Below, piece by piece: positions 1 through 64,000 of a DNA stretch of 64,000 nucleotides (positions are counted from its first letter, which is position 1; each line of letters starts with the position of its first letter). Below the pieces are notes generated by a model. That model made no database searches, was not told where the DNA came from, and worked only from the letters and a program-made list of their open reading frames with translations. Source of the DNA: Escherichia phage vB_Eco_F26; sequence record OP870145.1, one strand, 5' to 3'. The translations under genes and the position numbers were made by a program.

Positions 1-1170
1 ATCAAGTTCTTCTTGAAGCAGTGCTATTTCATCAGCATGGTCAATAAACTCAGAAGATGCTTTTTCTATAGCTGCTTTAACTTTTTTGGCTTTATCTACC
101 GTCGTGATTAGAGATTGCTTTTTATTGCGAATATCATTTGCCAACGACTGTTGGGTTTTAATATTATCTCGGTATTCATCAACAAGAACTTTTAAATTAT
201 CACGATGTGTTGAAAGCTGTTCAAACGAATGCGTACATTCAGAAACTTTATCTTTAATTTTAGAAACAACTTTATCACCGGAACTCAATTGTGACAAACA
301 GGTTGGACATAATCCACCTTCGTGATACATATTAATGACTTTATTATACGAGTCAATTTTTGATTTAATTAAAAATGCTTCTTGACCGATTTTATTAAAT
401 GCATCAGTTGGGTCTTCATCCAAAACAATATTAACTAATCTTTCATTAGCTTCTTCTATTTCCGATTTTAGCGTTCTAGCTTCTTTTGCCAAATCATCAT
501 ACATATTTTGCAGACGAGTAAGGTTGTCACCCGTTAATTTTTTCTGGCGTTCAACGTTATCATTATATATTTTAATTTGTTGGATAATACTATCTTTTTT
601 AACATCAAGCACTTGGTTCTGCGAATTTAATTCGCGTATTAGTGCTTTATTAAGCTTATCCATTTCAGCTAATGTTCCTACCTCAAGCAGGTCTTCCACA
701 AGCTTTCTTCGTGCAGGGGTCGACAACCCCATGAAAGGGGTATACCCTGCTGTACCAAGGACAACAATCTGCTTGAAACTGGCATATGACATTCCGATAA
801 GCTGTTCAAATTCTGCTTGGAAATCTTTACTGCTGGCAGATTCATTAAGACGTGTACCGTTAACGGTGATTTCGAAAACGTTTGGTTTTTGTCCTCTTTT
901 GATATAATACTTTTTCTCATCATATTCCATCCACAGTTCAACTAAAAGTTCTTTCTTATTTGTGCTGTTTATTAATTGACCTTTCTTTACATCACGAAAT
1001 GGTTTGCCAAAAAGCCCAAATGTGATGGCTTCTAACATAGTAGACTTACCACCGCCATTTCGTCCAGTAATAAGAGTTTTTTGAACCTTATCTAATTGAA
1101 TGTCAACTCCATTTTGACCAACTGACATTATATTTTTATATTTTACTCTATTAAGTTTAAATGATTTCAT
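1..1170 (-). CDS. 46: Recombination endonuclease subunit gp46 (SbcC/Rad50-like ATPase); N-terminal ~390 codons, 3' end beyond window edge
   Basis: Minus-strand frame open to the window edge; ATG at 1170; translation MKSFKLNRVKYKNIMSVGQNG... with Walker A GRNGGGKST; matches recalled T4 gp46 N-terminus. Confidence 0.9.
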   Translation of the reverse strand, partial: MKSFKLNRVKYKNIMSVGQNGVDIQLDKVQKTLITGRNGGGKSTMLEAITFGLFGKPFRDVKKGQLINSTNKKELLVELWMEYDEKKYYIKRGQKPNVFEITVNGTRLNESASSKDFQAEFEQLIGMSYASFKQIVVLGTAGYTPFMGLSTPARRKLVEDLLEVGTLAEMDKLNKALIRELNSQNQVLDVKKDSIIQQIKIYNDNVERQKKLTGDNLTRLQNMYDDLAKEARTLKSEIEEANERLVNIVLDEDPTDAFNKIGQEAFLIKSKIDSYNKVINMYHEGGLCPTCLSQLSSGDKVVSKIKDKVSECTHSFEQLSTHRDNLKVLVDEYRDNIKTQQSLANDIRNKKQSLITTVDKAKKVKAAIEKASSEFIDHADEIALLQEELD

Positions 1171-1185
1171 TTTGTATCCAATTGT

Positions 1186-2040
1186 TCACAATGAAGAAAA
1201 TTCTTTAACTAAAGCCTGTAATGAAGCCTCTATTGGATATCCATTCTTAACTAACATTTTCCTAAACATCACATGTTTAGGACGATTATATGATATCCAC
1301 AATTCATACAATTTATCTTTATTATCCCAATGATAGCCTTTTCGTCGAGATGCTATATGAGCTTTTCTAATCTCCGGATTTTTCCAACTAGCAGCTACTG
1401 AATTTGATATAGCTATTTTATATTCAGGTTTTGATAAAGCAGCACGAACAGCCTTTTGGTGTTTAATTTTATTTTCTTCGTTATTAAACCATTCCCTTGA
1501 AGCCATTGAAATTTTTTGTTTTGTTTTAAAATTATTTAATCTTTCTTTGTTATCTTTCCTATTTTTTGCTACTGAAAAATATTTTAATGCCCTTTCTCTA
1601 GCAGCATTTCTATTTTGCGGATTTGAATAATATTGTTGAAGCCTTTTTGATATTGTGTCACTTACATCTTGTTTTATAAAACTATATTCAGCAGCTATTA
1701 AATCAACTTCGGCTAAAGATAAATTTTTATATGTTTTTCCTGACATCATTCTATTTAAAGCATTTAGCATTTTTCCATTTTTACCTTTTGCTAATAAGAA
1801 ATGTGCTTTAAAATGATTAAAATGACTTAAATTAACTAAATTCCATGTAGATTTTAAATATTCAGGAAATATTGATTTAGGAAGCACGTGATGTGCTTCC
1901 GTTTTACCTGGAGTTTTAACAGTTGAATTCATAGAAATAAAATTAATATAAGACTTGGCGTCTTCTTCACTCAACGCTAATTTTTCAACTAATTCCTTTA
2001 TTAAAAATTCATCATTAAGGTCAAGTTTAAAATTCTTCAC
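1186..2040 (-). CDS. HNH-family homing-endonuclease-like protein (free-standing, between genes 46 and 47)
   Basis: 284-aa ORF; HNH-like motif EAHHVLPKS...NLVNLSHFNHFKAH; basic C-terminal region with repeated DNA-binding-like modules. Confidence 0.6.
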   Translation of the reverse strand: MKNFKLDLNDEFLIKELVEKLALSEEDAKSYINFISMNSTVKTPGKTEAHHVLPKSIFPEYLKSTWNLVNLSHFNHFKAHFLLAKGKNGKMLNALNRMMSGKTYKNLSLAEVDLIAAEYSFIKQDVSDTISKRLQQYYSNPQNRNAARERALKYFSVAKNRKDNKERLNNFKTKQKISMASREWFNNEENKIKHQKAVRAALSKPEYKIAISNSVAASWKNPEIRKAHIASRRKGYHWDNKDKLYELWISYNRPKHVMFRKMLVKNGYPIEASLQALVKEFSSL

Positions 2041-2300
2041 AAAAGATTCCTTTTAATGTATCTTTTAGACCATTCTATCATATCATCATAATCTAAAAAG
2101 TATTCATCAAATTCAGCCATGCAAACAACACCTTGTGCTGCTTTTGATGTGATATAAATTATTCCAACATATCTAGAATCTTCTTCGGTATAATCAATAT
2201 TTGCTATGAATTCATCATTAATGTCAAATGTCGAAAACTTCACAATACGCATCCTTAATACAAGATACAGCCATATCTTGTAATGATTTAGGTGTGTCAT
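2037..2300 (-). CDS. Hypothetical small protein (overlaps upstream ORF; may be the 3' part of a frameshifted gene)
   Basis: 87-aa track ORF overlapping 2224-2487 by 77 nt in another frame; direct repeat gacatttgacatt at the overlap. Confidence 0.35.
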   Translation of the reverse strand: MTHLNHYKIWLYLVLRMRIVKFSTFDINDEFIANIDYTEEDSRYVGIIYITSKAAQGVVCMAEFDEYFLDYDDMIEWSKRYIKRNLL

Positions 2301-2487
2301 TATCTAAAATGTTGAAGTTAAAAGATACAGCCCAGTCAGTGCAGACCGTAACCTTTTTAATACAATTATCTTCAACCTCTAACGGTTCAAACCAATATTC
2401 AATAATTTCTTTATGACCAATATCATCTTTTACTTCGCATTCAAAATGCTGACTCATCATAACATTTTTAAATTCATCAAAAGTCAT
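2224..2487 (-). CDS. Hypothetical small protein
   Basis: 87-aa minus-strand ORF, start overlaps gene 47 stop (coupled). Confidence 0.45.
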   Translation of the reverse strand: MTFDEFKNVMMSQHFECEVKDDIGHKEIIEYWFEPLEVEDNCIKKVTVCTDWAVSFNFNILDNDTPKSLQDMAVSCIKDAYCEVFDI

Positions 2488-3503
2488 TGTGTTGCCTCTA
2501 CATATAGCTGATTTGCATATTGAATAAGTGCTTCACGATCAGAATCAGTGATGTCTGGAATTGCATTAATGTATTCTTCCATCAACGTCTGAAGAGATTG
2601 AACTTCAACTTCTTCACTGTCATCTGACTCGACAGAGTTATCAATCTTTGACACAACTCGTAATGAATGCACAACTTTTTCTAGTTCAGATTCGAACTTC
2701 GTTAGATTTTTGTCTACTTCAGTTACTATAACACGTACTGATAGATTTGTAAAATCTTTATAGTCAATTTTTCCTTTAAATGGATAATGAATTCTACGAT
2801 GCCAGGTAGTGTTGTTTGGAATAAATTCCATTCGTTCTGTTTCTGTATCAAACATCCAGAACCCACGAGGGTCATTCTCGTCACCTGCAGTTAGTGTCCA
2901 TGGTGTCCCAATATATCTGACGTTAGCAGCCTCAGAGATAGTATGGAAGTGACCAGACCACACTTCTTTATAAGTCTTAAGGAAATCAGGTTCAAGACCG
3001 TGAGATTTCATTCCTTTATAAAAATAAAATCCGTTCAGTTCCCAGTGACCAACACAAAAAGAAGCAGATGAAGTTTTGATGTGTTCAAGAATTTCACCAG
3101 TATTTTCTTCACACATCCAAGGAATCAAATCAATCAAACACCCGTCAAAATCTACTGTAGTAGGCTTATCATATACTTTAACATTAGGATATTTAGCCAA
3201 AAGCTCAGTAGAGGCATTTGGATGCATTACATTTTTATAGTGGAGATCGTGATTTCCTACAATAGTGTGTAATGTAATTCCAGCATCATCAAGCGTTTGA
3301 ACTATTTCACGGGCAAACTCCATAGTTTTATGTGTGATCGCTTTTCTCACATCAAAAATATCACCATATTGAATCCAGGTAGTAATTCCATTTTTCTTAG
3401 AATATTCTATTGCTTGTTTAATTCCATCAATTTGAATACCGCGAATCCACTCATCATCAGCTTTAACGCCTAAATGCCAATCACCCAAGTTTAGTATTTT
3501 CAT
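2484..3503 (-). CDS. 47: Recombination endonuclease subunit gp47 (Mre11/SbcD-like nuclease)
   Basis: 339 aa, same length as T4 gp47; calcineurin-like phosphoesterase motifs (GDWHLG, GNHD); synteny with gene 46. Confidence 0.92.
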   Translation of the reverse strand: MKILNLGDWHLGVKADDEWIRGIQIDGIKQAIEYSKKNGITTWIQYGDIFDVRKAITHKTMEFAREIVQTLDDAGITLHTIVGNHDLHYKNVMHPNASTELLAKYPNVKVYDKPTTVDFDGCLIDLIPWMCEENTGEILEHIKTSSASFCVGHWELNGFYFYKGMKSHGLEPDFLKTYKEVWSGHFHTISEAANVRYIGTPWTLTAGDENDPRGFWMFDTETERMEFIPNNTTWHRRIHYPFKGKIDYKDFTNLSVRVIVTEVDKNLTKFESELEKVVHSLRVVSKIDNSVESDDSEEVEVQSLQTLMEEYINAIPDITDSDREALIQYANQLYVEATQ

Positions 3504-4104
3504 GGTGTCTTTTCCATCCTAATTTAGCTGCTTTTGAAACTAGTTCTTTAATTTTTCCTTTTGTCCATTCAGGACCAGGAGGTTCATGACATAACATTTG
3601 CTTAACTCCGTTATTATACCATTTTTTACCTTTATTATGTGATGAAGCTTTAAATTTATTTGACCTTCCTTTTACATAACCTTCTGGAATATAAGGCAAA
3701 AAGGCAGATTTTCCTGTTAATGGATCATGTGAATGTATATTTCCTTTACAATTATGAGAACCATATAATGGATGATTTTGTCCTTTGTTATCTCTTCCAA
3801 ATGAACCTTTTGGAGCAGCATATGACATATTAAAGAATAATGGATTTTTAACTGCATCATGCAATCGTTGATAATATAACTCGCATTTAATAGCTTCTTC
3901 ACGCGTATCAAATTCAGCTAAAATGCATGAATCAAATAAGTGAGGATTATCTGAAAGCTCTTTATTATAAATTTTCTTATACTTTTTAGATAAAACTGAA
4001 CCATGATATCCAGCTAAATGCCTATCTAAAGACGTAGATCCAATATAAAAAGGAGGAAGTTTATCTCCACTATATATTGTTAAATAAGTTATATATTTTT
4101 TCAT
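3481..4104 (-). CDS. GIY-YIG homing-endonuclease-like protein (Seg-like)
   Basis: 207 aa; N-terminal YITYLTIYSG...FYIGST GIY-YIG-like module; basic C-terminal half. Confidence 0.6.
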   Translation of the reverse strand: MKKYITYLTIYSGDKLPPFYIGSTSLDRHLAGYHGSVLSKKYKKIYNKELSDNPHLFDSCILAEFDTREEAIKCELYYQRLHDAVKNPLFFNMSYAAPKGSFGRDNKGQNHPLYGSHNCKGNIHSHDPLTGKSAFLPYIPEGYVKGRSNKFKASSHNKGKKWYNNGVKQMLCHEPPGPEWTKGKIKELVSKAAKLGWKRHHENTKLG

Positions 4105-4264
4105 ATATCAAGAACCGTCATTGAAATGCAAAATAAAATTATTGAAATAAATCCATCTGGAGTGCTAAAGAACCCAATCCAACATGCTCTAGTGAATAGA
4201 TAAAATGCAAGAAAAAGTATCACATATCCAAGAAATATCATTATATCAAACTCCGTATAAAGCT

Positions 4265-4282
4265 AAAGGGCCGAAGCCCTTT
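4265..4282 (-). terminator. Stem-loop (GGGCCGAAGCCC) immediately downstream of a-gt; probable terminator/RNA-stability hairpin
   Basis: Perfect GC-rich hairpin with GAAG loop flanked by A/T runs. Confidence 0.5.
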
Positions 4283-5483
4283 ATTTTGTAATAATGTCAA
4301 ACTGTTCTTTAAAGCAGAAGCTTGAATCTTGATGCTGATACAAAAATTCATACGCTTTTTCTCGCTCACGGTCATAAAGAGCTCGGTCAGATGACAGTTC
4401 TTTAATACGTTCAAATGTTGATTCCATGTCATTTTCATCAAACCAAACGATACCGCTATCGTGTGAAATTAATGGAGTGTTATCAACACGGAATTTTAAA
4501 TTTTCGCCAGTAGATTTCCAAAATACTGGAATTGTTCCACATGCGCCAAGCTCGAGATGAGTATATTCTAAAGAACGTTGTAGATATTTTTTATCTAATT
4601 TACTCAGCTGATAACCAAATCCGGATTTACTCATGCGTTCAAGCATTTCGCTATTTACATAACGGTCGAGAATTTGCGTTGGCAAATTAGGAGCAATTTT
4701 AATTTGGTCTACTTGATGAAGACGATAATACTCGTATGGAATTCCTTTTTCTTTAATAGGAATGAACGCTGGAGAACGTTCCAGACCTTCCATAATAGTA
4801 CTTAGTCCTGCAGGTTTAAGATGTTTTTCATGAAAATCAAACATCTGATAAAAGCCTTTCCATGTAGTAGTACGACCAATCCAACGGTTGATATTCATGT
4901 TAATTTCAGAAACATCTTTCCAGTAGGTTGACCGAACCTTCGCAATATCCATAGGAGGCTGAAAATTATATACTGTTGGTGCTTCTTCAATATCATCAAA
5001 CAGAGAAACAGTTTCTGGATACCATTCTTTCATCAGAACTTTATTAAAATCGCCATTATCAGAATGACTAAAAATAACATCAGCTCGACGAACAGTTTCT
5101 TCTAATCCCAAATTTCGACGCAAAGAAAGAACAGAATGATCATGCTGATAAACTACAACACGAATAGAAGGTTTAATATTATCTAAAAGTTTTTTATAGT
5201 TATTAATCGTGGCTTCTTGAACGGAAGTAGCAGGAACAGAATTAATAATTAGAATATCACAATCATTTACCAGCTTAAGTGTTTTATCGTATTCTTTAGC
5301 TAAAATAACTGGAATTGAAAATGATTTATAATCATGCGCGCAATTACGGGTAAATGATTTATCTTTAGCATAAACCAAAGTTACTTCATGACCATTTTTA
5401 ATAAACCAATCACGCTGCTCAAGAGAAAATTTAGTTACACCGCAACCTTCAAGACCCCGAGCCAGAAAAATGCATACTTTCAT
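4281..5483 (-). CDS. a-gt: DNA alpha-glucosyltransferase (glucosylates hydroxymethylcytosine)
   Basis: 400 aa; MKVCIFLARGLEGCGVTKFSLEQRDWFIKNGHEVTLVYAKDKS... matches recalled T4 AGT nearly residue-for-residue. Confidence 0.95.
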   Translation of the reverse strand: MKVCIFLARGLEGCGVTKFSLEQRDWFIKNGHEVTLVYAKDKSFTRNCAHDYKSFSIPVILAKEYDKTLKLVNDCDILIINSVPATSVQEATINNYKKLLDNIKPSIRVVVYQHDHSVLSLRRNLGLEETVRRADVIFSHSDNGDFNKVLMKEWYPETVSLFDDIEEAPTVYNFQPPMDIAKVRSTYWKDVSEINMNINRWIGRTTTWKGFYQMFDFHEKHLKPAGLSTIMEGLERSPAFIPIKEKGIPYEYYRLHQVDQIKIAPNLPTQILDRYVNSEMLERMSKSGFGYQLSKLDKKYLQRSLEYTHLELGACGTIPVFWKSTGENLKFRVDNTPLISHDSGIVWFDENDMESTFERIKELSSDRALYDREREKAYEFLYQHQDSSFCFKEQFDIITK

Positions 5484-5550
5484 TTAATATCCTCTTTGTT
5501 TTGGTTTATTTTATCAAAAAATTTATAAAGCAATATAGGAGCCGAAGCTC

Positions 5551-5742
5551 CTATCCACATAATACGCCATACAGAGGCTCATTAGAACTTTTAAATTTTA
5601 TGCGCCTATATGTTATAGTTCCTTCTGCTTTAGCTTTATCATGAGACTCTTTAAAGCGTCTCATCATTTCCTCTTTAGAGGAACGAATTTTATTATAATC
5701 TATTTCAGAAGTCTGGTGTTCATCTTTCATAACTGCCACCAT
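5551..5742 (-). CDS. Hypothetical small protein
   Basis: 63-aa co-oriented ORF in tightly packed early block. Confidence 0.4.
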   Translation of the reverse strand: MVAVMKDEHQTSEIDYNKIRSSKEEMMRRFKESHDKAKAEGTITYRRIKFKSSNEPLYGVLCG

Positions 5743-5933
5743 TTTTTGACTTGATAAGAATCAACCCACACTTTCATATTAGGGTCTGCTCTTACAATAG
5801 GAGGATTAACTTCTTTAATTGAACTATCATGGTATTCTTTTTCAGAAATTTTCACACAAAGATGACCATTCAAAGATTCAGTAAATCCTGCATTAATTTT
5901 AAGACGCTTGAATTTTACGTGTGTAAGCATCAA
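5727..5933 (-). CDS. Hypothetical small protein
   Basis: 68-aa co-oriented ORF. Confidence 0.4.
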   Translation of the reverse strand: MMLTHVKFKRLKINAGFTESLNGHLCVKISEKEYHDSSIKEVNPPIVRADPNMKVWVDSYQVKKWWQL

Positions 5934-6216
5934 TCATATCCTCAATTTGCGATCTAGTAGTCTTCCAAAGAATACTGATGAGTTCATCGTTATATGGCTG
6001 TTTTAGAATATCCCGACTTTTCTTGATAGCATATTCGTATTGAGCAAAATTATTGTTTTCAGCTGCGATCTGAGCGTGCTTATAAAGACGATTCAGTTCG
6101 CGTTTGTTTTTAGACAATAACTTATTTGCTTTTCTTTCTGCTTCAAGACGGTTCTTTTCTTCAATAGAAGAAATAAGCTTTTCCACTTCATCATTAATTT
6201 CGGGTTTATCAGTCAT
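5899..6216 (-). CDS. Hypothetical protein (charged, helical)
   Basis: 105-aa co-oriented ORF. Confidence 0.45.
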   Translation of the reverse strand: MTDKPEINDEVEKLISSIEEKNRLEAERKANKLLSKNKRELNRLYKHAQIAAENNNFAQYEYAIKKSRDILKQPYNDELISILWKTTRSQIEDMIDAYTRKIQAS

Positions 6217-6217
6217 A

Positions 6218-6436
6218 TTATTTCTCTAATATAAAATAAAAATCATCATCTGTTAAATGATACCTGTAATTTAATTCTACACCATTAGATTTAAAAGCGG
6301 TATCATACGGATTTTCTGGATCAATATCAATGTCAAGAGCTAAAACTTCCCTGAGATACATTTTAAGTAAATAGGGAATAGCTTCAACTTCAGGTATTTC
6401 TTCCAAGAATCCGGAGAGGTTAATCGTTAGCCTCAT
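6218..6436 (-). CDS. Hypothetical small protein
   Basis: 72-aa ORF directly downstream of gene 55. Confidence 0.45.
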
Positions 6437-6977
6437 ATAAAAAATCCAAACTAGGAGAATCGTCTACAACACTTTTCTTTTCAGCCCCCGGTGTTCTATA
6501 GGTTGATTCTTCGTAATGCGTCATTTTATCGTAGATGTCTTGAATAAAAGTTTCATCCACTAACGCAACCATATCGTCGTCACGACTGTCATAGACATTG
6601 TGAACGAAGTAACTATATTTCTTTGCAACTTCCTTACGTTCTTTTTTAATACGTTGGACGAATGCATTAAAACAAGCTTGAGTTATATATGCATGTGGGT
6701 TTTTATATTTCGTTTCATCAAAATTATGAAGCCCCTTAATAGAAGCTTCTATACCATCTGCAATCATTTCTTGTTTCCAAGACTGGGTATATCCTGAAAA
6801 GTTGAAACGTTTAGATAAGCCTTCTGCAATAAGCATAATGGCTAATCCGATAGTATCATTCTGACGAACTACTTTATTTGGGTCTTTATTATTTGCTAAT
6901 TCTGTTTTCCAATCAATAATAGCCTGTAAAAGCTCTTTATTGTTTACGTAATTATATTTAGGCTTAGTTTCTGACAT
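6420..6977 (-). CDS. 55: Late-transcription sigma factor gp55
   Basis: Translation [33 protein letters not shown]... matches recalled T4 gp55 (185 aa); start moved to the second Met of the track ORF. Confidence 0.93.
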
Positions 6978-7308
6978 TTTCACCTCTTAGCTCAATTCAT
7001 AGATCTATTATATCATAATATTTGAAGATCTATCTTAAAGCATAGAGGATATCAGTTATCTAAGTAAGCAGTATGCTTGGAACACTTTCTCCATCATCTT
7101 TTTAAATTCATGAATATCTATGTAATGATCATTAATATCAGCGCGATATAAAAAGTCTAAAAACTTTTTATGGGTATTAGAGTTAATTCAGAAACATGGC
7201 TTTCCCAATATCCAACACCAGTTTTATTTGGGAAAAATGAAATTTTCATGTATTGGTCAACATAGAAAATACCAAAATTTTCAATAGCAATAGAAATATT
7301 AATTAATT

Positions 7309-7524
7309 TCATACATTCATCAACTTAGCCGCTTCAAGAGCTGCATCTAGTGAATCAAATTGGTCAACATATTCAATCAATTCGCCATAATTGGCATATA
7401 ACCACCATTGGCTAAATTCATACTCAAGGATGAATCCGTTTCCTTCAATTTGAGTTAAACCAATGCCATTTGTATTTACTTCATATCCAGCAAGACGCAA
7501 ATCGTTAATAAGAGCTTCGTTCAT
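7309..7524 (-). CDS. Hypothetical small protein
   Basis: 71-aa co-oriented ORF. Confidence 0.4.
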   Translation of the reverse strand: MNEALINDLRLAGYEVNTNGIGLTQIEGNGFILEYEFSQWWLYANYGELIEYVDQFDSLDAALEAAKLMNV

Positions 7525-7526
7525 AA

Positions 7527-7853
7527 TTATACCTTAGTAATTTTCAGGTCTGCAAATTTTTTCTTGCGTTGATTTTTCATGCGACGAATAGTCTTATCGG
7601 AAATTTCATGCTTTTGATAAGCTTTAGATTCTACACCAAAAGCTTTAACATCAAATTCTGACAAGATATATTGAACCAACAATTCACGGACAGTATTGCG
7701 TCCAATCTTCTGATCATTCTGTTTCATCGTCTGATGAAGCTCTTTTTCCCATTTATCCAAAATTTGAGGAGTTACAATATCGCCTTTTTCTAGCAAAGAA
7801 ACTACTTTATCATATGCGTAAGAATTAATGACGTTTTTAATTTGAATAGTCAT
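7527..7853 (-). CDS. Hypothetical protein
   Basis: 108-aa co-oriented ORF. Confidence 0.45.
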   Translation of the reverse strand: MTIQIKNVINSYAYDKVVSLLEKGDIVTPQILDKWEKELHQTMKQNDQKIGRNTVRELLVQYILSEFDVKAFGVESKAYQKHEISDKTIRRMKNQRKKKFADLKITKV

Positions 7854-7893
7854 ACATTATCCTCAATTACGTTAAAATTTTATTATCCAAAAA

Positions 7894-7905
7894 GGGCCGA
7901 AGCCC
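7894..7905 (-). terminator. Stem-loop GGGCCGAAGCCC
   Basis: Perfect hairpin, intergenic. Confidence 0.4.
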
Positions 7906-8106
7906 TTAGCTAAACTTTTTGGCACCCTTCCAGCCTTCGTACATCATTGCTACTGACAATGACAAAGCTCCTTCACATGCTGCATACTTATTATTCCAGA
8001 ACCAATTTAGAAAAACTTCATCCTCAATACCATTGTGTTTCATGTTCTGGAAAAATTTGGCGCGTTCTTCAGCAATTCGCTGCGATAATTTAGATTCAGG
8101 ATTCAT
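7906..8106 (-). CDS. Hypothetical small protein
   Basis: 66-aa ORF. Confidence 0.4.
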   Translation of the reverse strand: MNPESKLSQRIAEERAKFFQNMKHNGIEDEVFLNWFWNNKYAACEGALSLSVAMMYEGWKGAKKFS

Positions 8107-8115
8107 TTAAATTTT

Positions 8116-8322
8116 TCAGTTACCGTTTTCATCAATAAATTTAATCCAGTCATTTACTGACCACTTAGTTGTATCGCCTTTTGGAGTAACATTTAAAGTG
8201 TATAACCCTTGTTTAAAAAGCATTCGTTTGATATTCATATTTTCCTCAGCTGTAACGATAGCACTCGTTTGATTTACGCTTAGCAACTCGTTGAGAAGTA
8301 TTATAATCAAAATCATCGTCAA
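8116..8322 (-). CDS. Hypothetical small protein
   Basis: 68-aa ORF. Confidence 0.35.
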   Translation of the reverse strand: MTMILIIILLNELLSVNQTSAIVTAEENMNIKRMLFKQGLYTLNVTPKGDTTKWSVNDWIKFIDENGN

Positions 8323-8539
8323 TGTAAACTGATTTTTTCAACTTTCTTACTTCACCGCGTAATTGACGATTTAACTCATCTTTAACTTCTGAATCAATAC
8401 CTTTCATTCTACGCCATTTATCTGAGCGAAAAATGTTTTCAACCATATCTTTATGATTTACACCATCAGGAGCTTTACGCTTTCCGAAATAGTCATAATC
8501 ACGCACTTTTAAGTCTTTACGACGATACGTTTTACCCAT
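8246..8539 (-). CDS. Hypothetical basic protein
   Basis: Track ORF 8246-8584; start placed at internal Met (MGKTYRRKDLK...) to avoid overlap with upstream ORF. Confidence 0.4.
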   Translation of the reverse strand: MGKTYRRKDLKVRDYDYFGKRKAPDGVNHKDMVENIFRSDKWRRMKGIDSEVKDELNRQLRGEVRKLKKSVYIDDDFDYNTSQRVAKRKSNECYRYS

Positions 8540-8714
8540 GGAGTTTAATTTCCTTAGCAACTGAACTAAATACAGCACGGTCACAAATCATCTGTTTATG
8601 TAACTTGAGTATAAGATAATAAACTTCAAAACCGTTTACATAAGTAACACGAACAACATTACCATTAATAAAATAATACTGTCCCTTTTTAATTTCTTTA
8701 TCAACCACAACCAT
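8532..8714 (-). CDS. Hypothetical small protein
   Basis: 60-aa ORF downstream of an early promoter. Confidence 0.4.
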   Translation of the reverse strand: MVVVDKEIKKGQYYFINGNVVRVTYVNGFEVYYLILKLHKQMICDRAVFSSVAKEIKLHG

Positions 8715-8744
8715 ATCAATTCCTCAAAGGCAATTCATATGTTA

Positions 8745-8774
8745 ATAATACCACAGTTTGAACTTCTTGTAAAC
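8745..8774 (-). promoter_or_regulatory. Early (sigma70-type) promoter: -35 GTTTAC, 18-nt spacer, -10 TATTAT, A/T-rich upstream element
   Basis: Minus-strand reading ...ttttcacaaagttGTTTACaagaagttcaaactgtggTATTAT...; fits recalled T4 early promoter consensus. Confidence 0.6.
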
Positions 8775-8854
8775 AACTTTGTGAAAAATATTTTAGGGAA
8801 TGACAAGAAGGGAACGATAGCTTAGAATGGTAATATACAGAATGTGAGAAAGAA

Positions 8855-8870
8855 AGGCCCAGAGGGCCCG
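8855..8870 (-). terminator. GC-rich stem-loop (GGCCC-aga-GGGCC) downstream of nrdH
   Basis: Hairpin just 3' of ORF end. Confidence 0.4.
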
Positions 8871-8872
8871 CC

Positions 8873-9196
8873 TTAGTCTTCTATGATATCTCTATCATAT
8901 CCAAGTGAAATGAGAGTTTCTTTGAAGTGTTTAATGTTCTTTTGTCTAGAATCATTGATGAAAATGACTGGATAACGAATGTTAAGAGATGTGAATCCAG
9001 CGCGTTTAGCAAGAGATACAATCAGTGGACGATCATACTCAATCTTACCATTATTTGTAAGAACTTTATAGAAAGTAAAAGGAGCATTAAGCTCCTTTAG
9101 AAGTTTTGTAACTGATTGACATCCAGGACAACGACCTACTTCATCTGGAATTCCATAGACTTCAATCTTATTCTTTAAGTTCGAGTTTTGTTCCAC
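8873..9196 (-). CDS. nrdH: Glutaredoxin-like protein (NrdH-like); start uncertain, possibly GTG
   Basis: CPGC redox motif (EVGRCPGCQ) and glutaredoxin-like fold signature; no in-frame ATG after the upstream stop, GTG at 9196 preceded by AGGA. Confidence 0.6.
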   Translation of the reverse strand: MEQNSNLKNKIEVYGIPDEVGRCPGCQSVTKLLKELNAPFTFYKVLTNNGKIEYDRPLIVSLAKRAGFTSLNIRYPVIFINDSRQKNIKHFKETLISLGYDRDIIED

Positions 9197-9479
9197 GAGA
9201 AATAATTCCTTGGTAAGCCCAATAAGGAGGATTAACAGAATCCTCACCAGAGTTTTCTTCAGGAAAATAAACCTGGATAACGAAACCGGATTCATCAAAG
9301 GTAAAATAAACCGTAGGCAGTTCACCTAACAATTCGGCACGAGCATTAATTTCTTCGAGATCTCGTTCACGTCCAGCCCAAAAACTAGGATTTAGACTAC
9401 ATTCGTAAAAATAATAGTCATTACCGAACATATCAAAACCCTTCCAACTCTCGACCACATACCGCTCAAAACTAATCAT
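9168..9479 (-). CDS. Hypothetical protein
   Basis: 103-aa ORF. Confidence 0.45.
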   Translation of the reverse strand: MISFERYVVESWKGFDMFGNDYYFYECSLNPSFWAGRERDLEEINARAELLGELPTVYFTFDESGFVIQVYFPEENSGEDSVNPPYWAYQGIISRGTKLELKE

Positions 9480-9481
9480 AA

Positions 9482-9697
9482 TTAAGCCTTTTTATCAAGA
9501 ACAGAATTCAGCTTGTTAGTAATTTTATCCAGACGCCCATTGAATTCACTAGAAGATAAGCCCTTTTCTGGAGAAATTAAACTAATCACGAAAAATATAG
9601 CAATAAAAGGAATAAGGAAAATAGCTCCAACTGCCATAAACAGAAAGAATGTTACAGTTGTAAGAAAATCAGCTAAACCTTTACGAAATTTATACAT
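9482..9697 (-). CDS. Small predicted membrane protein
   Basis: 71 aa with a long hydrophobic segment (FFLFMAVGAIFLIPFIAIFFVISLI). Confidence 0.45.
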   Translation of the reverse strand: MYKFRKGLADFLTTVTFFLFMAVGAIFLIPFIAIFFVISLISPEKGLSSSEFNGRLDKITNKLNSVLDKKA

Positions 9698-9812
9698 ATT
9701 TTACCCTTAATTGATTAACCAAGCATTGATAAGCACTAAACTATACTGTGAATAAAATTCTGGACCAAAATGAAAAATCATATCATTTATAGTATCCATA
9801 ATGTAATTCAAT

Positions 9813-10283
9813 TTAATCATGTTTCCACACCCCATCGGTATTTGACCAAAGCCGCTGATTATCTGATCCTCTCCACAGCTTTTTAGTCGGAAGATTTTTC
9901 TCATACTTCCCATCAATAATAACATCAACATATTTAAGCATTTCTAGTTGTTTAATATCTTCAAACTTATATCCTGTCCACAACCAAATGCTTTTATTGG
10001 GATAAAGATTTTTTACTGTTTGAACGATGCAATGAATCACGTCTCTGTTATCAGGATAAAGAGGGTCACCTCCGGTTATAGTTAATCCTTCTATATAATC
10101 ATTATTCAAACATTCAATTAATTGTTCTAGTGTTTCACCAGTGAATGGAACGCCATTTCTAGCATTCCATGTTGATTTATTATAACACCCTTCGCATTTA
10201 TGCAAACAACCTGTAACGAAAAGAACGGTCCTGCATCCAGGACCATTAACAAAGCAGCACGGGTATATTCTGTCATAATTCAT
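9813..10283 (-). CDS. nrdG: Anaerobic ribonucleotide reductase activating protein (radical SAM)
   Basis: CxxxCxxC cluster motif (GCLHKCEGC); 156 aa from the second Met, the length recalled for T4 NrdG; adjacent to nrdD. Confidence 0.88.
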   Translation of the reverse strand: MNYDRIYPCCFVNGPGCRTVLFVTGCLHKCEGCYNKSTWNARNGVPFTGETLEQLIECLNNDYIEGLTITGGDPLYPDNRDVIHCIVQTVKNLYPNKSIWLWTGYKFEDIKQLEMLKYVDVIIDGKYEKNLPTKKLWRGSDNQRLWSNTDGVWKHD

Positions 10284-11110
10284 AATAATATCCAATTTTT
10301 CCAAGCTTCATCAGTAGAATTACAGCGTTTTAGTATAAGATGTCTAGAAACTTTTATGGCATTTGAGCACTTTTTAATTGAATCATATTTAATACCGTCA
10401 ACTGAAACGGTTTTGCTAGTTGGAGAAATTTTTCCATACATTGGATTTTTTGAACCAACTTGAAGTCCTTTTAAAGCTTTTGAAAGCTTTTGTCTAGATT
10501 CCAATGACATGGGAGAATTCTTTTTACCTTCAATAATTCGCTTGCGATGAAGTTCGCGTTCTTCTTCACTCAAAGAATTGTAATATTTTTTAACACCGTT
10601 TGATATAGATAATTTATCTTTCTCAGACCGCTCTCCAGCTAATTTACTTCTAACATCTTTTCGCTTCATAGCTATGCTTACAGCTTTATTTAAATTTGCT
10701 TGATGCTCTGGCGTACGTTTATATTTCTTTAAAGCACGTGAAATAGCTATTTTAGTTTCTTCTGTTCTCTTTTTACCTTTATTTGCTAAACTATTTTTGC
10801 GGCGATGCTCAAGTGTCTGTTCATAGGCAGTTCCACCTTTTCCACCAGGTTTAATATTATATGTGTTTTCTTTTAGACAATACTCTTCGGTTACAAGTTC
10901 AGCTTCTTTATCATACATTTGTTTTTCATTATCAAAAACATGTAAAATTTCTTTATTAAAATTTTTTCTACCATATTTTAATAAAGCGGCACGAATCAAT
11001 GTTCCTGATCCCATATAACCGTCATTTATGTTATCGGTGCTATGCGCACCGATATATTCCTTTGAATTAATTATATTTGTTATTTTATAAATTATATAAT
11101 ACCTATGCAT
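10280..11110 (-). CDS. GIY-YIG homing-endonuclease-like protein (free-standing, between nrdG and nrdD)
   Basis: 276 aa; N-terminal YYIIYKITNIINSKEYIGAHS GIY-YIG module; repeated basic DNA-binding-like modules in the C-terminal half. Confidence 0.65.
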   Translation of the reverse strand: MHRYYIIYKITNIINSKEYIGAHSTDNINDGYMGSGTLIRAALLKYGRKNFNKEILHVFDNEKQMYDKEAELVTEEYCLKENTYNIKPGGKGGTAYEQTLEHRRKNSLANKGKKRTEETKIAISRALKKYKRTPEHQANLNKAVSIAMKRKDVRSKLAGERSEKDKLSISNGVKKYYNSLSEEERELHRKRIIEGKKNSPMSLESRQKLSKALKGLQVGSKNPMYGKISPTSKTVSVDGIKYDSIKKCSNAIKVSRHLILKRCNSTDEAWKNWILL

Positions 11111-12400
11111 GTTTTACTCGTTTTACCATTTCTTTCATTTTACCTAAATTCCATGGAACAACGCTAGGAGTTCCAAGATATCCGCATGTTCTTCTTATTG
11201 TGTTCATCTTTTTAGGATCAGTTTCTCCACAAATAGAACAAACAAATCCGTTTTCAGTAGGAGTCATTTCATGGGTACTTCCACATGTAAAACATTTATC
11301 TACTGGCATATTAACACCAAAATAATCTAAATGTTGTGCAGCATAATCCCATACGGCCTCAAGGCCTTTCAAGTTATTTTTCATATCAGGAAGTTCAACA
11401 TAAGAAATGTGACCACCTGTCGCAATGAAATGATACGGAGCTTCGCGAGAAATCTTTTCAAACGGAGTAATATTTTCTTCTACTGAAACGTGGAAACTGT
11501 TAGTGTACCAGCCTTTATCGGTAACATCTTTTACACTTCCATATTTTTCGGTATCAAGTTTACAGAAGCGATAGCACAGGTTTTCAGCAGGAGTAGAATA
11601 CAAACTAAAAGCAAAACCGGTTCTTTCAGTCCACTGCTTAAGACGAGCATTCATTTTAGTCAAAATTTCCTGTCCAATATCACGACCGACAAGAATATTC
11701 AATTCGTGAATACCAATGTATCCTAGGGATACTGAACTTCTACCGTTTTTAAATAACTCAATTATGTCATCATCAGGTTTAAGACGAACCCCGAATGCAC
11801 CTTCTTGGTAAAGAATAGGAGCAACAGTAGCTTTAACTCCTTTTAAGGAACTAATTCTACACATCAAAGCTTCAAAACACAGGTCCATTCGCTCGTCGAA
11901 CAATTCAGTAAATTTCTGTTCATTGAACTGTGTTCCAATATAAGAATCTAACGCGATGCGAGGAAGATTCAGTGTTACAACGCCAAGATTATTACGACCG
12001 TCAAGAATTTCATTACCGGTCGAATCTTTCCATACGCTCAAGAAACTACGGCAGCCCATTGGAGAAACTGGAACTGAAGAACCAGTGATAGCTTTATTGT
12101 TCTTAGCTGAAATAATATCAGGATACATTCTTTTGCTTGCACATTCTAACGCAAGTTGTTTAATATCATAGTTTGGATCATCTTTATAAAGATTAACACC
12201 TTCTTCAACAAACATAACAAGTTTAGGAAAAATAGGAGTTATTCCATCACGACCAAGACCTTTAATGCGGTTTTTAAGAATTGCCTTCTGAATCATTCGT
12301 TCGGTCCAATCGGTTCCTGTACCAAATGTAATTGTTACAAAAGGCGTTTGTCCGTTTGAACTAAAAAGAGTATTTACTTCATCATTATATTCAGCATGAG
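11103..12400 (-). CDS. nrdD: Anaerobic ribonucleoside-triphosphate reductase NrdD, exon 2 (C-terminal ~430 aa); 5' boundary approximate
   Basis: Glycyl-radical motif RRTCGYLG and C-terminal Cys cluster; gene interrupted by an intron carrying an endonuclease ORF, as in T4 nrdD (sunY). Confidence 0.85.
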
Positions 12401-13430
12401 TCGCAAATTCATGCCCGTTTATATGAAACAACAAAATTTGGATAGTCCATAGATATGCAACGTTCTTTTATAGCGCTAGGATGAAAATTTAGCGCTTTAG
12501 CTGCTTCTATATAAGACGTATACTTAATACCGTCAACAACCACATATTCAGGAACTTTATGAATAGTAGTCTTAATACTCAAAACAAGAGGATGAGTTTC
12601 GACTTCACTTTCAGTGCAATTTAAATATTCCGCTGCTTTTTTAAAACTTCTAAAAGTTTTATTTTTAAGCTTTATCGATACTTGTTTTTTACTTTTTCGA
12701 CTATTGATATTATTTTGCACATGTTCCTTAGATCTTCCGTTTTTAGCATAATATTCAGCTACAGAAGATTTTATATTGTTTTTATGAGATTCGGATAACA
12801 CTTTACCCTTATGAGCATCTCTTAATTTTTGAATATGTTCTTCAGTATCCGGATGCTTATAAAACTTTTTACCGCCTATGGATTTATTTAAACATTTTTT
12901 GCTATAAAAATATTTACGTATGACCTCTTCTTCATGTTTTAATGCATCTTTATAACTATCAAATGTTTTTAAAATTATCCATTTAGTAGGTGTATCAGTT
13001 TTTAAGCGTTCATTTATATACTTAGATGACGTTGTGTAAGTTTTCCAGTTTGTGGGCTTGTTTTTAATTGTTCTAAATTTTTTATAACCGATATAAATGT
13101 CGCCATTAGAAAACTTAACTAAGTATGTAAATGCGTCTTTATCTTTTATTTTAGTACAACGTCTTTTTATCCATTTCATTGTTTCACCTCGTATTCATAA
13201 GATAATCTTATTTATACAAGATGACTGCTGCATGTCGCCATGCAGATTAGACTATATCTTCATCTTTCGATGCCGGCCGTTTCGAATAGCATTAGCTTCT
13301 ATTCTACACCGCTACATTCATCACGGTTAGTCGTTAGGCATTTAGTTCAAAAGAACATTTAGCACGGGATTGTCTACTAGAGAGGTTCCCCGTTTAGACC
13401 GGTTTTACATGAGCCTGAATTAAATTAACT
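12400..13430 (-). mobile_element. Group I intron in nrdD (approximate bounds) carrying a GIY-YIG endonuclease ORF
   Basis: About 1 kb separates the two nrdD coding segments; contains a 256-aa GIY-YIG ORF and a ~240-nt ORF-free structured region (13180-13420). Confidence 0.75.
12409..13179 (-). CDS. Intron-encoded GIY-YIG homing endonuclease (I-TevII-like)
   Basis: 256 aa; FTYLVKFSNGDIYIGYKK GIY-YIG module; lies inside the nrdD intron. Confidence 0.7.
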   Translation of the reverse strand: MKWIKRRCTKIKDKDAFTYLVKFSNGDIYIGYKKFRTIKNKPTNWKTYTTSSKYINERLKTDTPTKWIILKTFDSYKDALKHEEEVIRKYFYSKKCLNKSIGGKKFYKHPDTEEHIQKLRDAHKGKVLSESHKNNIKSSVAEYYAKNGRSKEHVQNNINSRKSKKQVSIKLKNKTFRSFKKAAEYLNCTESEVETHPLVLSIKTTIHKVPEYVVVDGIKYTSYIEAAKALNFHPSAIKERCISMDYPNFVVSYKRA

Positions 13431-13965
13431 CATACGCCTGGAATGCATCGTATACGTCTTTTTCTGTTTTAGATTGAGCATAATTCAACGCATCAGCGAT
13501 TTGCCATTTTTCTGCATCCTCAATATGTTTTGCATAGGTGCGTTTAACATAAGGAGAAAGTACTTTATCTACATTCGCAAAAGTCGTTCCGCCGTATTGG
13601 TGAGAAGCAACCTGTGCAGTAATTTGTGCCATAATTGCAGTAGCAACACCGATTGATTTAGGAGTTTCAATCTGTGCATTACCGAGCTTAAATCCGTTCT
13701 CAAGCATTCCTTTTAAATCTACTAAACAGCAATTAGTAAAAGGCAATGATATACTGTAATCTAAATCATGAAAATGAATTAATCCAACATTATGGGCATT
13801 TACAATATGACTTGGAAGAATACGACAAGCGATATGTTTAGAAACAATACCGGCCATTAAATCTCTTTTTGTTGGAAAGACGCGAGAATCTTTGTTGGCG
13901 TTTTCTGTATTTAATTCTTTATCTTTATTTGAAATAAAATTTAAAACATCTTTCTCTAAAGACAT
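13430..13965 (-). CDS. nrdD: NrdD exon 1 (N-terminal ~175 aa); 3' boundary approximate
   Basis: Open frame upstream of intron; sum of the two segments about equals the ~605 aa recalled for T4 NrdD. Confidence 0.8.
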
Positions 13966-14777
13966 AATTCTAATTTATCCTTTTGAAATTCTTCGTCTAA
14001 ATATGGGTTCCAACCCATTTTAAACCTTTTGATGAAATTATCAATTCTAAATTTCGGTAAGTTTAAATCCGCAAAAATAGATGATTTACTTTTAAAATCT
14101 GGACCTAAATAATCATATAAAATTTCTGCGTATTTTAACCATAATATATAAGTACCAGATTTAATTGCTCTCGGAGTTTTCCAAGGTTTTACACCATACA
14201 TCGGATTTCCACTTCCTTTATGCCTGATAGAAGATGAAATTCCAATTTTAATTTTAGCTTCCTTTGTGTGCGAAAATCCATGATGCGGATTTTCTTTCCA
14301 GTATTTTTTAGAAGCTTCTGATATTTTCTTTCTGGCTAAATTAGTATGATGCTTTCCATAAAATCCATGATTTTTACCTTTATTACGATTTCTTTTAATC
14401 ATGGTTATTGATTGCTTTTCTCTAGTTTCTTTAGAAGGAGAAATACCATACGTTGTAAATTGACCGTTAGCATATGCTAAATTGAAATACTCTTTATTCC
14501 ATATATCTTTTTCTATATTCTTTTGAAATTCAGCTTCAATGCTAGTTATTTGTTCATCTCCGACTAATTGAAAATATAATATTTCAACTTTCGGCGTTTC
14601 TTTCAATAGAGCTTTTTGAAATTCAGAAGATGACGAAGACGAATAATAAAATTTACCATTTTTATCAATAATATTCGTTCCATCAAAAGTGCAATTAGTT
14701 TTACTTCCAATGTAATAATATGGCGGGGTTTTAGCATTAATTCTATTAATAAATGATAGTTTATATACTACATTCAT
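13956..14777 (-). CDS. GIY-YIG homing-endonuclease-like protein (free-standing, between 49 and nrdD)
   Basis: 273 aa; VYKLSFINRINAKTPPYYYIGSKTN GIY-YIG module; repeated G-x-x-HG-like modules. Confidence 0.65.
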   Translation of the reverse strand: MNVVYKLSFINRINAKTPPYYYIGSKTNCTFDGTNIIDKNGKFYYSSSSSSEFQKALLKETPKVEILYFQLVGDEQITSIEAEFQKNIEKDIWNKEYFNLAYANGQFTTYGISPSKETREKQSITMIKRNRNKGKNHGFYGKHHTNLARKKISEASKKYWKENPHHGFSHTKEAKIKIGISSSIRHKGSGNPMYGVKPWKTPRAIKSGTYILWLKYAEILYDYLGPDFKSKSSIFADLNLPKFRIDNFIKRFKMGWNPYLDEEFQKDKLELCL

Positions 14778-15247
14778 TTTAAACTCTTTCTAAGCTGCTT
14801 CTTAAATGAAGCTATTAACTGTGTTTTAGTGTCAGATTCATTATATTCAAATCCTCTTTGAAGCATCTCAGCCATCATTTCCTCTTTTCCTAAACGAGAA
14901 AATTCCTTTGATTTATCTCCAACGAAGTTAGGGTGAATATTATTTTGGGTGTAATCGGATTTTAAATAAGTAAGTAAATTTTCTAACCATTCAAGATAAT
15001 CAACACCTTGTCCCTTTAAGCCAGAACGATTAAATTTATGCTTCATTTGACCTTCTGCGGCATTGCAGAGATTACAAAGCAATCCACGTACCTTTCCTGC
15101 TTTTGGTCCATTTAATTCATGGTCATGGTCGAGGTGATTAGCTTGAACATCAGGATTTAGTTCTCGTTGGCAAATTAAGCATTTACCATTTTGTGCATCA
15201 TAAAATTTCTGTTTTTCTTTTTTATATAATTTGCCAGTCAATAACAT
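14774..15247 (-). CDS. 49: Endonuclease VII (Holliday junction resolvase)
   Basis: 157 aa; MLLTGKLYKKEKQKFYDAQNGKCLICQRELNPDVQANHLDHDHELNGPKAG... matches recalled T4 gp49. Confidence 0.95.
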   Translation of the reverse strand: MLLTGKLYKKEKQKFYDAQNGKCLICQRELNPDVQANHLDHDHELNGPKAGKVRGLLCNLCNAAEGQMKHKFNRSGLKGQGVDYLEWLENLLTYLKSDYTQNNIHPNFVGDKSKEFSRLGKEEMMAEMLQRGFEYNESDTKTQLIASFKKQLRKSLK

Positions 15248-15288
15248 AATAAACCCTTACCTTAAATAGATAAGGGTATTTATTATTT

Positions 15289-15774
15289 TCAAGTATTGTA
15301 AAACATTTGATTCAATCGCTTATATTGCCGAATCTTTTGGTCAGAAAAAGAAATTTGAGTTTCAAGCCATTCAATGTACTCTGCGGCAGCTTGCATCAGG
15401 TTACCTTCATAGCCATCGTTATTTTCTTGTGCAGCTAATTTAGCTAATGCGTATGAAATACGTTCACCTTGAAAAGCGGCTTTAGGTTTATGAATAGCTT
15501 GATCAACTCGTTCTACGACTTCTTCAATTTCGCCATTTTCTACTGATTCAGTATTCCATAAGCACCAATACGTAATTGGCTTATCGTAGATGTTAATAAT
15601 CTTTCCGTCGGAAAGTTCAATTTCAATAATTCCAGTATCAGGTTCTATATCATCTTCACATTCTTTTGCAAGTTCACGAACTTTAAAGACAGTACCTGCG
15701 CTAAGTTCCGGCCAGTAATTACATAGCCCTGTATCAGCACGATTAATTCTAAACCACTTATCTACTGTAATCAT
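15289..15774 (-). CDS. pin: PinA-like protein (inhibitor of host Lon protease), by size and synteny
   Basis: 161 aa from the second Met, the length recalled for T4 PinA; directly upstream of gene 49. Confidence 0.55.
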   Translation of the reverse strand: MITVDKWFRINRADTGLCNYWPELSAGTVFKVRELAKECEDDIEPDTGIIEIELSDGKIINIYDKPITYWCLWNTESVENGEIEEVVERVDQAIHKPKAAFQGERISYALAKLAAQENNDGYEGNLMQAAAEYIEWLETQISFSDQKIRQYKRLNQMFYNT

Positions 15775-15897
15775 GTCCCATCTCCATATCAATTAAGTCA
15801 TTTATTGTTGGTTCATTATATACTATTTCTTCATCAGTGTAAACCGGTTCTTCCGGCTCTGGCTCTACAGTTTCCCATCTAGCCGCCCACCAAGGTT

Positions 15898-16218
15898 TTA
15901 TAGCGTAATCCATTCTCGTACTATCTGAGTTACTACACGTTCACGGGGCTCGACTAGTTCAACAGTCGGAACTGCATAATACCAGTCAGAATGATAAGAA
16001 CCTGACAGAGATTCATTTACCGCTACATGTACATTATGTTTTGGACTAAAGTAAACACACTGACGATATTGGCATTTACCATCTTGCACCCAGTCTTCTA
16101 TTTCGATAGGTTTAAGATAATCCGAAAAATCGAAATCATAATTTTCTGAAAATGCATCATGGTCTTCAATGATTTCACTAAGAACTGCATCAACATCTAA
16201 TTTATTTTCAATATTCAT
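15898..16218 (-). CDS. Hypothetical protein
   Basis: 106-aa acidic ORF. Confidence 0.45.
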   Translation of the reverse strand: MNIENKLDVDAVLSEIIEDHDAFSENYDFDFSDYLKPIEIEDWVQDGKCQYRQCVYFSPKHNVHVAVNESLSGSYHSDWYYAVPTVELVEPRERVVTQIVREWITL

Positions 16219-16228
16219 TTTTCACCAC

Positions 16229-16618
16229 TTAATTTCGCAATTTATTAAGTTCTTCATAATCAATCCAGGATTCTAGTCCTGATGGCAGGTCACATTCAAT
16301 TTCCCAAAGAAGTTCTTCAATTTTATGAAGACGATCTAGTTCTTCAGCAGGAATAGTAACCATTGACGGAGCTCTTGCTACATTAATATCGTAAATCATA
16401 TTTACCCCCAGTTTGACCATACAATCGCCGTATTTCCACTTAGAAATAGACTTTTCACCATTAGAATAATAAACTTCAAGTTTAGCACGATTATTTTTAA
16501 TTTGAATAACCTTTGCTGTCATCAAAGTTCCATACCCATAATAAACTGCAACTTCATCACCTACATATACCGCGCTTCCGCGGTAATCGTGAATATAGTC
16601 AGTTCCTTCGAGCATCAT
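16229..16618 (-). CDS. Hypothetical protein
   Basis: 129-aa ORF. Confidence 0.45.
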   Translation of the reverse strand: MMLEGTDYIHDYRGSAVYVGDEVAVYYGYGTLMTAKVIQIKNNRAKLEVYYSNGEKSISKWKYGDCMVKLGVNMIYDINVARAPSMVTIPAEELDRLHKIEELLWEIECDLPSGLESWIDYEELNKLRN

Positions 16619-16878
16619 TTAAAATATTCTCGCAGTTGGTCAAATCCACCAATATGACTTCCATCAGGAGCAAATACCTGGGGCATTGTCAAGCCGATTT
16701 GAGTATCACGACCTAGTTTAGTCAGAAGCTCAGCGATTTTCTCATCATCAAAAACACCTTTTTCCGGCATAATGTTGATAAATTCAAACGGCTGTTTCTT
16801 CACGGTCAAAAGACGTTTTGCATTATCACAATACACGCATTTATGAATGTTGCTATCATAACCATATACTTTAAACAT
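16615..16878 (-). CDS. nrdC: Thioredoxin/glutaredoxin (RNR reductant)
   Basis: 87 aa; MFKVYGYDSNIHKCVYCDNAKRLLTVKKQPFEF... matches recalled T4 NrdC; CVYC active site. Confidence 0.95.
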   Translation of the reverse strand: MFKVYGYDSNIHKCVYCDNAKRLLTVKKQPFEFINIMPEKGVFDDEKIAELLTKLGRDTQIGLTMPQVFAPDGSHIGGFDQLREYFK

Positions 16879-16879
16879 A

Positions 16880-17137
16880 TTATTCCTTAATTCCTAGTAC
16901 TTGTTTAAAAGTCTCGTCGTAATCAAGACTTTGGCCCGTTTGTTCTTTATGTTTGTATATAATATCACTTACTTCTAATAGCATATTTTTATATGAACGA
17001 GTTAAAGCAGATTTAAGCACGCTGTATCTATCAGGAAATTTACCATGTTCATTATAATAAGCTATTGCTAATTCACGGACTGCCTTTTCAGCAGTCTCCA
17101 TATATTCTTTACGCTTGGCCATTTTCTTCTCTCTCAA
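16880..17137 (-). CDS. Hypothetical small protein
   Basis: 85-aa ORF. Confidence 0.45.
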
Positions 17138-17426
17138 ATCGGTGTTTGCAATGACGACATTTATAACGAAGAATACTAGTCTGCCAATGAATCAATTGAA
17201 CCTGTTCAGTACCACATTTTGGGCAGTTCGGAACATTCTTAGAAGCCCTTTCGCGGCGTTCAACCATAACCATAATGGCATCCCAAGCAGGAGGTTTAAA
17301 GTCTAAATCGTCACAACCATGAATCTTTCCACGCATTTCCAGATCGTCTTCTTCACCAGCCATAATAATTTTAATTAGACTAGAATTACTTGAAGCTACA
17401 ATGTCTTCTAATAGACGCTTTTTCAT
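17109..17426 (-). CDS. Small zinc-ribbon protein
   Basis: 105 aa; CPKCG...18 aa...CRHCKH four-Cys ribbon. Confidence 0.45.
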
Positions 17427-18352
17427 TTCAATACCTCAATAGCATTACGTAAACCATTTGCTTTTGCATTAAGAGCTTTTAACAGTTTGGTGTGTTCGGC
17501 AATCTGGGCTTCAACTTCAATCAAACGAGCATTGAGATATTCACGTTCTTCACTCAGGTTATCAACCTTTTCTACTTTAGGTTCTTTTACAACTTGCTTA
17601 TATGTATTAGGGTTCTTCAGTTTAATTAGAATGCGTGAACTGTACAGCATTGAACCATTATCTTCGGTTTCGTCATACATTTCCACTACGTCCATCATCT
17701 CCACCATCGTGCAGAGTTTATAAGACAACGAACGAATAATTTTGTTGTGCTTATTAATTTCTCTAGCTGTCATGGTGCCGAGATTACGTGAGTAATAATA
17801 AGGAACCTGGATATTAATTAATACTGATGAACCACCTGGCTTGTGTGTTACTTCATCAGCAATAACCCAATCCTTAACATGAACTGTATTTGTACGGTCA
17901 TCGCCCGCGGTAAATAGTTTACGAGCATGCTTAAAAAGCATATTCACTTGGTCATTGAATTGACAAGCGAATTTATCAGCAAATTTAGTTTCGGGAATGG
18001 TAGATAACCAATCAGTCAAATGGGTCTTTTTAACATCGTTAACAATAGTAAATTCAACCAAATCGGTTATAGATGTCTCAGATTTAATGAAGCTCGGCTT
18101 CATAAAGTTTTTAATGTTATCACTAGCTACAGTAGAAGATAACAGACGAGAACGTTTAAACCATTGAAGCAAATTGCCTAACGAATGAGAATAAGCGTTT
18201 TGAGTATCTTTACAGATATGATTTTCCTGGCCAACATATTGAAGGAAATCACGAAGAATATTATTGATTACTGCCCTGTGTCCTATCTGATAATTACGAT
18301 GTTTAGTAATAAGACTGTCAAAATAATCAATATAATGTTTACGAGTTTTCAT
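17423..18352 (-). CDS. Hypothetical protein, member of a four-gene tandem paralog family with C-terminal coiled coil
   Basis: 309 aa; N-terminus MKTRKHY...; C-terminal heptad-like region ([42 protein letters not shown]). Confidence 0.5.
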   Translation of the reverse strand: MKTRKHYIDYFDSLITKHRNYQIGHRAVINNILRDFLQYVGQENHICKDTQNAYSHSLGNLLQWFKRSRLLSSTVASDNIKNFMKPSFIKSETSITDLVEFTIVNDVKKTHLTDWLSTIPETKFADKFACQFNDQVNMLFKHARKLFTAGDDRTNTVHVKDWVIADEVTHKPGGSSVLINIQVPYYYSRNLGTMTAREINKHNKIIRSLSYKLCTMVEMMDVVEMYDETEDNGSMLYSSRILIKLKNPNTYKQVVKEPKVEKVDNLSEEREYLNARLIEVEAQIAEHTKLLKALNAKANGLRNAIEVLK

Positions 18353-18404
18353 GTTCTTCTCACTTTGTTAATGATTTGTACTCCGAGCCATCCTTGGCTT
18401 TAAA

Positions 18405-19436
18405 TTACTTAATTAACTGTAAAGCTTGTTCTAGATGATCAAGACGATTAACGGATTCTTCCCAAATCTTTTTAGCCTGCTCATATTCTTTCTGCGCTTT
18501 ATTAGAAATTTCTAGAACTTCCTTATAAGCTTTTTCTAATGCAATAACTTCTGGACGAATTTCTACCGGTTCAGGTGAATCATCAAGACATTCCATTAGT
18601 TCCTCAAGGGTAGTTTCTTCTTTAGGAGTATTCACAATTTCATCACATTTTTGTTGGTAAATTTCTTTATCAGTCGGTGAGTACGCGCACTTTACTTCAC
18701 GAAGACTAATTACAATTTTATATCCTTCCCAACCGCATATATTCTTAAAAGGATAAGTATGAATATTTTCTACTGTTTCCATACAAAGTAATGCGGTCTC
18801 TAATTGACGAGTTATAGTGCTAGCAATTGAGAAAAATTTATTAATATTCTTTTGGTTAGTTTCTGGTGTAAAAAATCCATAATTCACAAAAATAGCTACT
18901 TTATTTTTATCAAGCTCATATTCTTTTACGATAATCATATCAGAAGCCAAAGGATGAATTTGACGATAATTGCCATAACATAATTTAGAAGCTGATTTTA
19001 GAATTTGTCCTTTGAAAAGTCTGAAATTACTAATCCAACGACGAGTAAAAATATTCTCAGGGTCTTCTTTATTATTAAGATGATAAGAATTAACATCACC
19101 GAACCAATTATATCCTACTACATCTTTAGTTCGTTTAATTTCTTTCCCAAATTTACCAAGAATATCTCTGTTGACTAAGTATGAAAGAAGACGAGACCCT
19201 TTAAAGGTTTTCTTAATGTCATCTTTATCTGTACGACTAGAAATTTCACGAACTTCGTGAATAAATCTGCTGGAAGAAACAATGCTTACATCAATATTAT
19301 TGAGCCATTGATTGATAATAGAAAGAACACTATTCTGACTAGACTTAGGTTTAACTTTATCATCAATAACACTGTTGAATGATTTGATATATTCGTTACG
19401 AGTCATATTAATCTCCTCAGTAGAAAGTAAGAACAT
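18405..19436 (-). CDS. Hypothetical protein, tandem paralog family member
   Basis: 343 aa; likely true start at internal MTRNEYIKSF; C-terminal coiled coil. Confidence 0.5.
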   Translation of the reverse strand: MFLLSTEEINMTRNEYIKSFNSVIDDKVKPKSSQNSVLSIINQWLNNIDVSIVSSSRFIHEVREISSRTDKDDIKKTFKGSRLLSYLVNRDILGKFGKEIKRTKDVVGYNWFGDVNSYHLNNKEDPENIFTRRWISNFRLFKGQILKSASKLCYGNYRQIHPLASDMIIVKEYELDKNKVAIFVNYGFFTPETNQKNINKFFSIASTITRQLETALLCMETVENIHTYPFKNICGWEGYKIVISLREVKCAYSPTDKEIYQQKCDEIVNTPKEETTLEELMECLDDSPEPVEIRPEVIALEKAYKEVLEISNKAQKEYEQAKKIWEESVNRLDHLEQALQLIK

Positions 19437-19464
19437 TATACCACATCCTTGTGGTAAAGTAAAC
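19435..19464 (-). promoter_or_regulatory. Early promoter: -35 GTTTAC, 18-nt spacer, -10 TATAAT
   Basis: Minus strand GTTTACtttaccacaaggatgtggTATAAT, 25 nt upstream of the ORF starting at 19436. Confidence 0.55.
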
Positions 19465-20492
19465 TAGTTCAGTGCATTTAGTGCATTGTTCAGTTTAGAA
19501 CGTTGCTTCGTGAGATTTTTGACTTTTTCTTGAGCTTTTTCTAGCATCTTTTCAGCTTCTAGCACTTCATTAGTTGCTTTAACGAGTTCATCATCTACTG
19601 CCTTGATAGACTTCTCAATCGCATCGGCATGCCATTTTTCAACAGGTTTAAGACTCGGATTTTCAACAGGAAGAAAATTCACTTTATTGAATTTCCATGC
19701 ATCCTTATTACCTGAACTATACATCCAAAATTTAGGATCGTTTGATGAGTAATTGGATAAATTTAAATTTAAGTTATCTTGCACTTCTTGCTTTTTCTCT
19801 TGCGGGACTTCGTCCTTTCTCAAAAAATCGTATTTAAATGAAACGATCATATCAAGTTCATATGATGTTGTATCTAACTTAAATCGTTCAAAACGAGGTA
19901 AAATCTTAGATTGAACAGCAGCAACAACATCCATATATTTAAATGCTTCTGTCAACTGTGATTTAAGGCATTCACAAATTGAAAGAGAATTTTTTGTATT
20001 AGGTTTAAAGCTAATTCGTGCAGTTCTATTATTTTCTTTTAATGGTCTTACTTCCATCTGAAGAGTATAACCATCAAATTTCAGGTTCTTTAAGTTAATG
20101 TCAGAACCTTTTAATCGACTAGCCGTCGACAAAATTTGCTTTAATTGTTTACGGAATAGAGCAATAAATCTCCATTCAATACGATAATGATTTGGATTGA
20201 AAAATCCAGATGATAAATCGACCTTACTCTGACCAACACCTTGAACAAACAGAGGATTTTTATAATCAATAGTTTTACAAAAATCGGTGAGCTGCTCACG
20301 GGCCGTCATTTGTGTAATATACCCTGCTTTACTAAAATTACGCACCCATTCACTGCTATTCGTATACTTAAAGTGATGAATAACACGATTAACTTTATCA
20401 GGGTCTAAATTATTTTCACACAAAAATGTCATAACATCACGAGTATAGCTGGCATTACGAACCATATCTTCAATTTGAGAACGAGTTTTCAT
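19464..20492 (-). CDS. Hypothetical protein, tandem paralog family member
   Basis: 342 aa; N-terminus MKTRSQIEDM; C-terminal coiled coil. Confidence 0.5.
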   Translation of the reverse strand: MKTRSQIEDMVRNASYTRDVMTFLCENNLDPDKVNRVIHHFKYTNSSEWVRNFSKAGYITQMTAREQLTDFCKTIDYKNPLFVQGVGQSKVDLSSGFFNPNHYRIEWRFIALFRKQLKQILSTASRLKGSDINLKNLKFDGYTLQMEVRPLKENNRTARISFKPNTKNSLSICECLKSQLTEAFKYMDVVAAVQSKILPRFERFKLDTTSYELDMIVSFKYDFLRKDEVPQEKKQEVQDNLNLNLSNYSSNDPKFWMYSSGNKDAWKFNKVNFLPVENPSLKPVEKWHADAIEKSIKAVDDELVKATNEVLEAEKMLEKAQEKVKNLTKQRSKLNNALNALN

Positions 20493-20500
20493 GGTATTCC

Positions 20501-21409
20501 TTAAGATTTAAGTAAATCAACGATTTTAATTAACTTTTCACGCTCAGATTTAGCTTTACTACTCAATCCAGATAGTCTGAAAATTTCATCGTCATATTGT
20601 TGAATAGAAATATTCAGCTCTTCAATTTGCTTATTAAAATAATCAATTTGTTCAGAATGTTTTTCGTTACTACGAACTGGTACAGGTTTTGTAGGCAATT
20701 TAGTTGAACTGGATTCATCCGGGCGATAAATTAAAATACAACTTGAACCAATAGGGCATTTTGCACCAGATGAATATTCTAATGTTCCAGCTTCTTTTAA
20801 AACTTCAAAAGCCAAACAGAGATGATGCCCCATATTAACATAATCTGTAGAGCGAGCTCTGACGTAATAATCATCGCCGCGAATACTAAATTTAAAGCAT
20901 TTAAGGTCTTCTGTATTATTGGTCTTAAAAATCATTTGTTTATCTAGACCTTTAGCTAATCGAGCGCCTAATGCTAATAATCGTCGTTGATTTTCCCACA
21001 AATCTGCGATCATTTGGTCAAATGATAATTTCGGCATTAGTCGACCGTAAAGATCATAGCCTTTATTATAATTGCGAAGAATTTCACTTGCATTAATATG
21101 AGACAACGCTCCAATTTTATTAAGGGCTTTCATGATGCGATTAGATAAAAGCATTCCAGATCCGTTTGTTCGTTGTAAATGTTTTTCTAATCCAAATCCA
21201 ATATCAACTTTAAACTTATCTAAAATTTCGGCGTGAACATCTTTATCAATAACATTTAAATTTAGTACTGGGTTAAATTTATGAAAAAATTTATCTGACT
21301 CGTCGCGTTGAAGTACAGTCCATTCATTTGATTTTTTATTAACTAAAGATTTAATTACTGCATTGACATTATTAATTGCTACTGACATATTTTCCTCACT
21401 CAATTTCAA
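20501..21409 (-). CDS. Hypothetical protein, tandem paralog family member (most divergent)
   Basis: 302 aa; C-terminal coiled coil. Confidence 0.45.
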   Translation of the reverse strand: MKLSEENMSVAINNVNAVIKSLVNKKSNEWTVLQRDESDKFFHKFNPVLNLNVIDKDVHAEILDKFKVDIGFGLEKHLQRTNGSGMLLSNRIMKALNKIGALSHINASEILRNYNKGYDLYGRLMPKLSFDQMIADLWENQRRLLALGARLAKGLDKQMIFKTNNTEDLKCFKFSIRGDDYYVRARSTDYVNMGHHLCLAFEVLKEAGTLEYSSGAKCPIGSSCILIYRPDESSSTKLPTKPVPVRSNEKHSEQIDYFNKQIEELNISIQQYDDEIFRLSGLSSKAKSEREKLIKIVDLLKS

Positions 21410-21803
21410 TTTTACTAAATACGCAGAATATGATGGAAAAGACTATATAAGCACCGCATACAGATTGAACTAATACCATTCCAAAGAACCAAATAATATT
21501 ATCAAACAATGTCTGTTTTACGTCGAAAGGACGTAAACTTACAGTAATATTATCGCCTTTTTCTATTGAAGAATACATCTCTGGTGAAATATATTCACTA
21601 AATCTATAACCGTCATTTAGTTCATATACAGCAATAAACGATAAACTAGACCCCTTTCCTTGAGTTCCTGTAAGGGTATTAACTACAGTAACATCATAAT
21701 CTTTATAATGCATATAATCATTAATTGCGTAATAACCATATGCAATTACTATACATAAACAACATATCAATAAATTCAATCTTTTAATTATCAACTGTTT
21801 CAT
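21396..21803 (-). CDS. Predicted membrane protein
   Basis: 135 aa with N- and C-terminal hydrophobic helices. Confidence 0.45.
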   Translation of the reverse strand: MKQLIIKRLNLLICCLCIVIAYGYYAINDYMHYKDYDVTVVNTLTGTQGKGSSLSFIAVYELNDGYRFSEYISPEMYSSIEKGDNITVSLRPFDVKQTLFDNIIWFFGMVLVQSVCGAYIVFSIIFCVFSKIEIE

Positions 21804-21858
21804 AATAATCTCAATTAAAAGGGCTTAGAACCATTATACCATCCTTGGTATAAAGCGG

Positions 21859-22386
21859 TTATGCGAGTACCGTCTTTAACCGTTCTTCAAACTTCCGAAG
21901 AGTATTTTGGCGTTCAGCTCTTTGCTTTTTGTAAGTTTCAATACGCTCTGAAATGAGAGTGTATCGTTCATTTACTGATTCTTTCATAAAATCAGGAATT
22001 TCACGAGAAGCTTTAATCTCGTCAAATTTATCAATAACAGCTTGCTCTTCAGCAATTAAGTTATCATACATCAAAATATCTTTCTTGATGAACTCAATAT
22101 CTTCTTGAGTTACACGAGATAATTTAGATGCTTTATCCTTTTTGTACTGTTCGTTAGTATCACGAGACCAGTGTAATGTACGATTTTTATTCGTATTCTT
22201 GTAAATTTCTACAATACCAATCTCATCAATAATAACGATCCAATTCCAACGGGATTTGTAAATTTGTCCTCCATCAACAGTGATTTCACCTCCGATTGAG
22301 ATGTCATTAAAGAACTTGCTTTGTGCTTCAGATTTAAATTTACCATCGTTGTAATTTACCAAGTTGAAAATATCTTTAGCGTTCAT
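21859..22386 (-). CDS. Hypothetical protein
   Basis: 175-aa ORF downstream of an early promoter. Confidence 0.5.
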   Translation of the reverse strand: MNAKDIFNLVNYNDGKFKSEAQSKFFNDISIGGEITVDGGQIYKSRWNWIVIIDEIGIVEIYKNTNKNRTLHWSRDTNEQYKKDKASKLSRVTQEDIEFIKKDILMYDNLIAEEQAVIDKFDEIKASREIPDFMKESVNERYTLISERIETYKKQRAERQNTLRKFEERLKTVLA

Positions 22387-22414
22387 TTTGTGTTCCTCCG
22401 TAGTTGATAGTTGT

Positions 22415-22444
22415 ATAGTACCACAGAGGAACGGTCTTGTAAAC
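22415..22444 (-). promoter_or_regulatory. Early promoter (-35 GTTTAC / -10 TACTAT) within a conserved module tagttgatagttgtatagtaccac
   Basis: One of five copies of this module (also near 24551, 28123, 38181, 38531). Confidence 0.55.
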
Positions 22445-22446
22445 CA

Positions 22447-22761
22447 CTAAAAGAAACTTCTTTCACAATTTTTTCCACTGAACCACGCGCTCACTGCTTT
22501 CTTAGTCTCAGGAGCAGTGTTATCCATAAACCATTCAAAGGCAGCCTTTTTATGATTCTGGAGGGCTTCTCGAGCTTTAATCTGCTCACGGTCTATTAAC
22601 ACTAACATATGAGCCTTTCTTGTCACCAAGGGCTTCTTATGATTCTTGGAGTATTCCCAGTCATTTGTCCATCGCATCGTTGTTGCGAATTGAAGTACAG
22701 CTTCTTTAATTTTAGTTTCGTAAATTTCACGAGCCTTTGAGTATAACATCATTACCTCCAT
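22447..22761 (-). CDS. Hypothetical protein
   Basis: 104-aa ORF. Confidence 0.45.
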   Translation of the reverse strand: MEVMMLYSKAREIYETKIKEAVLQFATTMRWTNDWEYSKNHKKPLVTRKAHMLVLIDREQIKAREALQNHKKAAFEWFMDNTAPETKKAVSAWFSGKNCERSFF

Positions 22762-22831
22762 TTACCAGTTTAATTCTAGTCATCTTTTTAATGGCAGTCC
22801 ATATAATCTATTTCTGAACTTCCTTTTTGTC

Positions 22832-23551
22832 TTAGGATTCTTCTAAATGTCTTTTCTGAAAAGTTGATACCATACTACGATACGGTTCATTTGGATATCC
22901 GTGTTTTATAGCTTCCTTTGTAAATTTTCTCCATCCATATTTAGTTTCTTTCCAAAGCTCGAATAATTCATCTTCATACTGCCATATAGTTAAATGAGAA
23001 CGCTTTGCAGCTTTAATTCCATTAATATGCTTTTCTTTTACTGTAGGATTGCTTAGTTTCTTTTTAATAATATTACTAACTTTTCTAACAAAAACTGGGT
23101 CCTTATATCGTTGCGAAGTTTTTATTGAAGTGTTTAATTTAGCTTCCGGCGTGGATGTGACCTCTTTCATCTTTTTCTTCATATGCTGTATATGATTAGG
23201 ATTTTTCCATAAATTTATAGAATGCTTTTTGCATTTTATCCTAGTTTCATCTGCAACCTTTCCTCCTTCACCCCCGTATGACAGGTTAACACAGTTTTTT
23301 CCATATTTCAATTTACCTGCCATGATATATAATATTTCAGCTTGTACCATTTTATCATAATTATCAAAAACTTCTAAAACCGTTTTTGATAATATGTGGT
23401 CATTTGACACTTTTACACGTTCTATATAATTTCCACTACCAACATACGAATCATTGATGTTATTAGTTATATGTCGACCATAATAGTATTTCTTAATACC
23501 TGTCTTTAAATTTAATATTTCAGTTTTATAGATAGTAAAATATTTTTTCAT
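22832..23551 (-). CDS. GIY-YIG homing-endonuclease-like protein (free-standing)
   Basis: 239 aa; YFTIYKTEILNLKTGIKKYYYGRH...GSG GIY-YIG module; basic C-terminus. Confidence 0.6.
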   Translation of the reverse strand: MKKYFTIYKTEILNLKTGIKKYYYGRHITNNINDSYVGSGNYIERVKVSNDHILSKTVLEVFDNYDKMVQAEILYIMAGKLKYGKNCVNLSYGGEGGKVADETRIKCKKHSINLWKNPNHIQHMKKKMKEVTSTPEAKLNTSIKTSQRYKDPVFVRKVSNIIKKKLSNPTVKEKHINGIKAAKRSHLTIWQYEDELFELWKETKYGWRKFTKEAIKHGYPNEPYRSMVSTFQKRHLEES

Positions 23552-24528
23552 TTTAATAATACCGTTTCAGCAATTTCTTCCCAATGGTTTTTGTCGGTCA
23601 TAATAAAGTCAGCAAGATAAAGAGCAGTACGCAGTGAAACATTGCGTAAACGATTAACATTGACTTTCATCCATGATAATGCTTTATAAGTTTCTTCATC
23701 AGAAAGACCGCGCTTTTGCATCATGTCAGTTGAAAGAATAACATCTTCAACCCTGACCATAATTTCTTCATTAGTGTGAACACCCAAATCCAAATAAACT
23801 GAGCGGGACACTAATGCTTGTAAATGTGGAGCAAGTTTAGTACCACGGTCTAATTCGCGGTCAATATCAACGTTTGTGATAAAAACAATCGTTCCTTTAA
23901 ATTCAAACTCACGCTCAATGCCTTTTTCTTCTAAGTAAGAAGATGCAGTGCTCCAGCAGACTTTACGGGTCTCTCCAGTGTCCAGAGCAGCTTTCAGAAG
24001 ATTAAGAATGTCCATATCAGAGAAAACATCCACATCATCAATCAAAAGGACAGAATTCTCTTCACGATTATTCCAAAGCTGTTCATAAAGACCGATACCA
24101 GAGATTTTACCATTAATGCTTTTATACTCAATGTATCCAATATCATTTGCTTTATTCAAAGCTTTATCTAAAGAATACGTTTTACCAATACCTGCCGCAC
24201 CAGAGATAATTAATGAACGAATGTTTCCGTTAATAATACCATTCGTCATCATTCCCATAACATTAAATCTTTTATTAATGCGGGTTTTCATATCTTCATA
24301 TGATTCTTTAACTTCTTCAACTTTTACACCATCATATGAAATGTCTGATTTGTAAACCCAAACACCGCGACGCTTACCGTCAATTTCAACAAAAACTTTA
24401 CCATCTCCTTGTGCATCTACCGGAGCATTATCTGGGAACCATTCGCCTAAGAGCTCAAAAGTTCCAGAGATTTCTTTACCGAAGTAGATACCCTTATTGA
24501 TAGTTACAGTTTTCATTTTATTCTCCAA
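23548..24528 (-). CDS. AAA+/P-loop ATPase
   Basis: 326 aa; Walker A GAAGIGKT, Walker B LLIDDVD. Confidence 0.6.
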   Translation of the reverse strand: MENKMKTVTINKGIYFGKEISGTFELLGEWFPDNAPVDAQGDGKVFVEIDGKRRGVWVYKSDISYDGVKVEEVKESYEDMKTRINKRFNVMGMMTNGIINGNIRSLIISGAAGIGKTYSLDKALNKANDIGYIEYKSINGKISGIGLYEQLWNNREENSVLLIDDVDVFSDMDILNLLKAALDTGETRKVCWSTASSYLEEKGIEREFEFKGTIVFITNVDIDRELDRGTKLAPHLQALVSRSVYLDLGVHTNEEIMVRVEDVILSTDMMQKRGLSDEETYKALSWMKVNVNRLRNVSLRTALYLADFIMTDKNHWEEIAETVLLK

Positions 24529-24550
24529 ATCTGTATCAGTTGATAGTTGT

Positions 24551-24580
24551 ATAGTACCATAAAGCTTTATGCTTGTAAAC
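24551..24580 (-). promoter_or_regulatory. Early promoter (-35 GTTTAC / -10 TACTAT) with upstream A/T element
   Basis: Conserved module; upstream of the ATPase ORF. Confidence 0.55.
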
Positions 24581-24610
24581 AGTTTTGTGAAAAAATTTTG
24601 AAATAAAAAA

Positions 24611-24628
24611 GGGAGCCCGAAGGCTCCC
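24611..24628 (-). terminator. Stem-loop GGGAGCCCGAAGGCTCCC
   Basis: Perfect 7-bp stem, CGAA loop, directly downstream of ORF 24631-25644. Confidence 0.5.
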
Positions 24629-24630
24629 TA

Positions 24631-25644
24631 TCATTTATAATAACTTCGGTGGTTTTCAAGATAGACCTTCTCAAGGAAGTCATCCCAGAAACTCATGTCT
24701 ACTTTTTGTTGCATACCATTCTTAGAAGCTTCAGTAGATGCTGCTTCTACTTGATCGACCACATCTTCCAAAAACTCTTGAACTGTTTTAAATGGATGTT
24801 TACCCAACTTCACGTCGAGAATAAATGGAGCATCTTGGAGTGGATAAATCAAGTCGCCAGTTTTGTAAATTTCCAATAGTTGAAGTCCACCACGACAAGC
24901 ATGACTTAGTGCTTTCCAGTCAATACCTTCATTGGCTTCGGCCTTACGAGCGCGTTCACCATATTCAGCATCTAATTTGTTCAGTGACTGCTTAAGCTCA
25001 ATAAGAGAAAGAGTTGTCTGATATTTACGACCCAACACAGTGTAGAACGTTTGTGGGCCTGTTTTCTCATGATTATGGAACACCCATTCACAGAATTCGT
25101 TTTCTGGAAGACGATGCTTAATATCTTCAACTTTAGTACGACGCTGCTTAATGGAACCGTCTTCTTGGTAATCAACCCATTGCTCGGGGATTTGATTAAC
25201 TACTTTCAATACATCGCGTAATGCAGCCAAACGAGAACCCTTGACACCGTATTTAGAAGCTTGCTTGCGGACATATCCTAAATAGGATTTCATGTTAGTC
25301 GTATAAAAACGAGAACGGTTGTCTTGAATAAACTTCCACACATCAGGCAAATCGGATTTAACCACTAGTTCAGGTGGAGTGTGAAGCATATCCAACGCTA
25401 CAGTTTCACCATCTGCTGCTAATTTAAAGAAATACTTAAGACTGTATAGTTCATGGTCAATATCATCTTTAGTGTTTTTAGATGATGTGTTGTTAGTGTT
25501 TTTACTCATGTGCTCTTTGACATTTCCGATAAGAATATCGCGAGCAGGAGGAACAAAGATTTCTTTAAAATCTACATCAGATTCTGGGGTAGAAGTTCCA
25601 TAAAGATGACTACCAAAATAGCTTTTCATTACTGTTTTCATCAT
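24631..25644 (-). CDS. Predicted nucleotidyltransferase-fold protein (Pol-beta superfamily)
   Basis: 337 aa; N-terminal GS-x-LYGT-x5-SDVD motif typical of the NTase fold. Confidence 0.5.
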   Translation of the reverse strand: MMKTVMKSYFGSHLYGTSTPESDVDFKEIFVPPARDILIGNVKEHMSKNTNNTSSKNTKDDIDHELYSLKYFFKLAADGETVALDMLHTPPELVVKSDLPDVWKFIQDNRSRFYTTNMKSYLGYVRKQASKYGVKGSRLAALRDVLKVVNQIPEQWVDYQEDGSIKQRRTKVEDIKHRLPENEFCEWVFHNHEKTGPQTFYTVLGRKYQTTLSLIELKQSLNKLDAEYGERARKAEANEGIDWKALSHACRGGLQLLEIYKTGDLIYPLQDAPFILDVKLGKHPFKTVQEFLEDVVDQVEAASTEASKNGMQQKVDMSFWDDFLEKVYLENHRSYYK

Positions 25645-26102
25645 TCAGCCTTATATTCAATAACAGGACATACTTTAGCTTTACGAGCTTTTAAAAATTC
25701 GACGATAATCGATTTCTTGGGTTGAATAGGAGGTAAACCTTTATACGCCCTATCAATATTTTCTACGTGTAAAGCATAATCCTTTTTCCATTTATAATCT
25801 TTATATTTTTCACGCAAATGTGCAGGAATAACAAATGAACTGATAATAAGTAAAACAACCAAAAGCGCAAGTATAAATGCTGATGGAAGCAAAGTCCATA
25901 AACTACCAAAAATAATCCAACGTTGTAGGCTTTCTGCACAAATAATTGTTAGCCCTACGAGTATAGCACATCCAAAAATAGAAACGAAAAATGTAGGAAT
26001 GGCAATAGACCAAAAATATGCGCACAGTGTCTTAGGTCGTTGCCATTCATCGTTAAACATTTTGAATAATTTATAGTGCCAAGAGTTTTCATTAATAATC
26101 AT
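25641..26102 (-). CDS. Predicted membrane protein
   Basis: 153 aa with 3-4 hydrophobic helices. Confidence 0.45.
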   Translation of the reverse strand: MIINENSWHYKLFKMFNDEWQRPKTLCAYFWSIAIPTFFVSIFGCAILVGLTIICAESLQRWIIFGSLWTLLPSAFILALLVVLLIISSFVIPAHLREKYKDYKWKKDYALHVENIDRAYKGLPPIQPKKSIIVEFLKARKAKVCPVIEYKAE

Positions 26103-26104
26103 AA

Positions 26105-26626
26105 TTATCCTTTCATTGAAGGCGTAACAGTTGTTAAATACTTAATCATAGCTTCAGCTTCTGATTTTGATAGTGAAATTTCTTCACCGTTTTGGCGAAT
26201 AGAAACAAAATCTGGATGACGATCACCACCAGCTTTTAAAACACACATATAAGTATCAGCTTCGCCTTCAATATTTGAAATGATTGAAGCAGTTCCACAT
26301 GAATGCGGTTTTTGATAAATCAATACAGCTTTTCTTCCACCATTTGACTGTTCATAGGCTTTTAATACATCAAGCAAATCAGTTCTTTTATCAATAGCTA
26401 AGATGTTATTTTCATCTTCAATATTAAATCCTTCGGATACTTCATAAAGAGTTACCCATAAATCACCGATGTCAATAACAGCATTTACTTTTCCACGGCT
26501 TTCAAGAGTATGACAAATTTTCTTGATTTCGTCATAACTCATTTTAATAATATCATCTCCTTGAATAAGAAAGATGTCATTTTTAAATTCAACACGAATT
26601 AAACCACTTTCACTTGAAATAAACAT
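26105..26626 (-). CDS. Hypothetical protein, paralog of the adjacent upstream ORF
   Basis: 173 aa; shares GFNIE and ...EA-A-KYL-V-P-M C-terminal motifs with ORF 26633-27178. Confidence 0.45.
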   Translation of the reverse strand: MFISSESGLIRVEFKNDIFLIQGDDIIKMSYDEIKKICHTLESRGKVNAVIDIGDLWVTLYEVSEGFNIEDENNILAIDKRTDLLDVLKAYEQSNGGRKAVLIYQKPHSCGTASIISNIEGEADTYMCVLKAGGDRHPDFVSIRQNGEEISLSKSEAEAMIKYLTTVTPSMKG

Positions 26627-26632
26627 ATTTCC

Positions 26633-27178
26633 TCACTTTGAAATCATAGTTGGAATGACAGAATCAAGATAAGTCTTTAGCGCAATAGCTTCGTCTTTGG
26701 TAAATGTGACAATATGTGCTCGAAAATCATCAATTTGACGAATAGTTAAGACATCTCCATCTTCATAACATTTTGATACGTTTAAAACAGTTTCATCATT
26801 CTGATTGCAAGCGTTAGTAATAATAGCATTGCAATTTTTAAACCATTTTAAACTATGTTTTCTTTCATTAGAATAATAAAAATATTTAATCTTATCTATA
26901 AAACTATCCCAATGGATAACTGATAAGCATATTGACTCGCTTTCAATATTAAATCCTGGGCATGAAGAATAAAAATGAATTTTATGCTCATCATTAATGC
27001 TTACAATTTTATCAGTATAAGGATTTTCAATTTTGGTTAAATGAATGATTTCACTAGGCGTAAAATACAGCATATCGTCTTCTTGTGTCAAACGATACAT
27101 ATTATTTACTTTTTCTATAGCCAATTCACCAAAAAGTGAACTAACTTCTAATACTAATCGTTTCGCCGCTACCGTCAT
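26633..27178 (-). CDS. Hypothetical protein, paralog of the adjacent downstream ORF
   Basis: 181-aa ORF. Confidence 0.45.
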   Translation of the reverse strand: MTVAAKRLVLEVSSLFGELAIEKVNNMYRLTQEDDMLYFTPSEIIHLTKIENPYTDKIVSINDEHKIHFYSSCPGFNIESESICLSVIHWDSFIDKIKYFYYSNERKHSLKWFKNCNAIITNACNQNDETVLNVSKCYEDGDVLTIRQIDDFRAHIVTFTKDEAIALKTYLDSVIPTMISK

Positions 27179-27310
27179 TACATACTCCTCTGAATCATAT
27201 CAATAATGTTGTTCACCAGATTATAAGTAAACATTGGGTAATTATATTGAATCACCACATACACAACAAGCAAAACTTTCATTCTCTTCTCCTTGGCAGT
27301 TGACAAGATT

Positions 27311-27340
27311 ACTATACCATAACCTTGCCAACTTGTAAAC
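27311..27340 (-). promoter_or_regulatory. Early promoter (-35 GTTTAC / -10 TATAGT)
   Basis: Minus strand GTTTACaagttggcaaggttatggTATAGT. Confidence 0.5.
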
Positions 27341-27342
27341 CA

Positions 27343-27516
27343 TTAAATGACGTTTTCAATAAAATTCTGAAGCTTTGTGTGAGCATCAACCATGATTTTC
27401 ATTTCTTCCTTTGCGAAAGCTGTACCTCTTTCCCGAGCAGAATACTCATAGTCAGAAACTGCATTAGCATATTCTTCAATTAGCTTCATTAAAAACATCT
27501 GCTTTTCAGTTTTCAT
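27343..27516 (-). CDS. Small hypothetical protein (57 aa, below ORF-track threshold)
   Basis: Hand translation MKTEKQMFLMKLIEEYANAVSDYEYSAREREGT...; co-oriented. Confidence 0.3.
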   Translation of the reverse strand: MKTEKQMFLMKLIEEYANAVSDYEYSARERGTAFAKEEMKIMVDAHTKLQNFIENVI

Positions 27517-27700
27517 TATTCCACCTAATCATTTCAAGATATTGAACTAACTTAGCTTTAGATTTATCCAAATCCTTTTTAGCTGCTTCTATACCGTCGT
27601 ATGAATATCCTTCACAATGCTCAACTGCTAATTGATATGAATCTATTTCAATATCACGTGCTAATTTAATGATTTTTTCAAACTGTTCGAGTGTTAGCAT
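27506..27700 (-). CDS. Hypothetical small protein
   Basis: 64-aa ORF. Confidence 0.4.
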   Translation of the reverse strand: MLTLEQFEKIIKLARDIEIDSYQLAVEHCEGYSYDGIEAAKKDLDKSKAKLVQYLEMIRWNNEN

Positions 27701-27702
27701 AA

Positions 27703-27942
27703 TTAAACTCTCGTATTATGATCGATAATTTCATCAAGAAACATATCTAACGCTTCTAAAGCATTATCAACTTTAGTTTCAAAGTCTTTAATGCCTTTAT
27801 TCGAAATACCCGATGAATACCAAGCAAAGTCAATCAGCTCTTCATCTGCTTTACGAATTGAAGCCACTAATTCCTTGATTTTATCTGCTTGCTCTATACT
27901 AATCATTATTCCACCACATATGACAGAGAGAATATTGCACAC
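27703..27942 (-). CDS. Hypothetical small protein
   Basis: 79-aa ORF. Confidence 0.4.
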
Positions 27943-28139
27943 GCCATATGCGTTGCAGCTTCATCACACATATTATAACGTTTCTTCAAAACTTCAACAA
28001 GTTCTTCACTAGTAACTTCATCCATGTTGACGAAAAAATCACCATTAATGATGACGTAGATATTTCCTTCTTGATTGAGTGCTTCAATTTTCATGATGTT
28101 CTCCTCTTTATCCGATAGTTGTATAGTACCACAGCTCAA
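27906..28139 (-). CDS. Hypothetical small protein
   Basis: 77-aa ORF downstream of an early promoter. Confidence 0.4.
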
Positions 28140-28152
28140 ACGGAAAGTAAAC
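28123..28152 (-). promoter_or_regulatory. Early promoter (-35 GTTTAC / -10 TACTAT), conserved module
   Basis: Minus strand GTTTACtttccgtttgagctgtggTACTAT. Confidence 0.55.
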
Positions 28153-28167
28153 CGGTAAAATGAAAAA

Positions 28168-28185
28168 AGTCTCCCGAAGGAGACT
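28168..28185 (-). terminator. Stem-loop AGTCTCCCGAAGGAGACT
   Basis: Perfect hairpin downstream of ORF 28190-28576. Confidence 0.45.
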
Positions 28186-28189
28186 AATG

Positions 28190-28576
28190 TTATTCGAGGG
28201 AAAGAAGATACTTACTCTGGTAAAACATTCCAGTAATATCATCTATCGTGCTTTGGATGGCTGGAGGCATTTCTTTATAAATGCTGTTAGATTGGTCTAG
28301 TATGCGATCAATCATTTTAATTGTGTCGGTAGGAAGTTTACTGGCATCTGGAATTGAAGGTGTGTATTTTCTACCAGAATACCCCAAATATTGCTCACCA
28401 AATTTATCAATCAAATCTGGCAACTCGGAGAAAATAAAATCGTATGCTTTGTGTCTAGCATAACTTTTAGTTTCAAAATGTGCAGAATGAAAATAAGCTT
28501 GTGCAGCCATTAATAAACCTAAGTATTCATCTGCCTTTGAAGGTTTTCCACTTTGTGAAAAGTCGCTGAATTTCAT
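28190..28576 (-). CDS. Hypothetical protein
   Basis: 128-aa ORF immediately downstream of rI. Confidence 0.45.
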
Positions 28577-28866
28577 TCAGTCTCCAATTTAATGTTCATA
28601 ATTCTAGCGTATGATTGTGCCATCTCCGCGCCTCGCTCTATACATTCAAAATCAGAAGAGCACGGGTCATTTTTATAAGTCGTTCGCATAAAACTATAGA
28701 ACTGTTCAGATGATTCTACGCTTTTATTTTCAAAAAGCATATAAACGTGTCTAATACCAGATTCCATAAATTTATCAAAATGAGGATCGACATTCGCTTC
28801 AATCGGTGGAGACAAAGCAAATGCTAATCCTAGCATGGCAAATAGTGCCGTTGCTTTTAAGGCCAT
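28573..28866 (-). CDS. rI: Lysis-inhibition regulator RI (periplasmic antiholin)
   Basis: 97 aa; MALKATALFAMLGLAFALSPPIEANVDPHFDKFMESGIRHVYMLFENKS... matches recalled T4 RI. Confidence 0.93.
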   Translation of the reverse strand: MALKATALFAMLGLAFALSPPIEANVDPHFDKFMESGIRHVYMLFENKSVESSEQFYSFMRTTYKNDPCSSDFECIERGAEMAQSYARIMNIKLETE

Positions 28867-28878
28867 AAAGGCCTCCTA

Positions 28879-29091
28879 TCATTTTTGTCCTGTATTTACT
28901 TTATGCCGATGCACGGCCTTAACTTTATCAAGGTATTTTTCAAAATTTCGCAATCTAGTATAGTCTGCCGGAGATTGGTTGAGTGATACTTCTCGACGCA
29001 AAGCTGAAATGATATTTCCAACTTCCCTACGAATTTCATCTAATTGAAGAACAGTAAGATTGCGAAGTTGCTTTTCAGTTAATTGTAGCAT
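28879..29091 (-). CDS. Hypothetical small protein
   Basis: 70-aa ORF. Confidence 0.4.
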
Positions 29092-29133
29092 ATATACCCC
29101 TTTAGTTAGATAAACCTATTTATAACTTTTGCA

Positions 29134-29715
29134 CTAACCGAGCTTTTTAGTTAATTCATTCCAATGTTTTCTGCACAAAGAAACATAAATTTCATCACCA
29201 ATACAGATTTGATTACCTTCTTTAACTGGTGTTCCATCTTCCATTAATCGAGCTGTCATAATAGCTTTTTTACCACAATGACAAACTGCTTTTAGTTCAA
29301 TAAGTTTATCTGCAATCGCCAAAAGTTCTTTAGAACCTTCAAATAATTTTCCAGCGAAATCAGTCCTTAATCCATAAGCCATAACAGGAACATTATATGT
29401 ATCAACAATTCGACTTAATTGATGCACTTGTTCAGTTTTTAAAAACTGAGCTTCATCTACAAATACGCAATGAATATCTTTTTGTGCTTCAGCCCATTTA
29501 TAGAACTCGAAAATATCCATATCATCTGTAATAATATTCGCTTCCTGTTTAATTCCAATGCGAGAAACAACTTCACAGACAGAATCGCGAGTATCAATAG
29601 CAGGCTTAAGAACTAATACACTCATTCCACGTTCTTTATAATTATGTGCAGCAGTCAAAAGAGAAGCAGATTTTCCAGCATTCATTGCTGCATAAGTAAA
29701 AATTAAACTCGCCAT
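29134..29715 (-). CDS. tk: Thymidine kinase
   Basis: 193 aa; P-loop AMNAGKS and C-terminal Cys motifs of type II thymidine kinase; matches recalled T4 Tk. Confidence 0.93.
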   Translation of the reverse strand: MASLIFTYAAMNAGKSASLLTAAHNYKERGMSVLVLKPAIDTRDSVCEVVSRIGIKQEANIITDDMDIFEFYKWAEAQKDIHCVFVDEAQFLKTEQVHQLSRIVDTYNVPVMAYGLRTDFAGKLFEGSKELLAIADKLIELKAVCHCGKKAIMTARLMEDGTPVKEGNQICIGDEIYVSLCRKHWNELTKKLG

Positions 29716-29716
29716 C

Positions 29717-29905
29717 TTAGTCCTTAGTTAAATTTTCTAAATATGTTTTTAAATCATTTTCAGCTTTATCGATAGATTTTACTAATTCGTAATATGTTTC
29801 GGCATCTCCATATTCAGAAGATATTTCAAAAGACAAATCCTTTTCTAAACTAATAATTTCACCAACTAAAAATAATATTTCGTTCTTTTGTTCGCGAGTA
29901 ATCAT
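29717..29905 (-). CDS. Hypothetical small protein
   Basis: 62-aa ORF. Confidence 0.4.
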   Translation of the reverse strand: MITREQKNEILFLVGEIISLEKDLSFEISSEYGDAETYYELVKSIDKAENDLKTYLENLTKD

Positions 29906-30093
29906 AAGGAATTTATATAATTAATAAGTTCTTGTTCTTTATTATCGAATTCTTTAGAAAGTTCTTCGTACTCGTTTGCACTAAAAGGACCGCATTCATT
30001 ACAAACTTTTTCCAATTCACTATTTTTATCCATAACTTCGTGGATAAGAGAAAAGAGTTTGTCTTTTTGTTCTTTACTTAAACTCATAACCAT
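29902..30093 (-). CDS. Hypothetical small protein
   Basis: 63-aa ORF. Confidence 0.4.
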   Translation of the reverse strand: MVMSLSKEQKDKLFSLIHEVMDKNSELEKVCNECGPFSANEYEELSKEFDNKEQELINYINSL

Positions 30094-30311
30094 GTCACCT
30101 TTAAGCAGTATTCTTCTACATGCTGTTTACGACCTTTCTTATCAATAAAGGTATATTCAACGAATGTTCCAATGTAGTCTTTATCTACATCATGTGGACT
30201 ATTAATTGGACATTTAGTACGGCAAATGCGTTCCCATTGACGAATAATTACTGCCTTATTCTTTGGGTCATATGGATGTGGATAATGTATATTCATAATA
30301 ATGGTTCCCAA
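30084..30311 (-). CDS. Hypothetical small protein
   Basis: 75-aa ORF. Confidence 0.4.
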   Translation of the reverse strand: MGTIIMNIHYPHPYDPKNKAVIIRQWERICRTKCPINSPHDVDKDYIGTFVEYTFIDKKGRKQHVEEYCLKVTWL

Positions 30312-30760
30312 TCAACAATCACAATTTCTAATTTAGAGGAATATGTATCTAAAATCCCCTCAATAATATCCCAGTTTCCTTTACCTATGCCTGCACCAAT
30401 CCTAGGCATATAGATTGTAGGTTTAATCAGTTTATTTTCACCAAACTCATTTAATTCTAACATACAATTCATTAAAGCGGAATATTCAAAATTTGGCCCT
30501 GGTTGAAATTGAGTATAAAGATTAAAGCAGTAAGCTTTATGAGTCCTAAAGTATTTTTCATAGACTGAGTAAGAACCAAGTTTAGTTACATCACCCCATT
30601 CAGTCTGTAATTTATCAGCTTCCAAAATTTTAGGGAAAGCTTTGGTTAATTGACCTGCGACTCCAGCTTTCATCGTATGAAAACAATTGCATCCATGCGC
30701 AATATTTTTACCTTCAGTGAAAAGGGCGACAATATCGCCCTTGATATATTTTACAATCAT
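30293..30760 (-). CDS. Macro-domain (ADP-ribose-binding/processing) protein
   Basis: 155 aa; GDI...AHGCNCFHTMKAGVAG N-terminal signature typical of macro domains. Confidence 0.55.
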   Translation of the reverse strand: MIVKYIKGDIVALFTEGKNIAHGCNCFHTMKAGVAGQLTKAFPKILEADKLQTEWGDVTKLGSYSVYEKYFRTHKAYCFNLYTQFQPGPNFEYSALMNCMLELNEFGENKLIKPTIYMPRIGAGIGKGNWDIIEGILDTYSSKLEIVIVDWEPLL

Positions 30761-31104
30761 CTAGTACTCAATCCTCGATTATAAGAATCTACCAAACGGT
30801 CAACCATTGAATGACAAGCGGCTTTATCTTTCTCCTCCGCAACTGAACATTCTAATGTATTCCACTTTTTAGCATATCGTTTTAATAATGTATCGTTTTT
30901 GTATCTGCTTGATTTATCTCTTTCTCCGTCTTTATATGCATATATTAATTTCTGCGCAAATTCAGCTTGGCATGCTTTATTTTTCCCACAATAATCTGCC
31001 GCAGTGCGATTTACATATTCTCTAATTTCAGTATATGATGTATCTGCTGACGCAGAAGCAGAAAATGAAATTAATCCTATACATAAAACCAAAATTTTAG
31101 TCAT
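30757..31104 (-). CDS. Small secreted protein (N-terminal signal peptide); position and size correspond to T4 vs
   Basis: 115 aa; MTKILVLCIGLISFSASASA signal-like N-terminus, several Cys. Confidence 0.4.
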   Translation of the reverse strand: MTKILVLCIGLISFSASASADTSYTEIREYVNRTAADYCGKNKACQAEFAQKLIYAYKDGERDKSSRYKNDTLLKRYAKKWNTLECSVAEEKDKAACHSMVDRLVDSYNRGLSTR

Positions 31105-31642
31105 TTACTATTTCCAAAAGTTTATTATTTTTAAGGTAATTAGCCTTTTCTAGGACTTCAGAAGCATATTTAGAACCAGCTTTAACATTCCATCCCGAAT
31201 TATAAGAGGATATCGCCTTTCTTATATCGCCCTTATGTATATTTAACCAATAAGAAAGTTCAATGTACGCCCAGGAAGCTGAATTGGACCGTTTATTCAA
31301 CATTCTTTTTATTTCAGCATCGGTCATATTATAACCAAGTTCCTTAACTCTTGCTCGCATAGTAGGCAAATAATTTTGGAACATTCCGTAGGCGTGATGC
31401 TTTGGTTTAGATTTTAAATTAACTCCGCCAGAGCTTTCTTGCCATAAAATAGCAGCCATTATATGACCTAATCCGCTCTTGTGGATATTTTTATGTGTTT
31501 TATATTTTCCATCCTTAGAAAATTGTTCCCCGAATTGATACGCGTAACGCATGTTATCGAGTTGGACATTACTGAAAGTATGCTCGGAGCTATGTGCCAT
31601 CATTGAAATGGCCAATAGACCAGCGAGTAGTGCTTTTCTCAT
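31097..31642 (-). CDS. Secreted lytic-transglycosylase-like protein
   Basis: 181 aa; signal-like N-terminus MRKALLAGLLAISMMAHS; AILWQESSGG resembles the SLT catalytic E-S motif. Confidence 0.45.
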   Translation of the reverse strand: MRKALLAGLLAISMMAHSSEHTFSNVQLDNMRYAYQFGEQFSKDGKYKTHKNIHKSGLGHIMAAILWQESSGGVNLKSKPKHHAYGMFQNYLPTMRARVKELGYNMTDAEIKRMLNKRSNSASWAYIELSYWLNIHKGDIRKAISSYNSGWNVKAGSKYASEVLEKANYLKNNKLLEIVND

Positions 31643-31649
31643 GCTTACC

Positions 31650-32111
31650 TCATTGAGTTTTAATTACTGCTTTAGAAGCCTTTCCTGGTAAACGACGACT
31701 GTTAATAATTGCCATCCTACATTGAAGTGACGGGTCTTTGAACTTCTCATTAGGTTTACAAACTGTAAATCCAAGCCAAAGATTTCCATCTGTGATTTCT
31801 AAACGTCCAGGACGATATTCAATTCCATCAATAAAATCCTCGTCAATGTCAGGACGCGGAGGCATACTCAGGAATTCATTAACTTCTAAAACATGGTCTT
31901 TTATTTTATGGAATAATTCAAAAACGTATGTCTCATCAATCTCCCGTTGAATTGCGCGATCAAGAAGATGTTGAGAATATTTTAGATGAAACGATGAGAC
32001 TCCTGCTGCTTTTGATGCCTCACGAATCTCATTGTTAATTTGACGAAACTCCGACTCAAAGTGACGACGAAGCTTATTTCGACGGATAAAAACTTCTGTA
32101 TTGATAGTCAT
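31650..32111 (-). CDS. regB: RegB site-specific endoribonuclease
   Basis: 153 aa; MTINTEVFIRRNKLRRHFESEFRQINNEIREASKAAGVSSFHLKYSQ... matches recalled T4 RegB. Confidence 0.93.
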   Translation of the reverse strand: MTINTEVFIRRNKLRRHFESEFRQINNEIREASKAAGVSSFHLKYSQHLLDRAIQREIDETYVFELFHKIKDHVLEVNEFLSMPPRPDIDEDFIDGIEYRPGRLEITDGNLWLGFTVCKPNEKFKDPSLQCRMAIINSRRLPGKASKAVIKTQ

Positions 32112-32127
32112 GTTGTTCTCCTCTTGA

Positions 32128-32157
32128 CTGATAGAAAAATTATACCACAGTCAAGAG
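32128..32157 (-). promoter_or_regulatory. Early promoter (-35 GTTTAC / -10 TATAAT) for regB
   Basis: Minus strand GTTTACttttcctcttgactgtggTATAAT about 17 nt upstream of the regB start. Confidence 0.6.
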
Positions 32158-32170
32158 GAAAAGTAAACAG

Positions 32171-32491
32171 TTATTCTTTAAATCTAATCAATTTATTCAT
32201 AGACTTTGAAACTTCTGCACGAACCTCATGTAGATTTTTGAGCTGTTCAAGACGCTGCTCATAGTAAGCAATTTCATCTTCTTCGAGACAGTCCTGTGAA
32301 TCTTCTTTAAGATAGCGTGCATAGTCCTGGAAAGCGTTACGGACTACTTCCTGGAAATCATCAAGACTTTGAATTTTCTTAGGAGCAACAGATACACGAC
32401 GAGGGGCAGTATAATACTCATAACCAAACCCTGCGCTTAATTGAGCCATTAATATTTTTCCTCTGGTTGGAACACAGCACGACAAGCCCAC
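32171..32491 (-). CDS. Hypothetical protein
   Basis: 106-aa ORF. Confidence 0.45.
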
Positions 32492-32751
32492 ATACTGGCT
32501 TCTTTGAGTTTCGTTTTAGCAATAGTTAACTGATCGAGGCTTTCGGCATAATTCTTCGCGAATTCACAGTCTTCACAATTATCTAGTGCTTCCCAGAATT
32601 CATCGTATAAAGCATCAAAGATAAGTCCTAAACGAACTTCAGCGTCTTTGATGGCATTCACTTTACCGATTTTCTTTTCAGTATGCGGCTTATAACCCTT
32701 AATATCTTCAATCATATTTGACTTCCTCACCAGTACATAAATCATATTCAA
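32449..32751 (-). CDS. Hypothetical protein
   Basis: 100-aa ORF. Confidence 0.4.
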
Positions 32752-32929
32752 CTAAACGAATAGGTTCATGAATGCCATATCCCTGAACAGAAATTTCTGT
32801 AGTAGGATAAATTCCATCAATATCACCCATGTTCCATGCTTCGTTAAATTGCTGTTCGCCTGAATTACTAAACCATTCGGCGAAAGCATTTAGCACATCT
32901 TCAGAACCTTCAATAATTATCTTTGCCAT
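32708..32929 (-). CDS. Hypothetical small acidic protein
   Basis: 73-aa ORF. Confidence 0.4.
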   Translation of the reverse strand: MAKIIIEGSEDVLNAFAEWFSNSGEQQFNEAWNMGDIDGIYPTTEISVQGYGIHEPIRLVEYDLCTGEEVKYD

Positions 32930-33291
32930 TACAAACTCTCGGTAAAGGTACGAGCAATAACGTCGCGTTGCTGTTCCGGAGTCAGAGAGTTAAAGCGAAC
33001 TGCATAACCGGATACACGGATGGTCAGCTGCGGATATTTTTCCGGATGCTTAACTGCATCTTCCAGAGTTTCACGACGCAGAACGTTAACGTTCAGGTGT
33101 TGACCACCTTCAATTTTAACTGTAGGCTGTTGCTCAATTTCAATTTCACGGGCATGCAAACCGTAGAAAATTTCTGGGTCTACAAAAGAGTCCTCTTTAA
33201 AGGTTTTAGAGACAATAATTCGTGCTTGAATACCATCTTCAAAATAAATAGTACCTTTATGTGTGCCTTCAAGAATTTGATATGCTTTCAT
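32929..33291 (-). CDS. Autonomous glycyl-radical cofactor (GrcA/YfiD-like)
   Basis: 120 aa; C-terminal ~65 aa ([61 protein letters not shown]) matches recalled E. coli GrcA/PFL C-terminus including the RVSGY glycyl-radical motif. Confidence 0.8.
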
Positions 33292-33298
33292 ATAAACC

Positions 33299-33679
33299 TC
33301 AATTAAAAAATAAATTTATCCAAGATTGTTCTTTAATTAAAAATGGCTCAGAATCATATGCCATTAAACTCTGTGTGATTAGTCCTTTAAAAGGCCCATC
33401 AATAAATTCCATGGTAAAATATGGAATTTTATTCATTAGCCGTGCATTAGGAGCAGTACATAAAACTCTGCATCCTTTGAATACACCCTTTTGTAATTTG
33501 TATTGCTTGGGATAAAATTCGCTCAAAATGTTATTATTCGCTAAAATTTCAAAATGATTCACCAATTTATTTTTAATAGTTTTTGGTGAAAAATAGAGAT
33601 ATTCGAAAAGCTGTGCGTCTGTCATCATTGCATTCCGATTACGAAAAACTGTGGACGAGTAATACCACCAATGCAACAT
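33299..33679 (-). CDS. Hypothetical protein
   Basis: 126-aa ORF. Confidence 0.4.
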
Positions 33680-34164
33680 TTACTATTGCAACAGTACTGT
33701 ACAGTGTCAATATGAGCATCATAAATCTTATCCATATCAGGAGATTTGACAGGCTCGTCAATTATATACAAAATTCGCGAAAGCGATAAACCTCTGAACT
33801 TGCTTCCTTTATTACCAATAAAACTGCGCACAGAATCAGTAAATAAACGAAAACGTATATCATCATTAGAATAACGCGAAAATTCCTTTTTAATGTCATC
33901 TGCGGAATTTTTAGCATAAACTGAAGTATTAGAAAGAACAATAACTGTTCCGCCATCATACAACCAGTTAGCAGCGAAGTTAGTCACAGCAATTGATTTA
34001 CCGGATTGACGTCCACCATCTATACGAAGTGTGCAATACTGCTTAAGTAAGTCTTCAAATGGCGGGATATATTCGTTTTTACAAATTTCTTCTACTCTAG
34101 CATCAGAATGGTGTGTAAAAGCATTCATCAGGGATAGATAAGGACCAGTTAAAAATGTTCTCAT
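33625..34164 (-). CDS. P-loop NTPase-like hypothetical protein
   Basis: 179 aa; Walker A-like GGRQSGKS and Walker B-like ILYIIDE; occupies the position where T4 has denV. Confidence 0.45.
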   Translation of the reverse strand: MRTFLTGPYLSLMNAFTHHSDARVEEICKNEYIPPFEDLLKQYCTLRIDGGRQSGKSIAVTNFAANWLYDGGTVIVLSNTSVYAKNSADDIKKEFSRYSNDDIRFRLFTDSVRSFIGNKGSKFRGLSLSRILYIIDEPVKSPDMDKIYDAHIDTVQYCCNSKCCIGGITRPQFFVIGMQ

Positions 34165-34220
34165 TTAGTTTCTCTTTTAGGTTGGGCCATTCCTTGGCGC
34201 ATGAATTGTCCATTTCTGTA

Positions 34221-34275
34221 TTTACCCCTCCAAGTAATTATGAATATACTATCACAATTCTAGGAGAAAGTAAAC
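34221..34275. repeat. Promoter-containing direct repeat, copy A (flanks IP cassette)
   Basis: caagtaa-t-tgaatatactatcacaattctaggagaaagtaaac shared with 34611-34665. Confidence 0.7.
34246..34275 (-). promoter_or_regulatory. Early promoter (-35 GTTTAC / -10 TAGTAT)
   Basis: Part of a ~45-bp repeat also present at 34611-34665. Confidence 0.5.
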
Positions 34276-34277
34276 TG

Positions 34278-34580
34278 TTATTTACCTTTAATTACTTTAG
34301 CTGCTTCGATAGCCGCTTGCTGAAGGTCATCCATAGACATACCGAATTTAGAAGCAAAGTTATCAATTTTCTTTTCGACAGCATTCAAAGGCTTGGCCTG
34401 TTTACCTTCATTAGCGCCAGGAAGAGCGAGAATACGCTCTTTGTCAATATAAAGGCTTACAAGTTTCTTACGGTCTTTATCGGACAAATCATGAAATGAA
34501 TGGGCCTTTTTATTTATAGCGGCTTCTAATTTACCTGCACTCACTCGCGCTTCAGTAATAAATTCTTGATATGTTTTCAT
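34278..34580 (-). CDS. Internal-protein (IP)-like capsid-injected protein with capsid-targeting sequence
   Basis: 100 aa; N-terminus MKTYQEFITEA matches the T4 IP capsid-targeting consensus with an LxE-type protease site. Confidence 0.7.
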   Translation of the reverse strand: MKTYQEFITEARVSAGKLEAAINKKAHSFHDLSDKDRKKLVSLYIDKERILALPGANEGKQAKPLNAVEKKIDNFASKFGMSMDDLQQAAIEAAKVIKGK

Positions 34581-34610
34581 ATGTTTCCTTTAAATATTTT
34601 AATTAATAAT

Positions 34611-34665
34611 TTATCTATTCAAGTAACTGTGAATATACTATCACAATTCTAGGAGAAAGTAAACA
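34611..34665. repeat. Promoter-containing direct repeat, copy B
   Basis: Same ~45-bp element as 34221-34275; contains -35 GTTTAC. Confidence 0.7.
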
Positions 34666-34668
34666 ACT

Positions 34669-35199
<531 letters not shown>

Positions 35200-35655
35200 T
35201 TAAAAGAGGCTGTTCATTATTCGGTAAAGTGAAGGACCCATCACGTATTGCCACTGAGTACGAGGAATAAGAGCAAAAGCGTCCATCTCTGGAATCATAA
35301 CACCATCTTTATTTTCAAAATAAGACTCACAATAGCAATTTCTGAACATCTCATGCTCTACTGGAATCGTATAATAAAATAACTGTAAGTCTTTATTACT
35401 AGAATATTTAAATACACCTAGGTCTTCTAGAAGGTCTGGATTATAATTGCTAAAACCGGTCTCTTCTAAACATTCTCTTCGTGCTGCATCTAGTGCACTT
35501 AAATCAGAATTTTCTACACGGCCCTTTGGAATATCCCAGCGATGTGCCATCATTCCAGGCTTACGAGAACCAGTAACCCGACCCATAAATAAATCTTTAT
35601 CTTCTGTCATGAAGATAATACCAGCTGATAATGTTTTCATTTTAATTTCCTGCAA
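35200..35655 (-). CDS. nudE: Nudix hydrolase NudE
   Basis: 151 aa; Nudix box GRVENSDLSALDAARRECLEETG; immediately upstream of e as in T4. Confidence 0.85.
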   Translation of the reverse strand: MQEIKMKTLSAGIIFMTEDKDLFMGRVTGSRKPGMMAHRWDIPKGRVENSDLSALDAARRECLEETGFSNYNPDLLEDLGVFKYSSNKDLQLFYYTIPVEHEMFRNCYCESYFENKDGVMIPEMDAFALIPRTQWQYVMGPSLYRIMNSLF

Positions 35656-35999
35656 TCACTCACAAACTCTTTCATTGATTCATTTTCAATATAAGACATG
35701 TAGCTATTATATTCTTTTAATTGTATTTTGTAATCCTTTTTTCTTTGCCAATTTATTTTAAAATTATCATAATGAAAATATAGCATGGTACCAAAGAATG
35801 AAAATAATGAAATAATTTTAGTATAGCGAAGTTCACTCCAAACTTCTATTATATTTACTGTGCCGTCGATGTTTAAAATAAGACAGTCAATTAATAATCC
35901 AAAAAGACTACCCGCAAGAGCTGCAGCCAACGCCACAGCAAAAATTAAAAATGACTCAGGAAGCGAATATTTGACTTTATTTAGTTTTGGCTTTTGCAT
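35637..35999 (-). CDS. Predicted membrane protein
   Basis: 120 aa with two hydrophobic helices. Confidence 0.45.
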   Translation of the reverse strand: MQKPKLNKVKYSLPESFLIFAVALAAALAGSLFGLLIDCLILNIDGTVNIIEVWSELRYTKIISLFSFFGTMLYFHYDNFKINWQRKKDYKIQLKEYNSYMSYIENESMKEFVSDCRKLK

Positions 36000-36394
36000 C
36001 GTGATTCCTTAACAAATTTCATAATTTCATCAAATTCATACGCAGCAAGTTTAAGCTGATGTTCCTTTTTAATCTTTTTACACTGTGCTTTCCAATCACG
36101 TACGCGTTTACGATAATGCCTTCCTTGATACCAGTATCCTACCCAATTTACAGGTACTAATAAAAGTGGAACTATTAATGGAAGAATTAGCATTAACACA
36201 AGTATTTCGCCAGAATCAATATCAGTCATAACATCTAAAACACCTCCAATAATCAATAGAATTACAAATGATATGAGTATAACAGGACCTATTAATACAT
36301 CAGTAGGAATTAGCTGGCGCTTTGATTCATACTTCAAAGGTTTACTTGGAAGGTATAGTGATGGCTTTGACATATTCTCTACATTCCTTAACAA
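35981..36394 (-). CDS. Predicted membrane protein
   Basis: 137 aa with hydrophobic helices. Confidence 0.45.
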   Translation of the reverse strand: MLRNVENMSKPSLYLPSKPLKYESKRQLIPTDVLIGPVILISFVILLIIGGVLDVMTDIDSGEILVLMLILPLIVPLLLVPVNWVGYWYQGRHYRKRVRDWKAQCKKIKKEHQLKLAAYEFDEIMKFVKESRCKSQN

Positions 36395-36950
36395 ATTTTT
36401 CTAGTAATAAATCACTTTCAAAATTAGGATTTTCCACTAATTTATCAAAAAGATCATCAACAATATTCAAGATATTTCTTTTACTAAGAATACGTTTATT
36501 TTCATGCTTCGTTTCAGAATCAACTATAAGAGTAAAGAAATATTTCTTTCCCTGAAATTTTACTGTAGTATCAATATAGAATAAATTTGACTTTTGTAAG
36601 TTACGTTTAAACCATGCGTCACTTAAACTATAAACACCGAGATAATCAAAATCGTCGTTTAAATAACAAACTGTCCATTCAGGAGAAATGAAATCAGTAA
36701 ATTCAACATCAAAATCACATGTCAATAAATGAATTGATTCAATATTGTTAATAAGTATTCCAGGACGTATTAAAGACTTTTTACCTCTGGAAAATCTTCC
36801 AGAAAGACTTTCATCAGTTTCATATGAAGAACCCCAATAATAATTACGTCCTTCTGCCATACGTTTAAGAGCATTTAGTAATTGATCTGGAACATCAACC
36901 TGTCTTTGGAACTCTTCAAACATTGAATTGAAATCACTTTGCATTTTCAT
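36342..36950 (-). CDS. Hypothetical protein
   Basis: 202-aa ORF. Confidence 0.45.
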   Translation of the reverse strand: MKMQSDFNSMFEEFQRQVDVPDQLLNALKRMAEGRNYYWGSSYETDESLSGRFSRGKKSLIRPGILINNIESIHLLTCDFDVEFTDFISPEWTVCYLNDDFDYLGVYSLSDAWFKRNLQKSNLFYIDTTVKFQGKKYFFTLIVDSETKHENKRILSKRNILNIVDDLFDKLVENPNFESDLLLEKFVKECREYVKAITIPSK

Positions 36951-36971
36951 TCCTATTTACTCCAAGTAATA

Positions 36972-36985
36972 GGGGCCGAAGCCCC
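36972..36985 (-). terminator. Stem-loop GGGGCCGAAGCCCC
   Basis: Perfect hairpin. Confidence 0.45.
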
Positions 36986-36991
36986 TTATCA

Positions 36992-37585
36992 TTATTTCAG
37001 AGAATTAATGTATTCCTGAACATCGGCAGAAGTAGTTTCAACCCCAGAAATATTACCGTTAAAGGTTTCAACTCGAGCAAGGGTATCTTCAATATCAACC
37101 TTAGTCAGTGCTGCAATTTCAACTACATCATCAGCAGTACTAATTCCAAGGGCATTTGCTGCACGAGTTTCACGGATATATTCCAATTTAACTGCAAGTT
37201 CTTGGCGAGCATCATCCAATTCAACTACTTTCTTGGCGATTTCAATTCGCATTTCAGCATACCCATCAGCTTTAGTAGTCAACTGTTCAGCTGTTCGACG
37301 ATATAGCAAGCCGAGTTTAGCATGCATTGTTACATCTTGACCTTCGGAAAGAAGCTTGCGAATTTCACGCTCTTTTGATTCAGCCTGTTTATTCTTTTCA
37401 ATAACAAGTTCACGAATACGTTTTTCTTCATTAATAGATTTAACAGAAGCAGTTTTTAGGTCTTTAATTTTATCAAGTAATTTTGCTGCTGCAGCAGTGT
37501 ACTGTTCTTCAACAGATAGATTTTTAGCCATAGCAGAACCAAGTTTAGTGCGAATAAAATCAACAATTTTCTTCAGTGTGTTCAT
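36992..37585 (-). CDS. Coiled-coil protein, PspA/IM30-like
   Basis: 197 aa, almost entirely heptad-rich helical sequence. Confidence 0.35.
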
Positions 37586-37633
37586 AGTATTTCCTTAGGT
37601 TAATTAAGATTTAAAATCCATGAGAGTATTATA

Positions 37634-37810
37634 CTCCGGATAGTTTGTAAACTATTTCAACATCGCCTTTTGCTGCTTTATAACCTTCAGCCCAAGATAC
37701 AACCGAGTTTTTATCTGAAGATTCAAATTCTGGCATTGGACTTTCATCAATGTTCACACAGTATGTTTCTTCATTTTCGTCAAACCAAATAGTTAAAGTA
37801 GTCATTTATT
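37634..37810 (-). CDS. Small hypothetical protein (58 aa, below ORF-track threshold)
   Basis: Hand translation MTTLTIWFDENEETYCVNIDESPMPEFESSDKNS... Confidence 0.3.
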
Positions 37811-37873
37811 TCTCCGCTTCTGTGATTGTTTTGATAAGTCTATAATAACACCGTCCTTGGTGTTTGTACACAC

Positions 37874-38137
37874 TTATTTCATATTATTGAAATATTCTTC
37901 TGCGATTTCATCGTTATCGTGGTAAACTTTAGAAGACAGTTTAACATAACCTTCAGCAGTGAACATATTAATCACAACTTTTACAGTATACCACTGACCG
38001 TCTTCATTACCCATTACTGCGTAAGTTTCAAACATCGGATGGTCAGGACCGATAACTTTAATATCATTCACTGTACGACCGAAATCTTCTGAAACGCATT
38101 TCATAAAGAAGTTGAACAGTTCGCCGTAATTATCCAT
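37874..38137 (-). CDS. Hypothetical small protein (start region duplicated in the adjacent tandem repeat)
   Basis: 87 aa from ATG at 38137 (MDNYGELFNFF...), GGAG 7 nt upstream; track ORF uses an upstream TTG. Confidence 0.5.
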   Translation of the reverse strand: MDNYGELFNFFMKCVSEDFGRTVNDIKVIGPDHPMFETYAVMGNEDGQWYTVKVVINMFTAEGYVKLSSKVYHDNDEIAEEYFNNMK

Positions 38138-38180
38138 TTCATTCTCCAAGTTGTTTTCTGTATCAGTAGTTGATAGTTGT

Positions 38181-38210
38181 ATAGTACCACGGAAGAACAG
38201 AGATGTAAAC
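38181..38210 (-). promoter_or_regulatory. Early promoter (-35 GTTTAC / -10 TACTAT), conserved module; copy 1
   Basis: Minus strand ttcacaaaactGTTTACatctctgttcttccgtggTACTAT. Confidence 0.55.
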
Positions 38211-38530
38211 AGTTTTGTGAAAAATTTTTTAAAAAGTTTTAGGGAATTCTAGGGAAGGGAGGGGCAATTAAAGGATAGGATAATATATTATAAAGGGTAG
38301 AAACTAAATGATGCCTAGAGAGGTCCAGAAAGGCCTAGATGCCAAAAAGCCCTATCATTTAGATAGGGATTTAAAATTATTTATCTAGTTTAGTTATTAT
38401 AGCTTCTACGGCAGCTTTTAGCTTAGATGCGGTGTTAATACGATTTTTAATTTCAGTATACGCGAACAGTTCGCCGTAATTATCCATTTCATTCTCCAAG
38501 TTGTTTTCTGTATCAGTAGTTGATAGTTGT

Positions 38531-38560
38531 ATAGTACCACGGAAGAACAGAGATGTAAAC
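38531..38560 (-). promoter_or_regulatory. Early promoter, duplicate copy 2 inside the tandem repeat
   Basis: Identical to 38181-38210 at +350. Confidence 0.5.
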
Positions 38561-38726
38561 AGTTTTGTGAAAAATTTTTTAAAAAGTTTTAGGGAATTCT
38601 AGGGAAGGGAGGGGCAATTAAAGGATAGGATAATATATTATAAAGGGTAGAAACTAAATGATGCCTAGAGAGGTCCAGAAAGGCCTAGATGCCAAAAAGC
38701 CCTATCATTTAGATAGGGATTTAAAA

Positions 38727-39290
38727 TTATTTATCTAGTTTAGTTATTATAGCTTCTACGGCAGCTTTTAGCTTAGATGCGGTGTTAATACGATTTTTAA
38801 TTTCAGTATACGCATCGCCAAGAACATCAAGGCTATCAGAATAAACACTTACACTATTGCGTTCGCTATTTGAAATAGAACCTTTAGTTTTACGATCAAA
38901 ATCGGTGTACACGTCTTGAAGATCACGCGCTGCCTTCTTTGCATCATCCAATGCATCAAGAGCTTTATTCAAAGCATTAACGTATTTTTTAGTGTCGAAC
39001 ATATTCTTAGAAATTTTAGCAGGTGCACGTTCAGGAGTAGCTAATACAGATTTAGGAACCTGAGCGCCAGATGCCAATTTCTTAGAAATTTTGAAAAACG
39101 CTTTATTGAATTTATTTTCTTGACTCATCGTAAAAGAACTATTATCGATGTTGTACATTTCAATAGCTTTAGCTTTCCACTTAAGAAAATCGCCGCGGTC
39201 TTTTGGGTCCAAGTGGAAAAATACTTTAGTAAGATCTGCTTCAGATGGTAATTTTGCTGCTTCGGTTAAAAATTCGGCATAGGTTTTCAT
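38727..39290 (-). CDS. Internal-protein (IP)-like capsid-injected protein
   Basis: 187 aa; N-terminus MKTYAEFLTEA matches the IP capsid-targeting consensus. Confidence 0.65.
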   Translation of the reverse strand: MKTYAEFLTEAAKLPSEADLTKVFFHLDPKDRGDFLKWKAKAIEMYNIDNSSFTMSQENKFNKAFFKISKKLASGAQVPKSVLATPERAPAKISKNMFDTKKYVNALNKALDALDDAKKAARDLQDVYTDFDRKTKGSISNSERNSVSVYSDSLDVLGDAYTEIKNRINTASKLKAAVEAIITKLDK

Positions 39291-39385
39291 TTAAAATCCT
39301 TGAAATAATTTATCGGTTGGTTATTAATTATTTATTACTTTGTTATTATCCGTAACAGCATTCTCTATGTGATTCAAACTAAAAA

Positions 39386-39405
39386 CCCCAACCTTTCGGT
39401 CGGGG
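39386..39405 (-). terminator. Rho-independent terminator (CCCCGACC-GAAA-GGTTGGGG followed by T-run on minus strand)
   Basis: 8-bp stem, GAAA tetraloop, TTTTT. Confidence 0.6.
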
Positions 39406-39414
39406 CTAAGAATG

Positions 39415-39887
39415 TTATTTGATTTGTTTAGCAGACCAAATGCGGTCTTTGATGATTTTTTGAATGTCTTCAACATACTCAAGAGAGTGAACATGTGGAT
39501 TATCTTTGAAACTATAAGCACGGGCTAACTTTTGGCCTTCGGTTTTGATTACTAAAAGCTCTTTAAGGATAGCTTCATATTTAGCGATAATTCCTTTAAC
39601 GATATTTTTTCTTGTGCAGCTTTAGGATCTGCTTTAGGAGCAGGTTTACCCGAAGCCTTTGCAAAAGCAGCACCAGTAGCAACTAAACTTTTCCAGGCCA
39701 TACTAACCGCATTTCCTGTAAATCCTTCTGCTTTCATGTCGCGAGCAAACTGGAATCGTGATTCGTCAGAAGCATCTTTATAGGAATATTTACCCGCTGC
39801 AATGGCTGCTTTTGCGACAGCTTGAATTTCGGTGCTAGATGCTTCATTTAACACCGCTTCATTTAAAAATTGAGCATATGATTTCAT
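39415..39887 (-). pseudogene. IP-like gene disrupted by a frameshift at a homopolymer (or sequencing error)
   Basis: Frame 1 (MKSYAQFLNEA..., capsid-targeting-like) stops at 39552; a +2 frame continues from the T6 run at 39605-39610 to a stop at 39415 right before the terminator; restoring one base would give a ~157-aa protein. Confidence 0.5.
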
Positions 39888-39927
39888 CTTATTTCCTGTT
39901 TTAATTCGTGGATTTAATATACTACTA

Positions 39928-39935
39928 TATTTATA
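39928..39935 (-). promoter_or_regulatory. Late promoter TATAAATA
   Basis: Exact TATAAATA on minus strand ~40 nt upstream of the IP-like gene start. Confidence 0.55.
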
Positions 39936-39943
39936 CTAAAAAG

Positions 39944-39963
39944 CCCCAACCTTTCGGTCGGGG
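39944..39963 (-). terminator. Rho-independent terminator (second copy of the CCCCGACC-GAAA-GGTTGGGG hairpin + T-run)
   Basis: Near-identical to 39386-39405; ends the tRNA/ncRNA transcription unit. Confidence 0.6.
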
Positions 39964-39970
39964 CTAAGCC

Positions 39971-40270
39971 TTGCGGCAACCTTGTCGGGGTTCCACCTGC
40001 TAAGGCAAGTGTTTGTACGAAACGCCGGGATTCGAACCCGGTTATTAAGCAGTTGACGCTACTTAATATTTTTAAAAGGCCATATCTCGACCATATCCGA
40101 ACGTTCCGTCAAAAACGCTACTCGGCTTACGGCAAAGATATTTCCTCGAATCGATAATTCGGTGCGCCGTTTCTGCTGTGATGTAAGAGGGCATCAACAA
40201 ATCATAAAGATTTATTAACACAATTCCTTACCCAGGGAACATCAGTCCGACGACTTACCGGTAGCGACCC
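39971..40270 (-). ncRNA. ORF-free structured region with tRNA-like elements (candidate small stable RNAs, analogous to T4 tRNA-cluster species RNAs)
   Basis: ~300 nt without ORF; T-arm-like CCGGGTTCGAATCCCGG with a pairing acceptor-like stem; bounded by terminator. Confidence 0.4.
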
Positions 40271-40276
40271 GGTTTC

Positions 40277-40627
40277 TTAATATTCTTTTAAAGCATCAAT
40301 CTGTTCACGACGTTTACGCCATAAATCAATTGCTTCATACGCAGATTCAGCATTTCGAATTGGACGGCATTTATATAAAGACTTGTGATTTTGATATTGC
40401 GTAGATAACGGAATTTTATCTAAAAGGTCTTTACGTTCAAAGTATTCGTAACCATCTAAGCCAAATGAACGATTTTTGAGAAATTGCCAATGACCGTATT
40501 CGTTTTCGACATAAACATAATCTGCGTGCTGATAAAGCAAATTAATTACACGTTCAGAAATAACAGTGTCATTATGATTAAAATAGAATGTTAAATCATG
40601 AACTACTAAATAAACATTACCTTTCAT
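40277..40627 (-). CDS. Hypothetical protein
   Basis: 116-aa ORF between tRNA-Arg and the ncRNA region. Confidence 0.45.
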   Translation of the reverse strand: MKGNVYLVVHDLTFYFNHNDTVISERVINLLYQHADYVYVENEYGHWQFLKNRSFGLDGYEYFERKDLLDKIPLSTQYQNHKSLYKCRPIRNAESAYEAIDLWRKRREQIDALKEY

Positions 40628-40643
40628 ATTTTCCTCACTTAAT

Positions 40644-40719
40644 TGGTCGAGACAGTAGGGATCGAACCTACGACCTAGGACTTAGAAGGTCCTTGCTCTT
40701 CCTTCTGAGCTATGCCCCG
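40644..40719 (-). tRNA. tRNA-Arg (anticodon UCU), CCA encoded
   Basis: Hand-folded cloverleaf: 7-bp acceptor stem, T-loop GGTTCGATCC, anticodon loop CTTCTAA. Confidence 0.8.
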
Positions 40720-40723
40720 TAAT

Positions 40724-40799
40724 TGGGGTGACCGATGGGAGTCGAACCCATGACTACGAGAATCACAATCTCGAGTTCTACCAACTGAACTACGGCCAC
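40724..40799 (-). tRNA. tRNA with anticodon GUG (His-like), C73 discriminator, no encoded G-1; CCA encoded
   Basis: Hand fold: acceptor GTGGCCG/CGGTCAC, anticodon stem CGAGA/TCTCG, loop TTGTGAT. Confidence 0.65.
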
Positions 40800-40913
40800 A
40801 TTAATACCTACTCCAACAATCAAGATGTCTTCACACGAAATTAAGAGAAGAGTGATCAGTTCAACCCCTATAATCGCGTCAAGTAGATATTAATGTGACA
40901 GTTGTCACAAATT

Positions 40914-40988
40914 TGGCGGACGTGATAGGATTCGAACCTATAACCAATCGCTTAACAGGCGATCGCTCTGCCATTGAGCTACACATCC
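40914..40988 (-). tRNA. tRNA-Asn (anticodon GUU), CCA encoded
   Basis: Hand fold: acceptor GGATGTG/CACGTCC, anticodon loop CTGTTAA, G73. Confidence 0.7.
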
Positions 40989-40992
40989 AAAT

Positions 40993-41079
40993 TGGTGGGG
41001 AGTGGTGGAGTCGAACCACCCGAGTCGCAATGACAATGGATTTACAGTCCACACCGCTACCTCTACGGGATAACTCCCC
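40993..41079 (-). tRNA. tRNA-Tyr (anticodon GUA), type II long variable arm, CCA encoded
   Basis: Hand fold: acceptor GGGGAGT/ACTCCCC, anticodon loop CTGTAAA, A73. Confidence 0.7.
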
Positions 41080-41088
41080 AAATTAATT

Positions 41089-41163
41089 TGGTGGCCCTGG
41101 GTGGAATTGAACCACCATCTGGCGATTATGAGTCGCTTGCTTGAACCTTCCAGCTACAGGGCC
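41089..41163 (-). tRNA. tRNA with anticodon CAU (Met, or Ile if C34 is lysidine-modified), CCA encoded
   Basis: Hand fold: acceptor GGCCCTG/CAGGGCC, anticodon loop CTCATAA. Confidence 0.65.
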
Positions 41164-41171
41164 AAATTTTC

Positions 41172-41657
41172 TTATTTTATGTAATATTTATTTAAAAACT
41201 TTCTAGCTTGAGTATGGCTAACATTTATAGCGTTTGCATAATTTTTAATAAAACCTCGTTCATCCATATTAAAATTTTCTAATATTTTTAATCGTCTAGT
41301 TATCTCATCTTGGCTTAAGGTACTTGCATTATTTTTAGAAATTTTTTCTAAGGACTGTGCCGAGTGTTTTCGACCATTAAAATTAAAATTTTTAGATTTT
41401 GGAGGAAATCTATTATTTAGTCTCGCATCTTTTGTATTTTGATTATTAGTTGCGCAATATATGTTATTTAATGAATATGGTCCTTTATCGCCGAAACGGC
41501 ACATGCAGTATTCATGACCCTTTCTTCCACGCTTATCATATTTTCCCGTTGATTTCCACCAATGCAGCCATTCATCAAAAGTTAAATTCCATTCAATGTT
41601 TCTACGTATAGCAGAATTCCGCTGAGAAATATATTTTGCATAATCTTCTTTCATCAC
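41172..41657 (-). CDS. Putative HNH-type homing-endonuclease-like protein embedded in the tRNA cluster
   Basis: 161 aa; HEYCMCRFGDKGPYSLNNIYCATNNQN His/Cys/Asn-rich core; splits the tRNA cluster. Confidence 0.4.
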   Translation of the reverse strand: MMKEDYAKYISQRNSAIRRNIEWNLTFDEWLHWWKSTGKYDKRGRKGHEYCMCRFGDKGPYSLNNIYCATNNQNTKDARLNNRFPPKSKNFNFNGRKHSAQSLEKISKNNASTLSQDEITRRLKILENFNMDERGFIKNYANAINVSHTQARKFLNKYYIK

Positions 41658-41701
41658 AAATTTCTCTACTTATTCAATACACCAAGCTAAATCAGCAAAA
41701 C

Positions 41702-41791
41702 TGGCGGAGGCGATAGGATTTGAACCTATGAGTCGCCGGAGCGACTGCCGGTTTTCAAGACCGATGCATTAAACCACTCTGCCACGCCTCC
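41702..41791 (-). tRNA. tRNA-Ser (anticodon UGA), type II, CCA encoded
   Basis: Hand fold: acceptor GGAGGCG/CGCCTCC, anticodon loop CTTGAAA, long variable arm. Confidence 0.8.
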
Positions 41792-41793
41792 AG

Positions 41794-41867
41794 TCTCCGT
41801 GGCAGGATTTGAACCTACGACATTCTGCTCCCAAAGCAGACGCTCTACCAAACTGAGCTACACGGAG
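41794..41867 (-). tRNA. tRNA-Pro (anticodon UGG), CCA not encoded
   Basis: Hand fold: acceptor CTCCGTG/CACGGAG, anticodon loop TTTGGGA; only 2 nt separate it from tRNA-Ser. Confidence 0.75.
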
Positions 41868-41877
41868 TAAATTAAAT

Positions 41878-41951
<74 letters not shown>

Positions 41952-41956
41952 AAATT

Positions 41957-42043
41957 TGGTGCGAGAAGTGGGACTCGAACCCACAAGGAAATCATTCCGC
42001 AGCATTTTAAGTGCTGTGCCTTTACCAATTTGACCATTCTCGC
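41957..42043 (-). tRNA. tRNA-Leu (anticodon UAA), type II, CCA encoded
   Basis: Hand fold: acceptor GCGAGAA/TTCTCGC, anticodon loop CTTAAAA, long variable arm. Confidence 0.8.
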
Positions 42044-42044
42044 G

Positions 42045-42117
42045 CTGGGAATAAAGGACTCGAACCTTTGCATCTAGCAGTCAAAGTGCTATGCCTTACC
42101 AACTTGGCTAATTCCCA
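42045..42117 (-). tRNA. tRNA-Gln (anticodon UUG), CCA not encoded
   Basis: Hand fold: acceptor TGGGAAT/ATTCCCA, anticodon loop CTTTGAC. Confidence 0.75.
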
Positions 42118-42214
42118 ATTATTAACAAAGGCTCTCAAACAAGAACCCTTGATGATAGAGGGTATTAATCAGTGCGGTATGAGTTAATAATAACAAATAA
42201 TTCTTAAAGCATAT

Positions 42215-42508
42215 TTACCATTTATGATGATACATACTTACGATGCATTCAAGACCTAAAGGATTCTTGAAAATATCATATTCAAGAGGACCTTTTTCTG
42301 TTTCAATAAAGAAATCAAAATTTACTGTATTAAATTTACGGTCTTCCTTTACTAATTTAACTTGAGAAGATGAACGGTCAATGTAAACCTTTTCAACTTC
42401 AAAACACGTTAAAATGCCATAATCATCAATCAAGGCTTTAGCTGCTTCTTGATCATATTTATATCCATTTTCAATGGATGATACTTTAGCATAAAGAATC
42501 ATTATCAA
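42215..42508 (-). CDS. Hypothetical protein
   Basis: 97-aa ORF. Confidence 0.45.
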   Translation of the reverse strand: MIMILYAKVSSIENGYKYDQEAAKALIDDYGILTCFEVEKVYIDRSSSQVKLVKEDRKFNTVNFDFFIETEKGPLEYDIFKNPLGLECIVSMYHHKW

Positions 42509-42687
42509 CCTTTAGAAATTTTATCCATAACGATAGCAATTAAACCAATTAAAAATGCTACTACAAGTGAAAACACATTTTCTGCTGTAGTTAATAATCC
42601 ACATATAAATCCAACAAACATTGAAAAGCTAAATGCAGAAGCAGAAATTGCAATAGCAACATTTCGAATTAATTCACAACGTTTCAT
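42505..42687 (-). CDS. Small predicted membrane protein
   Basis: 60 aa, mostly hydrophobic. Confidence 0.4.
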   Translation of the reverse strand: MKRCELIRNVAIAISASAFSFSMFVGFICGLLTTAENVFSLVVAFLIGLIAIVMDKISKG

Positions 42688-42710
42688 TTTATTCTCCTCG
42701 GTAGTTGATA

Positions 42711-42768
42711 GGGTAATAGTATCACAACTAAAACCCTATGTAAACAACTTTGTGAAATTATTTTAAAT
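42711..42768. repeat. Promoter-containing direct repeat, copy A (flanks IP cassette)
   Basis: ...aatagtatcac...gtaaacaactttgtgaaattattttaaat; 28-bp exact core shared with 43071-43098. Confidence 0.7.
42716..42745 (-). promoter_or_regulatory. Early promoter (-35 GTTTAC / -10 TACTAT)
   Basis: Within repeat shared with 43041-43098. Confidence 0.5.
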
Positions 42769-43015
42769 CTTCTAATCGTTTCTTCATCTTAGAACCATTT
42801 TTAGCGATTTCGCCTGCATCAGAGCATAATGCTAAAAGCGCTTTAACTTTAGTTTGGTCTCCTTTAAAAGATGAAGGATCGACTGCAGCAGCAAGTTCTT
42901 TAATACGAGAGAAAAGACGCTCAGCTTCAGCTAAAGCCATTCCAAGCTTTACTTCCATACCGTGTGAAGATTCAGTGATAGTAGTTTTTGTAGCAAACTC
43001 TTTGAAAGTTTTCAT
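42758..43015 (-). CDS. Internal-protein (IP)-like capsid-injected protein (ipI position)
   Basis: 85 aa; MKTFKEFATKTTITE capsid-targeting-like N-terminus; immediately downstream of 57B as ipI is in T4. Confidence 0.6.
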   Translation of the reverse strand: MKTFKEFATKTTITESSHGMEVKLGMALAEAERLFSRIKELAAAVDPSSFKGDQTKVKALLALCSDAGEIAKNGSKMKKRLEDLK

Positions 43016-43040
43016 TTTATTTTCCTAATTAATTTTGATG

Positions 43041-43784
<744 letters not shown>

Positions 43785-43785
<1 letters not shown>

Positions 43786-44510
43786 TATAGTACCTTTAGT
43801 GTATTTTTAATTTTAGAAAAAAGTTCTTCAAGAGAACCATCGTTTGTAATTACTAAATCGCCATCACGAATTGGCAATCCAGCTTCTGTAATATGTGTAT
43901 CATTGGATTTTTGACCAGGACGAACTACATGAATTACTGTAGCACCCATCGCCCTAGCCGCATCCATTTCATGATCTTGACGAGTATCAGGAACGATATA
44001 ATAATCATAACCTGAGTTAAATTTATCAAGATAATCTAAAGCAAATAATTTTACCCAGTACATGCGATCGAAGTTATTAACAATCAAATCCGTACCTAGG
44101 GCTTGCATCAGACGACGGACTGACCATTGATCTTCAATATTATTTATAACGTCAATAATCTTGTTAAATGCTACGGAATTAACTGATTCTTGTCCTTCGT
44201 CATCAAAAACAAACACACCCTTAATTGGGCTTTTACCATCAAGATAGCAAAATGCTTGTTCCATAATCGTGATTACTTCTGATTTAGTCAGATTTAAATT
44301 AGTCTCACGATCATAGTCAATTCCTTCAAACTCTTTACGAGTTAAGCAAGGATAGTCAGTGTTTGCTGCAAATACGCCCCATGCATAAGCCAATGCATCC
44401 TTAATAGGACCAGCAAGTTGGTATTTAACTGCAGAATAATTGCTCATGATAAAATCAGCAGTAGTATCTTTTCCACTACGCTTTACACCGCTTAAAAAGA
44501 TTAGTTTCAT
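43785..44510 (-). CDS. 1: Deoxynucleoside monophosphate kinase gp1
   Basis: 241 aa from MKLIFLSGVKRSGKDTTADF (P-loop), matching recalled T4 gp1; start moved to the internal Met. Confidence 0.93.
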
Positions 44511-44559
44511 GTGTTTCTCCTCAAATTTAATTAAGATTATAACACACAAAACTGAAGCA

Positions 44560-45087
44560 TTAAACTTCTGCTATAATTTTTCCATCTTTTTCTACTTGAA
44601 AATAGGTGTAAGGAATCGTTGCAGTACATACTAAAGCTGGGTCTGAATCTTCCGTATAGCTAAATTCTACTTCAGATAGGTCAGAAACCCAAGGCTTATA
44701 AAAATTTATTGACATCACGATTTCAGTTTTGCTATTATCTAAAATGTAAAGCGTAATGTACTCAGGACCTGTTTTTTGGGCAGTATTTTCACCTGTAAGA
44801 TAGTTGCTAGTTCCTAGCATCCATTCATACATTCCTATCCACGACTTAAGTTCTTCATCAACTATAAATCTCACAATGAGTGGATCATACTCAAATGTAA
44901 CACCCGGTCGTTGTGCTCGACCTAGTCCAAACGGCCCAGTCACGGTATCAGTAACAGGTATTCTAATTCCTGGAATAGGAACTGACTGAGCATTTAAAGT
45001 AAAAGCAGATGTAGTATTACTGTGTGGTATTGATACTACAAAGTTAGTTGTATTTGCTTGGTTAAAAATTTGTTGCAGAGCTTGCGA
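44560..45087 (-). CDS. 3: Tail completion / sheath-stabiliser protein gp3
   Basis: 176 aa from MSQALQQIFNQANTTNFVV..., matching recalled T4 gp3; start moved to the internal Met. Confidence 0.9.
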   Translation of the reverse strand, partial: SQALQQIFNQANTTNFVVSIPHSNTTSAFTLNAQSVPIPGIRIPVTDTVTGPFGLGRAQRPGVTFEYDPLIVRFIVDEELKSWIGMYEWMLGTSNYLTGENTAQKTGPEYITLYILDNSKTEIVMSINFYKPWVSDLSEVEFSYTEDSDPALVCTATIPYTYFQVEKDGKIIAEV

Positions 45088-45196
45088 CATATATTCCTCA
45101 TAATGCTTTATAATTGTTGGTGGTATAATGGGTCTAAGTCCCTTCCATTCAATTCCATTTAGAACAAACAACAGAAAAGAATGGAAGATAATAGAA

Positions 45197-46021
45197 TTAG
45201 ATATTTGACCAGACTTTGTTTGCAGAGAAACGTTTTCCTTTGGAGTAGAAGCTTTGAAGTGGCATTAACACAACGTTCGCCCAGTCTTTCGGGGCGATTT
45301 CAACAAGGCTACCCATAATATTACCAGGTATATATGCCTTAATCATTTGGTCTGCACCCCTAAATCCTTTCACTTGACTCCAATCAATTTTTAATTTCGT
45401 TTTATTAGTAATAGTAGGTGTATTTGCATATTGCTTTAAAAGCTCTTCTAGAAATTGCTGACGAGCTTTAGGTGGAATATAGTGCAAGTTTAATCCGTAC
45501 ATTAAATTATGCTTACCTAAACCAAGGTAAATTATCAAAGGAAATTTATCCCAGTAAGGAAGAGTTTCCTTGTGTTTAGCATCGTAAGCAAAAGCATATA
45601 TTCGTCCCGGCTGCGGGCGAACAACTTTATGTCCTTTTATCTGCTTAATAGTTTCAGCAAACCACTTTCTGGTTTTATTATTAATTGCTGCACCTTCATT
45701 ACGAATTTTATCACGCAATGTTTGTCTGAATGAATTTATCATAAGCAGTTGTCTTTCTTGCTTATTGAGTTTATTCATTGGTTTTGATTCAAGCTTTTGA
45801 ATCTTTTCAGCCGTTTTAATTCCTGAAGCATATTTTGACATTGCTGAAGTAAACGTAGAGTATTTAATTCCTCTTTCTTCAGCAAATTGCTTTCCTGTCA
45901 TTCCTTTTGCTTTGGCCTTTTTGTATTCAAGACCTATCTGAATCCATTTCTTTTCGTTTAATGATTGCTTAACCTTTGGAACTTGGGGAGTGCTTTCATT
46001 AATTATTTGAAAAATAGCCAT
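45197..46021 (-). CDS. 2: DNA end-protector protein gp2
   Basis: 274 aa, same length as T4 gp2; synteny. Confidence 0.88.
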
Positions 46022-46473
46022 TATGCCCCCTTAAAGCCAAGAGCTCGTAATCCATCTTCTGTTAGAATTCTAAATTTTATTCCACGCTTTTCAGCTAAAG
46101 ATTGTGCTGCTTTCCATTTGTCAGTGTTCACAGACCAGGTATAAATTTCATTCATAAATCTTTTCTTCGCTGCAGTTGTTAGATGTGCTGGTTTAACTGG
46201 TGGTTGTGTTTCTTTTTTAGGTTTTATTTCAATAAAAAATTCTTGCCCAGAAGAATCTTTCATCCAAATATCCATGAAGTATCTACGTTTTTTCCCTTCT
46301 GCATTACAAAAATAAGGAATTACTGCTGTTTCACTACCCCATGCAATAATTTCTGGATTTTTATCTAACCATTCAAAAAAGAATTTTTCCCAATTTGATC
46401 TATACGTAATTTTTTTAGGGTCACCTCTATACTTTGATATATTTTTAGGAACCCATTTTCCAGAATATGCCAT
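46021..46473 (-). CDS. 4: Head completion protein gp4
   Basis: 150 aa, same length as T4 gp4; synteny. Confidence 0.88.
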
Positions 46474-46484
46474 TGGATTCTCCT

Positions 46485-46492
46485 TATAAATA
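46485..46492 (+). promoter_or_regulatory. Late promoter TATAAATA upstream of gene 53
   Basis: Exact TATAAATA 29 nt upstream of the ATG, followed by RBS AGGAGGG; lies in the divergent region between gene 4 (minus) and gene 53 (plus). Confidence 0.65.
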
Positions 46493-46520
46493 GATAATAT
46501 ATTTATAAACAGGAGGGCCC

Positions 46521-47111
46521 ATGCTCTTTACATTTTTTGATCCGATTGAATATGCGGCCAAAACGGTGAATAAAAACGCGCCGACTATTCCTATGACAGA
46601 TATTTTTAGAAACTATAAAGACTATTTTAAACGTGCTCTTGCGGGATACCGCTTACGTACTTATTATATCAAAGGTTCACCACGCCCGGAAGAATTAGCA
46701 AATGCTATATATGGAAATCCACAGCTGTATTGGGTTTTATTGATGTGTAATGATAATTATGACCCGTATTATGGATGGATTACTTCACAAGAAGCTGCTT
46801 ATCAAGCATCTATACAAAAATACAAAAACGTAGGTGGAGACCAAATAGTATATCATGTGAATGAGAACGGTGAAAAATTTTATAATTTAATATCATACGA
46901 TGATAATCCATATGTTTGGTATGATAAAGGCGATAAAGCTAGAAAATATCCTCAATATGAAGGAGCACTTGCTGCGGTCGATACGTATGAAGCGGCTGTT
47001 CTTGAAAATGAAAAACTTCGTCAAATAAAAATAATAGCAAAATCAGACATCAATTCATTTATGAACGACCTTATACGTATAATGGAGAAATCTTATGGAA
47101 ATGATAAGTAA
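46521..47111 (+). CDS. 53: Baseplate wedge protein gp53
   Basis: 196 aa, same length as T4 gp53; first gene of the plus-strand baseplate operon. Confidence 0.88.
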   Translation: MLFTFFDPIEYAAKTVNKNAPTIPMTDIFRNYKDYFKRALAGYRLRTYYIKGSPRPEELANAIYGNPQLYWVLLMCNDNYDPYYGWITSQEAAYQASIQKYKNVGGDQIVYHVNENGEKFYNLISYDDNPYVWYDKGDKARKYPQYEGALAAVDTYEAAVLENEKLRQIKIIAKSDINSFMNDLIRIMEKSYGNDK

Positions 47112-48867
47112 TAACCTCAACTGGTTTGTTGGTGTTGTTGAAGATAGAATGGACCCATTAAAATTAGGTCGTGTTCGTGTTCGTGTGGTTGGTCTGCATC
47201 CACCTCAAAGAGCGCAAGGCGACGTAATGGGTATTCCAACTGAAAAATTACCATGGATGTCAGTTATTCAACCTATAACTTCTGCAGCAATGTCTGGAAT
47301 TGGAGGTTCTGTTACTGGACCGGTAGAAGGAACTAGAGTTTATGGTCATTTTTTGGACAAATGGAAAACTAACGGAATTGTCCTTGGCACGTATGGCGGA
47401 ATAGTTCGCGAAAAACCGAATAGACTTGAAGGATTTTCTGACCCAACTGGGCAATATCCTAGACGTTTAGGAAATGATACTAACGTACTAAACCAAGGCG
47501 GAGAAGTAGGATATGATTCGTCTTCTAATATTATCCAAGATAGTAACTTAGACACCGCAATAAATCCCGATGATAGACCGTTATCAGAAATTCCAACCGA
47601 TGATAATCCAAATATGTCAATGGCTGAAATGCTTCGCCGTGATGAAGGATTAAGACTAAAAGTTTATTGGGATACCGAAGGATATCCGACAATTGGTATT
47701 GGTCATCTTATCATGAAGCAGCCAGTTCGTGATATGGCTCAAATTAATAAAGTTTTATCGAAACAAGTTGGTCGTGAAATTACAGGAAATCCAGGTTCTA
47801 TTACAATGGAAGAGGCGACGACTTTATTTGAGCGTGATTTGGCTGATATGCAACGTGACATTAAATCACATTCTAAAGTAGGACCAGTCTGGCAAGCTGT
47901 CAACCGTTCTCGCCAAATGGCATTAGAAAATATGGCATTTCAGATGGGTGTTGGCGGTGTAGCTAAATTTAACACAATGTTAACTGCTATGTTAGCAGGA
48001 GATTGGGAAAAAGCATATAAAGCCGGTCGTGATTCATTGTGGTATCAACAGACAAAAGGCCGTGCATCCCGTGTTACTATGATTATTCTTACGGGAAATT
48101 TGGAATCATATGGTGTTGAAGTGAAAACCCCAGCTAGGTCTCTATCAGCAATGGCTGCTACTGTAGCTAAATCTTCTGACCCTGCTGATCCTCCTATTCC
48201 AAATGACTCGAGAATTTTATTCAAAGAACCAGTTTCTTCATATAAAGGCGAATATCCTTATGTGCATACAATGGAAACTGAAAGCGGACATATTCAGGAA
48301 TTTGATGATACCCCTGGGCAAGAACGATACAGATTAGTTCATCCGACTGGAACATATGAGGAAGTATCACCGTCAGGAAGAAGAACAAGAAAAACTGTTG
48401 ATAATTTGTATGATATAACAAATGCTGATGGTAATTTTTTGGTAGCCGGTGATAAAAAGACTAACGTCGGTGGATCAGAAATTTATTACAACATGGACAA
48501 TCGTCTTCACCAAATAGATGGAAGCAATACAATATTTGTGCGCGGCGATGAAACTAAGACGGTTGAAGGTAATGGAACTATCCTAGTTAAAGGTAATGTT
48601 AAAGTAGTTATTCAAGGAACAGCAGATATAACTGTTGAACAGGAAGCATACATAACTGTTGAAAAAGACACGACTGTTAATGTTAACCAAAACGCAGACA
48701 TAAGTGTTAAAAATAAAGCAACTGTTAATGCTGAAAATATGGATGTCAACGTTGAGCAAGATTTAAATTTTTCAGCGACAAATATTAATTTAAGTGCATC
48801 TAATACTGTTCATATGGATGGCGGGGTTCTTTCTAAAGTATCAGGTGGAAACGTACAGGTTGGTTAA
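47095..48867 (+). CDS. 5: Baseplate hub / cell-puncturing protein with lysozyme domain gp5
   Basis: 590 aa; MEMISNNLNWFVGVVED... OB-fold N-terminus, central T4-lysozyme-like domain (MAEMLRRDEGLRLKVYWDTEGYPTIGIGHL), C-terminal repeat-rich beta-helix. Confidence 0.93.
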   Translation: MEMISNNLNWFVGVVEDRMDPLKLGRVRVRVVGLHPPQRAQGDVMGIPTEKLPWMSVIQPITSAAMSGIGGSVTGPVEGTRVYGHFLDKWKTNGIVLGTYGGIVREKPNRLEGFSDPTGQYPRRLGNDTNVLNQGGEVGYDSSSNIIQDSNLDTAINPDDRPLSEIPTDDNPNMSMAEMLRRDEGLRLKVYWDTEGYPTIGIGHLIMKQPVRDMAQINKVLSKQVGREITGNPGSITMEEATTLFERDLADMQRDIKSHSKVGPVWQAVNRSRQMALENMAFQMGVGGVAKFNTMLTAMLAGDWEKAYKAGRDSLWYQQTKGRASRVTMIILTGNLESYGVEVKTPARSLSAMAATVAKSSDPADPPIPNDSRILFKEPVSSYKGEYPYVHTMETESGHIQEFDDTPGQERYRLVHPTGTYEEVSPSGRRTRKTVDNLYDITNADGNFLVAGDKKTNVGGSEIYYNMDNRLHQIDGSNTIFVRGDETKTVEGNGTILVKGNVKVVIQGTADITVEQEAYITVEKDTTVNVNQNADISVKNKATVNAENMDVNVEQDLNFSATNINLSASNTVHMDGGVLSKVSGGNVQVG

Positions 48868-48868
48868 T

Positions 48869-50905
48869 ATGAATTATAACGAAATTGTTGATGAATTAGT
48901 TGATACCATACAATCAGCTTGTTCAATTATTCCCGAAGGTTATTATAGACGAGTTAAATGGGAATTATACAATCCCAATAAAGAAATGATTCAACCCGAT
49001 AATGGGGTTGAATGGGACACTGAAATTATTAAATTAGATACCCATCTTTACACTGAAAATCCATTTGGTCATTCTTCTGATACATTTACTGAATCATCTG
49101 ATGGAGAAACCCAAACTGGTGTTTTTTGTCATAAAATCGGCGTGTATTTTCCAACTCAAACTGCGTTAGAAGATTACGTTGAACAAATTGGTGCAACTTT
49201 ACTTCCGGGTAATACTTGGTATGGTGCTGATTTATCGAAACGTGAATTTTTTAAAACTGAAATTGAATATGATATGTATCGCATTGAAAATCGCGGAGGT
49301 ACATGGCATCATACGGGTCCTAGAATAGATGCTAGGACAATGATCGGTGTTAACAATGACTATACAATGTATGTTAACTTTAACGGTTTAGGAGATTATC
49401 GAAGAGCATATTTAAAATATTATGAAGATAAACCATGTACATATGTCGGTTTAACACTAAATTTAAATATAGATACATCAATTCCCGGTATTCCTTATTC
49501 ACCTCCATCAATTATTGGAGAGCTTCCACTTAATGCAATTTCATGCGTTAATTTTACTGCCCAATTTCCATACAATGGCTTAACATCTGCAATTATTGAG
49601 GCTTGGAACACCTCAAGAGATTCATTTAAACTATATTGGGATATGTTGCCTGGTATGCCGGCAATTAGCGGAAGTGATTTCGAAAAATATTTTAATTCGG
49701 CATATACACATTTATCTGTAGCAATGGAAGAGCTTGGAAATTCGGCAATTGCTATGTGTCAATATGTTCAGCAACAAGCCTTTATGGTTTTTAAAAATTC
49801 TGTTTCACAAGTTCTAAATATTGTCGGTGGCGGATGGGATTTATTAAAAAGTTTTTTACCTAAAATAACAATAATGGGCATATCTATTGATATTGAAGAT
49901 TTATGTACATCAACAGATGGTGTTCAAAAATTGAAGGAAACCTTTGAAAATTTTAATCTGGAAGATACTATTAGTTCAATTTATTCTGCAATGGGTTCTG
50001 CATATGACTATTCTATAGAACGCGTTAAAATGTATTCGCGGGATTTAGTTGATGCAATAACAGATTTATATGATTGGGCCTGGTCAAAATTAATGATGGC
50101 TGGTGTCGCTTTATCAAAATTATGTGTTGATTTAGCACAAATCTGGAGCATGCCACCAATTATTCCAAATCCAGTGTGGTCTGTTATCACTTTAGTGAAG
50201 GAAATGATGAAACAAATTCCTCCATTAGATATGATTATGTCAGGTAATTTTCCTGGATTTACTGCTTCTGATGTATATCAGATGGTTATGTCTATTGTAT
50301 CTGAAAAAATTAAACAAGTTTATACTGAAATAGAATCATTAAAAACCCAAGCATTGGATGTATGGAATGAAATTAAACTAAAAACACAGGAATATAAAAA
50401 GCAAACGATTGAATTTAAACAATATTTATCAGGAATGGCTGAAAAGGTTGAAGATGAAATAACTATAGCAAAAGAGAAAGCATTACAAGAAGCTGAATCC
50501 GCTTTAAATGTTTTAAAGGATAAATATAACAGTATTAAAGACTTAATAAAAAATAAGCAGATTTCTGTGTCTGATGTATTAGATTTAGCTTTGACTGAAT
50601 TTCGAAAAATTCCATTAATTTCACAAATGGAATCATTATTATCTTTAGCTGGAGCATCTATCGATGATATAATGAAAGTATATGAAAATAGCGTTACTAA
50701 AGCAAAATCATTATATCACGAATTCACCGATGGCGCTCGGTCAATGAAAGATCTATGCAAATCATTATACAATCAAATTTCGACTTTATGTTTGAGTAAG
50801 GTTGTGCAATGGATTAATAAAATGCTTGGAATATTTGGATTAAGTATTACATTTCCAACAGTATCAATATGCATTCCATGCTTAAAAACTCCTATGAGGA
50901 ATTAA
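48869..50905 (+). CDS. Large hypothetical protein between genes 5 and 6
   Basis: 678 aa from ATG 48869 (1 nt after gp5 stop); track ORF start at 48794 overlaps gp5 and is probably not used; coiled-coil-rich C-terminal third and hydrophobic C-terminus. Confidence 0.6.
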   Translation: MNYNEIVDELVDTIQSACSIIPEGYYRRVKWELYNPNKEMIQPDNGVEWDTEIIKLDTHLYTENPFGHSSDTFTESSDGETQTGVFCHKIGVYFPTQTALEDYVEQIGATLLPGNTWYGADLSKREFFKTEIEYDMYRIENRGGTWHHTGPRIDARTMIGVNNDYTMYVNFNGLGDYRRAYLKYYEDKPCTYVGLTLNLNIDTSIPGIPYSPPSIIGELPLNAISCVNFTAQFPYNGLTSAIIEAWNTSRDSFKLYWDMLPGMPAISGSDFEKYFNSAYTHLSVAMEELGNSAIAMCQYVQQQAFMVFKNSVSQVLNIVGGGWDLLKSFLPKITIMGISIDIEDLCTSTDGVQKLKETFENFNLEDTISSIYSAMGSAYDYSIERVKMYSRDLVDAITDLYDWAWSKLMMAGVALSKLCVDLAQIWSMPPIIPNPVWSVITLVKEMMKQIPPLDMIMSGNFPGFTASDVYQMVMSIVSEKIKQVYTEIESLKTQALDVWNEIKLKTQEYKKQTIEFKQYLSGMAEKVEDEITIAKEKALQEAESALNVLKDKYNSIKDLIKNKQISVSDVLDLALTEFRKIPLISQMESLLSLAGASIDDIMKVYENSVTKAKSLYHEFTDGARSMKDLCKSLYNQISTLCLSKVVQWINKMLGIFGLSITFPTVSICIPCLKTPMRN

Positions 50906-50906
50906 A

Positions 50907-52886
50907 ATGACAACCCCTGTAAATTATCAATTAACAAGAACAGCAAATGCTATTCCCGAGATATTCGTCGGGGGTACGTTTGCTGAAATAAAACAAAACC
51001 TCATTGAATGGCTTAATGGCCAAAATGAATTTTTGGATTATGATTTTGAAGGCTCAAGATTAAACGTTCTGTGTGACCTTTTGGCTTATAATACGCTGTA
51101 CATTCAACAGTTTGGTAATGCTGCTGTGTATGAAAGCTTTATGCGTACTGCTAACTTACGAAGTTCAGTTGTTCAAGCTGCACAAGATAACGGATATTTA
51201 CCTACTTCAAAATCCGCTGCGCAGACCGAAATTATGTTAACATGCACCGACGCATTGAATAGGAATTACATTACTATTCCTCGCGGAACTCGCTTTTTAG
51301 CATATGCAAAAGATACTTCTGTTAATCCATATAACTTCGTTTCTACCGAAGACGTTATTGCCATTCGTGATAAAAATAACCAATATTTTCCACGTTTAAA
51401 ATTGGCCCAGGGACGTATAGTAAGAACTGAAATCATTTATGATAAATTAACACCTATTATCATTTATGATAAAAATATTGATAGAAACCAGGTTAAATTA
51501 TATGTTGATGGAGCGGAATGGATTAACTGGACGAGAAAGTCAATGGTTCATGCTGGTTCAACATCAACGATTTATTATATGCGTGAAACTATTGATGGAA
51601 ACACTGAATTCTATTTTGGTGAAGGTGAAATTTCTGTTAATGCTTCTGAAGGAGCTTTGACCGCTAATTATATCGGAGGTCTTAAACCTACTCAGAACTC
51701 TACGATTGTTATTGAGTACATCAGTACTAATGGTGCTGACGCGAACGGAGCAGTCGGATTTTCATACGCAGATACATTAACAAATATAACTGTCATCAAT
51801 ATTAATGAAAATCCAAACGATGACCCAGATTTTGTTGGTGCAGATGGCGGCGGTGATCCAGAAGATATTGAGCGTATTCGCGAATTGGGTACTATTAAAC
51901 GCGAAACCCAGCAACGCTGCGTAACTGCAACTGACTATGATACATTCGTTTCAGAAAGATTTGGTTCTATTATTCAAGCAGTTCAGACTTTCACTGATTC
52001 TACTAAACCTGGTTATGCATTTATTGCTGCTAAACCTAAATCAGGTCTGTATTTAACTACTGTACAGCGCGAAGATATTAAAAATTATCTCAAAGACTAT
52101 AATTTAGCTCCTATTACGCCATCAATTATTTCTCCTAATTATCTTTTTATTAAGACTAATTTAAAAGTCACATATGCTTTAAATAAACTGCAAGAATCCG
52201 AACAGTGGCTCGAAGGTCAAATAATTGATAAAATTGATCGTTATTATACCGAAGATGTAGAAATTTTTAACTCGTCTTTCGCTAAATCTAAGATGTTAAC
52301 TTATGTAGATGATGCAGATCATTCTATCATTGGTTCATCAGCGACAATTCAAATTGTTCGTGAAGTACAAAACTTCTATAAAACGCCTGAAGCAGGTATT
52401 AAATACAATAATCAAATAAAAGATCGTTCTATGGAATCTAATACGTTTTCATTTAATTCTGGACGAAAGGTTGTAAATCCTGATACTGGTTTAGAAGAAG
52501 ATGTATTATATGACGTTCGCATAGTATCAACAGACCGAGATTCTAAAGGAATTGGTAAAGTTATTATTGGTCCATTTGCTTCTGGCGATGTTACAGAAAA
52601 TGAAAACATTCAGCCGTATACAGGCAATGATTTTAATAAATTAGCAAATTCTGATGGACGTGACAAATATTATATTATCGGTGAAATAAATTATCCAGCT
52701 GACATGATTTATTGGAATATCGCTAAAATTAATTTAACATCTGAAAAATTTGAAGTTCAGACCATTGAATTATATTCTGACCCAACCGATGATGTTATCT
52801 TTACTCGCGATGGTTCACTGATTGTATTTGAAAATGACTTACGTCCACAATACTTAACTATCGATTTGGAGCCTATATCACAATGA
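50907..52886 (+). CDS. 6: Baseplate wedge protein gp6
   Basis: 659 aa (T4 gp6 ~660); synteny. Confidence 0.9.
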   Translation: MTTPVNYQLTRTANAIPEIFVGGTFAEIKQNLIEWLNGQNEFLDYDFEGSRLNVLCDLLAYNTLYIQQFGNAAVYESFMRTANLRSSVVQAAQDNGYLPTSKSAAQTEIMLTCTDALNRNYITIPRGTRFLAYAKDTSVNPYNFVSTEDVIAIRDKNNQYFPRLKLAQGRIVRTEIIYDKLTPIIIYDKNIDRNQVKLYVDGAEWINWTRKSMVHAGSTSTIYYMRETIDGNTEFYFGEGEISVNASEGALTANYIGGLKPTQNSTIVIEYISTNGADANGAVGFSYADTLTNITVININENPNDDPDFVGADGGGDPEDIERIRELGTIKRETQQRCVTATDYDTFVSERFGSIIQAVQTFTDSTKPGYAFIAAKPKSGLYLTTVQREDIKNYLKDYNLAPITPSIISPNYLFIKTNLKVTYALNKLQESEQWLEGQIIDKIDRYYTEDVEIFNSSFAKSKMLTYVDDADHSIIGSSATIQIVREVQNFYKTPEAGIKYNNQIKDRSMESNTFSFNSGRKVVNPDTGLEEDVLYDVRIVSTDRDSKGIGKVIIGPFASGDVTENENIQPYTGNDFNKLANSDGRDKYYIIGEINYPADMIYWNIAKINLTSEKFEVQTIELYSDPTDDVIFTRDGSLIVFENDLRPQYLTIDLEPISQ

Positions 52887-55800
52887 CAGTAAAAGCACCT
52901 TCAGTCACTAGTCTCAGAATTTCCAAGTTATCCGCAAATCAGGTGCAAGTACGCTGGGATGACGTTGGTGCTAATTTCTACTATTTTGTAGAAATCGCTG
53001 AGACAAAAACAAACTCGGGGGAAAAACTCCCGAGTGATCAATATCGTTGGATTAATTTAGGATATACAGCAAATAATAGTTTCTTTTTTGATGATGCTGA
53101 TCCATTAACAACATACATTATTAGAGTAGCTACGGCGGCGCAAGATTTTGAGCAGTCTGATTGGATTTATACCGAAGAGTTTGAAACTTTTGCTACAAAT
53201 GCTTATACATTTCAAAACATGATTGAAATGCAATTAGCTAATAAATTCATTCAGGAAAAATTTACTCTTAATAATTCTGATTATGTTAATTTTAATAATG
53301 ACACTATAATGGCTGCATTGATGAATGAATCATTTCAATTCAGCCCATCATATGTTGATGTTTCATCAATCAGTAATTTTATTATTGGTGAAAATGAGTA
53401 TCATGAAATACAAGGTTCTATTCAGCAAGTATGTAAGGATATTAACCGAGTTTATTTGATGGAATCAGAAGGGATTCTATATCTTTTTGAGCGTTATCAA
53501 CCTGTAGTTAAAGTATCTAATGATAAAGGACAAACCTGGAAAGCTGTAAAGCTCTTCAATGACCGCGTAGGATATCCTTTATCTAAGACTGTATATTACC
53601 AATCTGCAAACACAACATACGTTCTAGGATACGACAAGGTCTTCTATGGCCGTAAATCGACTGACGTTAGATGGTCAGCCGATGATGTCAGATTTAGTTC
53701 TCAGGATATAACATTTGCTAAATTAGGAGACCAACTTCATTTAGGATTCGATGTTGAAATCTTCGCTACTTATGCTACTTTACCAGCGAATGTATACCGT
53801 ATAGCTGAGGCTATTACTTGCACGGATGATTATATCTATGTTGTTGCCAGAGATAAAGTTAGATACATAAAAACGAGTAATGCACCTATAGATTCTGACC
53901 CATTATCTCCAACATATTCGGAAAGACTTTTTGAACCTGACACAATGACTATAACCGGAAATCCTAAAGCAGTATGCTATAAAATGGATTCTGTTGGTGA
54001 TAAAGTTTTTGCTCTTATTATTGGTGAAGTTGAAACATTAAATGCCAATCCGAGAACTTCAAAAATAATTGATTCCTCTGATAAAGGAATATATGTTTTA
54101 AATCATGACACAAAAACGTGGAAAAGAGTTTTTGGTAATACCGAAGAAGAAAGAAGACGTATTCAACCCGGATATGCGAATATGTCAACTGATGGTAAAT
54201 TAGTTTCTCTGTCTTCGAGTAATTTTAAATTTTTAAGCGATAATGTTGTTAATGACCCTGAAACTGTGGTGAAATATCAGTTAATCGGTGCTGTTAAATA
54301 TGAATTTCCTCGTGAATGGTTAGCTGATAAGCATTATCATATGATGGCATTTATAGCGGATGAAAAATCTGATTGGGAGACTTTTACTCCTCAACCAATG
54401 AAATACTACGCAGAACCATTCTTTAACTGGTCTAAAAAATCTAACACACGTTGTTGGATAAACAACTCCGATAGGGTTGTAGTAGTTTATGCTGATTTAA
54501 AATACACCAAAGTTATAGAAAATATTCCGGAAACATCACCAGATAGATTAGTTCATGAATACTGGGATGATGGTGATTGCACTATAGTAATGCCAAATGT
54601 TAAATTCACTGGATTTAAAAAATACGCATCAGGAATGCTTTTCTACAAAGCCTCCGGTGAAATAATTTCTTACTATGATTTTAACTATCGTGTGAGAGAT
54701 ACAGTAGAAATTATTTGGAAACCTACTGAAGTATTTTTGAAAGCATTTTTACAAAACCAAGAGCATGAGACTCCTTGGTCACCAGAAGAAGAGCGTGGAC
54801 TAGCTGACCCCGATTTAAGACCATTAATTGGCACAATGATGCCTGATTCTTATTTGCTACAGGATTCGAATTTTGAAGCATTTTGCGAAGCATATATTCA
54901 GTATCTTTCTGATGGATATGGAACTCAATACAATAATTTACGAAATTTAATTCGTAACAAATATCCACGAGAAGAGCATGCATGGGAATATTTGTGGTCA
55001 GAGATATATAAAAGAAACATTTATTTAAATGCTGATAAACGCGATGCTGTTGCGAGATTCTTTGAATCACGTAGCTACGATTTTTATTCTACTAAAGGAA
55101 TTGAAGCATCATACAAGTTTCTTTTTAAAGTTCTTTATAATGAAGAAGTTGAAATTGAAATTGAATCTGGGGCTGGTACTGAATATGATATAATCGTTCA
55201 ATCTGATTCTTTGACTGAAGATTTAGTAGGACAAACGATTTATACAGCTACAGGAAGATGTAATGTTACTTATATAGAAAGAAGCTATTCTAATGGTAAA
55301 TTGCAATGGACCGTAACTATTCATAATCTTTTGGGACGATTAATTGCTGGTCAAGAAGTTAAAGCAGAAAGACTCCCTAGTTTTGAAGGCGAAATTATTC
55401 GTGGCGTTAAAGGAAAGGATTTGCTTCAAAACAATATAGACTATATTAATAGAAGTAGATCATACTATGTAATGAAAATTAAATCCAATTTACCTTCTTC
55501 CCGCTGGAAATCTGACGTTATTCGTTTTGTTCATCCAGTAGGATTTGGATTTATAGCAATTACCCTTTTAACAATGTTTATTAATGTTGGTTTAACTCTT
55601 AAACATACAGAGACTATAATTAATAAATACAAAAACTATAAATGGGATTCTGGATTGCCTACTGAATACGCTGGTAGAGTAGCTAAATTAACTCCAGCTG
55701 GTGAAATTGAACATGATCCAGTAACAGGCGAAGCAATTTATGAACCTGGTCCAAAGGCTGGTGTAAAATATCCTCTTCCTGATGACTATAATGCTGAAAA

Positions 55801-55981
55801 TAATAATTCAATATTTCAAGGTCAATTGCCGTCTGAACGACGTAAATTAATGAGTCCTTTATTTGATGCATCTGGAACAACATTTGCGCAATTTAGGGAT
55901 TTAGTTAATAAACGTCTAAAAGATAATATAGGAAATCCAAGAGACCCTGAAAATCCAACACAGGTTAAAATAGATGAATGA
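52883..55981 (+). CDS. 7: Baseplate wedge initiator gp7
   Basis: 1032 aa, same length as T4 gp7; synteny. Confidence 0.9.
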   Translation: MTVKAPSVTSLRISKLSANQVQVRWDDVGANFYYFVEIAETKTNSGEKLPSDQYRWINLGYTANNSFFFDDADPLTTYIIRVATAAQDFEQSDWIYTEEFETFATNAYTFQNMIEMQLANKFIQEKFTLNNSDYVNFNNDTIMAALMNESFQFSPSYVDVSSISNFIIGENEYHEIQGSIQQVCKDINRVYLMESEGILYLFERYQPVVKVSNDKGQTWKAVKLFNDRVGYPLSKTVYYQSANTTYVLGYDKVFYGRKSTDVRWSADDVRFSSQDITFAKLGDQLHLGFDVEIFATYATLPANVYRIAEAITCTDDYIYVVARDKVRYIKTSNAPIDSDPLSPTYSERLFEPDTMTITGNPKAVCYKMDSVGDKVFALIIGEVETLNANPRTSKIIDSSDKGIYVLNHDTKTWKRVFGNTEEERRRIQPGYANMSTDGKLVSLSSSNFKFLSDNVVNDPETVVKYQLIGAVKYEFPREWLADKHYHMMAFIADEKSDWETFTPQPMKYYAEPFFNWSKKSNTRCWINNSDRVVVVYADLKYTKVIENIPETSPDRLVHEYWDDGDCTIVMPNVKFTGFKKYASGMLFYKASGEIISYYDFNYRVRDTVEIIWKPTEVFLKAFLQNQEHETPWSPEEERGLADPDLRPLIGTMMPDSYLLQDSNFEAFCEAYIQYLSDGYGTQYNNLRNLIRNKYPREEHAWEYLWSEIYKRNIYLNADKRDAVARFFESRSYDFYSTKGIEASYKFLFKVLYNEEVEIEIESGAGTEYDIIVQSDSLTEDLVGQTIYTATGRCNVTYIERSYSNGKLQWTVTIHNLLGRLIAGQEVKAERLPSFEGEIIRGVKGKDLLQNNIDYINRSRSYYVMKIKSNLPSSRWKSDVIRFVHPVGFGFIAITLLTMFINVGLTLKHTETIINKYKNYKWDSGLPTEYAGRVAKLTPAGEIEHDPVTGEAIYEPGPKAGVKYPLPDDYNAENNNSIFQGQLPSERRKLMSPLFDASGTTFAQFRDLVNKRLKDNIGNPRDPENPTQVKIDE

Positions 55982-56978
55982 TTCAAGTGTTATCTATCGT
56001 GCGATAGTTACTTCAAAATTTAGAACAGAAAAAATGTTGAATTTTTATAATTCAATTGGAAGTGGTCCGGATAAAAACACTATCTTTATCACATTTGGAA
56101 GATCAGAACCGTGGTCATCAAATGAAAATGAGGTGGGCTTTGCCCCACCTTATCCAACCGATTCTGTATTAGGCGTAACTGACATGTGGACGCATATGAT
56201 GGGAACAGTAAAAGTTCTTCCATCAATGCTTGATGCAGTTATTCCTCGTAGAGATTGGGGAGATACTCGATATCCTGATCCATACACATTTAGAATTAAT
56301 GACATTGTAGTGTGTAACTCAGCTCCTTACAACGCTACTGAATCCGGCGCAGGCTGGTTAGTATATCGTTGTTTAGACGTTCCTGATACTGGAATGTGCT
56401 CAATAGCATCTTTAACTGATAAGGATGAATGCCTTAAATTAGGCGGAAAATGGACACCTTCTGTTAGATCAATGACTCCTCCTGAAGGTCGAGGAGATGC
56501 TGAAGGAACAATTGAACCCGGAGACGGGTATGTGTGGGAATATCTATTTGAGATTCCGCCTGATGTATCTATAAATAGATGCACAAATGAATATATCGTA
56601 GTTCCTTGGCCAGAGGAATTAAAAGAAGACCCGACTAGATGGGGATATGAAGATAATCTCACTTGGCAACAAGATGATTTTGGATTAATTTATCGCGTTA
56701 AGGCAAATACTATCCGGTTTAAAGCATATTTAGATTCAGTTTATTTTCCTGAAGCTGCATTGCCGGGAAATAAAGGATTTAGACAAATATCAATAATCAC
56801 GAATCCTCTTGAAGCTAAAGCTAATCCAAATGACCCAAACGTTAAAGCTGAAAAGGATTATTATGATCCGGAAGATTTAATGAGACATTCGGGCGAAATG
56901 ATTTATATGGAAAATAGGCCACCTATTATCATGGCAATGGATCAAACAGAAGAAATCAATATTCTGTTTACATTTTAA
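55974..56978 (+). CDS. 8: Baseplate wedge protein gp8
   Basis: 334 aa, same length as T4 gp8. Confidence 0.9.
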   Translation: MNDSSVIYRAIVTSKFRTEKMLNFYNSIGSGPDKNTIFITFGRSEPWSSNENEVGFAPPYPTDSVLGVTDMWTHMMGTVKVLPSMLDAVIPRRDWGDTRYPDPYTFRINDIVVCNSAPYNATESGAGWLVYRCLDVPDTGMCSIASLTDKDECLKLGGKWTPSVRSMTPPEGRGDAEGTIEPGDGYVWEYLFEIPPDVSINRCTNEYIVVPWPEELKEDPTRWGYEDNLTWQQDDFGLIYRVKANTIRFKAYLDSVYFPEAALPGNKGFRQISIITNPLEAKANPNDPNVKAEKDYYDPEDLMRHSGEMIYMENRPPIIMAMDQTEEINILFTF

Positions 56979-56984
56979 CTTAAG

Positions 56985-57002
56985 GGAGCCCATGGGCTCC
57001 CT
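56985..57002 (+). terminator. Stem-loop GGGAGCCCATGGGCTCCC followed by TTTTTCTTT
   Basis: Perfect hairpin plus T-run directly after the gene 8 stop. Confidence 0.6.
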
Positions 57003-57009
57003 TTTTCTT

Positions 57010-57017
57010 TATAAATA
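57010..57017 (+). promoter_or_regulatory. Late promoter TATAAATA upstream of gene 9
   Basis: Exact TATAAATA ~25 nt upstream of the gp9 ATG. Confidence 0.65.
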
Positions 57018-57041
57018 CTATAAACTCATAAGGAAACCGCT

Positions 57042-57908
57042 ATGTTCATTCAAGAACCAAAGAAATTGATTGATACCGGCGAAATTGGTAACGCTTCTAC
57101 TGGTGATATCTTATTCGACGGTGGTAATAAAATTAATAGTGATTTTAACGCAATTTATAATGCGTTTGGCGATCAACGTAAAATGGCAGTAGCAAATGGC
57201 ACTGGAGCAGATGGTCAAATTATCCATGCTACTGGATATTATCAAAAACACTCTATTATAGAGTACGCAACTCCAGTAAAAGTTGGCACTAGACATGATA
57301 TTGATACCTCTACTGTAGGTGTTAAAGTTATCATTGAAAGAGGCGAACTCGGCGATTGTGTTGAATTCATTAACTCTAATGGATCAATATCAGTTACTAA
57401 TCCTTTGACAATTCAAGCTATTGATTCAATTAAAGGTGTTTCAGGTAATTTAGTAGTAACTAGCCCATATAGTAAAGTAACTTTACGCTGTATTTCATCT
57501 GATAATTCTACTTCGGTTTGGAATTATTCTATTGAAAGTATGTTTGGACAAAAGGAATCACCAGCTGAAGGTACATGGAATATTTCTACATCTGGATCAG
57601 TTGACATTCCATTATTTCATCGCACTGAATACAATATGGCTAAATTGCTCGTTACGTGCCAATCGGTAGATGGAAGAAAAATTAAAACAGCAGAAATAAA
57701 TATTCTTGTGGATACTGTTAATTCAGAGGTAATTTCTTCTGAATATGCTGTCATGCGAGTTGGGAATGAAACCGAAGAAGACGAAATCGCTAATATTGCA
57801 TTTAGTATTAAAGAAAATTATGTAACGGCGACTATAAGTTCTTCAACTGTCGGTATGAGAGCAGCAGTTAAAGTTATCGCTACGCAGAAAATCGGGGTGG
57901 CTCAATAA
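57042..57908 (+). CDS. 9: Baseplate wedge / long-tail-fibre socket protein gp9
   Basis: 288 aa, same length as T4 gp9. Confidence 0.9.
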   Translation: MFIQEPKKLIDTGEIGNASTGDILFDGGNKINSDFNAIYNAFGDQRKMAVANGTGADGQIIHATGYYQKHSIIEYATPVKVGTRHDIDTSTVGVKVIIERGELGDCVEFINSNGSISVTNPLTIQAIDSIKGVSGNLVVTSPYSKVTLRCISSDNSTSVWNYSIESMFGQKESPAEGTWNISTSGSVDIPLFHRTEYNMAKLLVTCQSVDGRKIKTAEINILVDTVNSEVISSEYAVMRVGNETEEDEIANIAFSIKENYVTATISSSTVGMRAAVKVIATQKIGVAQ

Positions 57909-59716
57909 TGAAACAAAATATTAATATCGGTAATGTTGTAGATGATGGTACCGGTGACTACCTGCGTAAAGGTGGTATAAAAATAAATGAAAACTTTGAT
58001 GAGCTTTATTATGAACTTGGTGATGGTGATGTTCCATATTCAGCCGGTGCCTGGAAAACTTATAATGCTTCATCAGGACAAACATTAACAGCAGAATGGG
58101 GAAAATCATACGCTATTAATACATCTTCTGGAAGAGTGACTATAAATCTTCCAAAGGGCACAGTTAATGATTACAACAAGGTAATTAGAGCTAGAGACGT
58201 ATTTGCTACATGGAACGTCAACCCAGTTACACTAGTAGCTGCTTCCGGCGATACGATTAAAGGGTCTGCAGTACCAGTTGAAATTAATGTTCAATTCAGC
58301 GATTTAGAACTAGTGTATTGTGCCCCAGGACGTTGGGAATATGTCAAAAATAAACAAATTGACAAAATTACCAGTTCAGACATTAGTAATGTAGCTCGTA
58401 AAGAATTTTTAGTTGAAGTTCAAGGACAAACAGACTTTTTAGATGTTTTCCGTGGAACTAGTTATAATGTAAATAACATCAGAGTAAAACATCGTGGTAA
58501 CGAATTGTATTACGGTGATGTATTTAGCGAAAACAGCGATTTTGGCTCTCCGGGCGAAAATGAAGGAGAACTAGTTCCTCTTGATGGATTTAATATTCGA
58601 TTAAGACAGCCTTGTAATATTGGTGACACTGTTCAAATTGAAACATTTATGGATGGTGTATCGCAGTGGAGAAGTTCATATACAAGACGTCAAATTAGAT
58701 TGTTAGATTCAAAATTAACGTCAAAAACTTCTTTAGAAGGAAGCATTTACGTTACTGATTTATCAACAATGAAATCAATTCCATTTTCTGCTTTTGGATT
58801 AATTCCAGGAGAACCTATTAATCCTAACTCTCTTGAGGTTCGTTTTAACGGGATTTTGCAGGAATTGGCTGGCACAGTTGGAATGCCATTATTTCATTGT
58901 GTTGGTGCCGATTCAGACGATGAAGTAGAATGCTCTGTTTTAGGTGGAACTTGGGAACAATCTCATACCGATTATTCAATTGAAACTGATGAAAACGGCA
59001 TACCGGAAATTTTACATTTCGATAGAGTATTTGAGCATGGTGACATTATCAATATCACCTGGTTTAATAATGATTTGGGTACATTATTAACAAAAGACGA
59101 GATTATTGATGAAACTGATAATCTCTATGTATCGCAAGGGCCGGGAGTAGATATTTCTGGCGATGTAAATTTAACAGACTTCGATAAAATTGGTTGGCCA
59201 AATGTAGAAGCAGTTCAATCTTATCAACGCGAATTTAATGCTGTTTCAAATATCTTTGATACGATTTATCCTATTGGAACTATATATGAAAACGCTGTTA
59301 ATCCAAACAACCCTGTTACATATATGGGATTCGGCTCATGGAAATTATTTGGGCAAGGAAAAGTTTTAGTTGGATGGAATGAAGATATTTCGGATCCGAA
59401 TTTCGCTCTAAATAACAACGATTTAGATTCTGGTGGAAGTCCTTCGCATACTGCAGGTGGAACAGGTGGTTCTACTTCGGTTACATTGGAAAATGCTAAT
59501 CTTCCTGCAACTGAAACAGATGAAGAAGTTCTAATAGTTGATGAAAATGGATCAGTCATTGTTGGTGGGTGTCAATACGATCCAGATGAATCCGGTCCAA
59601 TTTACACTAAATACCGTGAAGCTAAAGCATCTACTAACTCTACTCACACTCCGCCAACATCAATAACTAACATTCAACCATATATTACAGTTTATCGTTG
59701 GATAAGGATTGCATAA
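57908..59716 (+). CDS. 10: Baseplate wedge protein gp10 (short-tail-fibre attachment)
   Basis: 602 aa, same length as T4 gp10. Confidence 0.9.
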
Positions 59717-60375
59717 TGAGTTTACTTAATAATAAAGCGGGAGTTATTTCCCGCTTAGCCGATTTTCTTGGTTTTAGACCTAAAGCTGGTAATATAGATG
59801 TAATGAATCGTCAATCAGTTGGGTCAGTGACAATTTCTCAATTAGCGAAAGGATTTTATGAACCAAACGTAGAATCAGCTATTAATGACGTTCATAATTT
59901 TTCTATAAAAGACGTTGGTACAATTATTACTAATAAAACTGGTGTTTCTCCTGAGGGTGTTTCTCAAACCGATTATTGGGCATTTTCTGGAACTGTAACA
60001 GACGATTCTCTTCCTCCGGGTTCTCCTGTTACGGTATTAGTATTTGGTCTTCCAGTTTCAGCAACAACCGGAATGACGGCAATTGAGTTTGTTGCAAAAG
60101 TTCGTGTTGCCCTTCAAGAAGCTATTGCGTCATTTACTGCTATCAACTCATATAAAGACCATCCAACAGATGGTAGTAAATTAGAAGTTACTTATTTAGA
60201 TAATCAAAAACATGTATTAAGCACATATTCTACATATGGAATAACTATTTCGCAGGAAATTATTTCTGAGTCTAAACCTGGCTACGGTACATGGAATTTA
60301 TTAGGCGCACAAACGGTAACTTTAGATAATCAGCAGACTCCTACAGTATTTTATCATTTTGAGAGAACAGCATGA
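59716..60375 (+). CDS. 11: Baseplate wedge protein gp11
   Basis: 219 aa from [10 protein letters not shown]... (TAATG overlap with the gp10 stop), the length recalled for T4 gp11. Confidence 0.88.
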
Positions 60376-61955
60376 GTAATAATACATATCAACACGTTTC
60401 TAATGAATCTCGTTATGTAAAATTTGATCCTACCGATACGAATTTTCCACCAGAGATTACTGATGTTCAGGCTGCTATAGCAGCCATTTCTCCTGCTGGC
60501 GTAAATGGAGTTCCTGATGCATCGTCAACAACAAAGGGAATTTTATTTCTTGCCACTGAACAGGAAGTTATAGATGGAACTAATAATACCAAAGCAGTTA
60601 CACCAGCAACGTTGGCAACAAGATTATCTTATCCAAATGCGACTGAAACTGTTTACGGATTAACAAGATATTCAACCAATGATGAAGCCATTGCCGGAGT
60701 TAATAACGAATCTTCTATAACTCCAGCTAAATTTACTGTTGCTCTTAATAATGCGTTTGAAACTCGTGTTTCAACTGAATCCTCGAATGGTGTTATTAAA
60801 ATTTCATCTCTACCGCAAGCATTAGCTGGTGCAGATGATACTACTGCAATGACTCCGTTAAAAACTCAACAGTTAGCTATTAAACTAATTGCGCAAATTG
60901 CTCCTTCTGAAACTGCAGCTACCGAATCGGCCCAAGGCGTTGTTCAATTAGCAACAGTAGCACAGGTTCGTCAAGGAACTTTAAGAGAAGGTTATGCAAT
61001 TTCTCCTTATACGTTTATGAATTCTACTGCTACTGAAGAGTATAAAGGTGTAATTAAATTAGGAACACAGTCAGAAGTTAACTCAAATAATGCTTCTGTT
61101 GCTGTTACTGGTGCAACTCTTAATGGTCGTGGTTCTACAACGTCAATGAGAGGCGTAGTTAAATTAACTACAACCGCCGGCTCACAGAGTGGAGGTGATG
61201 CTTCATCAGCATTAGCTTGGAATGCTGATGTTATCCACCAAAGAGGTGGTCAAACTATTAATGGAACACTCCGCATTAATAACACGCTTACAATAGCTTC
61301 AGGTGGAGCAAATATTACCGGAACAGTTAACATGACCGGTGGTTATATTCAAGGTAAGCGTGTCGTAACACAAAATGAAATTGATAGAACTATTCCTGTC
61401 GGAGCTATTATGATGTGGGCCGCTGATAGTCTTCCTAGTGATGCTTGGCGTTTTTGTCACGGTGGAACTGTTTCAGCGTCAGATTGTCCATTATATGCTT
61501 CTAGAATTGGAACAAGATACGGCGGAAGCTCATCAAATCCTGGATTGCCTGACATGCGTGGTCTTTTTGTTCGTGGCTCTGGTCGTGGCTCTCACTTAAC
61601 AAATCCAAATGTTAATGGTAATGACCAATTCGGCAAGCCTAGATTAGGCGTAGGTTGTACTGGTGGGTATGTTGGCGAAGTACAAAAACAGCAGATGTCT
61701 TATCATAAACACGCTGGCGGATTTGGTGAGCATGATGATTCTGGAGCATTCGGTAATACCCGTAGATCAAATTTTGTTGGTACACGTAAAGGACTTGACT
61801 GGGATAACCGTTCATACTTCACCAATGATGGATATGAAATTGACCCAGCATCACAGCGAAATTCCAAATATACATTAAATCGTCCCGAATTAATTGGAAA
61901 TGAAACACGTCCATGGAACATTTCTTTAAACTACATAATTAAGGTAAAAGAATGA
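60372..61955 (+). CDS. 12: Short tail fibre protein gp12
   Basis: 527 aa, same length as T4 gp12; repeat-rich fibrous N-terminal region. Confidence 0.9.
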
Positions 61956-63415
61956 CAGATATTGTACTGAATGACTTACCATTCGTTGACGGCCCTCCTG
62001 CAAAGGGCCAGAGCCGCATTTCCTGGATTAAAAACGGCGAAGAAATATTAGGAGCTGACACACAGTATGGAAGTGAAGGCTCAATGAATAGACCTACGGT
62101 TTCTGTACTAAGAAATGTTGAAGTTCTTGATAAAAACATTGGAATACTTAAAACATCTTTAGAAACCGCAAATAGTGATATTAAAACCATCCAGGGCATC
62201 TTAGATGTATCTGGTGATATAGAAGCTTTAGCACAAATAAGTATCAATAAAAAGGATATTTCTGATCTCAAAACGCTAACCAGTGAACATACAGAAATAT
62301 TAAATGGAACTAATAGTACTGTTGACAGCATTCTTGCTGATATTGGTCCATTTAACTCCGAGGCCAACTCTGTATACAGAACGATCAGAAATGATTTACT
62401 GTGGATAAAGCGTGAACTTGGACAATACACTGGTCAAGATATTAATGGTCTTCCTGTTGTAGGAAATCCTAGTAGTGGAATGAAGCATCGCATTATTAAT
62501 AATACTGATGTCATTACTTCACAGGGAATACGTTTAAGTGAATTAGAAACAAAATTTATTGAATCTGATGTAGGTTCTTTGACCATTGAAGTTGGTAATC
62601 TTCGCGAAGAGCTTGGACCGAAACCACCGTCTTTTTCACAAAACATTTACAGCCGCTTAAATGAAATTGACACTAAACAGACAACAGTTGAGTCTGACAT
62701 TAGTGCTATTAAGACCTCAATAGGATATCCAGGAAATAATTCGATTATTACGAGTGTTAATACAAACACTGATAATATTGCATCTATTAATTTAGAGCTA
62801 AATCAAAGTGGAGGTATTAAACAGCGTTTAACAGTTATTGAAACTTCCATTGGTTCAGATGATATTCCTTCGAGTATTAAAGGTCAAATCAAAGATAATA
62901 CAACTTCAATCGAATCTCTAAATGGAATCGTCGGTGAAAACACTTCATCTGGTTTAAGAGCGAATGTTTCATGGTTAAACCAAATTGTTGGAACTGATTC
63001 TAGCGGTGGACAACCTTCTCCTCCTGGGTCTCTTTTAAACCGAGTTTCTACAATTGAAACTTCTGTTTCAGGCTTGAATAATGATGTTCAAAACCTACAA
63101 GTAGAGATTGGTAATAACAGCACAGGAATTAAAGGGCAAGTTGTAGCGTTAAATACTTTAGTAAATGGAACTAATCCAAACGGTTCAACTGTCGAAGAGC
63201 GCGGATTAACCAATTCAATAAAAGCTAACGAAACCAACATTGCATCAGTTACACAAGAAGTGAATACAGCTAAAGGCAATATATCTTCTTTACAAGGCGA
63301 TGTTCAAGCTCTCCAAGAAGCTGGTTATATTCCTGAAGCGCCAAGAGATGGGCAAGCTTACGTTCGTAAAGACGGCGAATGGGTATTGCTTTCTACCTTT
63401 TTATCACCAGCATAA
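61952..63415 (+). CDS. wac: Fibritin (whisker antigen control, wac)
   Basis: 487 aa, same length as T4 fibritin; long segmented coiled coil; C-terminal foldon-like [27 protein letters not shown]. Confidence 0.95.
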
Positions 63416-63418
63416 CAT

Positions 63419-63432
63419 GGGCCGCAAGGCCC
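63419..63432 (+). terminator. Stem-loop GGGCCGCAAGGCCC downstream of wac
   Basis: Perfect hairpin 4 nt after the wac stop; weak T-run. Confidence 0.4.
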
Positions 63433-63444
63433 AAAGGATTTTAA

Positions 63445-64000
<556 letters not shown>

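What the first reader, a model, noticed from the sequence alone, without database searches (positions are those of the whole stretch)
1186..23551. High density of free-standing homing-endonuclease-like genes wedged between conserved genes
HNH-like (1186-2040, between 46 and 47) and GIY-YIG-like ORFs (3481-4104 between 47 and a-gt; 10280-11110 between nrdG and nrdD; 13956-14777 between nrdD and 49; 22832-23551 in the nrdC region) have no operon-related function and short overlaps with neighbours, typical of selfish Seg/Mob-type insertions. Several sit where I do not recall T4 having one. The sites they occupy predict cleavage targets in HEG-less relatives.
Basis: partly seen in the sequence, partly recalled or inferred. 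Interest (0 to 1): 0.5.

Follow-up and report, generated by a model that had tools for sequence, protein, structure and literature searches.

The report
Homing endonuclease genes in a T4-like phage
This stretch of a T4-like phage genome carries five free-standing selfish nuclease genes plus one inside an intron, all already present and mostly annotated in sequenced relatives, so it is a well-stocked but ordinary example of known biology.

Summary
All five ORFs exist at the stated coordinates on the minus strand, wedged between conserved genes of a Tequatrovirus (T4-like) genome. One is a Mob-type HNH gene (1186-2040). Four are Seg-type GIY-YIG genes.

Each element is a precise presence/absence block in seven relatives. 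Four slots are empty in T4. The fifth holds mobC in T4 and the published segH here. T4's own mobB, mobC and mobD are absent.

All five free-standing genes lack a consensus late promoter. Each starts by overlapping the stop codon of the upstream gene, and HEG1, HEG2 and HEG4 take over the start codon of the downstream gene.

The SegG-like gene is linked to an alternative 75-codon NrdD N-terminus. The gene before 47 is linked to four silent changes in codons 3-6 of gene 47. Both fit homing with co-conversion or target immunity. No cleavage was tested.

Each element occurs at 98-100% identity in 43-72 deposited phage genomes, including T6. Only the six-fold combination was not found. Verdict: correct interpretation, already known, low interest.

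The parts
1186..2040 (-). HEG1: free-standing Mob-type HNH homing endonuclease gene between 46.1 and 46 (284 aa)
   Evidence: It matches phrog_655 'homing endonuclease' at 1.6e-44 and phrog_12434 'HNH' at 4e-15. It is 30% identical to T4 MobD. The family signature E-HHVLPKSIFPE..WN.V.L..H...H is invariant. hhalign against the T4 Mob proteins gives 99.4%. The block 1162-2022 is absent from T4, Bas43, IME537 and FL23, and present in T6, PP01 and Pu-Krd-SF1. The gene uses gene 46's native GTG start and its first 6 codons. It is found in 70 phage records.
3481..4104 (-). HEG2: free-standing GIY-YIG homing endonuclease gene between 47.1 and 47 (207 aa)
   Evidence: Pfam GIY-YIG scores 21.4 bits, just below the 22.6 cutoff. 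phrog_10820 matches at 1e-94. Homologues pair the same N-terminal domain with NUMOD3. In the AF2 model residues 1-95 have pLDDT above 90, and the top Foldseek hits are the I-TevI catalytic domain (prob 0.99) and then UvrC GIY-YIG. The block 3504-4097 is absent from 6 of 7 relatives. It is found in 68 records.
3486..3503 (-). Restarted gene 47 start, with 4 silent substitutions in codons 3-6 seen only in HEG2-carrying genomes
   Evidence: The changes are ATT TTA AAT TTA to ATA CTA AAC TTG. They occur in the window and Bas43 and in none of 6 HEG2-less genomes. HEG2 itself uses the original ATGAAA start of gene 47.
10280..11110 (-). segH: free-standing GIY-YIG gene between nrdD and nrdG, in the slot that holds mobC in T4 (276 aa)
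   Evidence: It is 99.5% identical to genes annotated segH/SegH in PP01, F2, SYGD1 and T6. It matches NUMOD3 and, below cutoff, the I-TevI DNA-binding domain and SegE_GIY-YIG. It is 45-54% identical to the N-termini of T4 SegB, SegC and SegE. It overlaps the nrdD stop (ATGCATAG) and the nrdG start (ATGA). It is found in 72 records.
12383..13427 (-). Group I intron in nrdD (1045 nt). Exon 1 is 13428-13965 and exon 2 is 11103-12382
   Evidence: The block is precisely absent from T6, PP01, Pu-Krd-SF1 and Bas43, where nrdD reads ...AYEYEVNTL... uninterrupted. The 5' exon ends in U and the intron ends in G. It sits at the same site as the T4 nrdD intron with 67% identity. Of 53 predicted pairs, 13 are kept through compensatory changes against T4. 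There is no Rfam hit.
12409..13179 (-).
   Evidence: It is 56% identical to T4 I-TevII over its full length, E = 3e-100. It matches SegE_GIY-YIG at 26.6 bits, above cutoff. It is the only HEG here with its own late-promoter core TATAAATA, at 13209-13216. Full-length copies occur in 43 records.
13956..14777 (-). HEG4: free-standing SegG-like GIY-YIG gene between 49 and nrdD (273 aa)
   Evidence: It is 40% identical to T4 SegG over residues 1-126 and shares the C-terminal GW.P...ELC.L tail. It matches NUMOD3 at 29.7 bits and phrog_7504 at 7.5e-34. Its ATG overlaps the gene 49 TGA, the spot where nrdD starts in T4. The block 13906-14773 is absent from 5 of 7 relatives. It is found in 49 records.
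13741..13965 (-). Alternative allele of NrdD codons 1-75, linked to HEG4
   Evidence: This stretch is 64-78% identical to all 5 HEG4-less genomes and 94-100% identical to both HEG4-carrying ones. That amounts to 28-29 nonsynonymous and 25-27 synonymous codon differences in codons 1-75. Codons 76-110 show 0 nonsynonymous differences.
22832..23551 (-). HEG5: free-standing GIY-YIG gene between nrdC.10 and nrdC.9 (239 aa)
   Evidence: It matches phrog_314 'homing endonuclease' at 1.9e-30. blastp gives segH 4e-12 and T4 SegB 8e-12. The GIY-YIG columns are conserved. It has no Pfam hit. The block 22836-23566 is absent from T4, PP01, Pu-Krd-SF1 and Bas43. The last 6 codons of nrdC.10 are recoded and the start is an ATGA overlap. 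It is found in 66 records, including T6, RB32 and RB33, where it is annotated 'site-specific intron-like DNA endonuclease'.

Best explanation
The region holds six homing endonuclease genes (HEGs) of the Seg/Mob/I-Tev kind typical of T-even phages. Five are free-standing promoter-less cassettes and one is intron-encoded.

Shown by sequence:
- Each is a discrete block that relatives either have or lack at identical boundaries.
- Each is in the same orientation as its neighbours and lacks a consensus late promoter. Each starts by overlapping the upstream gene's stop codon.
- HEG1, HEG2 and HEG4 begin exactly at the start codon that belongs to the downstream conserved gene (46, 47, nrdD) in HEG-less genomes. 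Each then supplies a fresh start for that gene at its own 3' end.

Inferred mechanism: during mixed infection with a HEG-less relative, the enzyme cuts or nicks the HEG-less allele at or near the junction. T4-type recombination-dependent repair then copies the HEG and adjoining donor sequence into the recipient. The carrier's own allele escapes because the site is interrupted or recoded. The candidate protective changes are the alternative NrdD codons 1-75 next to HEG4, the four silent changes at the start of gene 47 next to HEG2, and the altered last ~50 nt of nrdD next to segH.

The intron ORF is expressed late from its own TATAAATA promoter. It presumably targets intron-less nrdD near the exon junction, as T4 I-TevII does.
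For: Nuclease domains:
- PHROG homing-endonuclease hits for all six, from 1e-94 to 1.9e-30.
- Conserved catalytic columns in alignments with the T4 Seg, I-Tev and Mob proteins.
- hhalign of HEG1 against the T4 Mob proteins at 99.4%.
- An I-TevI-like fold for HEG2.
- Full ORF lengths identical to annotated orthologues.

Mobility signature:
- Identical indel boundaries in every HEG-less genome, and independent assortment of the six blocks among T4, T6, PP01, Pu-Krd-SF1, Bas43, IME537 and FL23.
- Each element is present in only 43-72 records. About 640-790 records match this region at 90% identity or more.

Linked flank alleles: NrdD codons 1-75 segregate perfectly with HEG4, 3 genomes against 5. 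The four silent gene-47 changes segregate with HEG2, 2 against 6. The nrdD 3' end segregates with segH.

Expression design: stop/start overlaps and captured start codons. TATAAATA occurs only before the intron ORF. This matches what the review PMC2988022 describes for the T4 seg and mob genes.

segH is named and was shown to home in the paper cited as PMC1275590. Only the title was seen here; the statement that homing was shown rests on my own recollection of the paper.
Against: No cleavage, nicking or biased inheritance was or can be measured here.

Pfam alone gives no hit for HEG1 or HEG5. It gives only sub-threshold GIY-YIG hits for HEG2 and segH.

HEG1 and HEG5 show no linked flank divergence within 600 bp, so nothing points to their targets.

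The linked alleles could reflect co-inherited ancestry rather than target immunity. The comparison sample is small, at 7 relatives.
Confidence: 0.88

Rival explanations
1. The genes are kept mainly because they benefit the phage. They might exclude competitors in co-infection, or trigger amplification of nearby useful genes. On this reading they are not purely selfish passengers.
For: The literature shows such roles for related enzymes. T6 SegB promotes amplification of anti-defence loci (PMC13096335). An intron endonuclease aids interference competition (PMC11620839). Here the HEGs bracket nucleotide-metabolism and recombination genes (46/47, nrdD/nrdG), in line with the 'HEG island' idea of PMC10448857.
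Against: Each element is present in only about 7-11% of related genomes, and the slots are often empty. That argues against a strong general benefit. Nothing in the sequence separates benefit from selfish drive. The mechanism, cutting followed by repair, would be the same either way.
Confidence: 0.15
2. Some of the six are decaying relics that no longer cut DNA, like T4 mobA or the truncated T4 I-TevIII. They would persist only because their removal would disturb neighbouring gene expression.
For: HEG life-cycle theory predicts decay after fixation. HEG1 lacks the GG-DD segment of the T4 Mob HNH motif and gets no Pfam HNH hit, whereas the T4 Mob proteins do. HEG1, HEG2 and HEG4 have captured the start signals of essential or conserved genes, so imprecise loss would be harmful.
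Against: All six ORFs are full length and match the length of their orthologues. The catalytic columns are intact. Identity of 98-100% across dozens of otherwise mosaic genomes suggests recent spread rather than old decay. Pu-Krd-SF1 shows what decay looks like: its mobD is split into two fragments. Nothing like that is seen here.
Confidence: 0.12
3. The six-fold combination is an assembly artefact. A consensus built from a mixed population of T4-like phages could have picked up every insertion.
For: No record among 50,697 covers more than 88% of window 1-24000. None of the ten independent contigs shown that carry HEG2 has all six. If the per-element frequencies of about 7-11% were independent, a genome with all six would be very rare.
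Against: Partial stacks exist in isolate genomes. Lv5cm carries segH, the intron, HEG4 and HEG5. Four of the ten HEG2 contigs also carry HEG1. All junctions keep reading frames and overlaps intact. Biased inheritance is expected to pile HEGs up in one genome.
Confidence: 0.05

Closest known systems
SegH of T-even-like phages (Sandegren, Nord and Sjoberg 2005, NAR 33:6203; annotated in PP01, F2, SYGD1, T6)
   Same: Window 10280-11110 is 99.5% identical in DNA to annotated segH genes. It has the same length (831 bp) and the same position between nrdD and nrdG, in place of T4 mobC.
   Different: Nothing detectable. It is the same gene.
T4 I-TevII and the nrdD (sunY) group I intron
   Same: The intron is at the same insertion site in nrdD. 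The ORF sits in the 3' part of the intron with a late promoter just upstream. The protein is GIY-YIG, 256 aa against 258 aa in T4, and collinear over its full length.
   Different: The protein is only 56% identical and the intron RNA only about 67% identical. This is a distinct allele, shared with IME537, FL23, JK45 and 40 or so other records.
T4 SegG (between genes 59 and 32)
   Same: HEG4 shares the unusual N-terminus (NxVY..F..R...KTPPYYYIGSK.NC.F) and the C-terminal tail. Identity is 40% over residues 1-126. Like SegG, it sits immediately upstream of an essential or conserved gene.
   Different: It occupies a different slot (49|nrdD). It has an inserted middle region with a NUMOD3 motif, making it 273 aa against 210 aa. 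Its target is unknown.
T4 MobD and the Mob HNH family
   Same: HEG1 has the HH...N...H core. It also has a MobD-like C-terminal module (HW..D.LY.LW...NRPK...F.....GYP). Identity to MobD is 30% and hhalign gives 99.4%.
   Different: It occupies a different slot (46.1|46). The GG-DD loop is replaced by IFPEY...W. It gets no Pfam HNH hit. Its family is small, with 7 clusters found.
HEG islands (Barth, Dunham and Seed 2023, PMC10448857)
   Same: nrdD is bracketed by two free-standing HEGs and interrupted by an intron HEG. The HEG in a given slot can be swapped for another, as with mobC, segH, a 279-aa HEG in Bas43, or an empty slot.
   Different: The cargo here is one 1.8-kb gene rather than the islands of more than 10 kb described in that paper. 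Cooperation between the three HEGs is not shown.

Membership tests
GIY-YIG homing endonucleases (Seg / I-Tev type) | N-terminal GIY-YIG catalytic domain with the conserved Tyr, Tyr-x-Gly, Arg, Glu and Asn positions | tested here: met
   In an alignment of the five window proteins with nine T4 Seg/I-Tev proteins, Y, G, S and N are invariant and E75 is nearly invariant. Pfam or NCBIfam hits are partial: SegE_GIY-YIG above cutoff for the intron ORF, sub-threshold for HEG2 and segH, none for HEG5. The HEG2 model matches the I-TevI catalytic domain.
GIY-YIG homing endonucleases (Seg / I-Tev type) | A separate C-terminal DNA-binding region built from NUMOD-type or HTH modules | tested here: inconclusive
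   NUMOD3 is above cutoff in segH and HEG4. The I-TevI DNA-binding domain in segH and NUMOD1 in the intron ORF are only below cutoff. HEG2 and HEG5 have no recognised module. HEG5 shares a C-terminal motif with MobD, SegA and SegF.
HNH homing endonucleases (T4 Mob type) | beta-beta-alpha-Me HNH motif (HH ... N ... H) | tested here: met
   The motif is conserved in alignments with T4 MobB-E and within HEG1's own family. hhalign gives 99.4%, E = 3.5e-21. The model shows strand-strand-helix at residues 47-84 with pLDDT 85-90. Pfam PF01844 does not hit HEG1, although it hits the T4 Mob proteins. Fold searches were uninformative.
Free-standing homing endonuclease gene (intronless homing) | A discrete insertion between conserved genes, present in some close relatives and precisely absent in others | tested here: met
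   Block boundaries are identical across all HEG-less genomes. Occupancy assorts independently among 7 relatives.
Free-standing homing endonuclease gene (intronless homing) | Site-specific cleavage or nicking of the HEG-less allele | not testable with these tools
   Only indirect hints exist: flank alleles linked to HEG4, HEG2 and segH.
Free-standing homing endonuclease gene (intronless homing) | Biased (super-Mendelian) inheritance with co-conversion of flanks in mixed infection | not testable with these tools
   Sharp identity steps next to HEG4 (at window ~13740) and segH are compatible with co-conversion tract ends.
segH | Orthology with the described gene, in sequence and in position nrdD|nrdG replacing mobC | tested here: met
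   It is 99.5% identical to annotated segH in PP01, F2, SYGD1 and T6, in the same slot.
Group I intron (T4 nrdD/sunY type) | Precise absence in intron-less alleles restores the reading frame. U at the end of the 5' exon pairs with G in P1, and the intron ends in G | tested here: met
   The 1045-nt block is absent from four relatives, leaving ...AYEYEVNTL... intact. The boundaries are U|...G|. A P1 helix with a U.G pair is predicted.
Group I intron (T4 nrdD/sunY type) | Conserved catalytic core recognised by a covariance model | tested here: not met
   No Rfam hit, even at E <= 1 on window 11000-14100. The 5' half aligns with the T4 nrdD intron, and 13 of 53 predicted pairs are compensatory. 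That comparison has only two sequences, so it is weak support. Splicing was not tested.

The most novel reading that the evidence does not exclude
The three nucleases around nrdD act as one cooperating unit. They are segH at the 3' end, the I-TevII-like intron ORF inside, and the SegG-like HEG4 at the 5' end with its linked alternative 75-codon NrdD N-terminus. Each would cut a different part of a naive nrdD locus, so that together they drive the whole ~4.5-kb nrdG-nrdD-49 block, including a functionally distinct NrdD N-terminus, through T4-like populations. On this reading the alternative N-terminus is an immunity allele and not just hitch-hiking ancestry. This triple stack was found in only two other deposited phages, Lv5cm and fPS-2, among 961 matching records.
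Probability: 0.25. Interest if true: 0.45.

Novelty: already known. Interest (0 to 1): 0.2.

Why it matters
The finding adds little new. Variable seg, mob and intron endonuclease content is a textbook feature of T-even phages. Every element here is already in public genomes, and one of them (segH) has been characterised.

The modest value lies in three points:
- Four of the elements (46.1|46, 47.1|47, 49|nrdD, nrdC.10|nrdC.9) appear never to have been studied experimentally, as far as my literature searches show. The sequence gives concrete target predictions for two of them: the T4-type nrdD codons 1-75 for HEG4, and the 47.1/47 junction for HEG2.
- This genome matches T4's HEG count over the same 60 kb with an almost entirely different set. 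That qualifies the older statement that T4 is unique in its HEG load (PMC2988022).
- The start-codon capture design shows how insertions avoid harming essential neighbours.

Tried and rejected
- **Rfam for the intron.** Searches at gathering threshold over the whole window and at E <= 1 on 11000-14100 found no group I intron. I kept the intron call on other grounds.
- **PDB sequence searches.** phmmer or hmmsearch against PDB sequences with HEG1, HEG2, HEG5 and the HEG2 family profile gave nothing meaningful.
- **NCBIfam.** It gave only sub-threshold 'group I intron endonuclease' hits for segH and HEG4.
- **nrdD split by a free-standing HEG.** I considered that nrdD might be a genes-in-pieces case, as with Aeh1 nrdA/mobE. 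I rejected this because the 1045-nt block has group I boundaries, aligns with the T4 intron, and is precisely absent in intron-less relatives.
- **Other Seg/Mob genes in the window.** Seg/Mob profile HMMs found none elsewhere. That scan would miss other nuclease families; see the 161-aa ORF under Noticed in passing.
- **The SegH paper.** PMC1275590 is not held, so the SegH cleavage site could not be compared.
- **Named genes in the other slots.** A literature search for segI, segJ, segK and mobF found nothing relevant.

Full report
**What the window is.** Window 1-24000 matches 1109 phage records. The best are Tequatrovirus (T4-like) genomes at about 96% identity, but none covers more than 88%. 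A blastn against the T4 genome shows the whole window is collinear with T4 33815-94179. It runs from inside gene 46 into the baseplate genes, and the early and middle genes lie on the minus strand.

**Checking the observation.** Against T4, the window has extra blocks at these positions:
- 1162-2022, between 46.1 and 46.
- 3504-4097, between 47.1 and 47.
- 10292-11127, between nrdD and nrdG, where it replaces T4 mobC.
- 13906-14773, between 49 and nrdD.
- 22836-23568, between nrdC.10 and nrdC.9.

T4's own mobB is missing at about window 5475-5498. T4's mobD is replaced by two unrelated ORFs (25641-26102 and 26105-26626), as in T6.

nrdD is in two pieces, and the piece between them carries a 256-aa ORF (12409-13179) that is 56% identical to T4 I-TevII.

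**Are they nucleases?** Pfam alone is weak:
- NUMOD3 is above cutoff in segH and HEG4.
- SegE_GIY-YIG is above cutoff in the intron ORF.
- GIY-YIG scores 21.4 bits in HEG2, against a cutoff of 22.6.
- HEG1 and HEG5 get no hit.

Other evidence is consistent:
- PHROGs gives homing-endonuclease families for all six, from 1e-94 to 1.9e-30.
- An alignment with the nine T4 Seg/I-Tev proteins shows the GIY-YIG columns invariant or nearly so in the five GIY-YIG candidates.
- blastp places segH next to SegB/C/D/E, HEG4 next to SegG (40% over the N-terminal 126 residues, plus the same C-terminal tail), and HEG5 next to segH and SegB. HEG2 is only distantly related to these.
- For HEG2 I collected 170 homologues. 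Many pair the same N-terminal domain with NUMOD3, and one is named a GIY-YIG homing endonuclease.
- The HEG2 model has pLDDT above 90 over residues 1-95. Its best structural matches are the I-TevI catalytic domain (probability 0.99) followed by the UvrC GIY-YIG domain.
- HEG1 aligns with T4 MobB-E through the HH...N...H core and shares a C-terminal module with MobD.
- HEG1's own small family has an invariant E-HHVLPKSIFPE..WN.V.L..H...H signature.
- A profile-profile comparison of HEG1 with the T4 Mob proteins gives 99.4%, E = 3.5e-21.
- Fold searches with the HEG1 model were uninformative.

**Identity of the elements.**
- Window 10280-11110 is segH. It is 99.5% identical to genes annotated SegH in PP01, F2, SYGD1 and T6, in the same slot.
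- HEG5 is the 'site-specific intron-like DNA endonuclease' of T6, RB32 and RB33.
- HEG1 is an ORF of T6, PP01 and others, often annotated as hypothetical.
- HEG2 and HEG4 are annotated as putative homing endonucleases in Bas43 and others.
- Record counts in the 50,697-record phage set are 70, 68, 72, 49 and 66 for the five, and 43 for the full intron. About 640-790 records match this region at 90% identity or more.

**Evidence of mobility.** I fetched the homologous region from T4, T6, PP01, Pu-Krd-SF1, Bas43, IME537 and FL23. Each block is either fully present at 98-100% identity or absent with the same boundaries. The six blocks assort independently among the genomes. Counting only these six blocks:

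| Genome | Blocks carried |
|---|---|
| T6 | HEG1, segH, HEG5 |
| PP01 | HEG1, segH |
| Pu-Krd-SF1 | HEG1, segH, HEG4 |
| Bas43 | HEG2, HEG4, plus a different 279-aa HEG in the nrdD-nrdG slot |
| IME537 | intron, HEG5; nrdD-nrdG slot empty |
| FL23 | segH, intron, HEG5 |
| T4 | intron only, in a divergent form |

None has all six. Lv5cm has four: segH, the intron, HEG4 and HEG5. Only Lv5cm and fPS-2 carry all three nrdD-associated elements, out of 961 matching records. Ten independent contigs that carry the exact HEG2 protein show further combinations, again never all six.

**Junction anatomy.**
- **HEG1.** It starts at the GTG that is gene 46's start in T4, overlapping the 46.1 stop, and keeps the first six codons (MKNFKL). 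A 9-nt repeat, TTTAAACTT, marks both ends. A new ATG (MKSFKL...) restarts gene 46 13 nt after the HEG1 stop.
- **HEG2.** It starts at gene 47's ATGAAA, overlapping the 47.1 stop. Gene 47 restarts inside the HEG2 3' end.
- **HEG4.** Its ATG overlaps the gene 49 TGA, exactly where nrdD starts in T4.
- **HEG5.** Its block recodes the last six codons of nrdC.10 and creates an ATGA overlap.
- **segH.** It overlaps the nrdD stop and the nrdG start.

None of the five has a consensus late-promoter core upstream. The only TATAAATA in the first 27 kb (13209-13216) sits 37 nt before the intron ORF. This is the promoter-less, translationally coupled design described for several T4 seg and mob genes in PMC2988022.

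**Linked flank alleles.**
- The first ~225 nt of nrdD (13741-13965) are 64-78% identical to all five HEG4-less genomes, but 94-100% identical to both HEG4 carriers.
- At the protein level, codons 1-75 differ at 28-29 nonsynonymous and 25-27 synonymous codons. Codons 76-110 show no nonsynonymous change. The association is perfect across eight genomes.
- Codons 3-6 of gene 47 carry four silent changes only in the two HEG2 carriers.
- The last ~50 nt of nrdD differ between segH carriers and the rest.
- HEG1 and HEG5 show no such linkage within 600 bp.

These patterns are what co-conversion or target-site immunity would leave. They give testable target predictions, but they do not prove cleavage.

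**The intron.**
- The 1045-nt block 12383-13427 is absent from four relatives, leaving ...AYEYEVNTL... intact. The 5' exon ends in U and the intron ends in G.
- It lies at the same site as the T4 nrdD intron but is only about 67% identical.
- The two 5' halves fold into a common structure, with a P1 helix containing the U.G pair. Of 53 predicted pairs, 13 are kept by compensatory changes.
- Rfam finds nothing. I note this as a failed membership test for the covariance model, outweighed by the direct comparison with T4.

**How unusual is the density?** Six HEGs in 24 kb is the highest count I saw for this region; T4 has four and the others have two to four. Over the whole window the count equals T4's six in the same 60 kb. 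Only the intron endonuclease is shared with T4, and that at 56% identity. The elements are known. The combination was not found in the collections searched.

**Verdict.** The biology, Seg/Mob-type intronless homing plus a mobile intron, is well established. Every element is already deposited and mostly annotated, and one is characterised. Novelty: already known. Interest is low.

Noticed in passing
window 41172-41657 (minus strand), inside the tRNA cluster 40647-42117: A 161-aa ORF sits in the slot where T4 has segB. It belongs to phrog_16521, 'unknown function', has no Pfam or NCBIfam hit, and is annotated 'hypothetical' in relatives. Its C-terminal half (residues 53-157) is 32% identical to the C-terminal part of SegB-like HEGs of RB18, HY01 and AR1 at the same locus. 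Its N-terminal ~80 residues form a conserved domain (RGIeF.LTFDEW..WW...CMCR.GD.GPYSL.NIYCAT..QN..D). In other proteins this domain is fused to NUMOD3 or to a sigma-70 region-4 HTH. It may be a seventh homing endonuclease with an unrecognised, HNH-like nuclease domain, but that reading is by eye only.
   Followed up: partly
window 12409-13179 and 12383-13427: The nrdD intron and its endonuclease are a distinct allele from T4's: 56% protein identity and about 67% RNA identity. Megablast with this 1-kb stretch also hit 10 Campylobacter phage records and a few Proteus, Klebsiella and Vibrio phage records. I did not resolve whether those hits are to the intron or to exon sequence.
   Followed up: partly
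window 25641-26626: T4 mobD is replaced by a 153-aa predicted membrane protein (phrog_944) and a 173-aa y05I-like putative transcription factor (PF24449/PF24448). T6 and PP01 have the same arrangement. Pu-Krd-SF1 keeps a fragmented mobD instead.
   Followed up: partly
L008 (Bas43) 10805-11644; L009 (IME537) 10854-11324: The nrdD-nrdG slot has at least four states among relatives: mobC (T4), segH (T6, PP01, FL23 and the window), a different 279-aa putative HEG (Bas43), and empty with a 4-nt nrdD/nrdG overlap (IME537).
   Followed up: partly
L011, L016 and L019, about 13746-14462 or 14616-15332 (opposite strand), between gene 46 and 45.2: Three of the contigs that carry HEG2 have a 238-aa ORF on the opposite strand just past gene 46, with no Pfam hit. 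It is not present in the window, and it could be another mobile gene slot.
   Followed up: no
window 48794-50905 (plus strand): A 703-aa ORF (phrog_5296, unknown function, no Pfam hit) fills the position where T4 has 5.1, segC and 5.3, between gene 5 and gene 6.
   Followed up: no
window 1186-2040, 22832-23551; T4 mobD, segA, segF: A C-terminal module (HW/IW..D.L..LW....K.....F.......GYP) is shared between HNH proteins (HEG1, MobD) and GIY-YIG proteins (HEG5, SegA, SegF). This is an example of DNA-binding domain shuffling across nuclease families.
   Followed up: partly
window 7051-7297, 9173-9496, 16226-16613: Three small window-specific blocks relative to T4 carry short ORFs: 7157-7312, 9168-9479 (phrog_2749, unknown function) and 16229-16618 (DUF7205 with an antitoxin-like phrog_3402 tail). 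These are variable accessory genes and not HEGs.
   Followed up: partly

What the first reader, a model, noticed from the sequence alone, without database searches (positions are those of the whole stretch)
17423..21409. Four consecutive paralogous genes (~300-340 aa) with conserved N-termini and C-terminal coiled coils
ORFs 17423-18352, 18405-19436, 19464-20492 and 20501-21409 share an MKTR-type N-terminus (three of four) and each ends in a ~45-residue heptad-like region, with divergent central parts. A tandemly diversified family in the nrdC accessory region suggests a specificity-diversified function such as a host-target binder or exclusion/anti-defence module. I cannot assign a fold.
Basis: seen in the sequence. 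Interest (0 to 1): 0.5.

Follow-up and report, generated by a model that had tools for sequence, protein, structure and literature searches.

The report
Four diverged anti-defence-family paralogs in T4-like phage
These four neighbouring genes are nrdC.3 to nrdC.6 of a T4-like phage; they are very diverged copies of one phage-only protein family, and one copy (NrdC.5) is already known to switch off a bacterial immune protein, so the other three are good candidates for undiscovered immune inhibitors.

Summary
The window is a Tequatrovirus (T4-like coliphage). The four minus-strand ORFs are nrdC.3, nrdC.4, nrdC.5 and nrdC.6.

Plain BLASTP links only nrdC.3 and nrdC.4 (E 1e-6). Profiles link the rest:
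- nrdC.4 to nrdC.5: E 1e-6 over 246 collinear columns.
- A merged nrdC.3/4/5 profile to nrdC.6: E 1.4e-6 over the N-terminal half. Shuffled controls scored at most 24, against 52-54 for the real profiles.
- A single-copy protein in an Enterobacter phage matches both profiles.
- A confident AlphaFold2 model of nrdC.4 (pLDDT 85) finds nrdC.3 and nrdC.6 relatives, and about 15 other proteins from T4-like phages, by fold. It finds nothing in the PDB.

Each protein has a helical N-terminal bundle, an alpha/beta core that is the most variable part, a linker and a roughly 50-residue C-terminal heptad helix.

The anti-defence reading is partly supported. T4 NrdC.5, 96% identical to the window's copy, is published as counteracting the Dsr1 NADase. 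Neighbouring nrdC.1 (anti-Septu) and the nrdC.8 ortholog (anti-Druantia III) make this region an anti-defence island. Targets of nrdC.3, nrdC.4 and nrdC.6 are unknown.

The genes are known. The new parts are the four-way paralogy and the family's spread across T4-like phages (Straboviridae).

The parts
17423..18352 (-). nrdC.3 (309 aa), paralog 1. The window carries the non-T4 allele, only 60% identical to T4 nrdC.3.
   Evidence: ORF. phrog_1435 at 1.8e-115. 60% identity to T4 and 75% to RB69 nrdC.3. Allele bands across 653 phage records.
18405..19406 (-). nrdC.4 (333 aa from the likely true start ATG 19406; the mechanical ORF runs to 19436), paralog 2.
   Evidence: phrog_1435 at 1.9e-165 from residue 11. 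Many orthologs are 332-333 aa. SD GAGGAG before ATG 19406. AF2 model with pLDDT 85.5.
19464..20492 (-). nrdC.5 (342 aa), paralog 3. Ortholog of the published T4 anti-Dsr1 protein.
   Evidence: Pfam DUF7235 at 427 bits against a cut-off of 30. 96% identity to T4 NrdC.5. PMC9391042. HHalign to the nrdC.4 profile: E 1.1e-6 over 246 columns.
20501..21388 (-). nrdC.6 (295 aa from the likely true start ATG 21388; the mechanical ORF starts at TTG 21409), paralog 4 and the most diverged.
   Evidence: phrog_2257 from residue 8. Most close orthologs are 295-296 aa. Merged nrdC.3/4/5 profile against the nrdC.6 profile: E 1.4e-6. The nrdC.4 model hits JS10 nrdC.6 by Foldseek at E 5e-5. Bridging protein of phage IME523.
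19435..19463 (-). T4-early-type promoter-like element (TTTACT-17-TATAAT with an extended TG) in the nrdC.5/nrdC.4 gap.
   Evidence: The scan as a whole was not above chance (28 sites against 27 expected), so this is a consensus match read in context, not proof of function.
17426..17560 (-). C-terminal heptad (coiled-coil-type) helix of nrdC.3.
   Evidence: a/d hydrophobic fraction 0.83-0.86 against 0.29-0.33 elsewhere. It is among the best-conserved parts of the protein between the 60%-identical alleles.
18408..18554 (-). C-terminal heptad helix of nrdC.4 (residues 285-333).
   Evidence: AF2 helix 285-332 after a low-confidence linker at 276-282. Heptad analysis.
19467..19637 (-). C-terminal heptad helix of nrdC.5 (residues 286-342).
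   Evidence: The only confident part of the nrdC.5 model, pLDDT 82-91. a/d hydrophobic fraction 0.92-0.94.
20504..20653 (-). C-terminal heptad helix of nrdC.6 (about residues 246-295).
   Evidence: Heptad analysis. Aligns with the coil of the IME523 bridging protein.
19149..19205 (-). Conserved block 1 in nrdC.4 (FKGSRLLSYLVNRDILGKF). Equivalents: nrdC.3 18104-18160, nrdC.5 20280-20336, nrdC.6 21068-21124.
   Evidence: Invariant F/S/R/L columns in the nrdC.3+nrdC.4 alignment. Aligned in the HHalign matches. Coordinates.
18960..19007 (-). Conserved block 2 in nrdC.4 (QILKSASKLCYGNYRQ). Equivalents: nrdC.3 17891-17941, nrdC.5 20091-20138, nrdC.6 20933-20983.
   Evidence: HHalign alignments. Coordinates.

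Best explanation
The four genes are nrdC.3, nrdC.4, nrdC.5 and nrdC.6 of a Tequatrovirus. They are old, strongly diverged tandem duplicates of one protein family found only in T4-like phages (Straboviridae).

Each protein has:
- an N-terminal helical bundle;
- an alpha/beta core, which is the most variable part;
- a short Pro/Lys/Glu-rich linker;
- a roughly 50-residue amphipathic C-terminal helix that most likely drives oligomerisation.

They are non-essential accessory proteins. T4 nrdC.5 is described as an early gene, and an early-type promoter match precedes nrdC.4.

The most likely mechanism is stoichiometric inhibition of host immune proteins. The variable core would bind a particular defence protein, and the coiled coil would supply multivalency. 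NrdC.5 neutralises the Dsr1 SIR2-TPR NADase. As an early gene product it would be present before Dsr1's reported trigger, the capsid protein, a late product in T4 biology (general knowledge), accumulates. nrdC.3, nrdC.4 and nrdC.6 would do the same for other, still unidentified defence proteins.

Shown here: gene identity, paralogy, architecture, distribution and faster evolution than neighbouring genes.
Shown in the literature: the anti-Dsr1 activity of T4 NrdC.5.
Inferred: direct binding, oligomerisation, and distinct targets for the other three.
For: Identity: the region is 87-100% covered at 91-96% DNA identity in hundreds of Tequatrovirus genomes, including T4, T2 and T6. The T4 annotation names nrdC.3 to nrdC.6.

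Paralogy:
- nrdC.3-nrdC.4: BLASTP E 1e-6; same PHROG; HHalign probability 98%, E 3e-14.
- nrdC.4-nrdC.5: HHalign probability 91%, E 1.1e-6, 246 collinear columns.
- Merged nrdC.3/4/5 profile against nrdC.6: probability 90%, E 1.4e-6, 103 columns outside the coil.
- Controls: reversed profiles and 30 column-shuffled profiles scored at most 23.7, against 52-54 for the real ones.
- Bridging proteins: Klebsiella phage Marfa gp080/P0235 matches the nrdC.4 N-terminal part and the nrdC.5 C-terminal part. The single-copy protein of Enterobacter phage IME523 matches the merged profile (E 3e-7) and the nrdC.6 profile (E 5e-7).
- Structure: the nrdC.4 model (pLDDT 85.5, pTM 0.68) finds nrdC.3 (Yersinia phage fPS-65), nrdC.6 (phage JS10, E 5e-5) and about 15 full-length uncharacterised Straboviridae proteins in BFVD, the library of predicted viral structures.

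Synteny: family members always lie between nrdC/nrdC.2 and nrdC.8/nrdC.10. There is one copy in Marfa and IME523, two in Acinetobacter phage Acj61, three in RB69 and in loci L007-L015 (which include phages VR20, VR25 and VR26), and four in Tequatrovirus.

Function:
- T4 nrdC.5 alone restores plating on Dsr1 cells (PMC9391042).
- The Dsr1 sensor is a TPR domain triggered by the major capsid protein (PMC12803255).
- nrdC.1 is reported as anti-Septu. bas37_0203 is reported as anti-Druantia III; it is a 528-nt gene at the position of nrdC.8.
- All four genes are non-essential on K-12.

Evolution: dN/dS is 0.11-0.29 for the four genes, against 0.01-0.06 for gp49, nrdC, nrdC.8, nrdC.10 and nrdC.11. 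The core is the most variable part and the ends are conserved.

No enzyme signature: no hit reached a family cut-off in Pfam, NCBIfam or PADLOC, apart from nrdC.5's own DUF7235, and no PDB sequence match was meaningful (the few matches are designed helical-repeat proteins).
Against: - No experiment links nrdC.3, nrdC.4 or nrdC.6 to any defence system. None was among the candidate genes chosen for deletion after the HIDEN-SEQ tests on clinical isolates.
- How NrdC.5 works is unpublished in the library searched. Direct binding to Dsr1 is an inference by analogy.
- Gene-wide dN/dS stays well below 1, so there is no proof of positive selection.
- Oligomerisation through the C-terminal helix was not tested. 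Only heptad statistics and a monomer model support it.
- The nrdC.5 model itself failed (pLDDT 44), and no model was made for nrdC.3 or nrdC.6. The shared fold for nrdC.5 therefore rests on profiles and matching order of secondary-structure elements.
Confidence: 0.6

Rival explanations
1. The four paralogs are subunits of one hetero-oligomeric complex held together by their C-terminal helices. They act together on a single task, for example Dsr1 inhibition, rather than each having its own target.
For: All four have a heptad helix in the same register from the C-terminus, with a similar ending (L..A(L/I)..(L/I)K) and a similar Pro-rich linker before it. The coil is among the best-conserved parts within each ortholog group. 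The genes are adjacent and on the same strand.
Against: - nrdC.5 expressed alone from a plasmid restored plating of the T4 deletion clone on Dsr1 cells (PMC9391042).
- Copy number varies from one to four among related phages, and nrdC.3 and nrdC.4 replace each other between genera. An obligate complex would not tolerate this easily.
- Coil sequences differ strongly between paralogs.
- Frameshifted or truncated single members occur in deposited genomes.
Confidence: 0.12
2. Only nrdC.5 is an immune inhibitor. nrdC.3, nrdC.4 and nrdC.6 use the same scaffold for other early host-takeover tasks, binding host housekeeping proteins or nucleic acids. Their variability reflects relaxed constraint on dispensable genes.
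For: - No phenotype has been reported for them. They are non-essential on K-12 and were not among the candidates chosen for deletion after the clinical-isolate tests.
- dN/dS of 0.1-0.3 fits relaxed purifying selection.
- Pseudogenised, fused or duplicated copies occur in deposited genomes.
- Three of the four are basic proteins, pI about 9.
Against: - The genes are retained, mostly intact, in hundreds of genomes and across several genera.
- They sit between three genes with reported anti-defence roles.
- The pattern of conserved ends and a variable core, and the two deeply diverged nrdC.3 alleles within one genus, look like target-driven diversification.
Confidence: 0.2
3. nrdC.6 is not a true paralog. 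It only shares a convergent C-terminal coiled coil and a similar size with the other three.
For: Pairwise BLASTP and family-to-family HHalign of nrdC.6 against nrdC.3, nrdC.4 or nrdC.5 alone are not significant, with P from 0.005 to 0.04. nrdC.6 lacks the (K)TR N-terminal motif.
Against: - The merged nrdC.3/4/5 profile matches nrdC.6 at E 1.4e-6 over 103 columns in the N-terminal half, not the coil. Shuffled controls were far lower.
- The IME523 protein matches both profiles at about E 5e-7, including the NWRMILTLGSRLCVG..FKT block.
- The nrdC.4 model aligns with the JS10 nrdC.6 model at Foldseek E 5e-5, probability 1.0.
Confidence: 0.07

Closest known systems
T4 NrdC.5 (Pfam DUF7235, PF23882), reported to counteract Dsr1 (Srikant, Guegler and Laub, eLife 2022; PMC9391042)
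   Same: The window's nrdC.5 is its ortholog: 96% identity, full-length DUF7235 match, same genomic position. nrdC.3, nrdC.4 and nrdC.6 are distant paralogs with the same architecture.
   Different: nrdC.3, nrdC.4 and nrdC.6 do not match the DUF7235 model. Their close homologs carry separate Pfam families: PF26897 for the nrdC.4 homologs and PF26899 for the nrdC.6 homologs. Their targets are unknown. The paralogy with nrdC.5 was not stated in any paper found in the library searched.
DSAD1, the SPbeta-phage inhibitor of the DSR2 SIR2 NADase
   Same: A functional analogue of NrdC.5: a phage protein that disarms a SIR2-type NAD-depleting defence protein activated by a phage structural protein. 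DSAD1 works by binding the sensor region, which is the mechanism inferred here.
   Different: No similarity was detected. The PDB sequence search with the nrdC.3+nrdC.4 profile and both PDB fold searches with the nrdC.4 model listed no DSAD1 chain among their matches. The host range, phage family and architecture differ, and DSAD1 acts on DSR2, not Dsr1.
T4 internal proteins IPI, IPII and IPIII
   Same: A small T-even family with a shared N-terminal capsid-targeting signal. Members counter different defences: IPI against the type IV restriction system written 'GrmSD' in the preprint (GmrSD), and IPIII against an unknown system in ECOR17.
   Different: The internal proteins are packaged into the head and injected through a capsid-targeting signal. 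nrdC.5 is described as an early gene, none of the four begins like that signal as far as I recall it (not tested), and all carry a C-terminal coiled coil. There is no sequence relationship.
Anti-defence islands of T-even phages, such as the dmd-tifA-adfA 'anti-TA island' and anti-CRISPR loci
   Same: Clusters of non-essential accessory genes, each disarming a different host system. The nrdC.1 to nrdC.8 stretch now holds three reported inhibitors (anti-Septu, anti-Dsr1, anti-Druantia III).
   Different: Genes in those islands are generally not described as relatives of one another (general knowledge, not tested here). Here four adjacent island genes are paralogs of a single family.

Membership tests
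T4 nrdC.3-nrdC.6 orthologs (Tequatrovirus) | Collinear DNA identity with the T4 nrdC.3-nrdC.6 interval and the same flanking genes (nrdC.2 on one side, nrdC.7 and nrdC.8 on the other) | tested here: met
   Megablast: 629 phage records match, and T4 is 87% covered at 92.7% identity. T4 annotation. Protein identities to T4: nrdC.3 60%, nrdC.4 93%, nrdC.5 96%, nrdC.6 94%.
DUF7235 / NrdC.5 family (PF23882) | Score above the Pfam gathering threshold (30 bits) | tested here: met
   nrdC.5 scores 427 bits over 1-342. nrdC.3, nrdC.4 and nrdC.6 gave no DUF7235 hit at E <= 1, so only nrdC.5 is a member at this level.
DUF7235 / NrdC.5 family (PF23882) | Counteracts Dsr1-mediated defence | not testable with these tools
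   Shown for T4 nrdC.5 in PMC9391042. For the window's copy it is inferred from 96% identity.
PHROG 1435 (nrdC.3/nrdC.4 group) | Full-length match to the PHROG profile | tested here: met
   nrdC.3 at 1.8e-115 and nrdC.4 at 1.9e-165. nrdC.5 matches phrog_2351 and nrdC.6 matches phrog_2257, which are separate groups.
Proposed NrdC.3-6 superfamily (Straboviridae) | Homology outside the coiled coil among all four proteins | tested here: met
   HHalign E values of 3e-14, 1.1e-6 and 1.4e-6, with shuffled controls scoring at most 23.7 against 52-54. Bridging proteins. Foldseek hits to nrdC.3 and nrdC.6 models.
Proposed NrdC.3-6 superfamily (Straboviridae) | Same three-dimensional fold in all four proteins | tested here: inconclusive
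   Only nrdC.4 gave a confident model. The nrdC.5 model failed at pLDDT 44, although its helix and strand order agrees with nrdC.4 under the HHalign mapping. nrdC.3 and nrdC.6 are supported only through BFVD models of relatives, with TM-scores of 0.3-0.4 that are lowered by the free terminal helix.
Coiled-coil proteins | Heptad periodicity of hydrophobic residues in a long helix | tested here: met
   a/d hydrophobic fraction 0.75-0.94 against 0.17-0.33 elsewhere. AF2 long helices. Oligomeric state was not tested.
Phage tail terminator / tail completion fold (lambda gpU-like) | Significant structural match of the alpha/beta core | tested here: not met
Known defence or anti-defence profile libraries (PADLOC, NCBIfam) | A match above the curated cut-off | tested here: not met
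   Only sub-threshold, coil-driven hits such as DndD, BrxC and PgrA.

The most novel reading that the evidence does not exclude
The NrdC.3-6 family is a modular inhibitor platform: a conserved oligomerising coil carrying an exchangeable binding core. Its tandem copies, and the two deeply diverged nrdC.3 alleles, track the diversification of one host sensor superfamily. That superfamily would be the Avs7/Dsr1-type TPR capsid sensors, which are fused to many different effectors. Each paralog would then blind a different clade of capsid-sensing immune receptors. The array would be the phage-side mirror of a host pattern-recognition receptor family.
Probability: 0.15. Interest if true: 0.75.

Novelty: new member of a known kind. 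Interest (0 to 1): 0.5.

Why it matters
T4 is the best-studied lytic phage, yet most of its accessory genes have no known function. Three of them (nrdC.3, nrdC.4, nrdC.6) turn out to be paralogs of the one protein reported to disarm Dsr1. The family occupies the same genomic slot in T4-like phages of Escherichia, Klebsiella, Enterobacter and Acinetobacter, and fold matches extend it to phages of Pectobacterium, Erwinia, Serratia and Yersinia.

This gives a direct experimental handle. Delete or express each paralog and screen it against defence libraries, especially relatives of the Dsr1/Avs7 sensor. It also offers a natural set of scaffold variants for mapping how NrdC.5 recognises its target. 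Finally, it matters for predicting the host range of therapeutic T4-like phages.

Tried and rejected
- AlphaFold2 of nrdC.5 with its own shallow alignment (22 sequences, nearly all above 80% identical) gave pLDDT 44. Only the terminal helix is usable, so that model was not used for fold search.
- The afdb50 fold library was unavailable.
- nrdC.8 (175 aa), which also has a heptad-like C-terminus, was tested as a possible fifth member. HHalign probability was 1% or less against every profile, so it was rejected.
- The 256-257 aa ORFs near the single-copy genes of Marfa and IME523, and Acj61p118, were tested and are not members.
- The exhaustive HMM search with the nrdC.3+nrdC.4 profile over 1.84 billion representatives found only 10 proteins, all from the phage family. 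No cellular homologs are detectable by sequence.
- NCBIfam, PADLOC and the PDB sequence search gave only sub-threshold, coil-driven or designed-repeat hits.
- The promoter and terminator scan over the region was not above chance overall. Only the element before nrdC.4 is noted.
- Reading the full HIDEN-SEQ fitness tables for the paralogs was abandoned after one part. The list of follow-up knock-out constructs was used instead.
- Literature searches for nrdC.3, nrdC.4, nrdC.6 and DUF7235 found no functional study.

Full report
WHAT IS THERE

The window has about 33-36% G+C. Between 14 and 26 kb it carries, on the minus strand, the gene order gp49 - pin - 49.x - nrdC - nrdC.1 ... nrdC.11 of T-even phages. 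Megablast of 17423-21409 finds 629 phage records. 462 of them cover at least 80% of the query, nearly all at 90-97% identity (Escherichia, Shigella and Yersinia Tequatroviruses). T4 itself is 87% covered at 92.7% identity. The T4 record names the four genes nrdC.3, nrdC.4, nrdC.5 and nrdC.6.

Two starts should be moved.
- nrdC.4 begins at ATG 19406 (MTRNEYI...). A GAGGAG Shine-Dalgarno sits 7 nt upstream. The upstream ATG at 19436 lies inside the -10 hexamer of a T4-early-type promoter match, GTTTACTTT-N17-TATAAT. Many orthologs are 332-333 aa, and the PHROG match starts at residue 11.
- nrdC.6 begins at ATG 21388 rather than TTG 21409.

IS THE SIMILARITY REAL?

Pairwise BLASTP supports only nrdC.3-nrdC.4: 25% identity over 226 residues, E 1e-6. 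nrdC.4-nrdC.5 gives a long collinear alignment that is not significant (24% over 260 residues, E 4). The other pairs show nothing. PHROGs puts nrdC.3 and nrdC.4 in one family (phrog_1435) and nrdC.5 and nrdC.6 in two others. Pfam knows nrdC.5 as DUF7235.

I built family alignments from database homologs and from ORFs extracted from related loci, then compared profiles.
- nrdC.3 against nrdC.4: probability 98%, E 3e-14.
- nrdC.4 against nrdC.5, after adding the divergent nrdC.5-like genes of RB69 and loci L007-L015: probability 91%, E 1.1e-6, over 246 collinear columns spanning almost the whole proteins.
- nrdC.6 against any single family: not significant.
- nrdC.6 against a merged nrdC.3+4+5 profile: probability 90%, E 1.4e-6, over 103 columns in the N-terminal half. 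These include the blocks FKGSRLLS..L..F and ILK.A.KL..G.

As controls, I reversed the target profiles and shuffled their columns 30 times. Scores were at most 23.7, against 52-54 for the real profiles.

Two natural intermediates close the chain.
- The 315-aa protein of Klebsiella phage Marfa (P0235) was one of only 10 hits in an exhaustive HMM search of 1.84 billion representatives. It matches nrdC.4 over its N-terminal 240 residues and nrdC.5 over its C-terminus.
- The single-copy 335-aa protein of Enterobacter phage IME523 matches the merged profile (E 3e-7, 194 columns) and the nrdC.6 profile (E 5e-7, 168 columns). The second match includes the block NWRMILTLGSRLCVG..FKT and the coil.

The similarity is therefore not confined to the coiled coil.

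STRUCTURE

AlphaFold2 on nrdC.5 with its shallow alignment failed (pLDDT 44). Only the C-terminal helix 286-341 is confident.

nrdC.4, with 46 sequences that include nrdC.3, gave a good model (pLDDT 85.5, pTM 0.68):
- a helical bundle (helices between residues 3 and 84);
- an alpha/beta region (strands 88-110, helix 119-140, strands 158-174, helix 185-208, strands 212-235);
- two short helices (246-275);
- a low-confidence linker (276-282);
- one long helix (285-332).

Under the HHalign mapping, the helices and strands of the poor nrdC.5 model fall in the same order.

Foldseek against predicted viral structures (BFVD) gave 19 hits at E <= 1e-3, all from T4-like phages. They include:
- nrdC.4 fragments;
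- nrdC.3 of Yersinia phage fPS-65;
- nrdC.6 of phage JS10 (E 5e-5, probability 1.0);
- full-length 300-370 aa uncharacterised proteins of Klebsiella, Enterobacter, Pectobacterium, Erwinia, Serratia, Yersinia and Acinetobacter phages.

THE TWO ENDS

In the last 42-56 residues of each protein, 75-94% of a/d heptad positions are hydrophobic, against 17-33% of the other positions. The register counted from the C-terminus is the same in all four. Each coil ends in a similar motif:
- nrdC.3: ...LRNAIEVLK
- nrdC.4: ...LEQALQLIK
- nrdC.5: ...LNNALNALN
- nrdC.6: ...LIKIVDLLKS

Each coil is preceded by a Pro-rich linker (KEPKVEK, PEPVEIRPE, LKPVEKW, TKPVPVR). The N-terminal motif (K)TRxx(Y)I is shared by nrdC.3, nrdC.4, nrdC.5 and the Marfa protein. 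It forms the start of helix 1 in the model, at pLDDT 96. Within each ortholog group, the first 20 residues, block 1 and the coil are the most conserved. The region around residues 160-260 is the most variable.

DISTRIBUTION AND EVOLUTION

Family members always sit between nrdC/nrdC.2 and nrdC.8/nrdC.10.
- One copy in Klebsiella phage Marfa and Enterobacter phage IME523.
- Two tandem copies in Acinetobacter phage Acj61: p120 and p121, which are the BFVD hits E5E4A1 and E5E4A2.
- Three copies in RB69 (nrdC.6, an nrdC.5-like gene, nrdC.3) and in loci L007-L015, which include phages VR20, VR25 and VR26 (nrdC.6, an nrdC.5-like gene, nrdC.4).
- Four copies in Tequatrovirus.

The array therefore grew by repeated duplication of a single ancestral slot gene.

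Among eight Tequatrovirus loci, dN/dS is 0.29 for nrdC.3, 0.19 for nrdC.4, 0.19 for nrdC.5 and 0.11 for nrdC.6. It is 0.01-0.06 for gp49, nrdC, nrdC.8, nrdC.10 and nrdC.11. nrdC.3 is dimorphic. The window's allele is 60% identical to T4's but 75% identical to RB69's. In the phage collection, about 360 records carry the window-type allele and about 100 the T4-type.

Decay and rearrangement are common in deposited sequences:
- nrdC.4 is split in phage G8;
- the T4 reference nrdC.6 and the RB69 'nrdC.5' have frameshifts that cut off the coil, which is still readable in another frame;
- there is an in-frame nrdC.5::nrdC.3 fusion (P0056);
- Shigella phage Sf25 has an 83-residue internal duplication in nrdC.6.

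FUNCTION

Srikant, Guegler and Laub (eLife 2022, PMC9391042) found that a T4 deletion clone no longer plated on ECOR17. Deleting the host dsr1 gene restored plating. Plasmid-borne nrdC.5 alone restored plating on MG1655 carrying dsr1. The window's NrdC.5 is 96% identical to T4's.

A 2026 preprint (PMC12803255) reports that Dsr1 carries a TPR sensor shared with Avs7 and with many other effector fusions. It also reports that the phage major capsid protein triggers it.

The HIDEN-SEQ preprint (10.1101/2025.11.20.689424) reports the following:
- T4 nrdC.1 inhibits Septu.
- bas37_0203 inhibits Druantia III. By position and size this is the nrdC.8 ortholog: a 528-nt gene directly after the nrdC.7 ortholog.
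- nrdC.3 to nrdC.6 are 'Non-essential' on K-12.
- None of nrdC.3 to nrdC.6 was among the genes chosen for knock-out after the clinical-isolate screens.

No enzyme or defence-library signature was found in any of the four proteins.

INTERPRETATION

Best supported: a Straboviridae-specific family of accessory proteins that act as protein inhibitors of host immunity. NrdC.5 is the characterised member, and T4 nrdC.5 is described as an early gene. The variable alpha/beta core is the likely recognition surface, and the conserved coil is the likely oligomerisation module. Made early, NrdC.5 would be present before the capsid protein, a late product in T4 biology (general knowledge), appears.

Direct binding, oligomerisation and separate targets for nrdC.3, nrdC.4 and nrdC.6 are inferences.

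Rivals:
- a single hetero-oligomeric complex. This is disfavoured because nrdC.5 works alone and copy number varies between phages;
- non-immune host-takeover roles for the other three. This is not excluded;
- nrdC.6 as a non-homolog. This is disfavoured by the profile, bridging and fold evidence.

COMPARISON AND NOVELTY

The genes are long annotated, and one has a published function, so this is not a new system. Two things were not found in the searched literature: that nrdC.3, nrdC.4, nrdC.5 and nrdC.6 form one family, and that the family occupies the same slot across T4-like phages with one to four copies.

Functionally, the nearest analogue is DSAD1 against DSR2. No similarity to it was detected: no DSAD1 chain appeared among the matches listed by the PDB searches. 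In evolutionary logic, the array resembles the IPI/IPII/IPIII internal proteins and the anti-TA island of T4.

VERDICT

I classify the finding as new members of a known kind, of moderate interest.

Noticed in passing
window 17109-18352 (nrdC.2 and nrdC.3): This is a hypervariable spot within an otherwise roughly 93-99% conserved region. nrdC.2 is 65-91% and nrdC.3 60-99% identical among eight Tequatrovirus loci. nrdC.3 exists as two deeply diverged alleles. The window's allele is closer to RB69's (75%) than to T4's (60%), which suggests allele exchange between genera or old balanced alleles.
   Followed up: partly
window 13956-14777 and 22832-23551 (minus strand): Two homing-endonuclease-like ORFs flank the island. 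The first matches NUMOD3, phrog_7504 and phrog_314. The second matches phrog_314. The second sits between nrdC.9 and nrdC.10, where T4 has no gene. A 2026 paper (PMC13096335) reports that a homing endonuclease promotes amplification of anti-defence loci.
   Followed up: partly
L001 7064-7300 (T4 NC_000866 nrdC.6) and L002 7949-8400 (RB69 'nrdC.5'): Both reference records carry a frameshift that removes the C-terminal coiled coil from the annotated protein. The coil is intact in another reading frame. The T4 annotation used in the HIDEN-SEQ study lists a full-length 891-nt nrdC.6, so the T4 reference may hold a sequencing error or a strain difference.
   Followed up: partly
P0056 and P0123 (database proteins): P0056 is a natural in-frame fusion of the middle of nrdC.5 to the C-terminal part of nrdC.3, with nrdC.4 deleted and the junction at a shared ..VN.. 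It was seen on 3 contigs (longest about 167 kb). P0123 (Shigella phage Sf25) is an nrdC.6 with an 83-residue internal tandem duplication.
   Followed up: no
window 21859-22386 (nrdC.8) and 16880-17122 (nrdC.1): nrdC.8 (175 aa) also ends in a heptad-like helix but is not related to the four paralogs (HHalign probability 1% or less). By position and size it is the ortholog of bas37_0203, reported as a Druantia III inhibitor. nrdC.1 is reported as a Septu inhibitor. The region therefore reads as an anti-defence island.
   Followed up: partly
window 23548-24516 (nrdC.10) and 24631-25644 (nrdC.11): nrdC.10 gives weak, sub-threshold matches to AAA and STAND-type NTPase models. nrdC.11 matches the RlaP nucleotidyltransferase family (RNA-repair pathway, DNA polymerase beta family). 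Both are conserved next to the island in Acj61, and nrdC.11 also in Marfa. Their roles were not examined.
   Followed up: no
L009 7971-9003 (Escherichia phage vB_EcoM_G8): nrdC.4 is split into two ORFs (193 and 158 aa) in this genome. The 158-aa fragment is the top BFVD hit of the nrdC.4 model. This is another sign that individual paralogs are dispensable in some lineages.
   Followed up: no

Follow-up and report, generated by a model that had tools for sequence, protein, structure and literature searches.

Recurrent modules in Escherichia phage vB_Eco_F26 are best read as T4-like early promoters at the boundaries of exchangeable gene cassettes

What is the short sequence module that recurs five times in Escherichia phage vB_Eco_F26 (sequence record OP870145.1), and has it shaped the gene order around it? 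We analyzed a stretch of 64,000 nt (the window) and conclude, with a probability of roughly 0.92, that the five modules are sigma-70-dependent T4-like early promoters (Pe), which in combination with upstream terminators constitute the published promoter-early stem-loop cassettes (PeSLs). The motif is a well-known, strong T4-like early promoter that is real, ordinary, and already described. In the genome of a T4-like phage, such modules show where early transcription units begin and delimit the exchangeable ORF cassettes; they have little significance beyond annotation.

A motif search of the window located the 24-mer TAGTTGATAGTTGTATAGTACCAC on the plus strand at 22401, 24537, 28109, 38167, and 38517 (0, 2, 3, 0, and 0 mismatches, respectively), compared to 0.00 matches in the shuffled window. 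The five-copy repeat described in an earlier note on this DNA is thus borne out (5 sites vs 0 expected), with all five sites present and their positions off by 0–4 nt. On the minus strand, all five copies take the form GTTTAC-N14-GTGGTACTAT-ACAACTATC; the 18-nt gap given in the earlier note is correct for the distance between the two hexamers, and the distance from the 24-mer to GTAAAC is 14 nt. GTTTAC-N18-TACTAT occurs exactly at all five sites, and when one mismatch is allowed it occurs at 11 sites vs 0.38 expected, every one of them on the minus strand, which is the strand of the early genes. At least eight more promoters of the same class are present in the window (-35 elements at 8774, 19464, 32168, 34275, 34664, 37652, 42745, and 43075). 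Alignment of the five copies revealed GTTTAC and TGGTACTATACAACTATC as the invariant blocks; these are the blocks contacted by RNA polymerase, whereas the -35/-10 spacer is variable. The module had been described as five copies of ~45 bp, but we found that the conserved unit extends over ~100 bp in copies 2, 4, and 5, from an upstream AAAATTTTTTCACAAAAC element through the ATG, and that copy 5 cannot be counted independently of copy 4, as both lie within an exact tandem duplication (350 bp x 2). Each motif is followed after 22–40 nt, with a Shine-Dalgarno (SD) sequence, by the ATG of a gene (nrdC.8, nrdC.10, mobD.5, or e.8). The coordinates are given in Table 1.

Table 1. Positions in the window of the five modules, their elements, and the tandem duplication.
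Feature	Position	Strand	Remark
Copy 1, early promoter of nrdC.8	22384..22474	-	orthologous to T4 53943
Copy 1 -35 GTTTAC	22439-22444	-	
Copy 1 extended -10 and -10 GTGGTACTAT	22415-22424	-	
Copy 1 predicted start A	22408	-	
Copy 1 SD GGAGG	22395-22399	-	
Copy 1 ATG	22384-22386	-	
Copy 1 nrdC.9 stop codon	22447-22449	-	nrdC.9 3' end overlaps region upstream of -35
Copy 1 dyad	22420-22432	-	pairs with 22392-22404; hairpin z=-4.86
Copy 2, terminator-promoter cassette of nrdC.10	24514..24629	-	orthologous to T4 55384
Copy 2 terminator AGGGAGCCTTCGGGCTCCCT and T-run	24610-24629	-	
Copy 2 A/T-rich upstream element	24581-24600	-	
Copy 2 -35	24575-24580	-	
Copy 2 -10 TACTAT	24551-24556	-	
Copy 2 predicted start	24544	-	
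Copy 2 SD GGAGAATAAAA		-	perfect RegB/S1 cleavage consensus
Copy 2 ATG	24514-24516	-	
Copy 3, terminator-promoter cassette of mobD.5	28092..28185	-	orthologous to T4 58780
Copy 3 terminator AGTCTCCTTCGGGAGACT and T-run	28168-28185	-	
Copy 3 -35	28147-28152	-	
Copy 3 -10	28123-28128	-	
Copy 3 predicted start	28116	-	
Copy 3 ATG	28092-28094	-	
Copy 4, promoter of e.8	38135..38368	-	orthologous to T4 70696
Copy 4 stem-loop CCCTATCTAAATGATAGGG and T-run	38350-38368	-	
Copy 4 upstream element	38211-38235	-	
Copy 4 -35	38205-38210	-	
Copy 4 -10	38181-38186	-	
Copy 4 predicted start	38174	-	
Copy 4 ATG	38135-38137	-	
e.8	37874-38137	-	
Copy 5	38485..38718	-	exact duplicate of copy 4
Copy 5 stem-loop	38700-38718	-	
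Copy 5 -35	38555-38560	-	
Copy 5 -10	38531-38536	-	
Copy 5 predicted start	38524	-	
36-aa fusion ORF	38377-38487	-	driven by copy 5 (predicted)
Perfect tandem duplication, 2 x 350 bp	38114..38813	.	38114-38463 = 38464-38813

The window belongs to a Tequatrovirus (95–98% identical to RB14 and others), and the claim that the modules are early promoters is upheld by their fit to the T4 Pe consensus, their orthology to T4 promoters, and mapping data from T4. The modules fit the T4 early-promoter consensus GTTTAC(N14)gtggTAttaT, which we took from the GenBank annotation of the orthologous e.8 site; in phage SA21RB, the e.8 promoter site is annotated as a T4 early promoter. All five copies carry an exact -35 GTTTAC(A/T) as well as (G/A)TGGTACTAT, and an A/T-rich UP-like tract lies upstream of the -35 (AAAATTTTTTCACAAAAC in copies 2, 4, and 5; copies 1 and 3 have a T-run or an A-rich tract). 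A sigma-70 scan returned copies 4 and 5 as TTTACA-17-TACTAT with TG ahead of the -10. Since scanning the window (34% G+C) for a generic sigma-70 consensus has no discriminating power (81 hits vs 79.3 expected), we base the promoter call on the T4-specific consensus together with orthology. The T4 genome holds eight sites of the same subfamily (27080, 53943, 55384, 58780, 70696, 146875, 163673 (motA), and 167086), four of which are orthologous to window copies and front nrdC.8, nrdC.10, mobD.5, and e.8. The T4 RefSeq and GenBank records contain no promoter features at these sites, and an Rfam search gave no match at the modules, returning only 10 tRNAs. In published work on T4, primer extension gave a stop for the mobD.5 promoter, RegB cleaved at nrdC.8 (PMC1702504), and the paralogue Pe26.4 started at map unit 27,044, an A located 7 nt after TACTAT (PMC6024815). 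Compared to the T4 promoters Pe26.4 (imm.1), motA, and mobD.5, the modules share the -35, the spacing, the extended -10, the -10 variant TACTAT, the A/T-rich upstream element, the strand, and the gene context, and the 17-nt core GGTACTATACAACTATC is identical. Four copies are positional orthologues, and the differences amount to a few substitutions (e.g. ACAACCATC in T4 mobD.5) and nothing of substance; the fifth copy, which derives from the duplication, is present here and absent from T4 and other relatives. The sigma-70-type -10 with TGn, a feature of about half of the T4 middle promoters (PMC2988021), would also suit MotA-dependent middle promoters. The chance that the modules are these, or gp55-dependent late promoters, appears negligible: the MotA box (a/t)(a/t)TGCTT(t/c)A centred at -30 is missing, no spacer or -35 region contains TGCTT, GTTTAC stands there instead, and none of the five copies has the late box TATAAATA at -10.

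We propose that unmodified E. coli RNA polymerase would bind the A/T-rich element (AAAATTTTTTCACAAAAC), the -35 GTTTAC(A/T), the extended -10 (TGG), and TACTAT as the -10, across a spacer of 17 nt, as the fit to the consensus suggests. By analogy with the T4 literature, the modules are expected to be active, and to be so early in infection. Transcription in F26 is predicted to start at the A 7 nt past TACTAT, giving a leader of 22–37 nt with a GGAG-type Shine-Dalgarno sequence. Judging from the perfect match of the copy 2 SD to the RegB consensus (GGAGRAYARAA; PMC3014915), RegB cleavage might later inactivate this early mRNA. The small genes would be insulated from upstream transcription by UUCG-loop terminators at copies 2 and 3, and by a more distant stem-loop at copies 4 and 5.

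These terminators link the modules to a known architecture. The two CCGAAGG stem-loops reported in the earlier note are real and correspond, on the minus strand, to CUUCGG-loop terminators followed by T-runs at copies 2 and 3. At copies 4 and 5, a terminator-like stem-loop of another sequence lies ~140 nt upstream. The combination of stem-loop and promoter into one unit, also proposed there, holds and is the published PeSL architecture (PMC2839356; PMC4122927). The copies (TTTACA or TTTACT, N17, TACTAT) match TTTACW-N17-TAYWAT, the PeSL consensus of the phages PST and T4 (PMC4122927). They resemble PeSLs (Arbiol et al., 2010, PMC2839356; Comeau et al., 2014, PMC4122927) in the terminator stem-loop, A/T-rich tract, early promoter, SD, and ATG, in their setting among small ORFs of a hyperplastic region, and in module-bounded indels in relatives, with crossovers between the -10 and the ATG or in the A/T-rich tract. 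They differ in that the stem-loop of copy 1 overlaps the -10 rather than lying upstream (a listed PeSL subclass; PMC2839356), that the stem-loop of copies 4 and 5 is ~140 nt away, and that the mobD.5 copy is not polymorphic among relatives.

Cassette turnover, which the earlier note had tentatively linked to the repeats, is visible in relatives. The gap between nrdC.11 and nrdC.10 (copy 2 locus) holds zero to three extra module-bounded ORF cassettes, which we observed in six states (none, A, B, A+B, C, and B+C), with crossovers inside the modules; the junctions map to TACTATacaactATCAA... or to the TTTTTCACAAA element. With its several states, this gap is a clean example of PeSL shuffling as modelled in the literature. 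At the e.8 locus (copy 4), breakpoints in relatives map to the stem-loop (~38352) and to the e.8 stop codon. We found no cassette polymorphism at the mobD.5 locus (copy 3) in ~500 relatives, which indicates that not every copy is a recombination hotspot. Because the conserved blocks recur at many sites, the modules probably act as short homology patches for the phage's own recombination system; the ORF cassettes that they bound are gained, lost, and swapped between relatives. The proposal that the repeats supply homology is backed by the relatives, but the term 'illegitimate' for the recombination does not apply because the process depends on short homology. Cassette junctions inside modules, and the helper protein that the PeSL authors left possible (PMC2839356), could also point to targets of a dedicated site-specific recombinase or to a small mobile element, with an incidental promoter look. 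We regard this as very improbable, given that the invariant positions are RNA-polymerase contact elements with the right spacing and orientation ahead of every gene, that the spacer is variable, that terminal repeats, target duplications, and an associated recombinase gene are all lacking, and that transcripts have been mapped at orthologous T4 sites.

The early promoters also do not account for the tandem duplication, which the earlier note had tentatively attributed to their homology. Its junctions (38113/38114, 38463/38464, and 38813/38814) show 0 nt of microhomology and lie in coding sequence (e.8 codon 8/9 and the 3' end of the upstream ORF), none of them in a promoter, and promoter homology was thus not the cause; copy 5 arose from the duplication rather than giving rise to it. 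The duplication also fuses the initial 8 codons of e.8, in frame, with the final 28 of the upstream ORF, and an exact look-up of the resulting 36-aa fusion ORF gave no match on record. Among the matches listed, close relatives, including one that is 99.9% identical, have the same region 350 bp shorter. A 100-bp junction probe was split into two pieces ~350 bp apart in all of the best 12 records, and in a search of 50,697 phage records the unbroken junction was not found among the matches listed. Copy 5 may be absent from the real phage: we consider it an even chance that copy 5 and the duplication are an assembly artefact, in which the genome is circularly permuted, its terminal overlap was left untrimmed before re-orientation, and the phage has four copies. 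The perfect repeat of exactly 2.0 copies, the arbitrary endpoints within ORFs, the lack of microhomology, the shorter region and split junction in the relatives listed, and the unrecorded fusion ORF are all consistent with this, whereas the in-frame junction speaks against it, as does the fact that T4 mutations classically include tandem duplications. As a matter of quality control, the duplication with its fifth copy and fusion ORF is due for a read check before the genome is used.

A further possibility, compatible with the early-promoter reading, is that the stretch downstream of the -10 (ACAACTATCAACTAC...) is kept mainly for a role in the 5'-leader RNA and that promoter function is secondary, which we consider rather unlikely. 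In read-through RNA, this stretch would pair with the spacer or extended -10, hiding the SD unless transcription starts locally. Copy 1 forms a 13-bp stem between spacer and SD (z=-4.86), but copies 2, 3, and 4 have no significant structure (z=+1.10, -0.54, and 0.00), in several promoters the dyad joins spacer and discriminator and leaves the SD open, and stem-loops overlapping the -10 are already a PeSL subclass (PMC2839356). SD occlusion by the own spacer was rejected as a general property of T4 early promoters (accessibility across 31 promoters of 0.457 with own vs 0.447 with other spacers, p=0.66), as was the idea that the hairpin compensates for a missing upstream terminator (Mann-Whitney, p=0.5). 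We tentatively suggest that a subset of promoters, predicted to comprise copy 1 at nrdC.8, weakly e.8, and also regB, ipII, and ndd.5, might have a second role, in which a -35/-10 spacer kept complementary to the leader and SD would hide the ribosome-binding site in read-through RNA. Locally initiated RNA would be translatable because its start lies inside the loop and the 5' arm is absent. If true, each cassette gene would depend on its own promoter for translation, and the 'SL overlapping -10' class of PeSLs would gain a defined function. Established cases of the same logic are T4 e, soc, 49, and I-TevI (PMC3014915), where the SD pairs upstream of the start, as predicted at copy 1, regB, ipII, and ndd.5; those genes have late promoters, whereas here the mechanism would extend to early genes, in a subset of promoters and as predicted from sequence. 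Consistent with such a role, diverged nrdC.8 orthologues retain an SD-covering stem with other arm sequences (L020, z=-3.47; L018, z=-5.57), and the stem of L018 carries two substitutions that add two pairs. Spacer and leader of the same T4 promoter also complement each other better than spacers and leaders combined across promoters (permutation p<0.0005), and for T4 e.8 the unpaired probability of the SD is 0.06 with its own spacer compared to a median of 0.71 with the spacers of other promoters.

The string singled out in the earlier note does recur at five places in the window (Table), although the coordinates given for it were up to 4 nt off, and its 18-nt distance holds between two hexamers (GTTTAC-N18-TACTAT) rather than when counted from the 24-mer. 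The 24-mer had no matches in shuffled sequence. The exact GTTTAC-N18-TACTAT pattern was present on the minus strand at all five sites, and allowing up to one mismatch gave 11 sites, none of them on the plus strand, versus 0.38 expected. When the five copies were aligned, the blocks GTTTAC and TGGTACTATACAACTATC were invariant and the spacer between them varied. Given these matches relative to shuffles and expectation, together with the two invariant blocks, we consider the observation real, with small corrections. Conservation is longer in copies 2, 4, and 5, where it covers ~100 bp, reaching from an AAAATTTTTTCACAAAAC element to the start codon. Every module lies 22-40 nt 5' of the Shine-Dalgarno sequence (SD) and ATG of a small early gene, within a region (22000-39000) that is 95-98% identical to Tequatrovirus genomes (e.g. 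RB14 and NIC06P2) and comprises the early genes nrdC.x, mobD.x, rI, tk, vs, regB, and e.x, transcribed from the minus strand. The G+C content of the window is 32-40%, and its strand bias shifts at ~46 kb.

Table. Early-promoter modules of the window and T4 promoters sharing the 17-nt core.
Module	24-mer, + strand (mismatches)	Gene served (minus strand)	Gene start	Predicted transcription start	T4 promoter, -35
Copy 1	22401 (0)	nrdC.8	ATG 22386	22408	53943
Copy 2	24537 (2)	nrdC.10	ATG 24516	24544	55384
Copy 3	28109 (3)	mobD.5	ATG 28094	28116	58780 (one substitution)
Copy 4	38167 (0)	e.8	ATG 38137	38174	70696
Copy 5	38517 (0)	36-aa ORF	38487	38524	
T4 imm.1					27080
T4 frd.3					146875
T4 motA					163673
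T4 ndd.6					167086

The modules, correctly recognized as early promoters in the earlier note, are T4 early promoters and promoter-early stem-loop (PeSL) cassettes. They fit the T4 early-promoter consensus GTTTAC(N14)gtggTAttaT, which is annotated at the orthologous e.8 site in the GenBank record of phage SA21RB, and they agree with a published account in which T4 early promoters combine UP, -35, TGn, and -10 elements (PMC2988021). When the complete T4 genome was scanned, the 17-nt core of the modules turned up at eight promoters, four of which are positional orthologues of window copies. Neither a MotA box nor a late TATAAATA box was found in the five modules. Published T4 transcript data are consistent with this assignment: T4 map unit 27,044, reported as the start of the region downstream of Pe26.4 (PMC6024815), is an A located 7 nt past TACTAT in the imm.1 member, and a primer-extension stop was reported for the mobD.5 promoter at 3 min post-infection (PMC1702504). 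The transcription starts listed in the Table are predicted by analogy with T4. Both T4 early promoters and PeSL cassettes have long been described, and the phage is a close T4 relative.

The published PeSL cassette consists of a terminator, an A/T-rich tract, an early promoter, an SD, and an ATG (PMC2839356, PMC4122927). The same series is present in the window, and the modules match the consensus of the PST/T4 phage pair, TTTACW-N17-TAYWAT (PMC2839356, PMC4122927). The proposed stem-loop plus promoter units were evident at copies 2 and 3, where hairpins with CUUCGG loops followed by T-runs lie on the minus strand upstream of the -35, at distances of 30 nt and 16 nt, respectively; copies 4 and 5 have another hairpin type ~140 nt upstream. 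The leaders carry a GGAG-type SD, and that of nrdC.10 (GGAGAATAAAA) fits the RegB/S1 consensus GGAGRAYARAA (PMC3014915). Moderate cutting has been reported at the T4 nrdC.8 site (PMC1702504), and we infer that RegB, an RNase acting at GGAG sites of early mRNA, would also cleave in this phage.

To examine the suggestion that such cassettes promote recombination, we used 801-bp or 764-bp probes, one centred on each locus. In Tequatroviruses, the gap between nrdC.11 and nrdC.10 (corresponding to 24517-24630 in the window) exists in several cassette states. Past the nrdC.11 terminator and ahead of nrdC.10, the window and T4 contain no cassette, R5505 contains cassette A (a 66-aa ORF), D5505 and G3F6 contain cassette B (two ORFs), slur03 contains A+B, T2 contains cassette C (a 161-aa ORF along with a promoter and a terminator of its own), and AV121 contains B+C. 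Early promoters or terminators form the boundaries of every cassette, and the sequence switches just past the start site (TACTATacaactATCAA|...) or inside the TTTTTCACAAA element. Apart from T2 and AV121, all these genomes keep the nrdC.10-type promoter joined to the nrdC.11 terminator, where it serves the first cassette; in T2 and AV121, that position is taken by cassette C's own promoter, and the nrdC.10-type promoter lies behind the terminator of cassette C. This terminator and promoter in T2 closely match the T4 gene 32/frd.3 intergenic cassette. At copy 4, homology to many relatives has two end points, the stem-loop (~38352) and the e.8 stop codon, and extra upstream DNA is joined at a shared GGGCTTTTTGG terminator tail. 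Homology at copy 1 is lost ~40 nt upstream of the -35 in distant relatives, and the copy 3 locus showed no rearrangement, being collinear in ~500 relatives. Early promoters also lie at the bounds of the e.7, ipI, ipIII, and denV replacements relative to T4. Judged by sequence comparison, the gap states at copy 2, the switches inside modules, and the breakpoints at copy 4 support the cassette-turnover idea and reproduce the published PeSL model.

Several other differences from T4 were observed. A ~1.5-kb stretch without T4 counterpart (38369-39932, including a 187-aa ORF at 38727-39290) is an insertion that separates the rnaC terminator from the e.8 upstream region, and the terminator tail GGG(G)CTTTTT(G/A)G marks both of its junctions; 30 nt of terminator sequence are repeated, at 39381-39410 and again at 39939-39968. 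An ipII-like 100-aa ORF has a 56-nt promoter copy on either side (34220-34275 and 34609-34664; 89% identical, 389 bp apart), and blastn matched neither T4 denV nor T4 ipIII to the window. The place of T4 ipI is taken by an 85-aa ORF (42758-43015) enclosed by two related early promoters (42683-42775 and 43035-43103; 330 bp apart); T4 trna.3 is also missing. In place of T4 e.7 is a 58-aa ORF (37629-37805, within 37601-37872), and T4 homology restarts at the e.6 promoter (-35 at 37652), between its -10 and the SD. A seg-like homing-endonuclease gene between nrdC.9 and nrdC.10 (22832-23551), present in RB14/RB32 and not in T4, has no adjoining promoter module. As in RB14/RB32, two unrelated ORFs (25641-26626) replace T4 mobD, an HNH homing endonuclease. 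The tRNA cluster (40647-42117) has 10 genes versus 8 in T4, and the T4 segB region was unmatched there.

The only non-routine items are a 350-bp duplication and a promoter subset with SD-covering dyads. Positions 38114-38463 and 38464-38813 are identical (350/350), forming a perfect 2 x 350-bp tandem duplication whose unit comprises the final 87 nt of the upstream ORF, the terminator, the promoter, and e.8 up to codon 8. The duplication thus gives e.8 a second promoter, and at its junction codons 1-8 of e.8 continue in frame into the final 28 codons of the upstream ORF, making a 36-aa fusion ORF (38377-38487); a database look-up found no record of the fusion protein. The bases flanking the duplication mismatch on both sides, so junction microhomology is absent. 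Every relative among the matches listed is 350 bp shorter over this span, one with 99.9% identity included. A 100-bp junction probe matched as two pieces ~350 bp apart in 12/12 best records and was unsplit in none of the matches listed. Since the junctions lie outside the modules and lack microhomology, promoter homology, which had been offered as an explanation of the duplication, is rejected as the cause; copy 5 is itself a product of the duplication. Absent from the relatives among the matches listed, this unique duplication reflects an untrimmed assembly overlap or else an illegitimate event of very recent origin, and it calls for read-level verification.

In many promoters of this class, a dyad brackets the -10. 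Such dyads lie on the minus strand at 22392-22432, 32110-32168, 34215-34275, 42690-42745, and 43020-43075. Copy 1 pairs its spacer, GUUCCUCUGUGGU, with ACUACGGAGGAAC in the leader (z=-4.86), and the regB promoter at 32168 gave z=-5.32; at both nrdC.8 and regB, the dyad pairs the spacer with the SD (z about -5). The same hairpin z test found no significant structure in copies 2, 3, and 4. SD occlusion was not general among T4 early promoters (p=0.66), and it did not depend on whether a terminator lies upstream (p=0.5). A PeSL subclass with stem-loops overlapping the -10 has already been listed, and a translational-insulator role is known for e, soc, 49, and I-TevI. By analogy, a subset of these early promoters, and only a subset, may possibly have such a role. 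Diverged nrdC.8 orthologues keep the SD-covering stem with arms of different sequence, and in T4 the complementarity between a promoter's own spacer and leader exceeds that of mismatched combinations (p<0.0005).

Follow-up and report, generated by a model that had tools for sequence, protein, structure and literature searches.

Escherichia phage vB_Eco_F26 encodes, in the tk-vs interval, a small protein that a preliminary description of the 64,000-nt window (the whole stretch of DNA analysed here) had taken for a macrodomain, and the question raised by this locus is which ADP-ribose such a protein would act on. The earlier proposal was that it could reverse ADP-ribosylation or degrade ADP-ribose-derived signals, T-even phages being known for the transferases Alt, ModA and ModB and hosts for ADP-ribosylation and NAD-derived signals in defence. 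The product begins with MIVKYIKGDIVALFTEGKNIAHGCNCFHTMKAGVAGQL in the ORF list. The N-terminal pattern quoted earlier, GDI...AHGCNCFHTMKAGVAG, is indeed found in the 155-aa ORF at residues 8–10 and 21–36, with KGDI occupying residues 7–10. The ORF lies on the minus strand, which the earlier account did not mention, and the tk-vs placement was right, as tk.4 is located between vs on one side and tk.3, tk.2, tk.1 and tk on the other (Table 1).

Table 1. Positions in the window of tk.4, its neighbours and the motifs encoded by it.
Feature	Position	Strand	Remarks
tk.4 / adfM CDS	30293..30760	(-)	ATG start, 155 aa; single macro domain, no other domain
vs (valyl-tRNA synthetase modifier)	30757..31104	(-)	115-aa ORF; upstream, co-directional; orthologue annotation
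tk.3, small protein of unknown function	30084..30296	(-)	downstream; 70 aa as in T4; T4 annotation
tk	29134..29715		ORF list and T4 gene order
ATGA overlap, vs stop / tk.4 start	30757..30760	(-)	30758-30760 cat = ATG, 30757-30759 tca = TGA
ATGA overlap, tk.4 stop / tk.3 ATG	30293..30296	(-)	T4 tk.3 likewise overlaps tk.4 by 4 nt
H-G-C-N-C motif, codons 22-26	30683..30697	(-)	N25 = DarG N22 = PhiKZ AdfM N23; H22-G23 = SCO6735 H24-V25
Phosphate-binding loop 1 (G-x-G type), HTMKAGVAG, codons 28-36	30653..30679	(-)	from the alignment
N-L-Y-T-Q, codons 80-84	30509..30523	(-)	Q84 at the position of TARG1 K84, DarG K80 and SCO6735 Gln85
Second ADP-ribose loop (diphosphate and distal ribose), PRIGAGIGKGNW, codons 119-130	30371..30406	(-)	aligned to TARG1 "PRIGCGLDRLQW"

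The ATGA overlaps at both ends of tk.4 indicate that the gene is tightly packed in a co-directional block. In T4, the block from regB to tk is expressed early. A promoter scan of the sequence was uninformative, with 22 sites found versus 28 expected from shuffles. The terminator scan returned a plus-strand hairpin at 30722–30742, with an 8-bp GC-rich stem (AAGGGCGA...TCGCCCTT) within tk.4 codons 7–14. The record of phage DalCa lists the equivalent hairpin, on the coding strand, as a "rho-independent terminator". This hairpin was rejected as a terminator, the fold of the mRNA having a z value of −0.84 with 39 of 200 shuffles folding equally well.

A 2.6-kb stretch around the ORF has matches in 669 phage records, the best of which are Tequatrovirus records with 98–99% identity, T4 and T6 included. 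The encoded protein is identical to T4 Tk.4 at 152 of 155 residues (98%) over the full length, both proteins being 155 aa long. In T4 records, the genes follow one another in the identical order, regB-vs.1-vs-tk.4-tk.3-tk.2-tk.1-tk, and positions 26608–34227 of the window are collinear with T4T DNA at 96%. The ORF is the orthologue of T4 tk.4, by sequence as well as by synteny. The three differences from T4 Tk.4 are T15 (alanine in T4), K31 (glycine) and A32 (serine), the last two being located in the phosphate-binding loop, while every motif residue, Q84 included, is the same in both proteins.

The comparison with T4T also brought up several differences elsewhere in the window. At the syntenic vs.8-e position (34227–34700 versus T4T 64842–66364), denV, the endonuclease V gene, and ipIII are absent, ipII is only 88% identical and the e.2a/e.2b segment is missing. 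An insertion of ~730 nt at 22836–23568, between the equivalents of nrdC.9 and nrdC.10, and a segment of ~960 nt at 25646–26607, in place of the mobD homing-endonuclease gene, have no T4T counterpart. Mobile or accessory genes that differ from those of T4T probably make up both segments.

Both the gene and its role against the DarTG2 system are already known. The 2010 T4T record describes the product as "Tk.4; contains A1pp phosphatase motif", and many recent phage records carry the labels "macro domain-containing protein" or "phosphatase". The macro/A1pp annotation is thus old, and the role was assigned in 2025. DarT2 is a toxin that ADP-ribosylates thymidine in ssDNA, and DarG2 is its macrodomain antitoxin (PMC11825919). 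In a HIDEN-SEQ screen of a T4 transposon library on E. coli with DarTG2, tk.4 was the single significant hit, and a clean knockout of tk.4 sensitised T4 to DarTG2 (bioRxiv 10.1101/2025.11.20.689424). The gene was then renamed adfM (anti-DarT factor Macrodomain), and a similarity to Mycobacterium tuberculosis DarG by AlphaFold was noted (bioRxiv 10.1101/2025.11.20.689424). Enzymatic removal of ADP-ribose from DNA by Tk.4 "seems likely" according to this preprint of November 2025, the evidence in it being genetic (bioRxiv 10.1101/2025.11.20.689424); no hydrolysis assay of Tk.4 was found in the literature searched. For this window, the result is the re-identification of a known gene. What is added here is an active site with glutamine in place of lysine and a short loop, the position of Tk.4 outside the DarG family, and the non-orthology of the two proteins that bear the name AdfM.

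The macrodomain call itself proved correct. The HMM search against Pfam Macro (PF01661) recommended in the preliminary description gives a significant match (25 bits against a gathering score of 22; E = 1.9e-5), in which residues 22–132 are aligned to profile positions 2–113 of 118. The match to PHROG 335 has an E-value of 7.8e-65. With Tk.4 as the query, a sequence search of the PDB retrieved BT1257 (4e-8), Poa1p, TARG1/OARD1, SCO6735 and DarG. With a profile of 108 homologues, the E-values were 8e-20 for BT1257, 1.5e-16 for TARG1, 9.5e-16 for SCO6735, 2.7e-14 for Poa1p and 6e-14 for M. tuberculosis DarG. The AF2 model obtained from the 108-sequence alignment (pLDDT 95.7, pTM 0.91) has the three-layer α/β/α macro fold in the predicted structure, and a Foldseek search with this model gives a probability of 1.00 to solved macrodomains, with an E-value of 4.7e-10 for TARG1 and a TM-score of ~0.8 for Poa1p. 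Both ADP-ribose-binding loops, the G-x-G after strand 2 and the G-x-G-x-x-G before the last helix, are present and aligned with those of TARG1, DarG and BT1257, and N25 is conserved. Tk.4 is a macrodomain, on evidence far above chance, and it falls into the ALC1-like class together with TARG1, DarG, Poa1p and SCO6735, apart from the MacroD, viral and PARG classes.

The active site was examined in a MAFFT alignment of Tk.4 and its homologues with TARG1, M. tuberculosis DarG, Thermus aquaticus DarG, BT1257, SCO6735 and PhiKZ AdfM. The TARG1 and M. tuberculosis DarG sequences used are exact matches to the PDB chains, and those of T. aquaticus DarG, BT1257 and SCO6735 were taken from the search alignments. 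It should be mentioned that pairwise BLASTP misaligned the central region of SCO6735, and the MAFFT and profile alignments were used in its place. The residues H22, G23, C24, N25 and C26 are each kept in 90% or more of the 108 aligned sequences, and the HGCNC motif recurs in 119 of 142 further cluster representatives. Across the same 108 sequences, there is no substitution at Y82 or Q84, and N80 and T83 are nearly invariant; glutamine is found at the Q84 position in 132 of the 142 further representatives, which stand for clusters at 50% identity. The profile alignments give the same register, with nlYTQ facing NMIGQ in BT1257 and YLITK in TARG1. In the second loop, P119, I121 and G124 are invariant and G122, G128 and W130 are nearly invariant (108 sequences), with Gly126 of Tk.4 at the position of TARG1 Asp125. 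Absence of catalytic or binding residues had been named beforehand as evidence against a macrodomain. The binding loops and N25 are all in place; the lysine of the DarG/TARG1 type is missing, but Gln84 matches the glutamine of SCO6735, an active enzyme of the Gln type.

Loop 1 has invariant G33 and A35 and a nearly invariant M30 in the 108 sequences, and its position 32 aligns with K34 of SCO6735 and K29 of DarG. With K31-A32 in place of the G31-S32 of T4, a lysine takes the place of the first glycine of the usual G-x-G. The K31 variant is common to a sub-lineage of 28 phage records with at least 99% identity, and position 31 varies among G, A, F and K in the wider family. It is noted that K31 adjoins the position of K34, the DNA-positioning lysine of SCO6735.

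Having glutamine where TARG1 and DarG have their catalytic lysine, Tk.4 belongs with the Gln-type macrodomains, Q84 being equivalent to the glutamine of BT1257 (PDB 2FG1/2AFC) and to Gln85 of SCO6735 (PDB 5E3B). SCO6735 from Streptomyces coelicolor is 54% identical to Bacteroides BT1257 and has Gln85 in place of the lysine (PMC9411070). On ssDNA, it strips off ADP-ribose linked to thymidine at a higher rate than DarG or TARG1; it also rescues DarT toxicity, and its Q85A mutant is inactive; a water-mediated mechanism involving Gln85 and Val25 was proposed (PMC9411070). Its efficiency on DNA was attributed to K34 and to an extended mobile loop, which exceeds that of DarG and TARG1 by about five residues and carries Lys89 and Lys93 (K89 and K93) (PMC9411070). 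Compared to these chromosomal proteins, phage-borne Tk.4 is only 21–31% identical and does not have the extended mobile loop. BT1257 has a six-residue insertion just after the glutamine relative to the phage profile, and the loop of Tk.4, QFQPGPNFEY, contains no lysine. There is also no lysine in Tk.4 at the SCO6735 K34 position, where this phage has A32 and T4 has S32, and K31, one residue earlier, is not conserved in the family.

Several features separate Tk.4 from DarG. The DarG proteins of T. aquaticus (5M31/5M3E) and M. tuberculosis (5M3I) are 17–19% identical to Tk.4, and their catalytic K80 lies in a P-T-K motif where Tk.4 has Gln84 in Y-T-Q. The NCBIfam DarG equivalog model scores Tk.4 at 24.3 bits against a cut-off of 250, covering positions 2–146 of 338, and the PADLOC DarG model gives 29 bits over its macro part only (2–145 of 329). 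By these two models, the C-terminal DarT-binding domain of DarG has no counterpart in the 155 residues of Tk.4. No darT gene is found next to tk.4, whose neighbours are vs and tk.3 in the T-even early block. Tk.4 is not a member of the DarG family.

The ALC1-like fold of Tk.4 is also that of human TARG1/OARD1 and yeast Poa1p. TARG1, which removes thymidine-linked ADP-ribose too (PMC12879935), has the dyad K84/D125 where Tk.4 has Q84/G126. Poa1p, an ADP-ribose 1''-phosphate phosphatase with a small-molecule substrate, has a serine at the Q84 position.

The name AdfM has also been given to gp104 of phage PhiKZ, which removes DarT2 marks from DNA in vitro and rescues DarT2 toxicity, with reduced activity in its N23A mutant (PMC13309987, Cell Rep 2026). 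Like Tk.4, PhiKZ gp104 is a phage-encoded, stand-alone macrodomain that counters DarTG2. It is, however, of the Lys type (FPTKDNW) and is imported into the phage nucleus, whereas Tk.4 is of the Gln type. The two proteins are ~17% identical over the MAFFT-aligned columns, and the BLASTP match between them extends over 23 residues only. A neighbour-joining tree was computed on 153 trimmed columns (500 bootstraps); it is a distance tree of sequences with low identity. In 95.6% of its replicates, the Lys-type proteins (the two DarG, PhiKZ AdfM and TARG1) are split from the Gln-type proteins (the Tk.4 family, BT1257 and SCO6735). PhiKZ AdfM and DarG form a group in 97% of the bootstraps, and monophyly of the phage family with respect to SCO6735 and BT1257 has 45% support. 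The low identity and the split in the tree together indicate that the two AdfM proteins come from different lineages recruited for the same job. AdfM is thus one name for two lineages, the Gln-type T4 Tk.4 and the Lys-type, DarG-like PhiKZ gp104, and this suggests that counter-defence macrodomains have been recruited more than once.

We consider it quite probable that Tk.4, a Gln-type macrodomain made early and standing alone, acts on phage ssDNA and cleaves off the ADP-ribose that DarT2 has attached to thymidine. The DarT2 toxin of the host DarTG2 system would place ADP-ribose on thymidine in single-stranded phage DNA, and Tk.4 would bind the thymidine-attached ADP-ribose and hydrolyse the N-glycosidic link, so that removal of the mark would let phage replication continue. 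The invariant Q84 at the lysine position of DarG and TARG1 suggests that the mechanism is probably water-mediated and similar to that of SCO6735. In such a mechanism, the amide of Q84 would hold the ring oxygen of the distal ribose, and a backbone carbonyl near the H-x-C-N motif would position the water. From these comparisons we infer both the catalysis on thymidine-ADP-ribosylated DNA and the essential role of Q84. As a counterpoint to catalysis, Tk.4 has neither the lysine of DarG and TARG1, nor the mobile loop of SCO6735, nor a lysine at the K34 position. The supporting genetics come from a preprint on T4, whose protein differs at residues 31 and 32 of the phosphate loop.

A T4 NudE homologue, a Nudix hydrolase annotated as acting on ADP-ribose, FAD and ApnA, is encoded at 35200–35655 (-), 4.4 kb from tk.4 and on the same strand. 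This enzyme could clear the free ADP-ribose that a macrodomain releases.

The knockout phenotype by itself is no proof of catalysis, since the inactive SCO6735 Q85A still inhibits DarT by binding (PMC9411070). Tk.4 could neutralise DarT2 mainly by stoichiometric binding, or shield the ADP-ribosylated DNA, without hydrolysis. The lack of the classical catalytic lysine would fit this, as would the in vitro inhibition of DarT by the dead mutants DarG K80A, TARG1 K84A and SCO6735 Q85A, the last being the strongest of the three (PMC9411070). However, Tk.4 does not have the DarG-like C-terminal domain for binding DarT, and N25, Y82, T83, Q84 and both loops are invariant or nearly invariant across thousands of phage homologues from very different hosts. 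An active site kept this constant in phages with unrelated hosts is more readily explained by catalysis on a shared chemical substrate than by the binding of a single toxin, and we regard inhibition by binding or shielding as the main activity as distinctly improbable. A somewhat stronger, but still unlikely, alternative is that Tk.4 mainly processes a soluble ADP-ribose derivative, as a Poa1p-like phosphatase, an O-acetyl-ADP-ribose deacetylase or a degrader of an immune signal, with protection against DarTG2 being secondary or indirect. The Tk.4 structure is as similar to Poa1p as to DarG, relatives of Tk.4 are fused to Nudix and DUF4326 domains, and H22 and T29 align with Poa1p His23 and Ser30, residues of presumed functional role that were mutated in deposited structures (6lfs, 6lft), at an overall identity of only ~22%. 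Nevertheless, the residue of Poa1p at the Q84 position is not glutamine, and for SCO6735, the Gln-type relative, removal of ADP-ribose from DNA is proven (PMC9411070). The sole tk.4 phenotype under the conditions of the preprint is also on the DNA-modifying DarTG2 (bioRxiv 10.1101/2025.11.20.689424). It is noted that activities on soluble ADP-ribose derivatives and on DNA are not mutually exclusive.

Erasure of protein ADP-ribosylation, placed by the phage Alt, ModA and ModB or by a host transferase on phage or host proteins, would be in line with the presence of ADP-ribosyltransferases in T-even phages and with the action of TARG1 and SCO6735 on Glu/Asp-linked protein ADP-ribose as well (PMC9411070). 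However, tk.4 shows no linkage to such genes, with vs and tk.3 adjoining it. Alt, ModA and ModB modify arginine, and arginine-linked ADP-ribose is removed by enzymes of the ARH/DraG type; to our knowledge, macrodomains do not reverse this linkage. The reported phenotype also concerns a DNA-modifying toxin (bioRxiv 10.1101/2025.11.20.689424), and protein marks as the main substrate appear very improbable. Phage macrodomains are not dealt with in the CmdTAC paper or in the Thoeris II preprint. Of the activities proposed in the preliminary description, the reversal of defence-related ADP-ribosylation is supported by the genetics of T4 tk.4, the 98%-identical orthologue, with DarTG2. The likely substrate of Tk.4 is ADP-ribosylated thymidine in DNA, and not the arginine-linked protein marks of Alt, ModA and ModB or a soluble signal.

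Proteins of this kind are widely distributed. A tblastn search found Tk.4-like matches in 2,727 of 50,697 phage records, spanning T4-like, Felix O1-like, rV5-like, Vi1-like and PAK_P-like phages as well as phages of Acinetobacter, Vibrio and Bacillus. An exhaustive search with the family profile retrieved 19,065 clusters at 50% identity with E ≤ 1e-3 and 1,360 with E ≤ 1e-30. Macrodomains belong to the accessory domains most often met in large phages. Two MAG proteins, P0071 ("Bacilli") and P0099 ("Culicoidibacterales"), were considered as bacterial DarT-linked antitoxins and rejected, their genes being located on T4-like phage contigs that carry Rnl1, PNKP, dCMP deaminase and spanin and have no DarT in the vicinity of these genes. 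On two distant T4-like contigs (L002, positions 41–2397, and L003), a Tk.4-type macro gene is found near DUF4326, RNA ligase 1, a Dda-like helicase and PNKP.

Relatives of Tk.4 also occur as fusions, with the architectures Macro+NADAR+DUF4326 (P0222), DUF4326+Macro (P0229) and Macro+Nudix (P0258). AdfN, the anti-DarT1 enzyme of T4, has the NADAR fold (PMC11825919; bioRxiv 10.1101/2025.11.20.689424), and DUF4326 is a proposed ADP-ribose-phosphate processing domain that is fused to Macro and NADAR in viruses (PMC9503650). These domain combinations suggest that Tk.4-type domains may be part of a modular toolkit for ADP-ribose processing and clean-up, of which the DUF4326 component is uncharacterised.

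Defence against phages through ADP-ribosylation of DNA by DarT toxins is widespread, and Q84, rather than a lysine, is the residue for experimenters to mutate in the T-even protein. A broader reading, which we offer tentatively as a possibility more doubtful than probable, is that Tk.4-type proteins form a third, very large and mostly phage-borne branch of the ALC1-like class, Gln-type like SCO6735 but with a short loop as in DarG and TARG1. This branch would have been recruited independently of PhiKZ AdfM, and its lysine-free chemistry would give it a broader erasing range. If true, this range would comprise, besides thymidine-ADP-ribosylated DNA, uracil-ADP-ribosylated RNA, Glu/Asp-ADP-ribosylated proteins or soluble ADP-ribose derivatives. 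One small early protein, at times fused to NADAR, DUF4326 or Nudix domains, would then blunt several ADP-ribose-based defences, beyond DarTG2.
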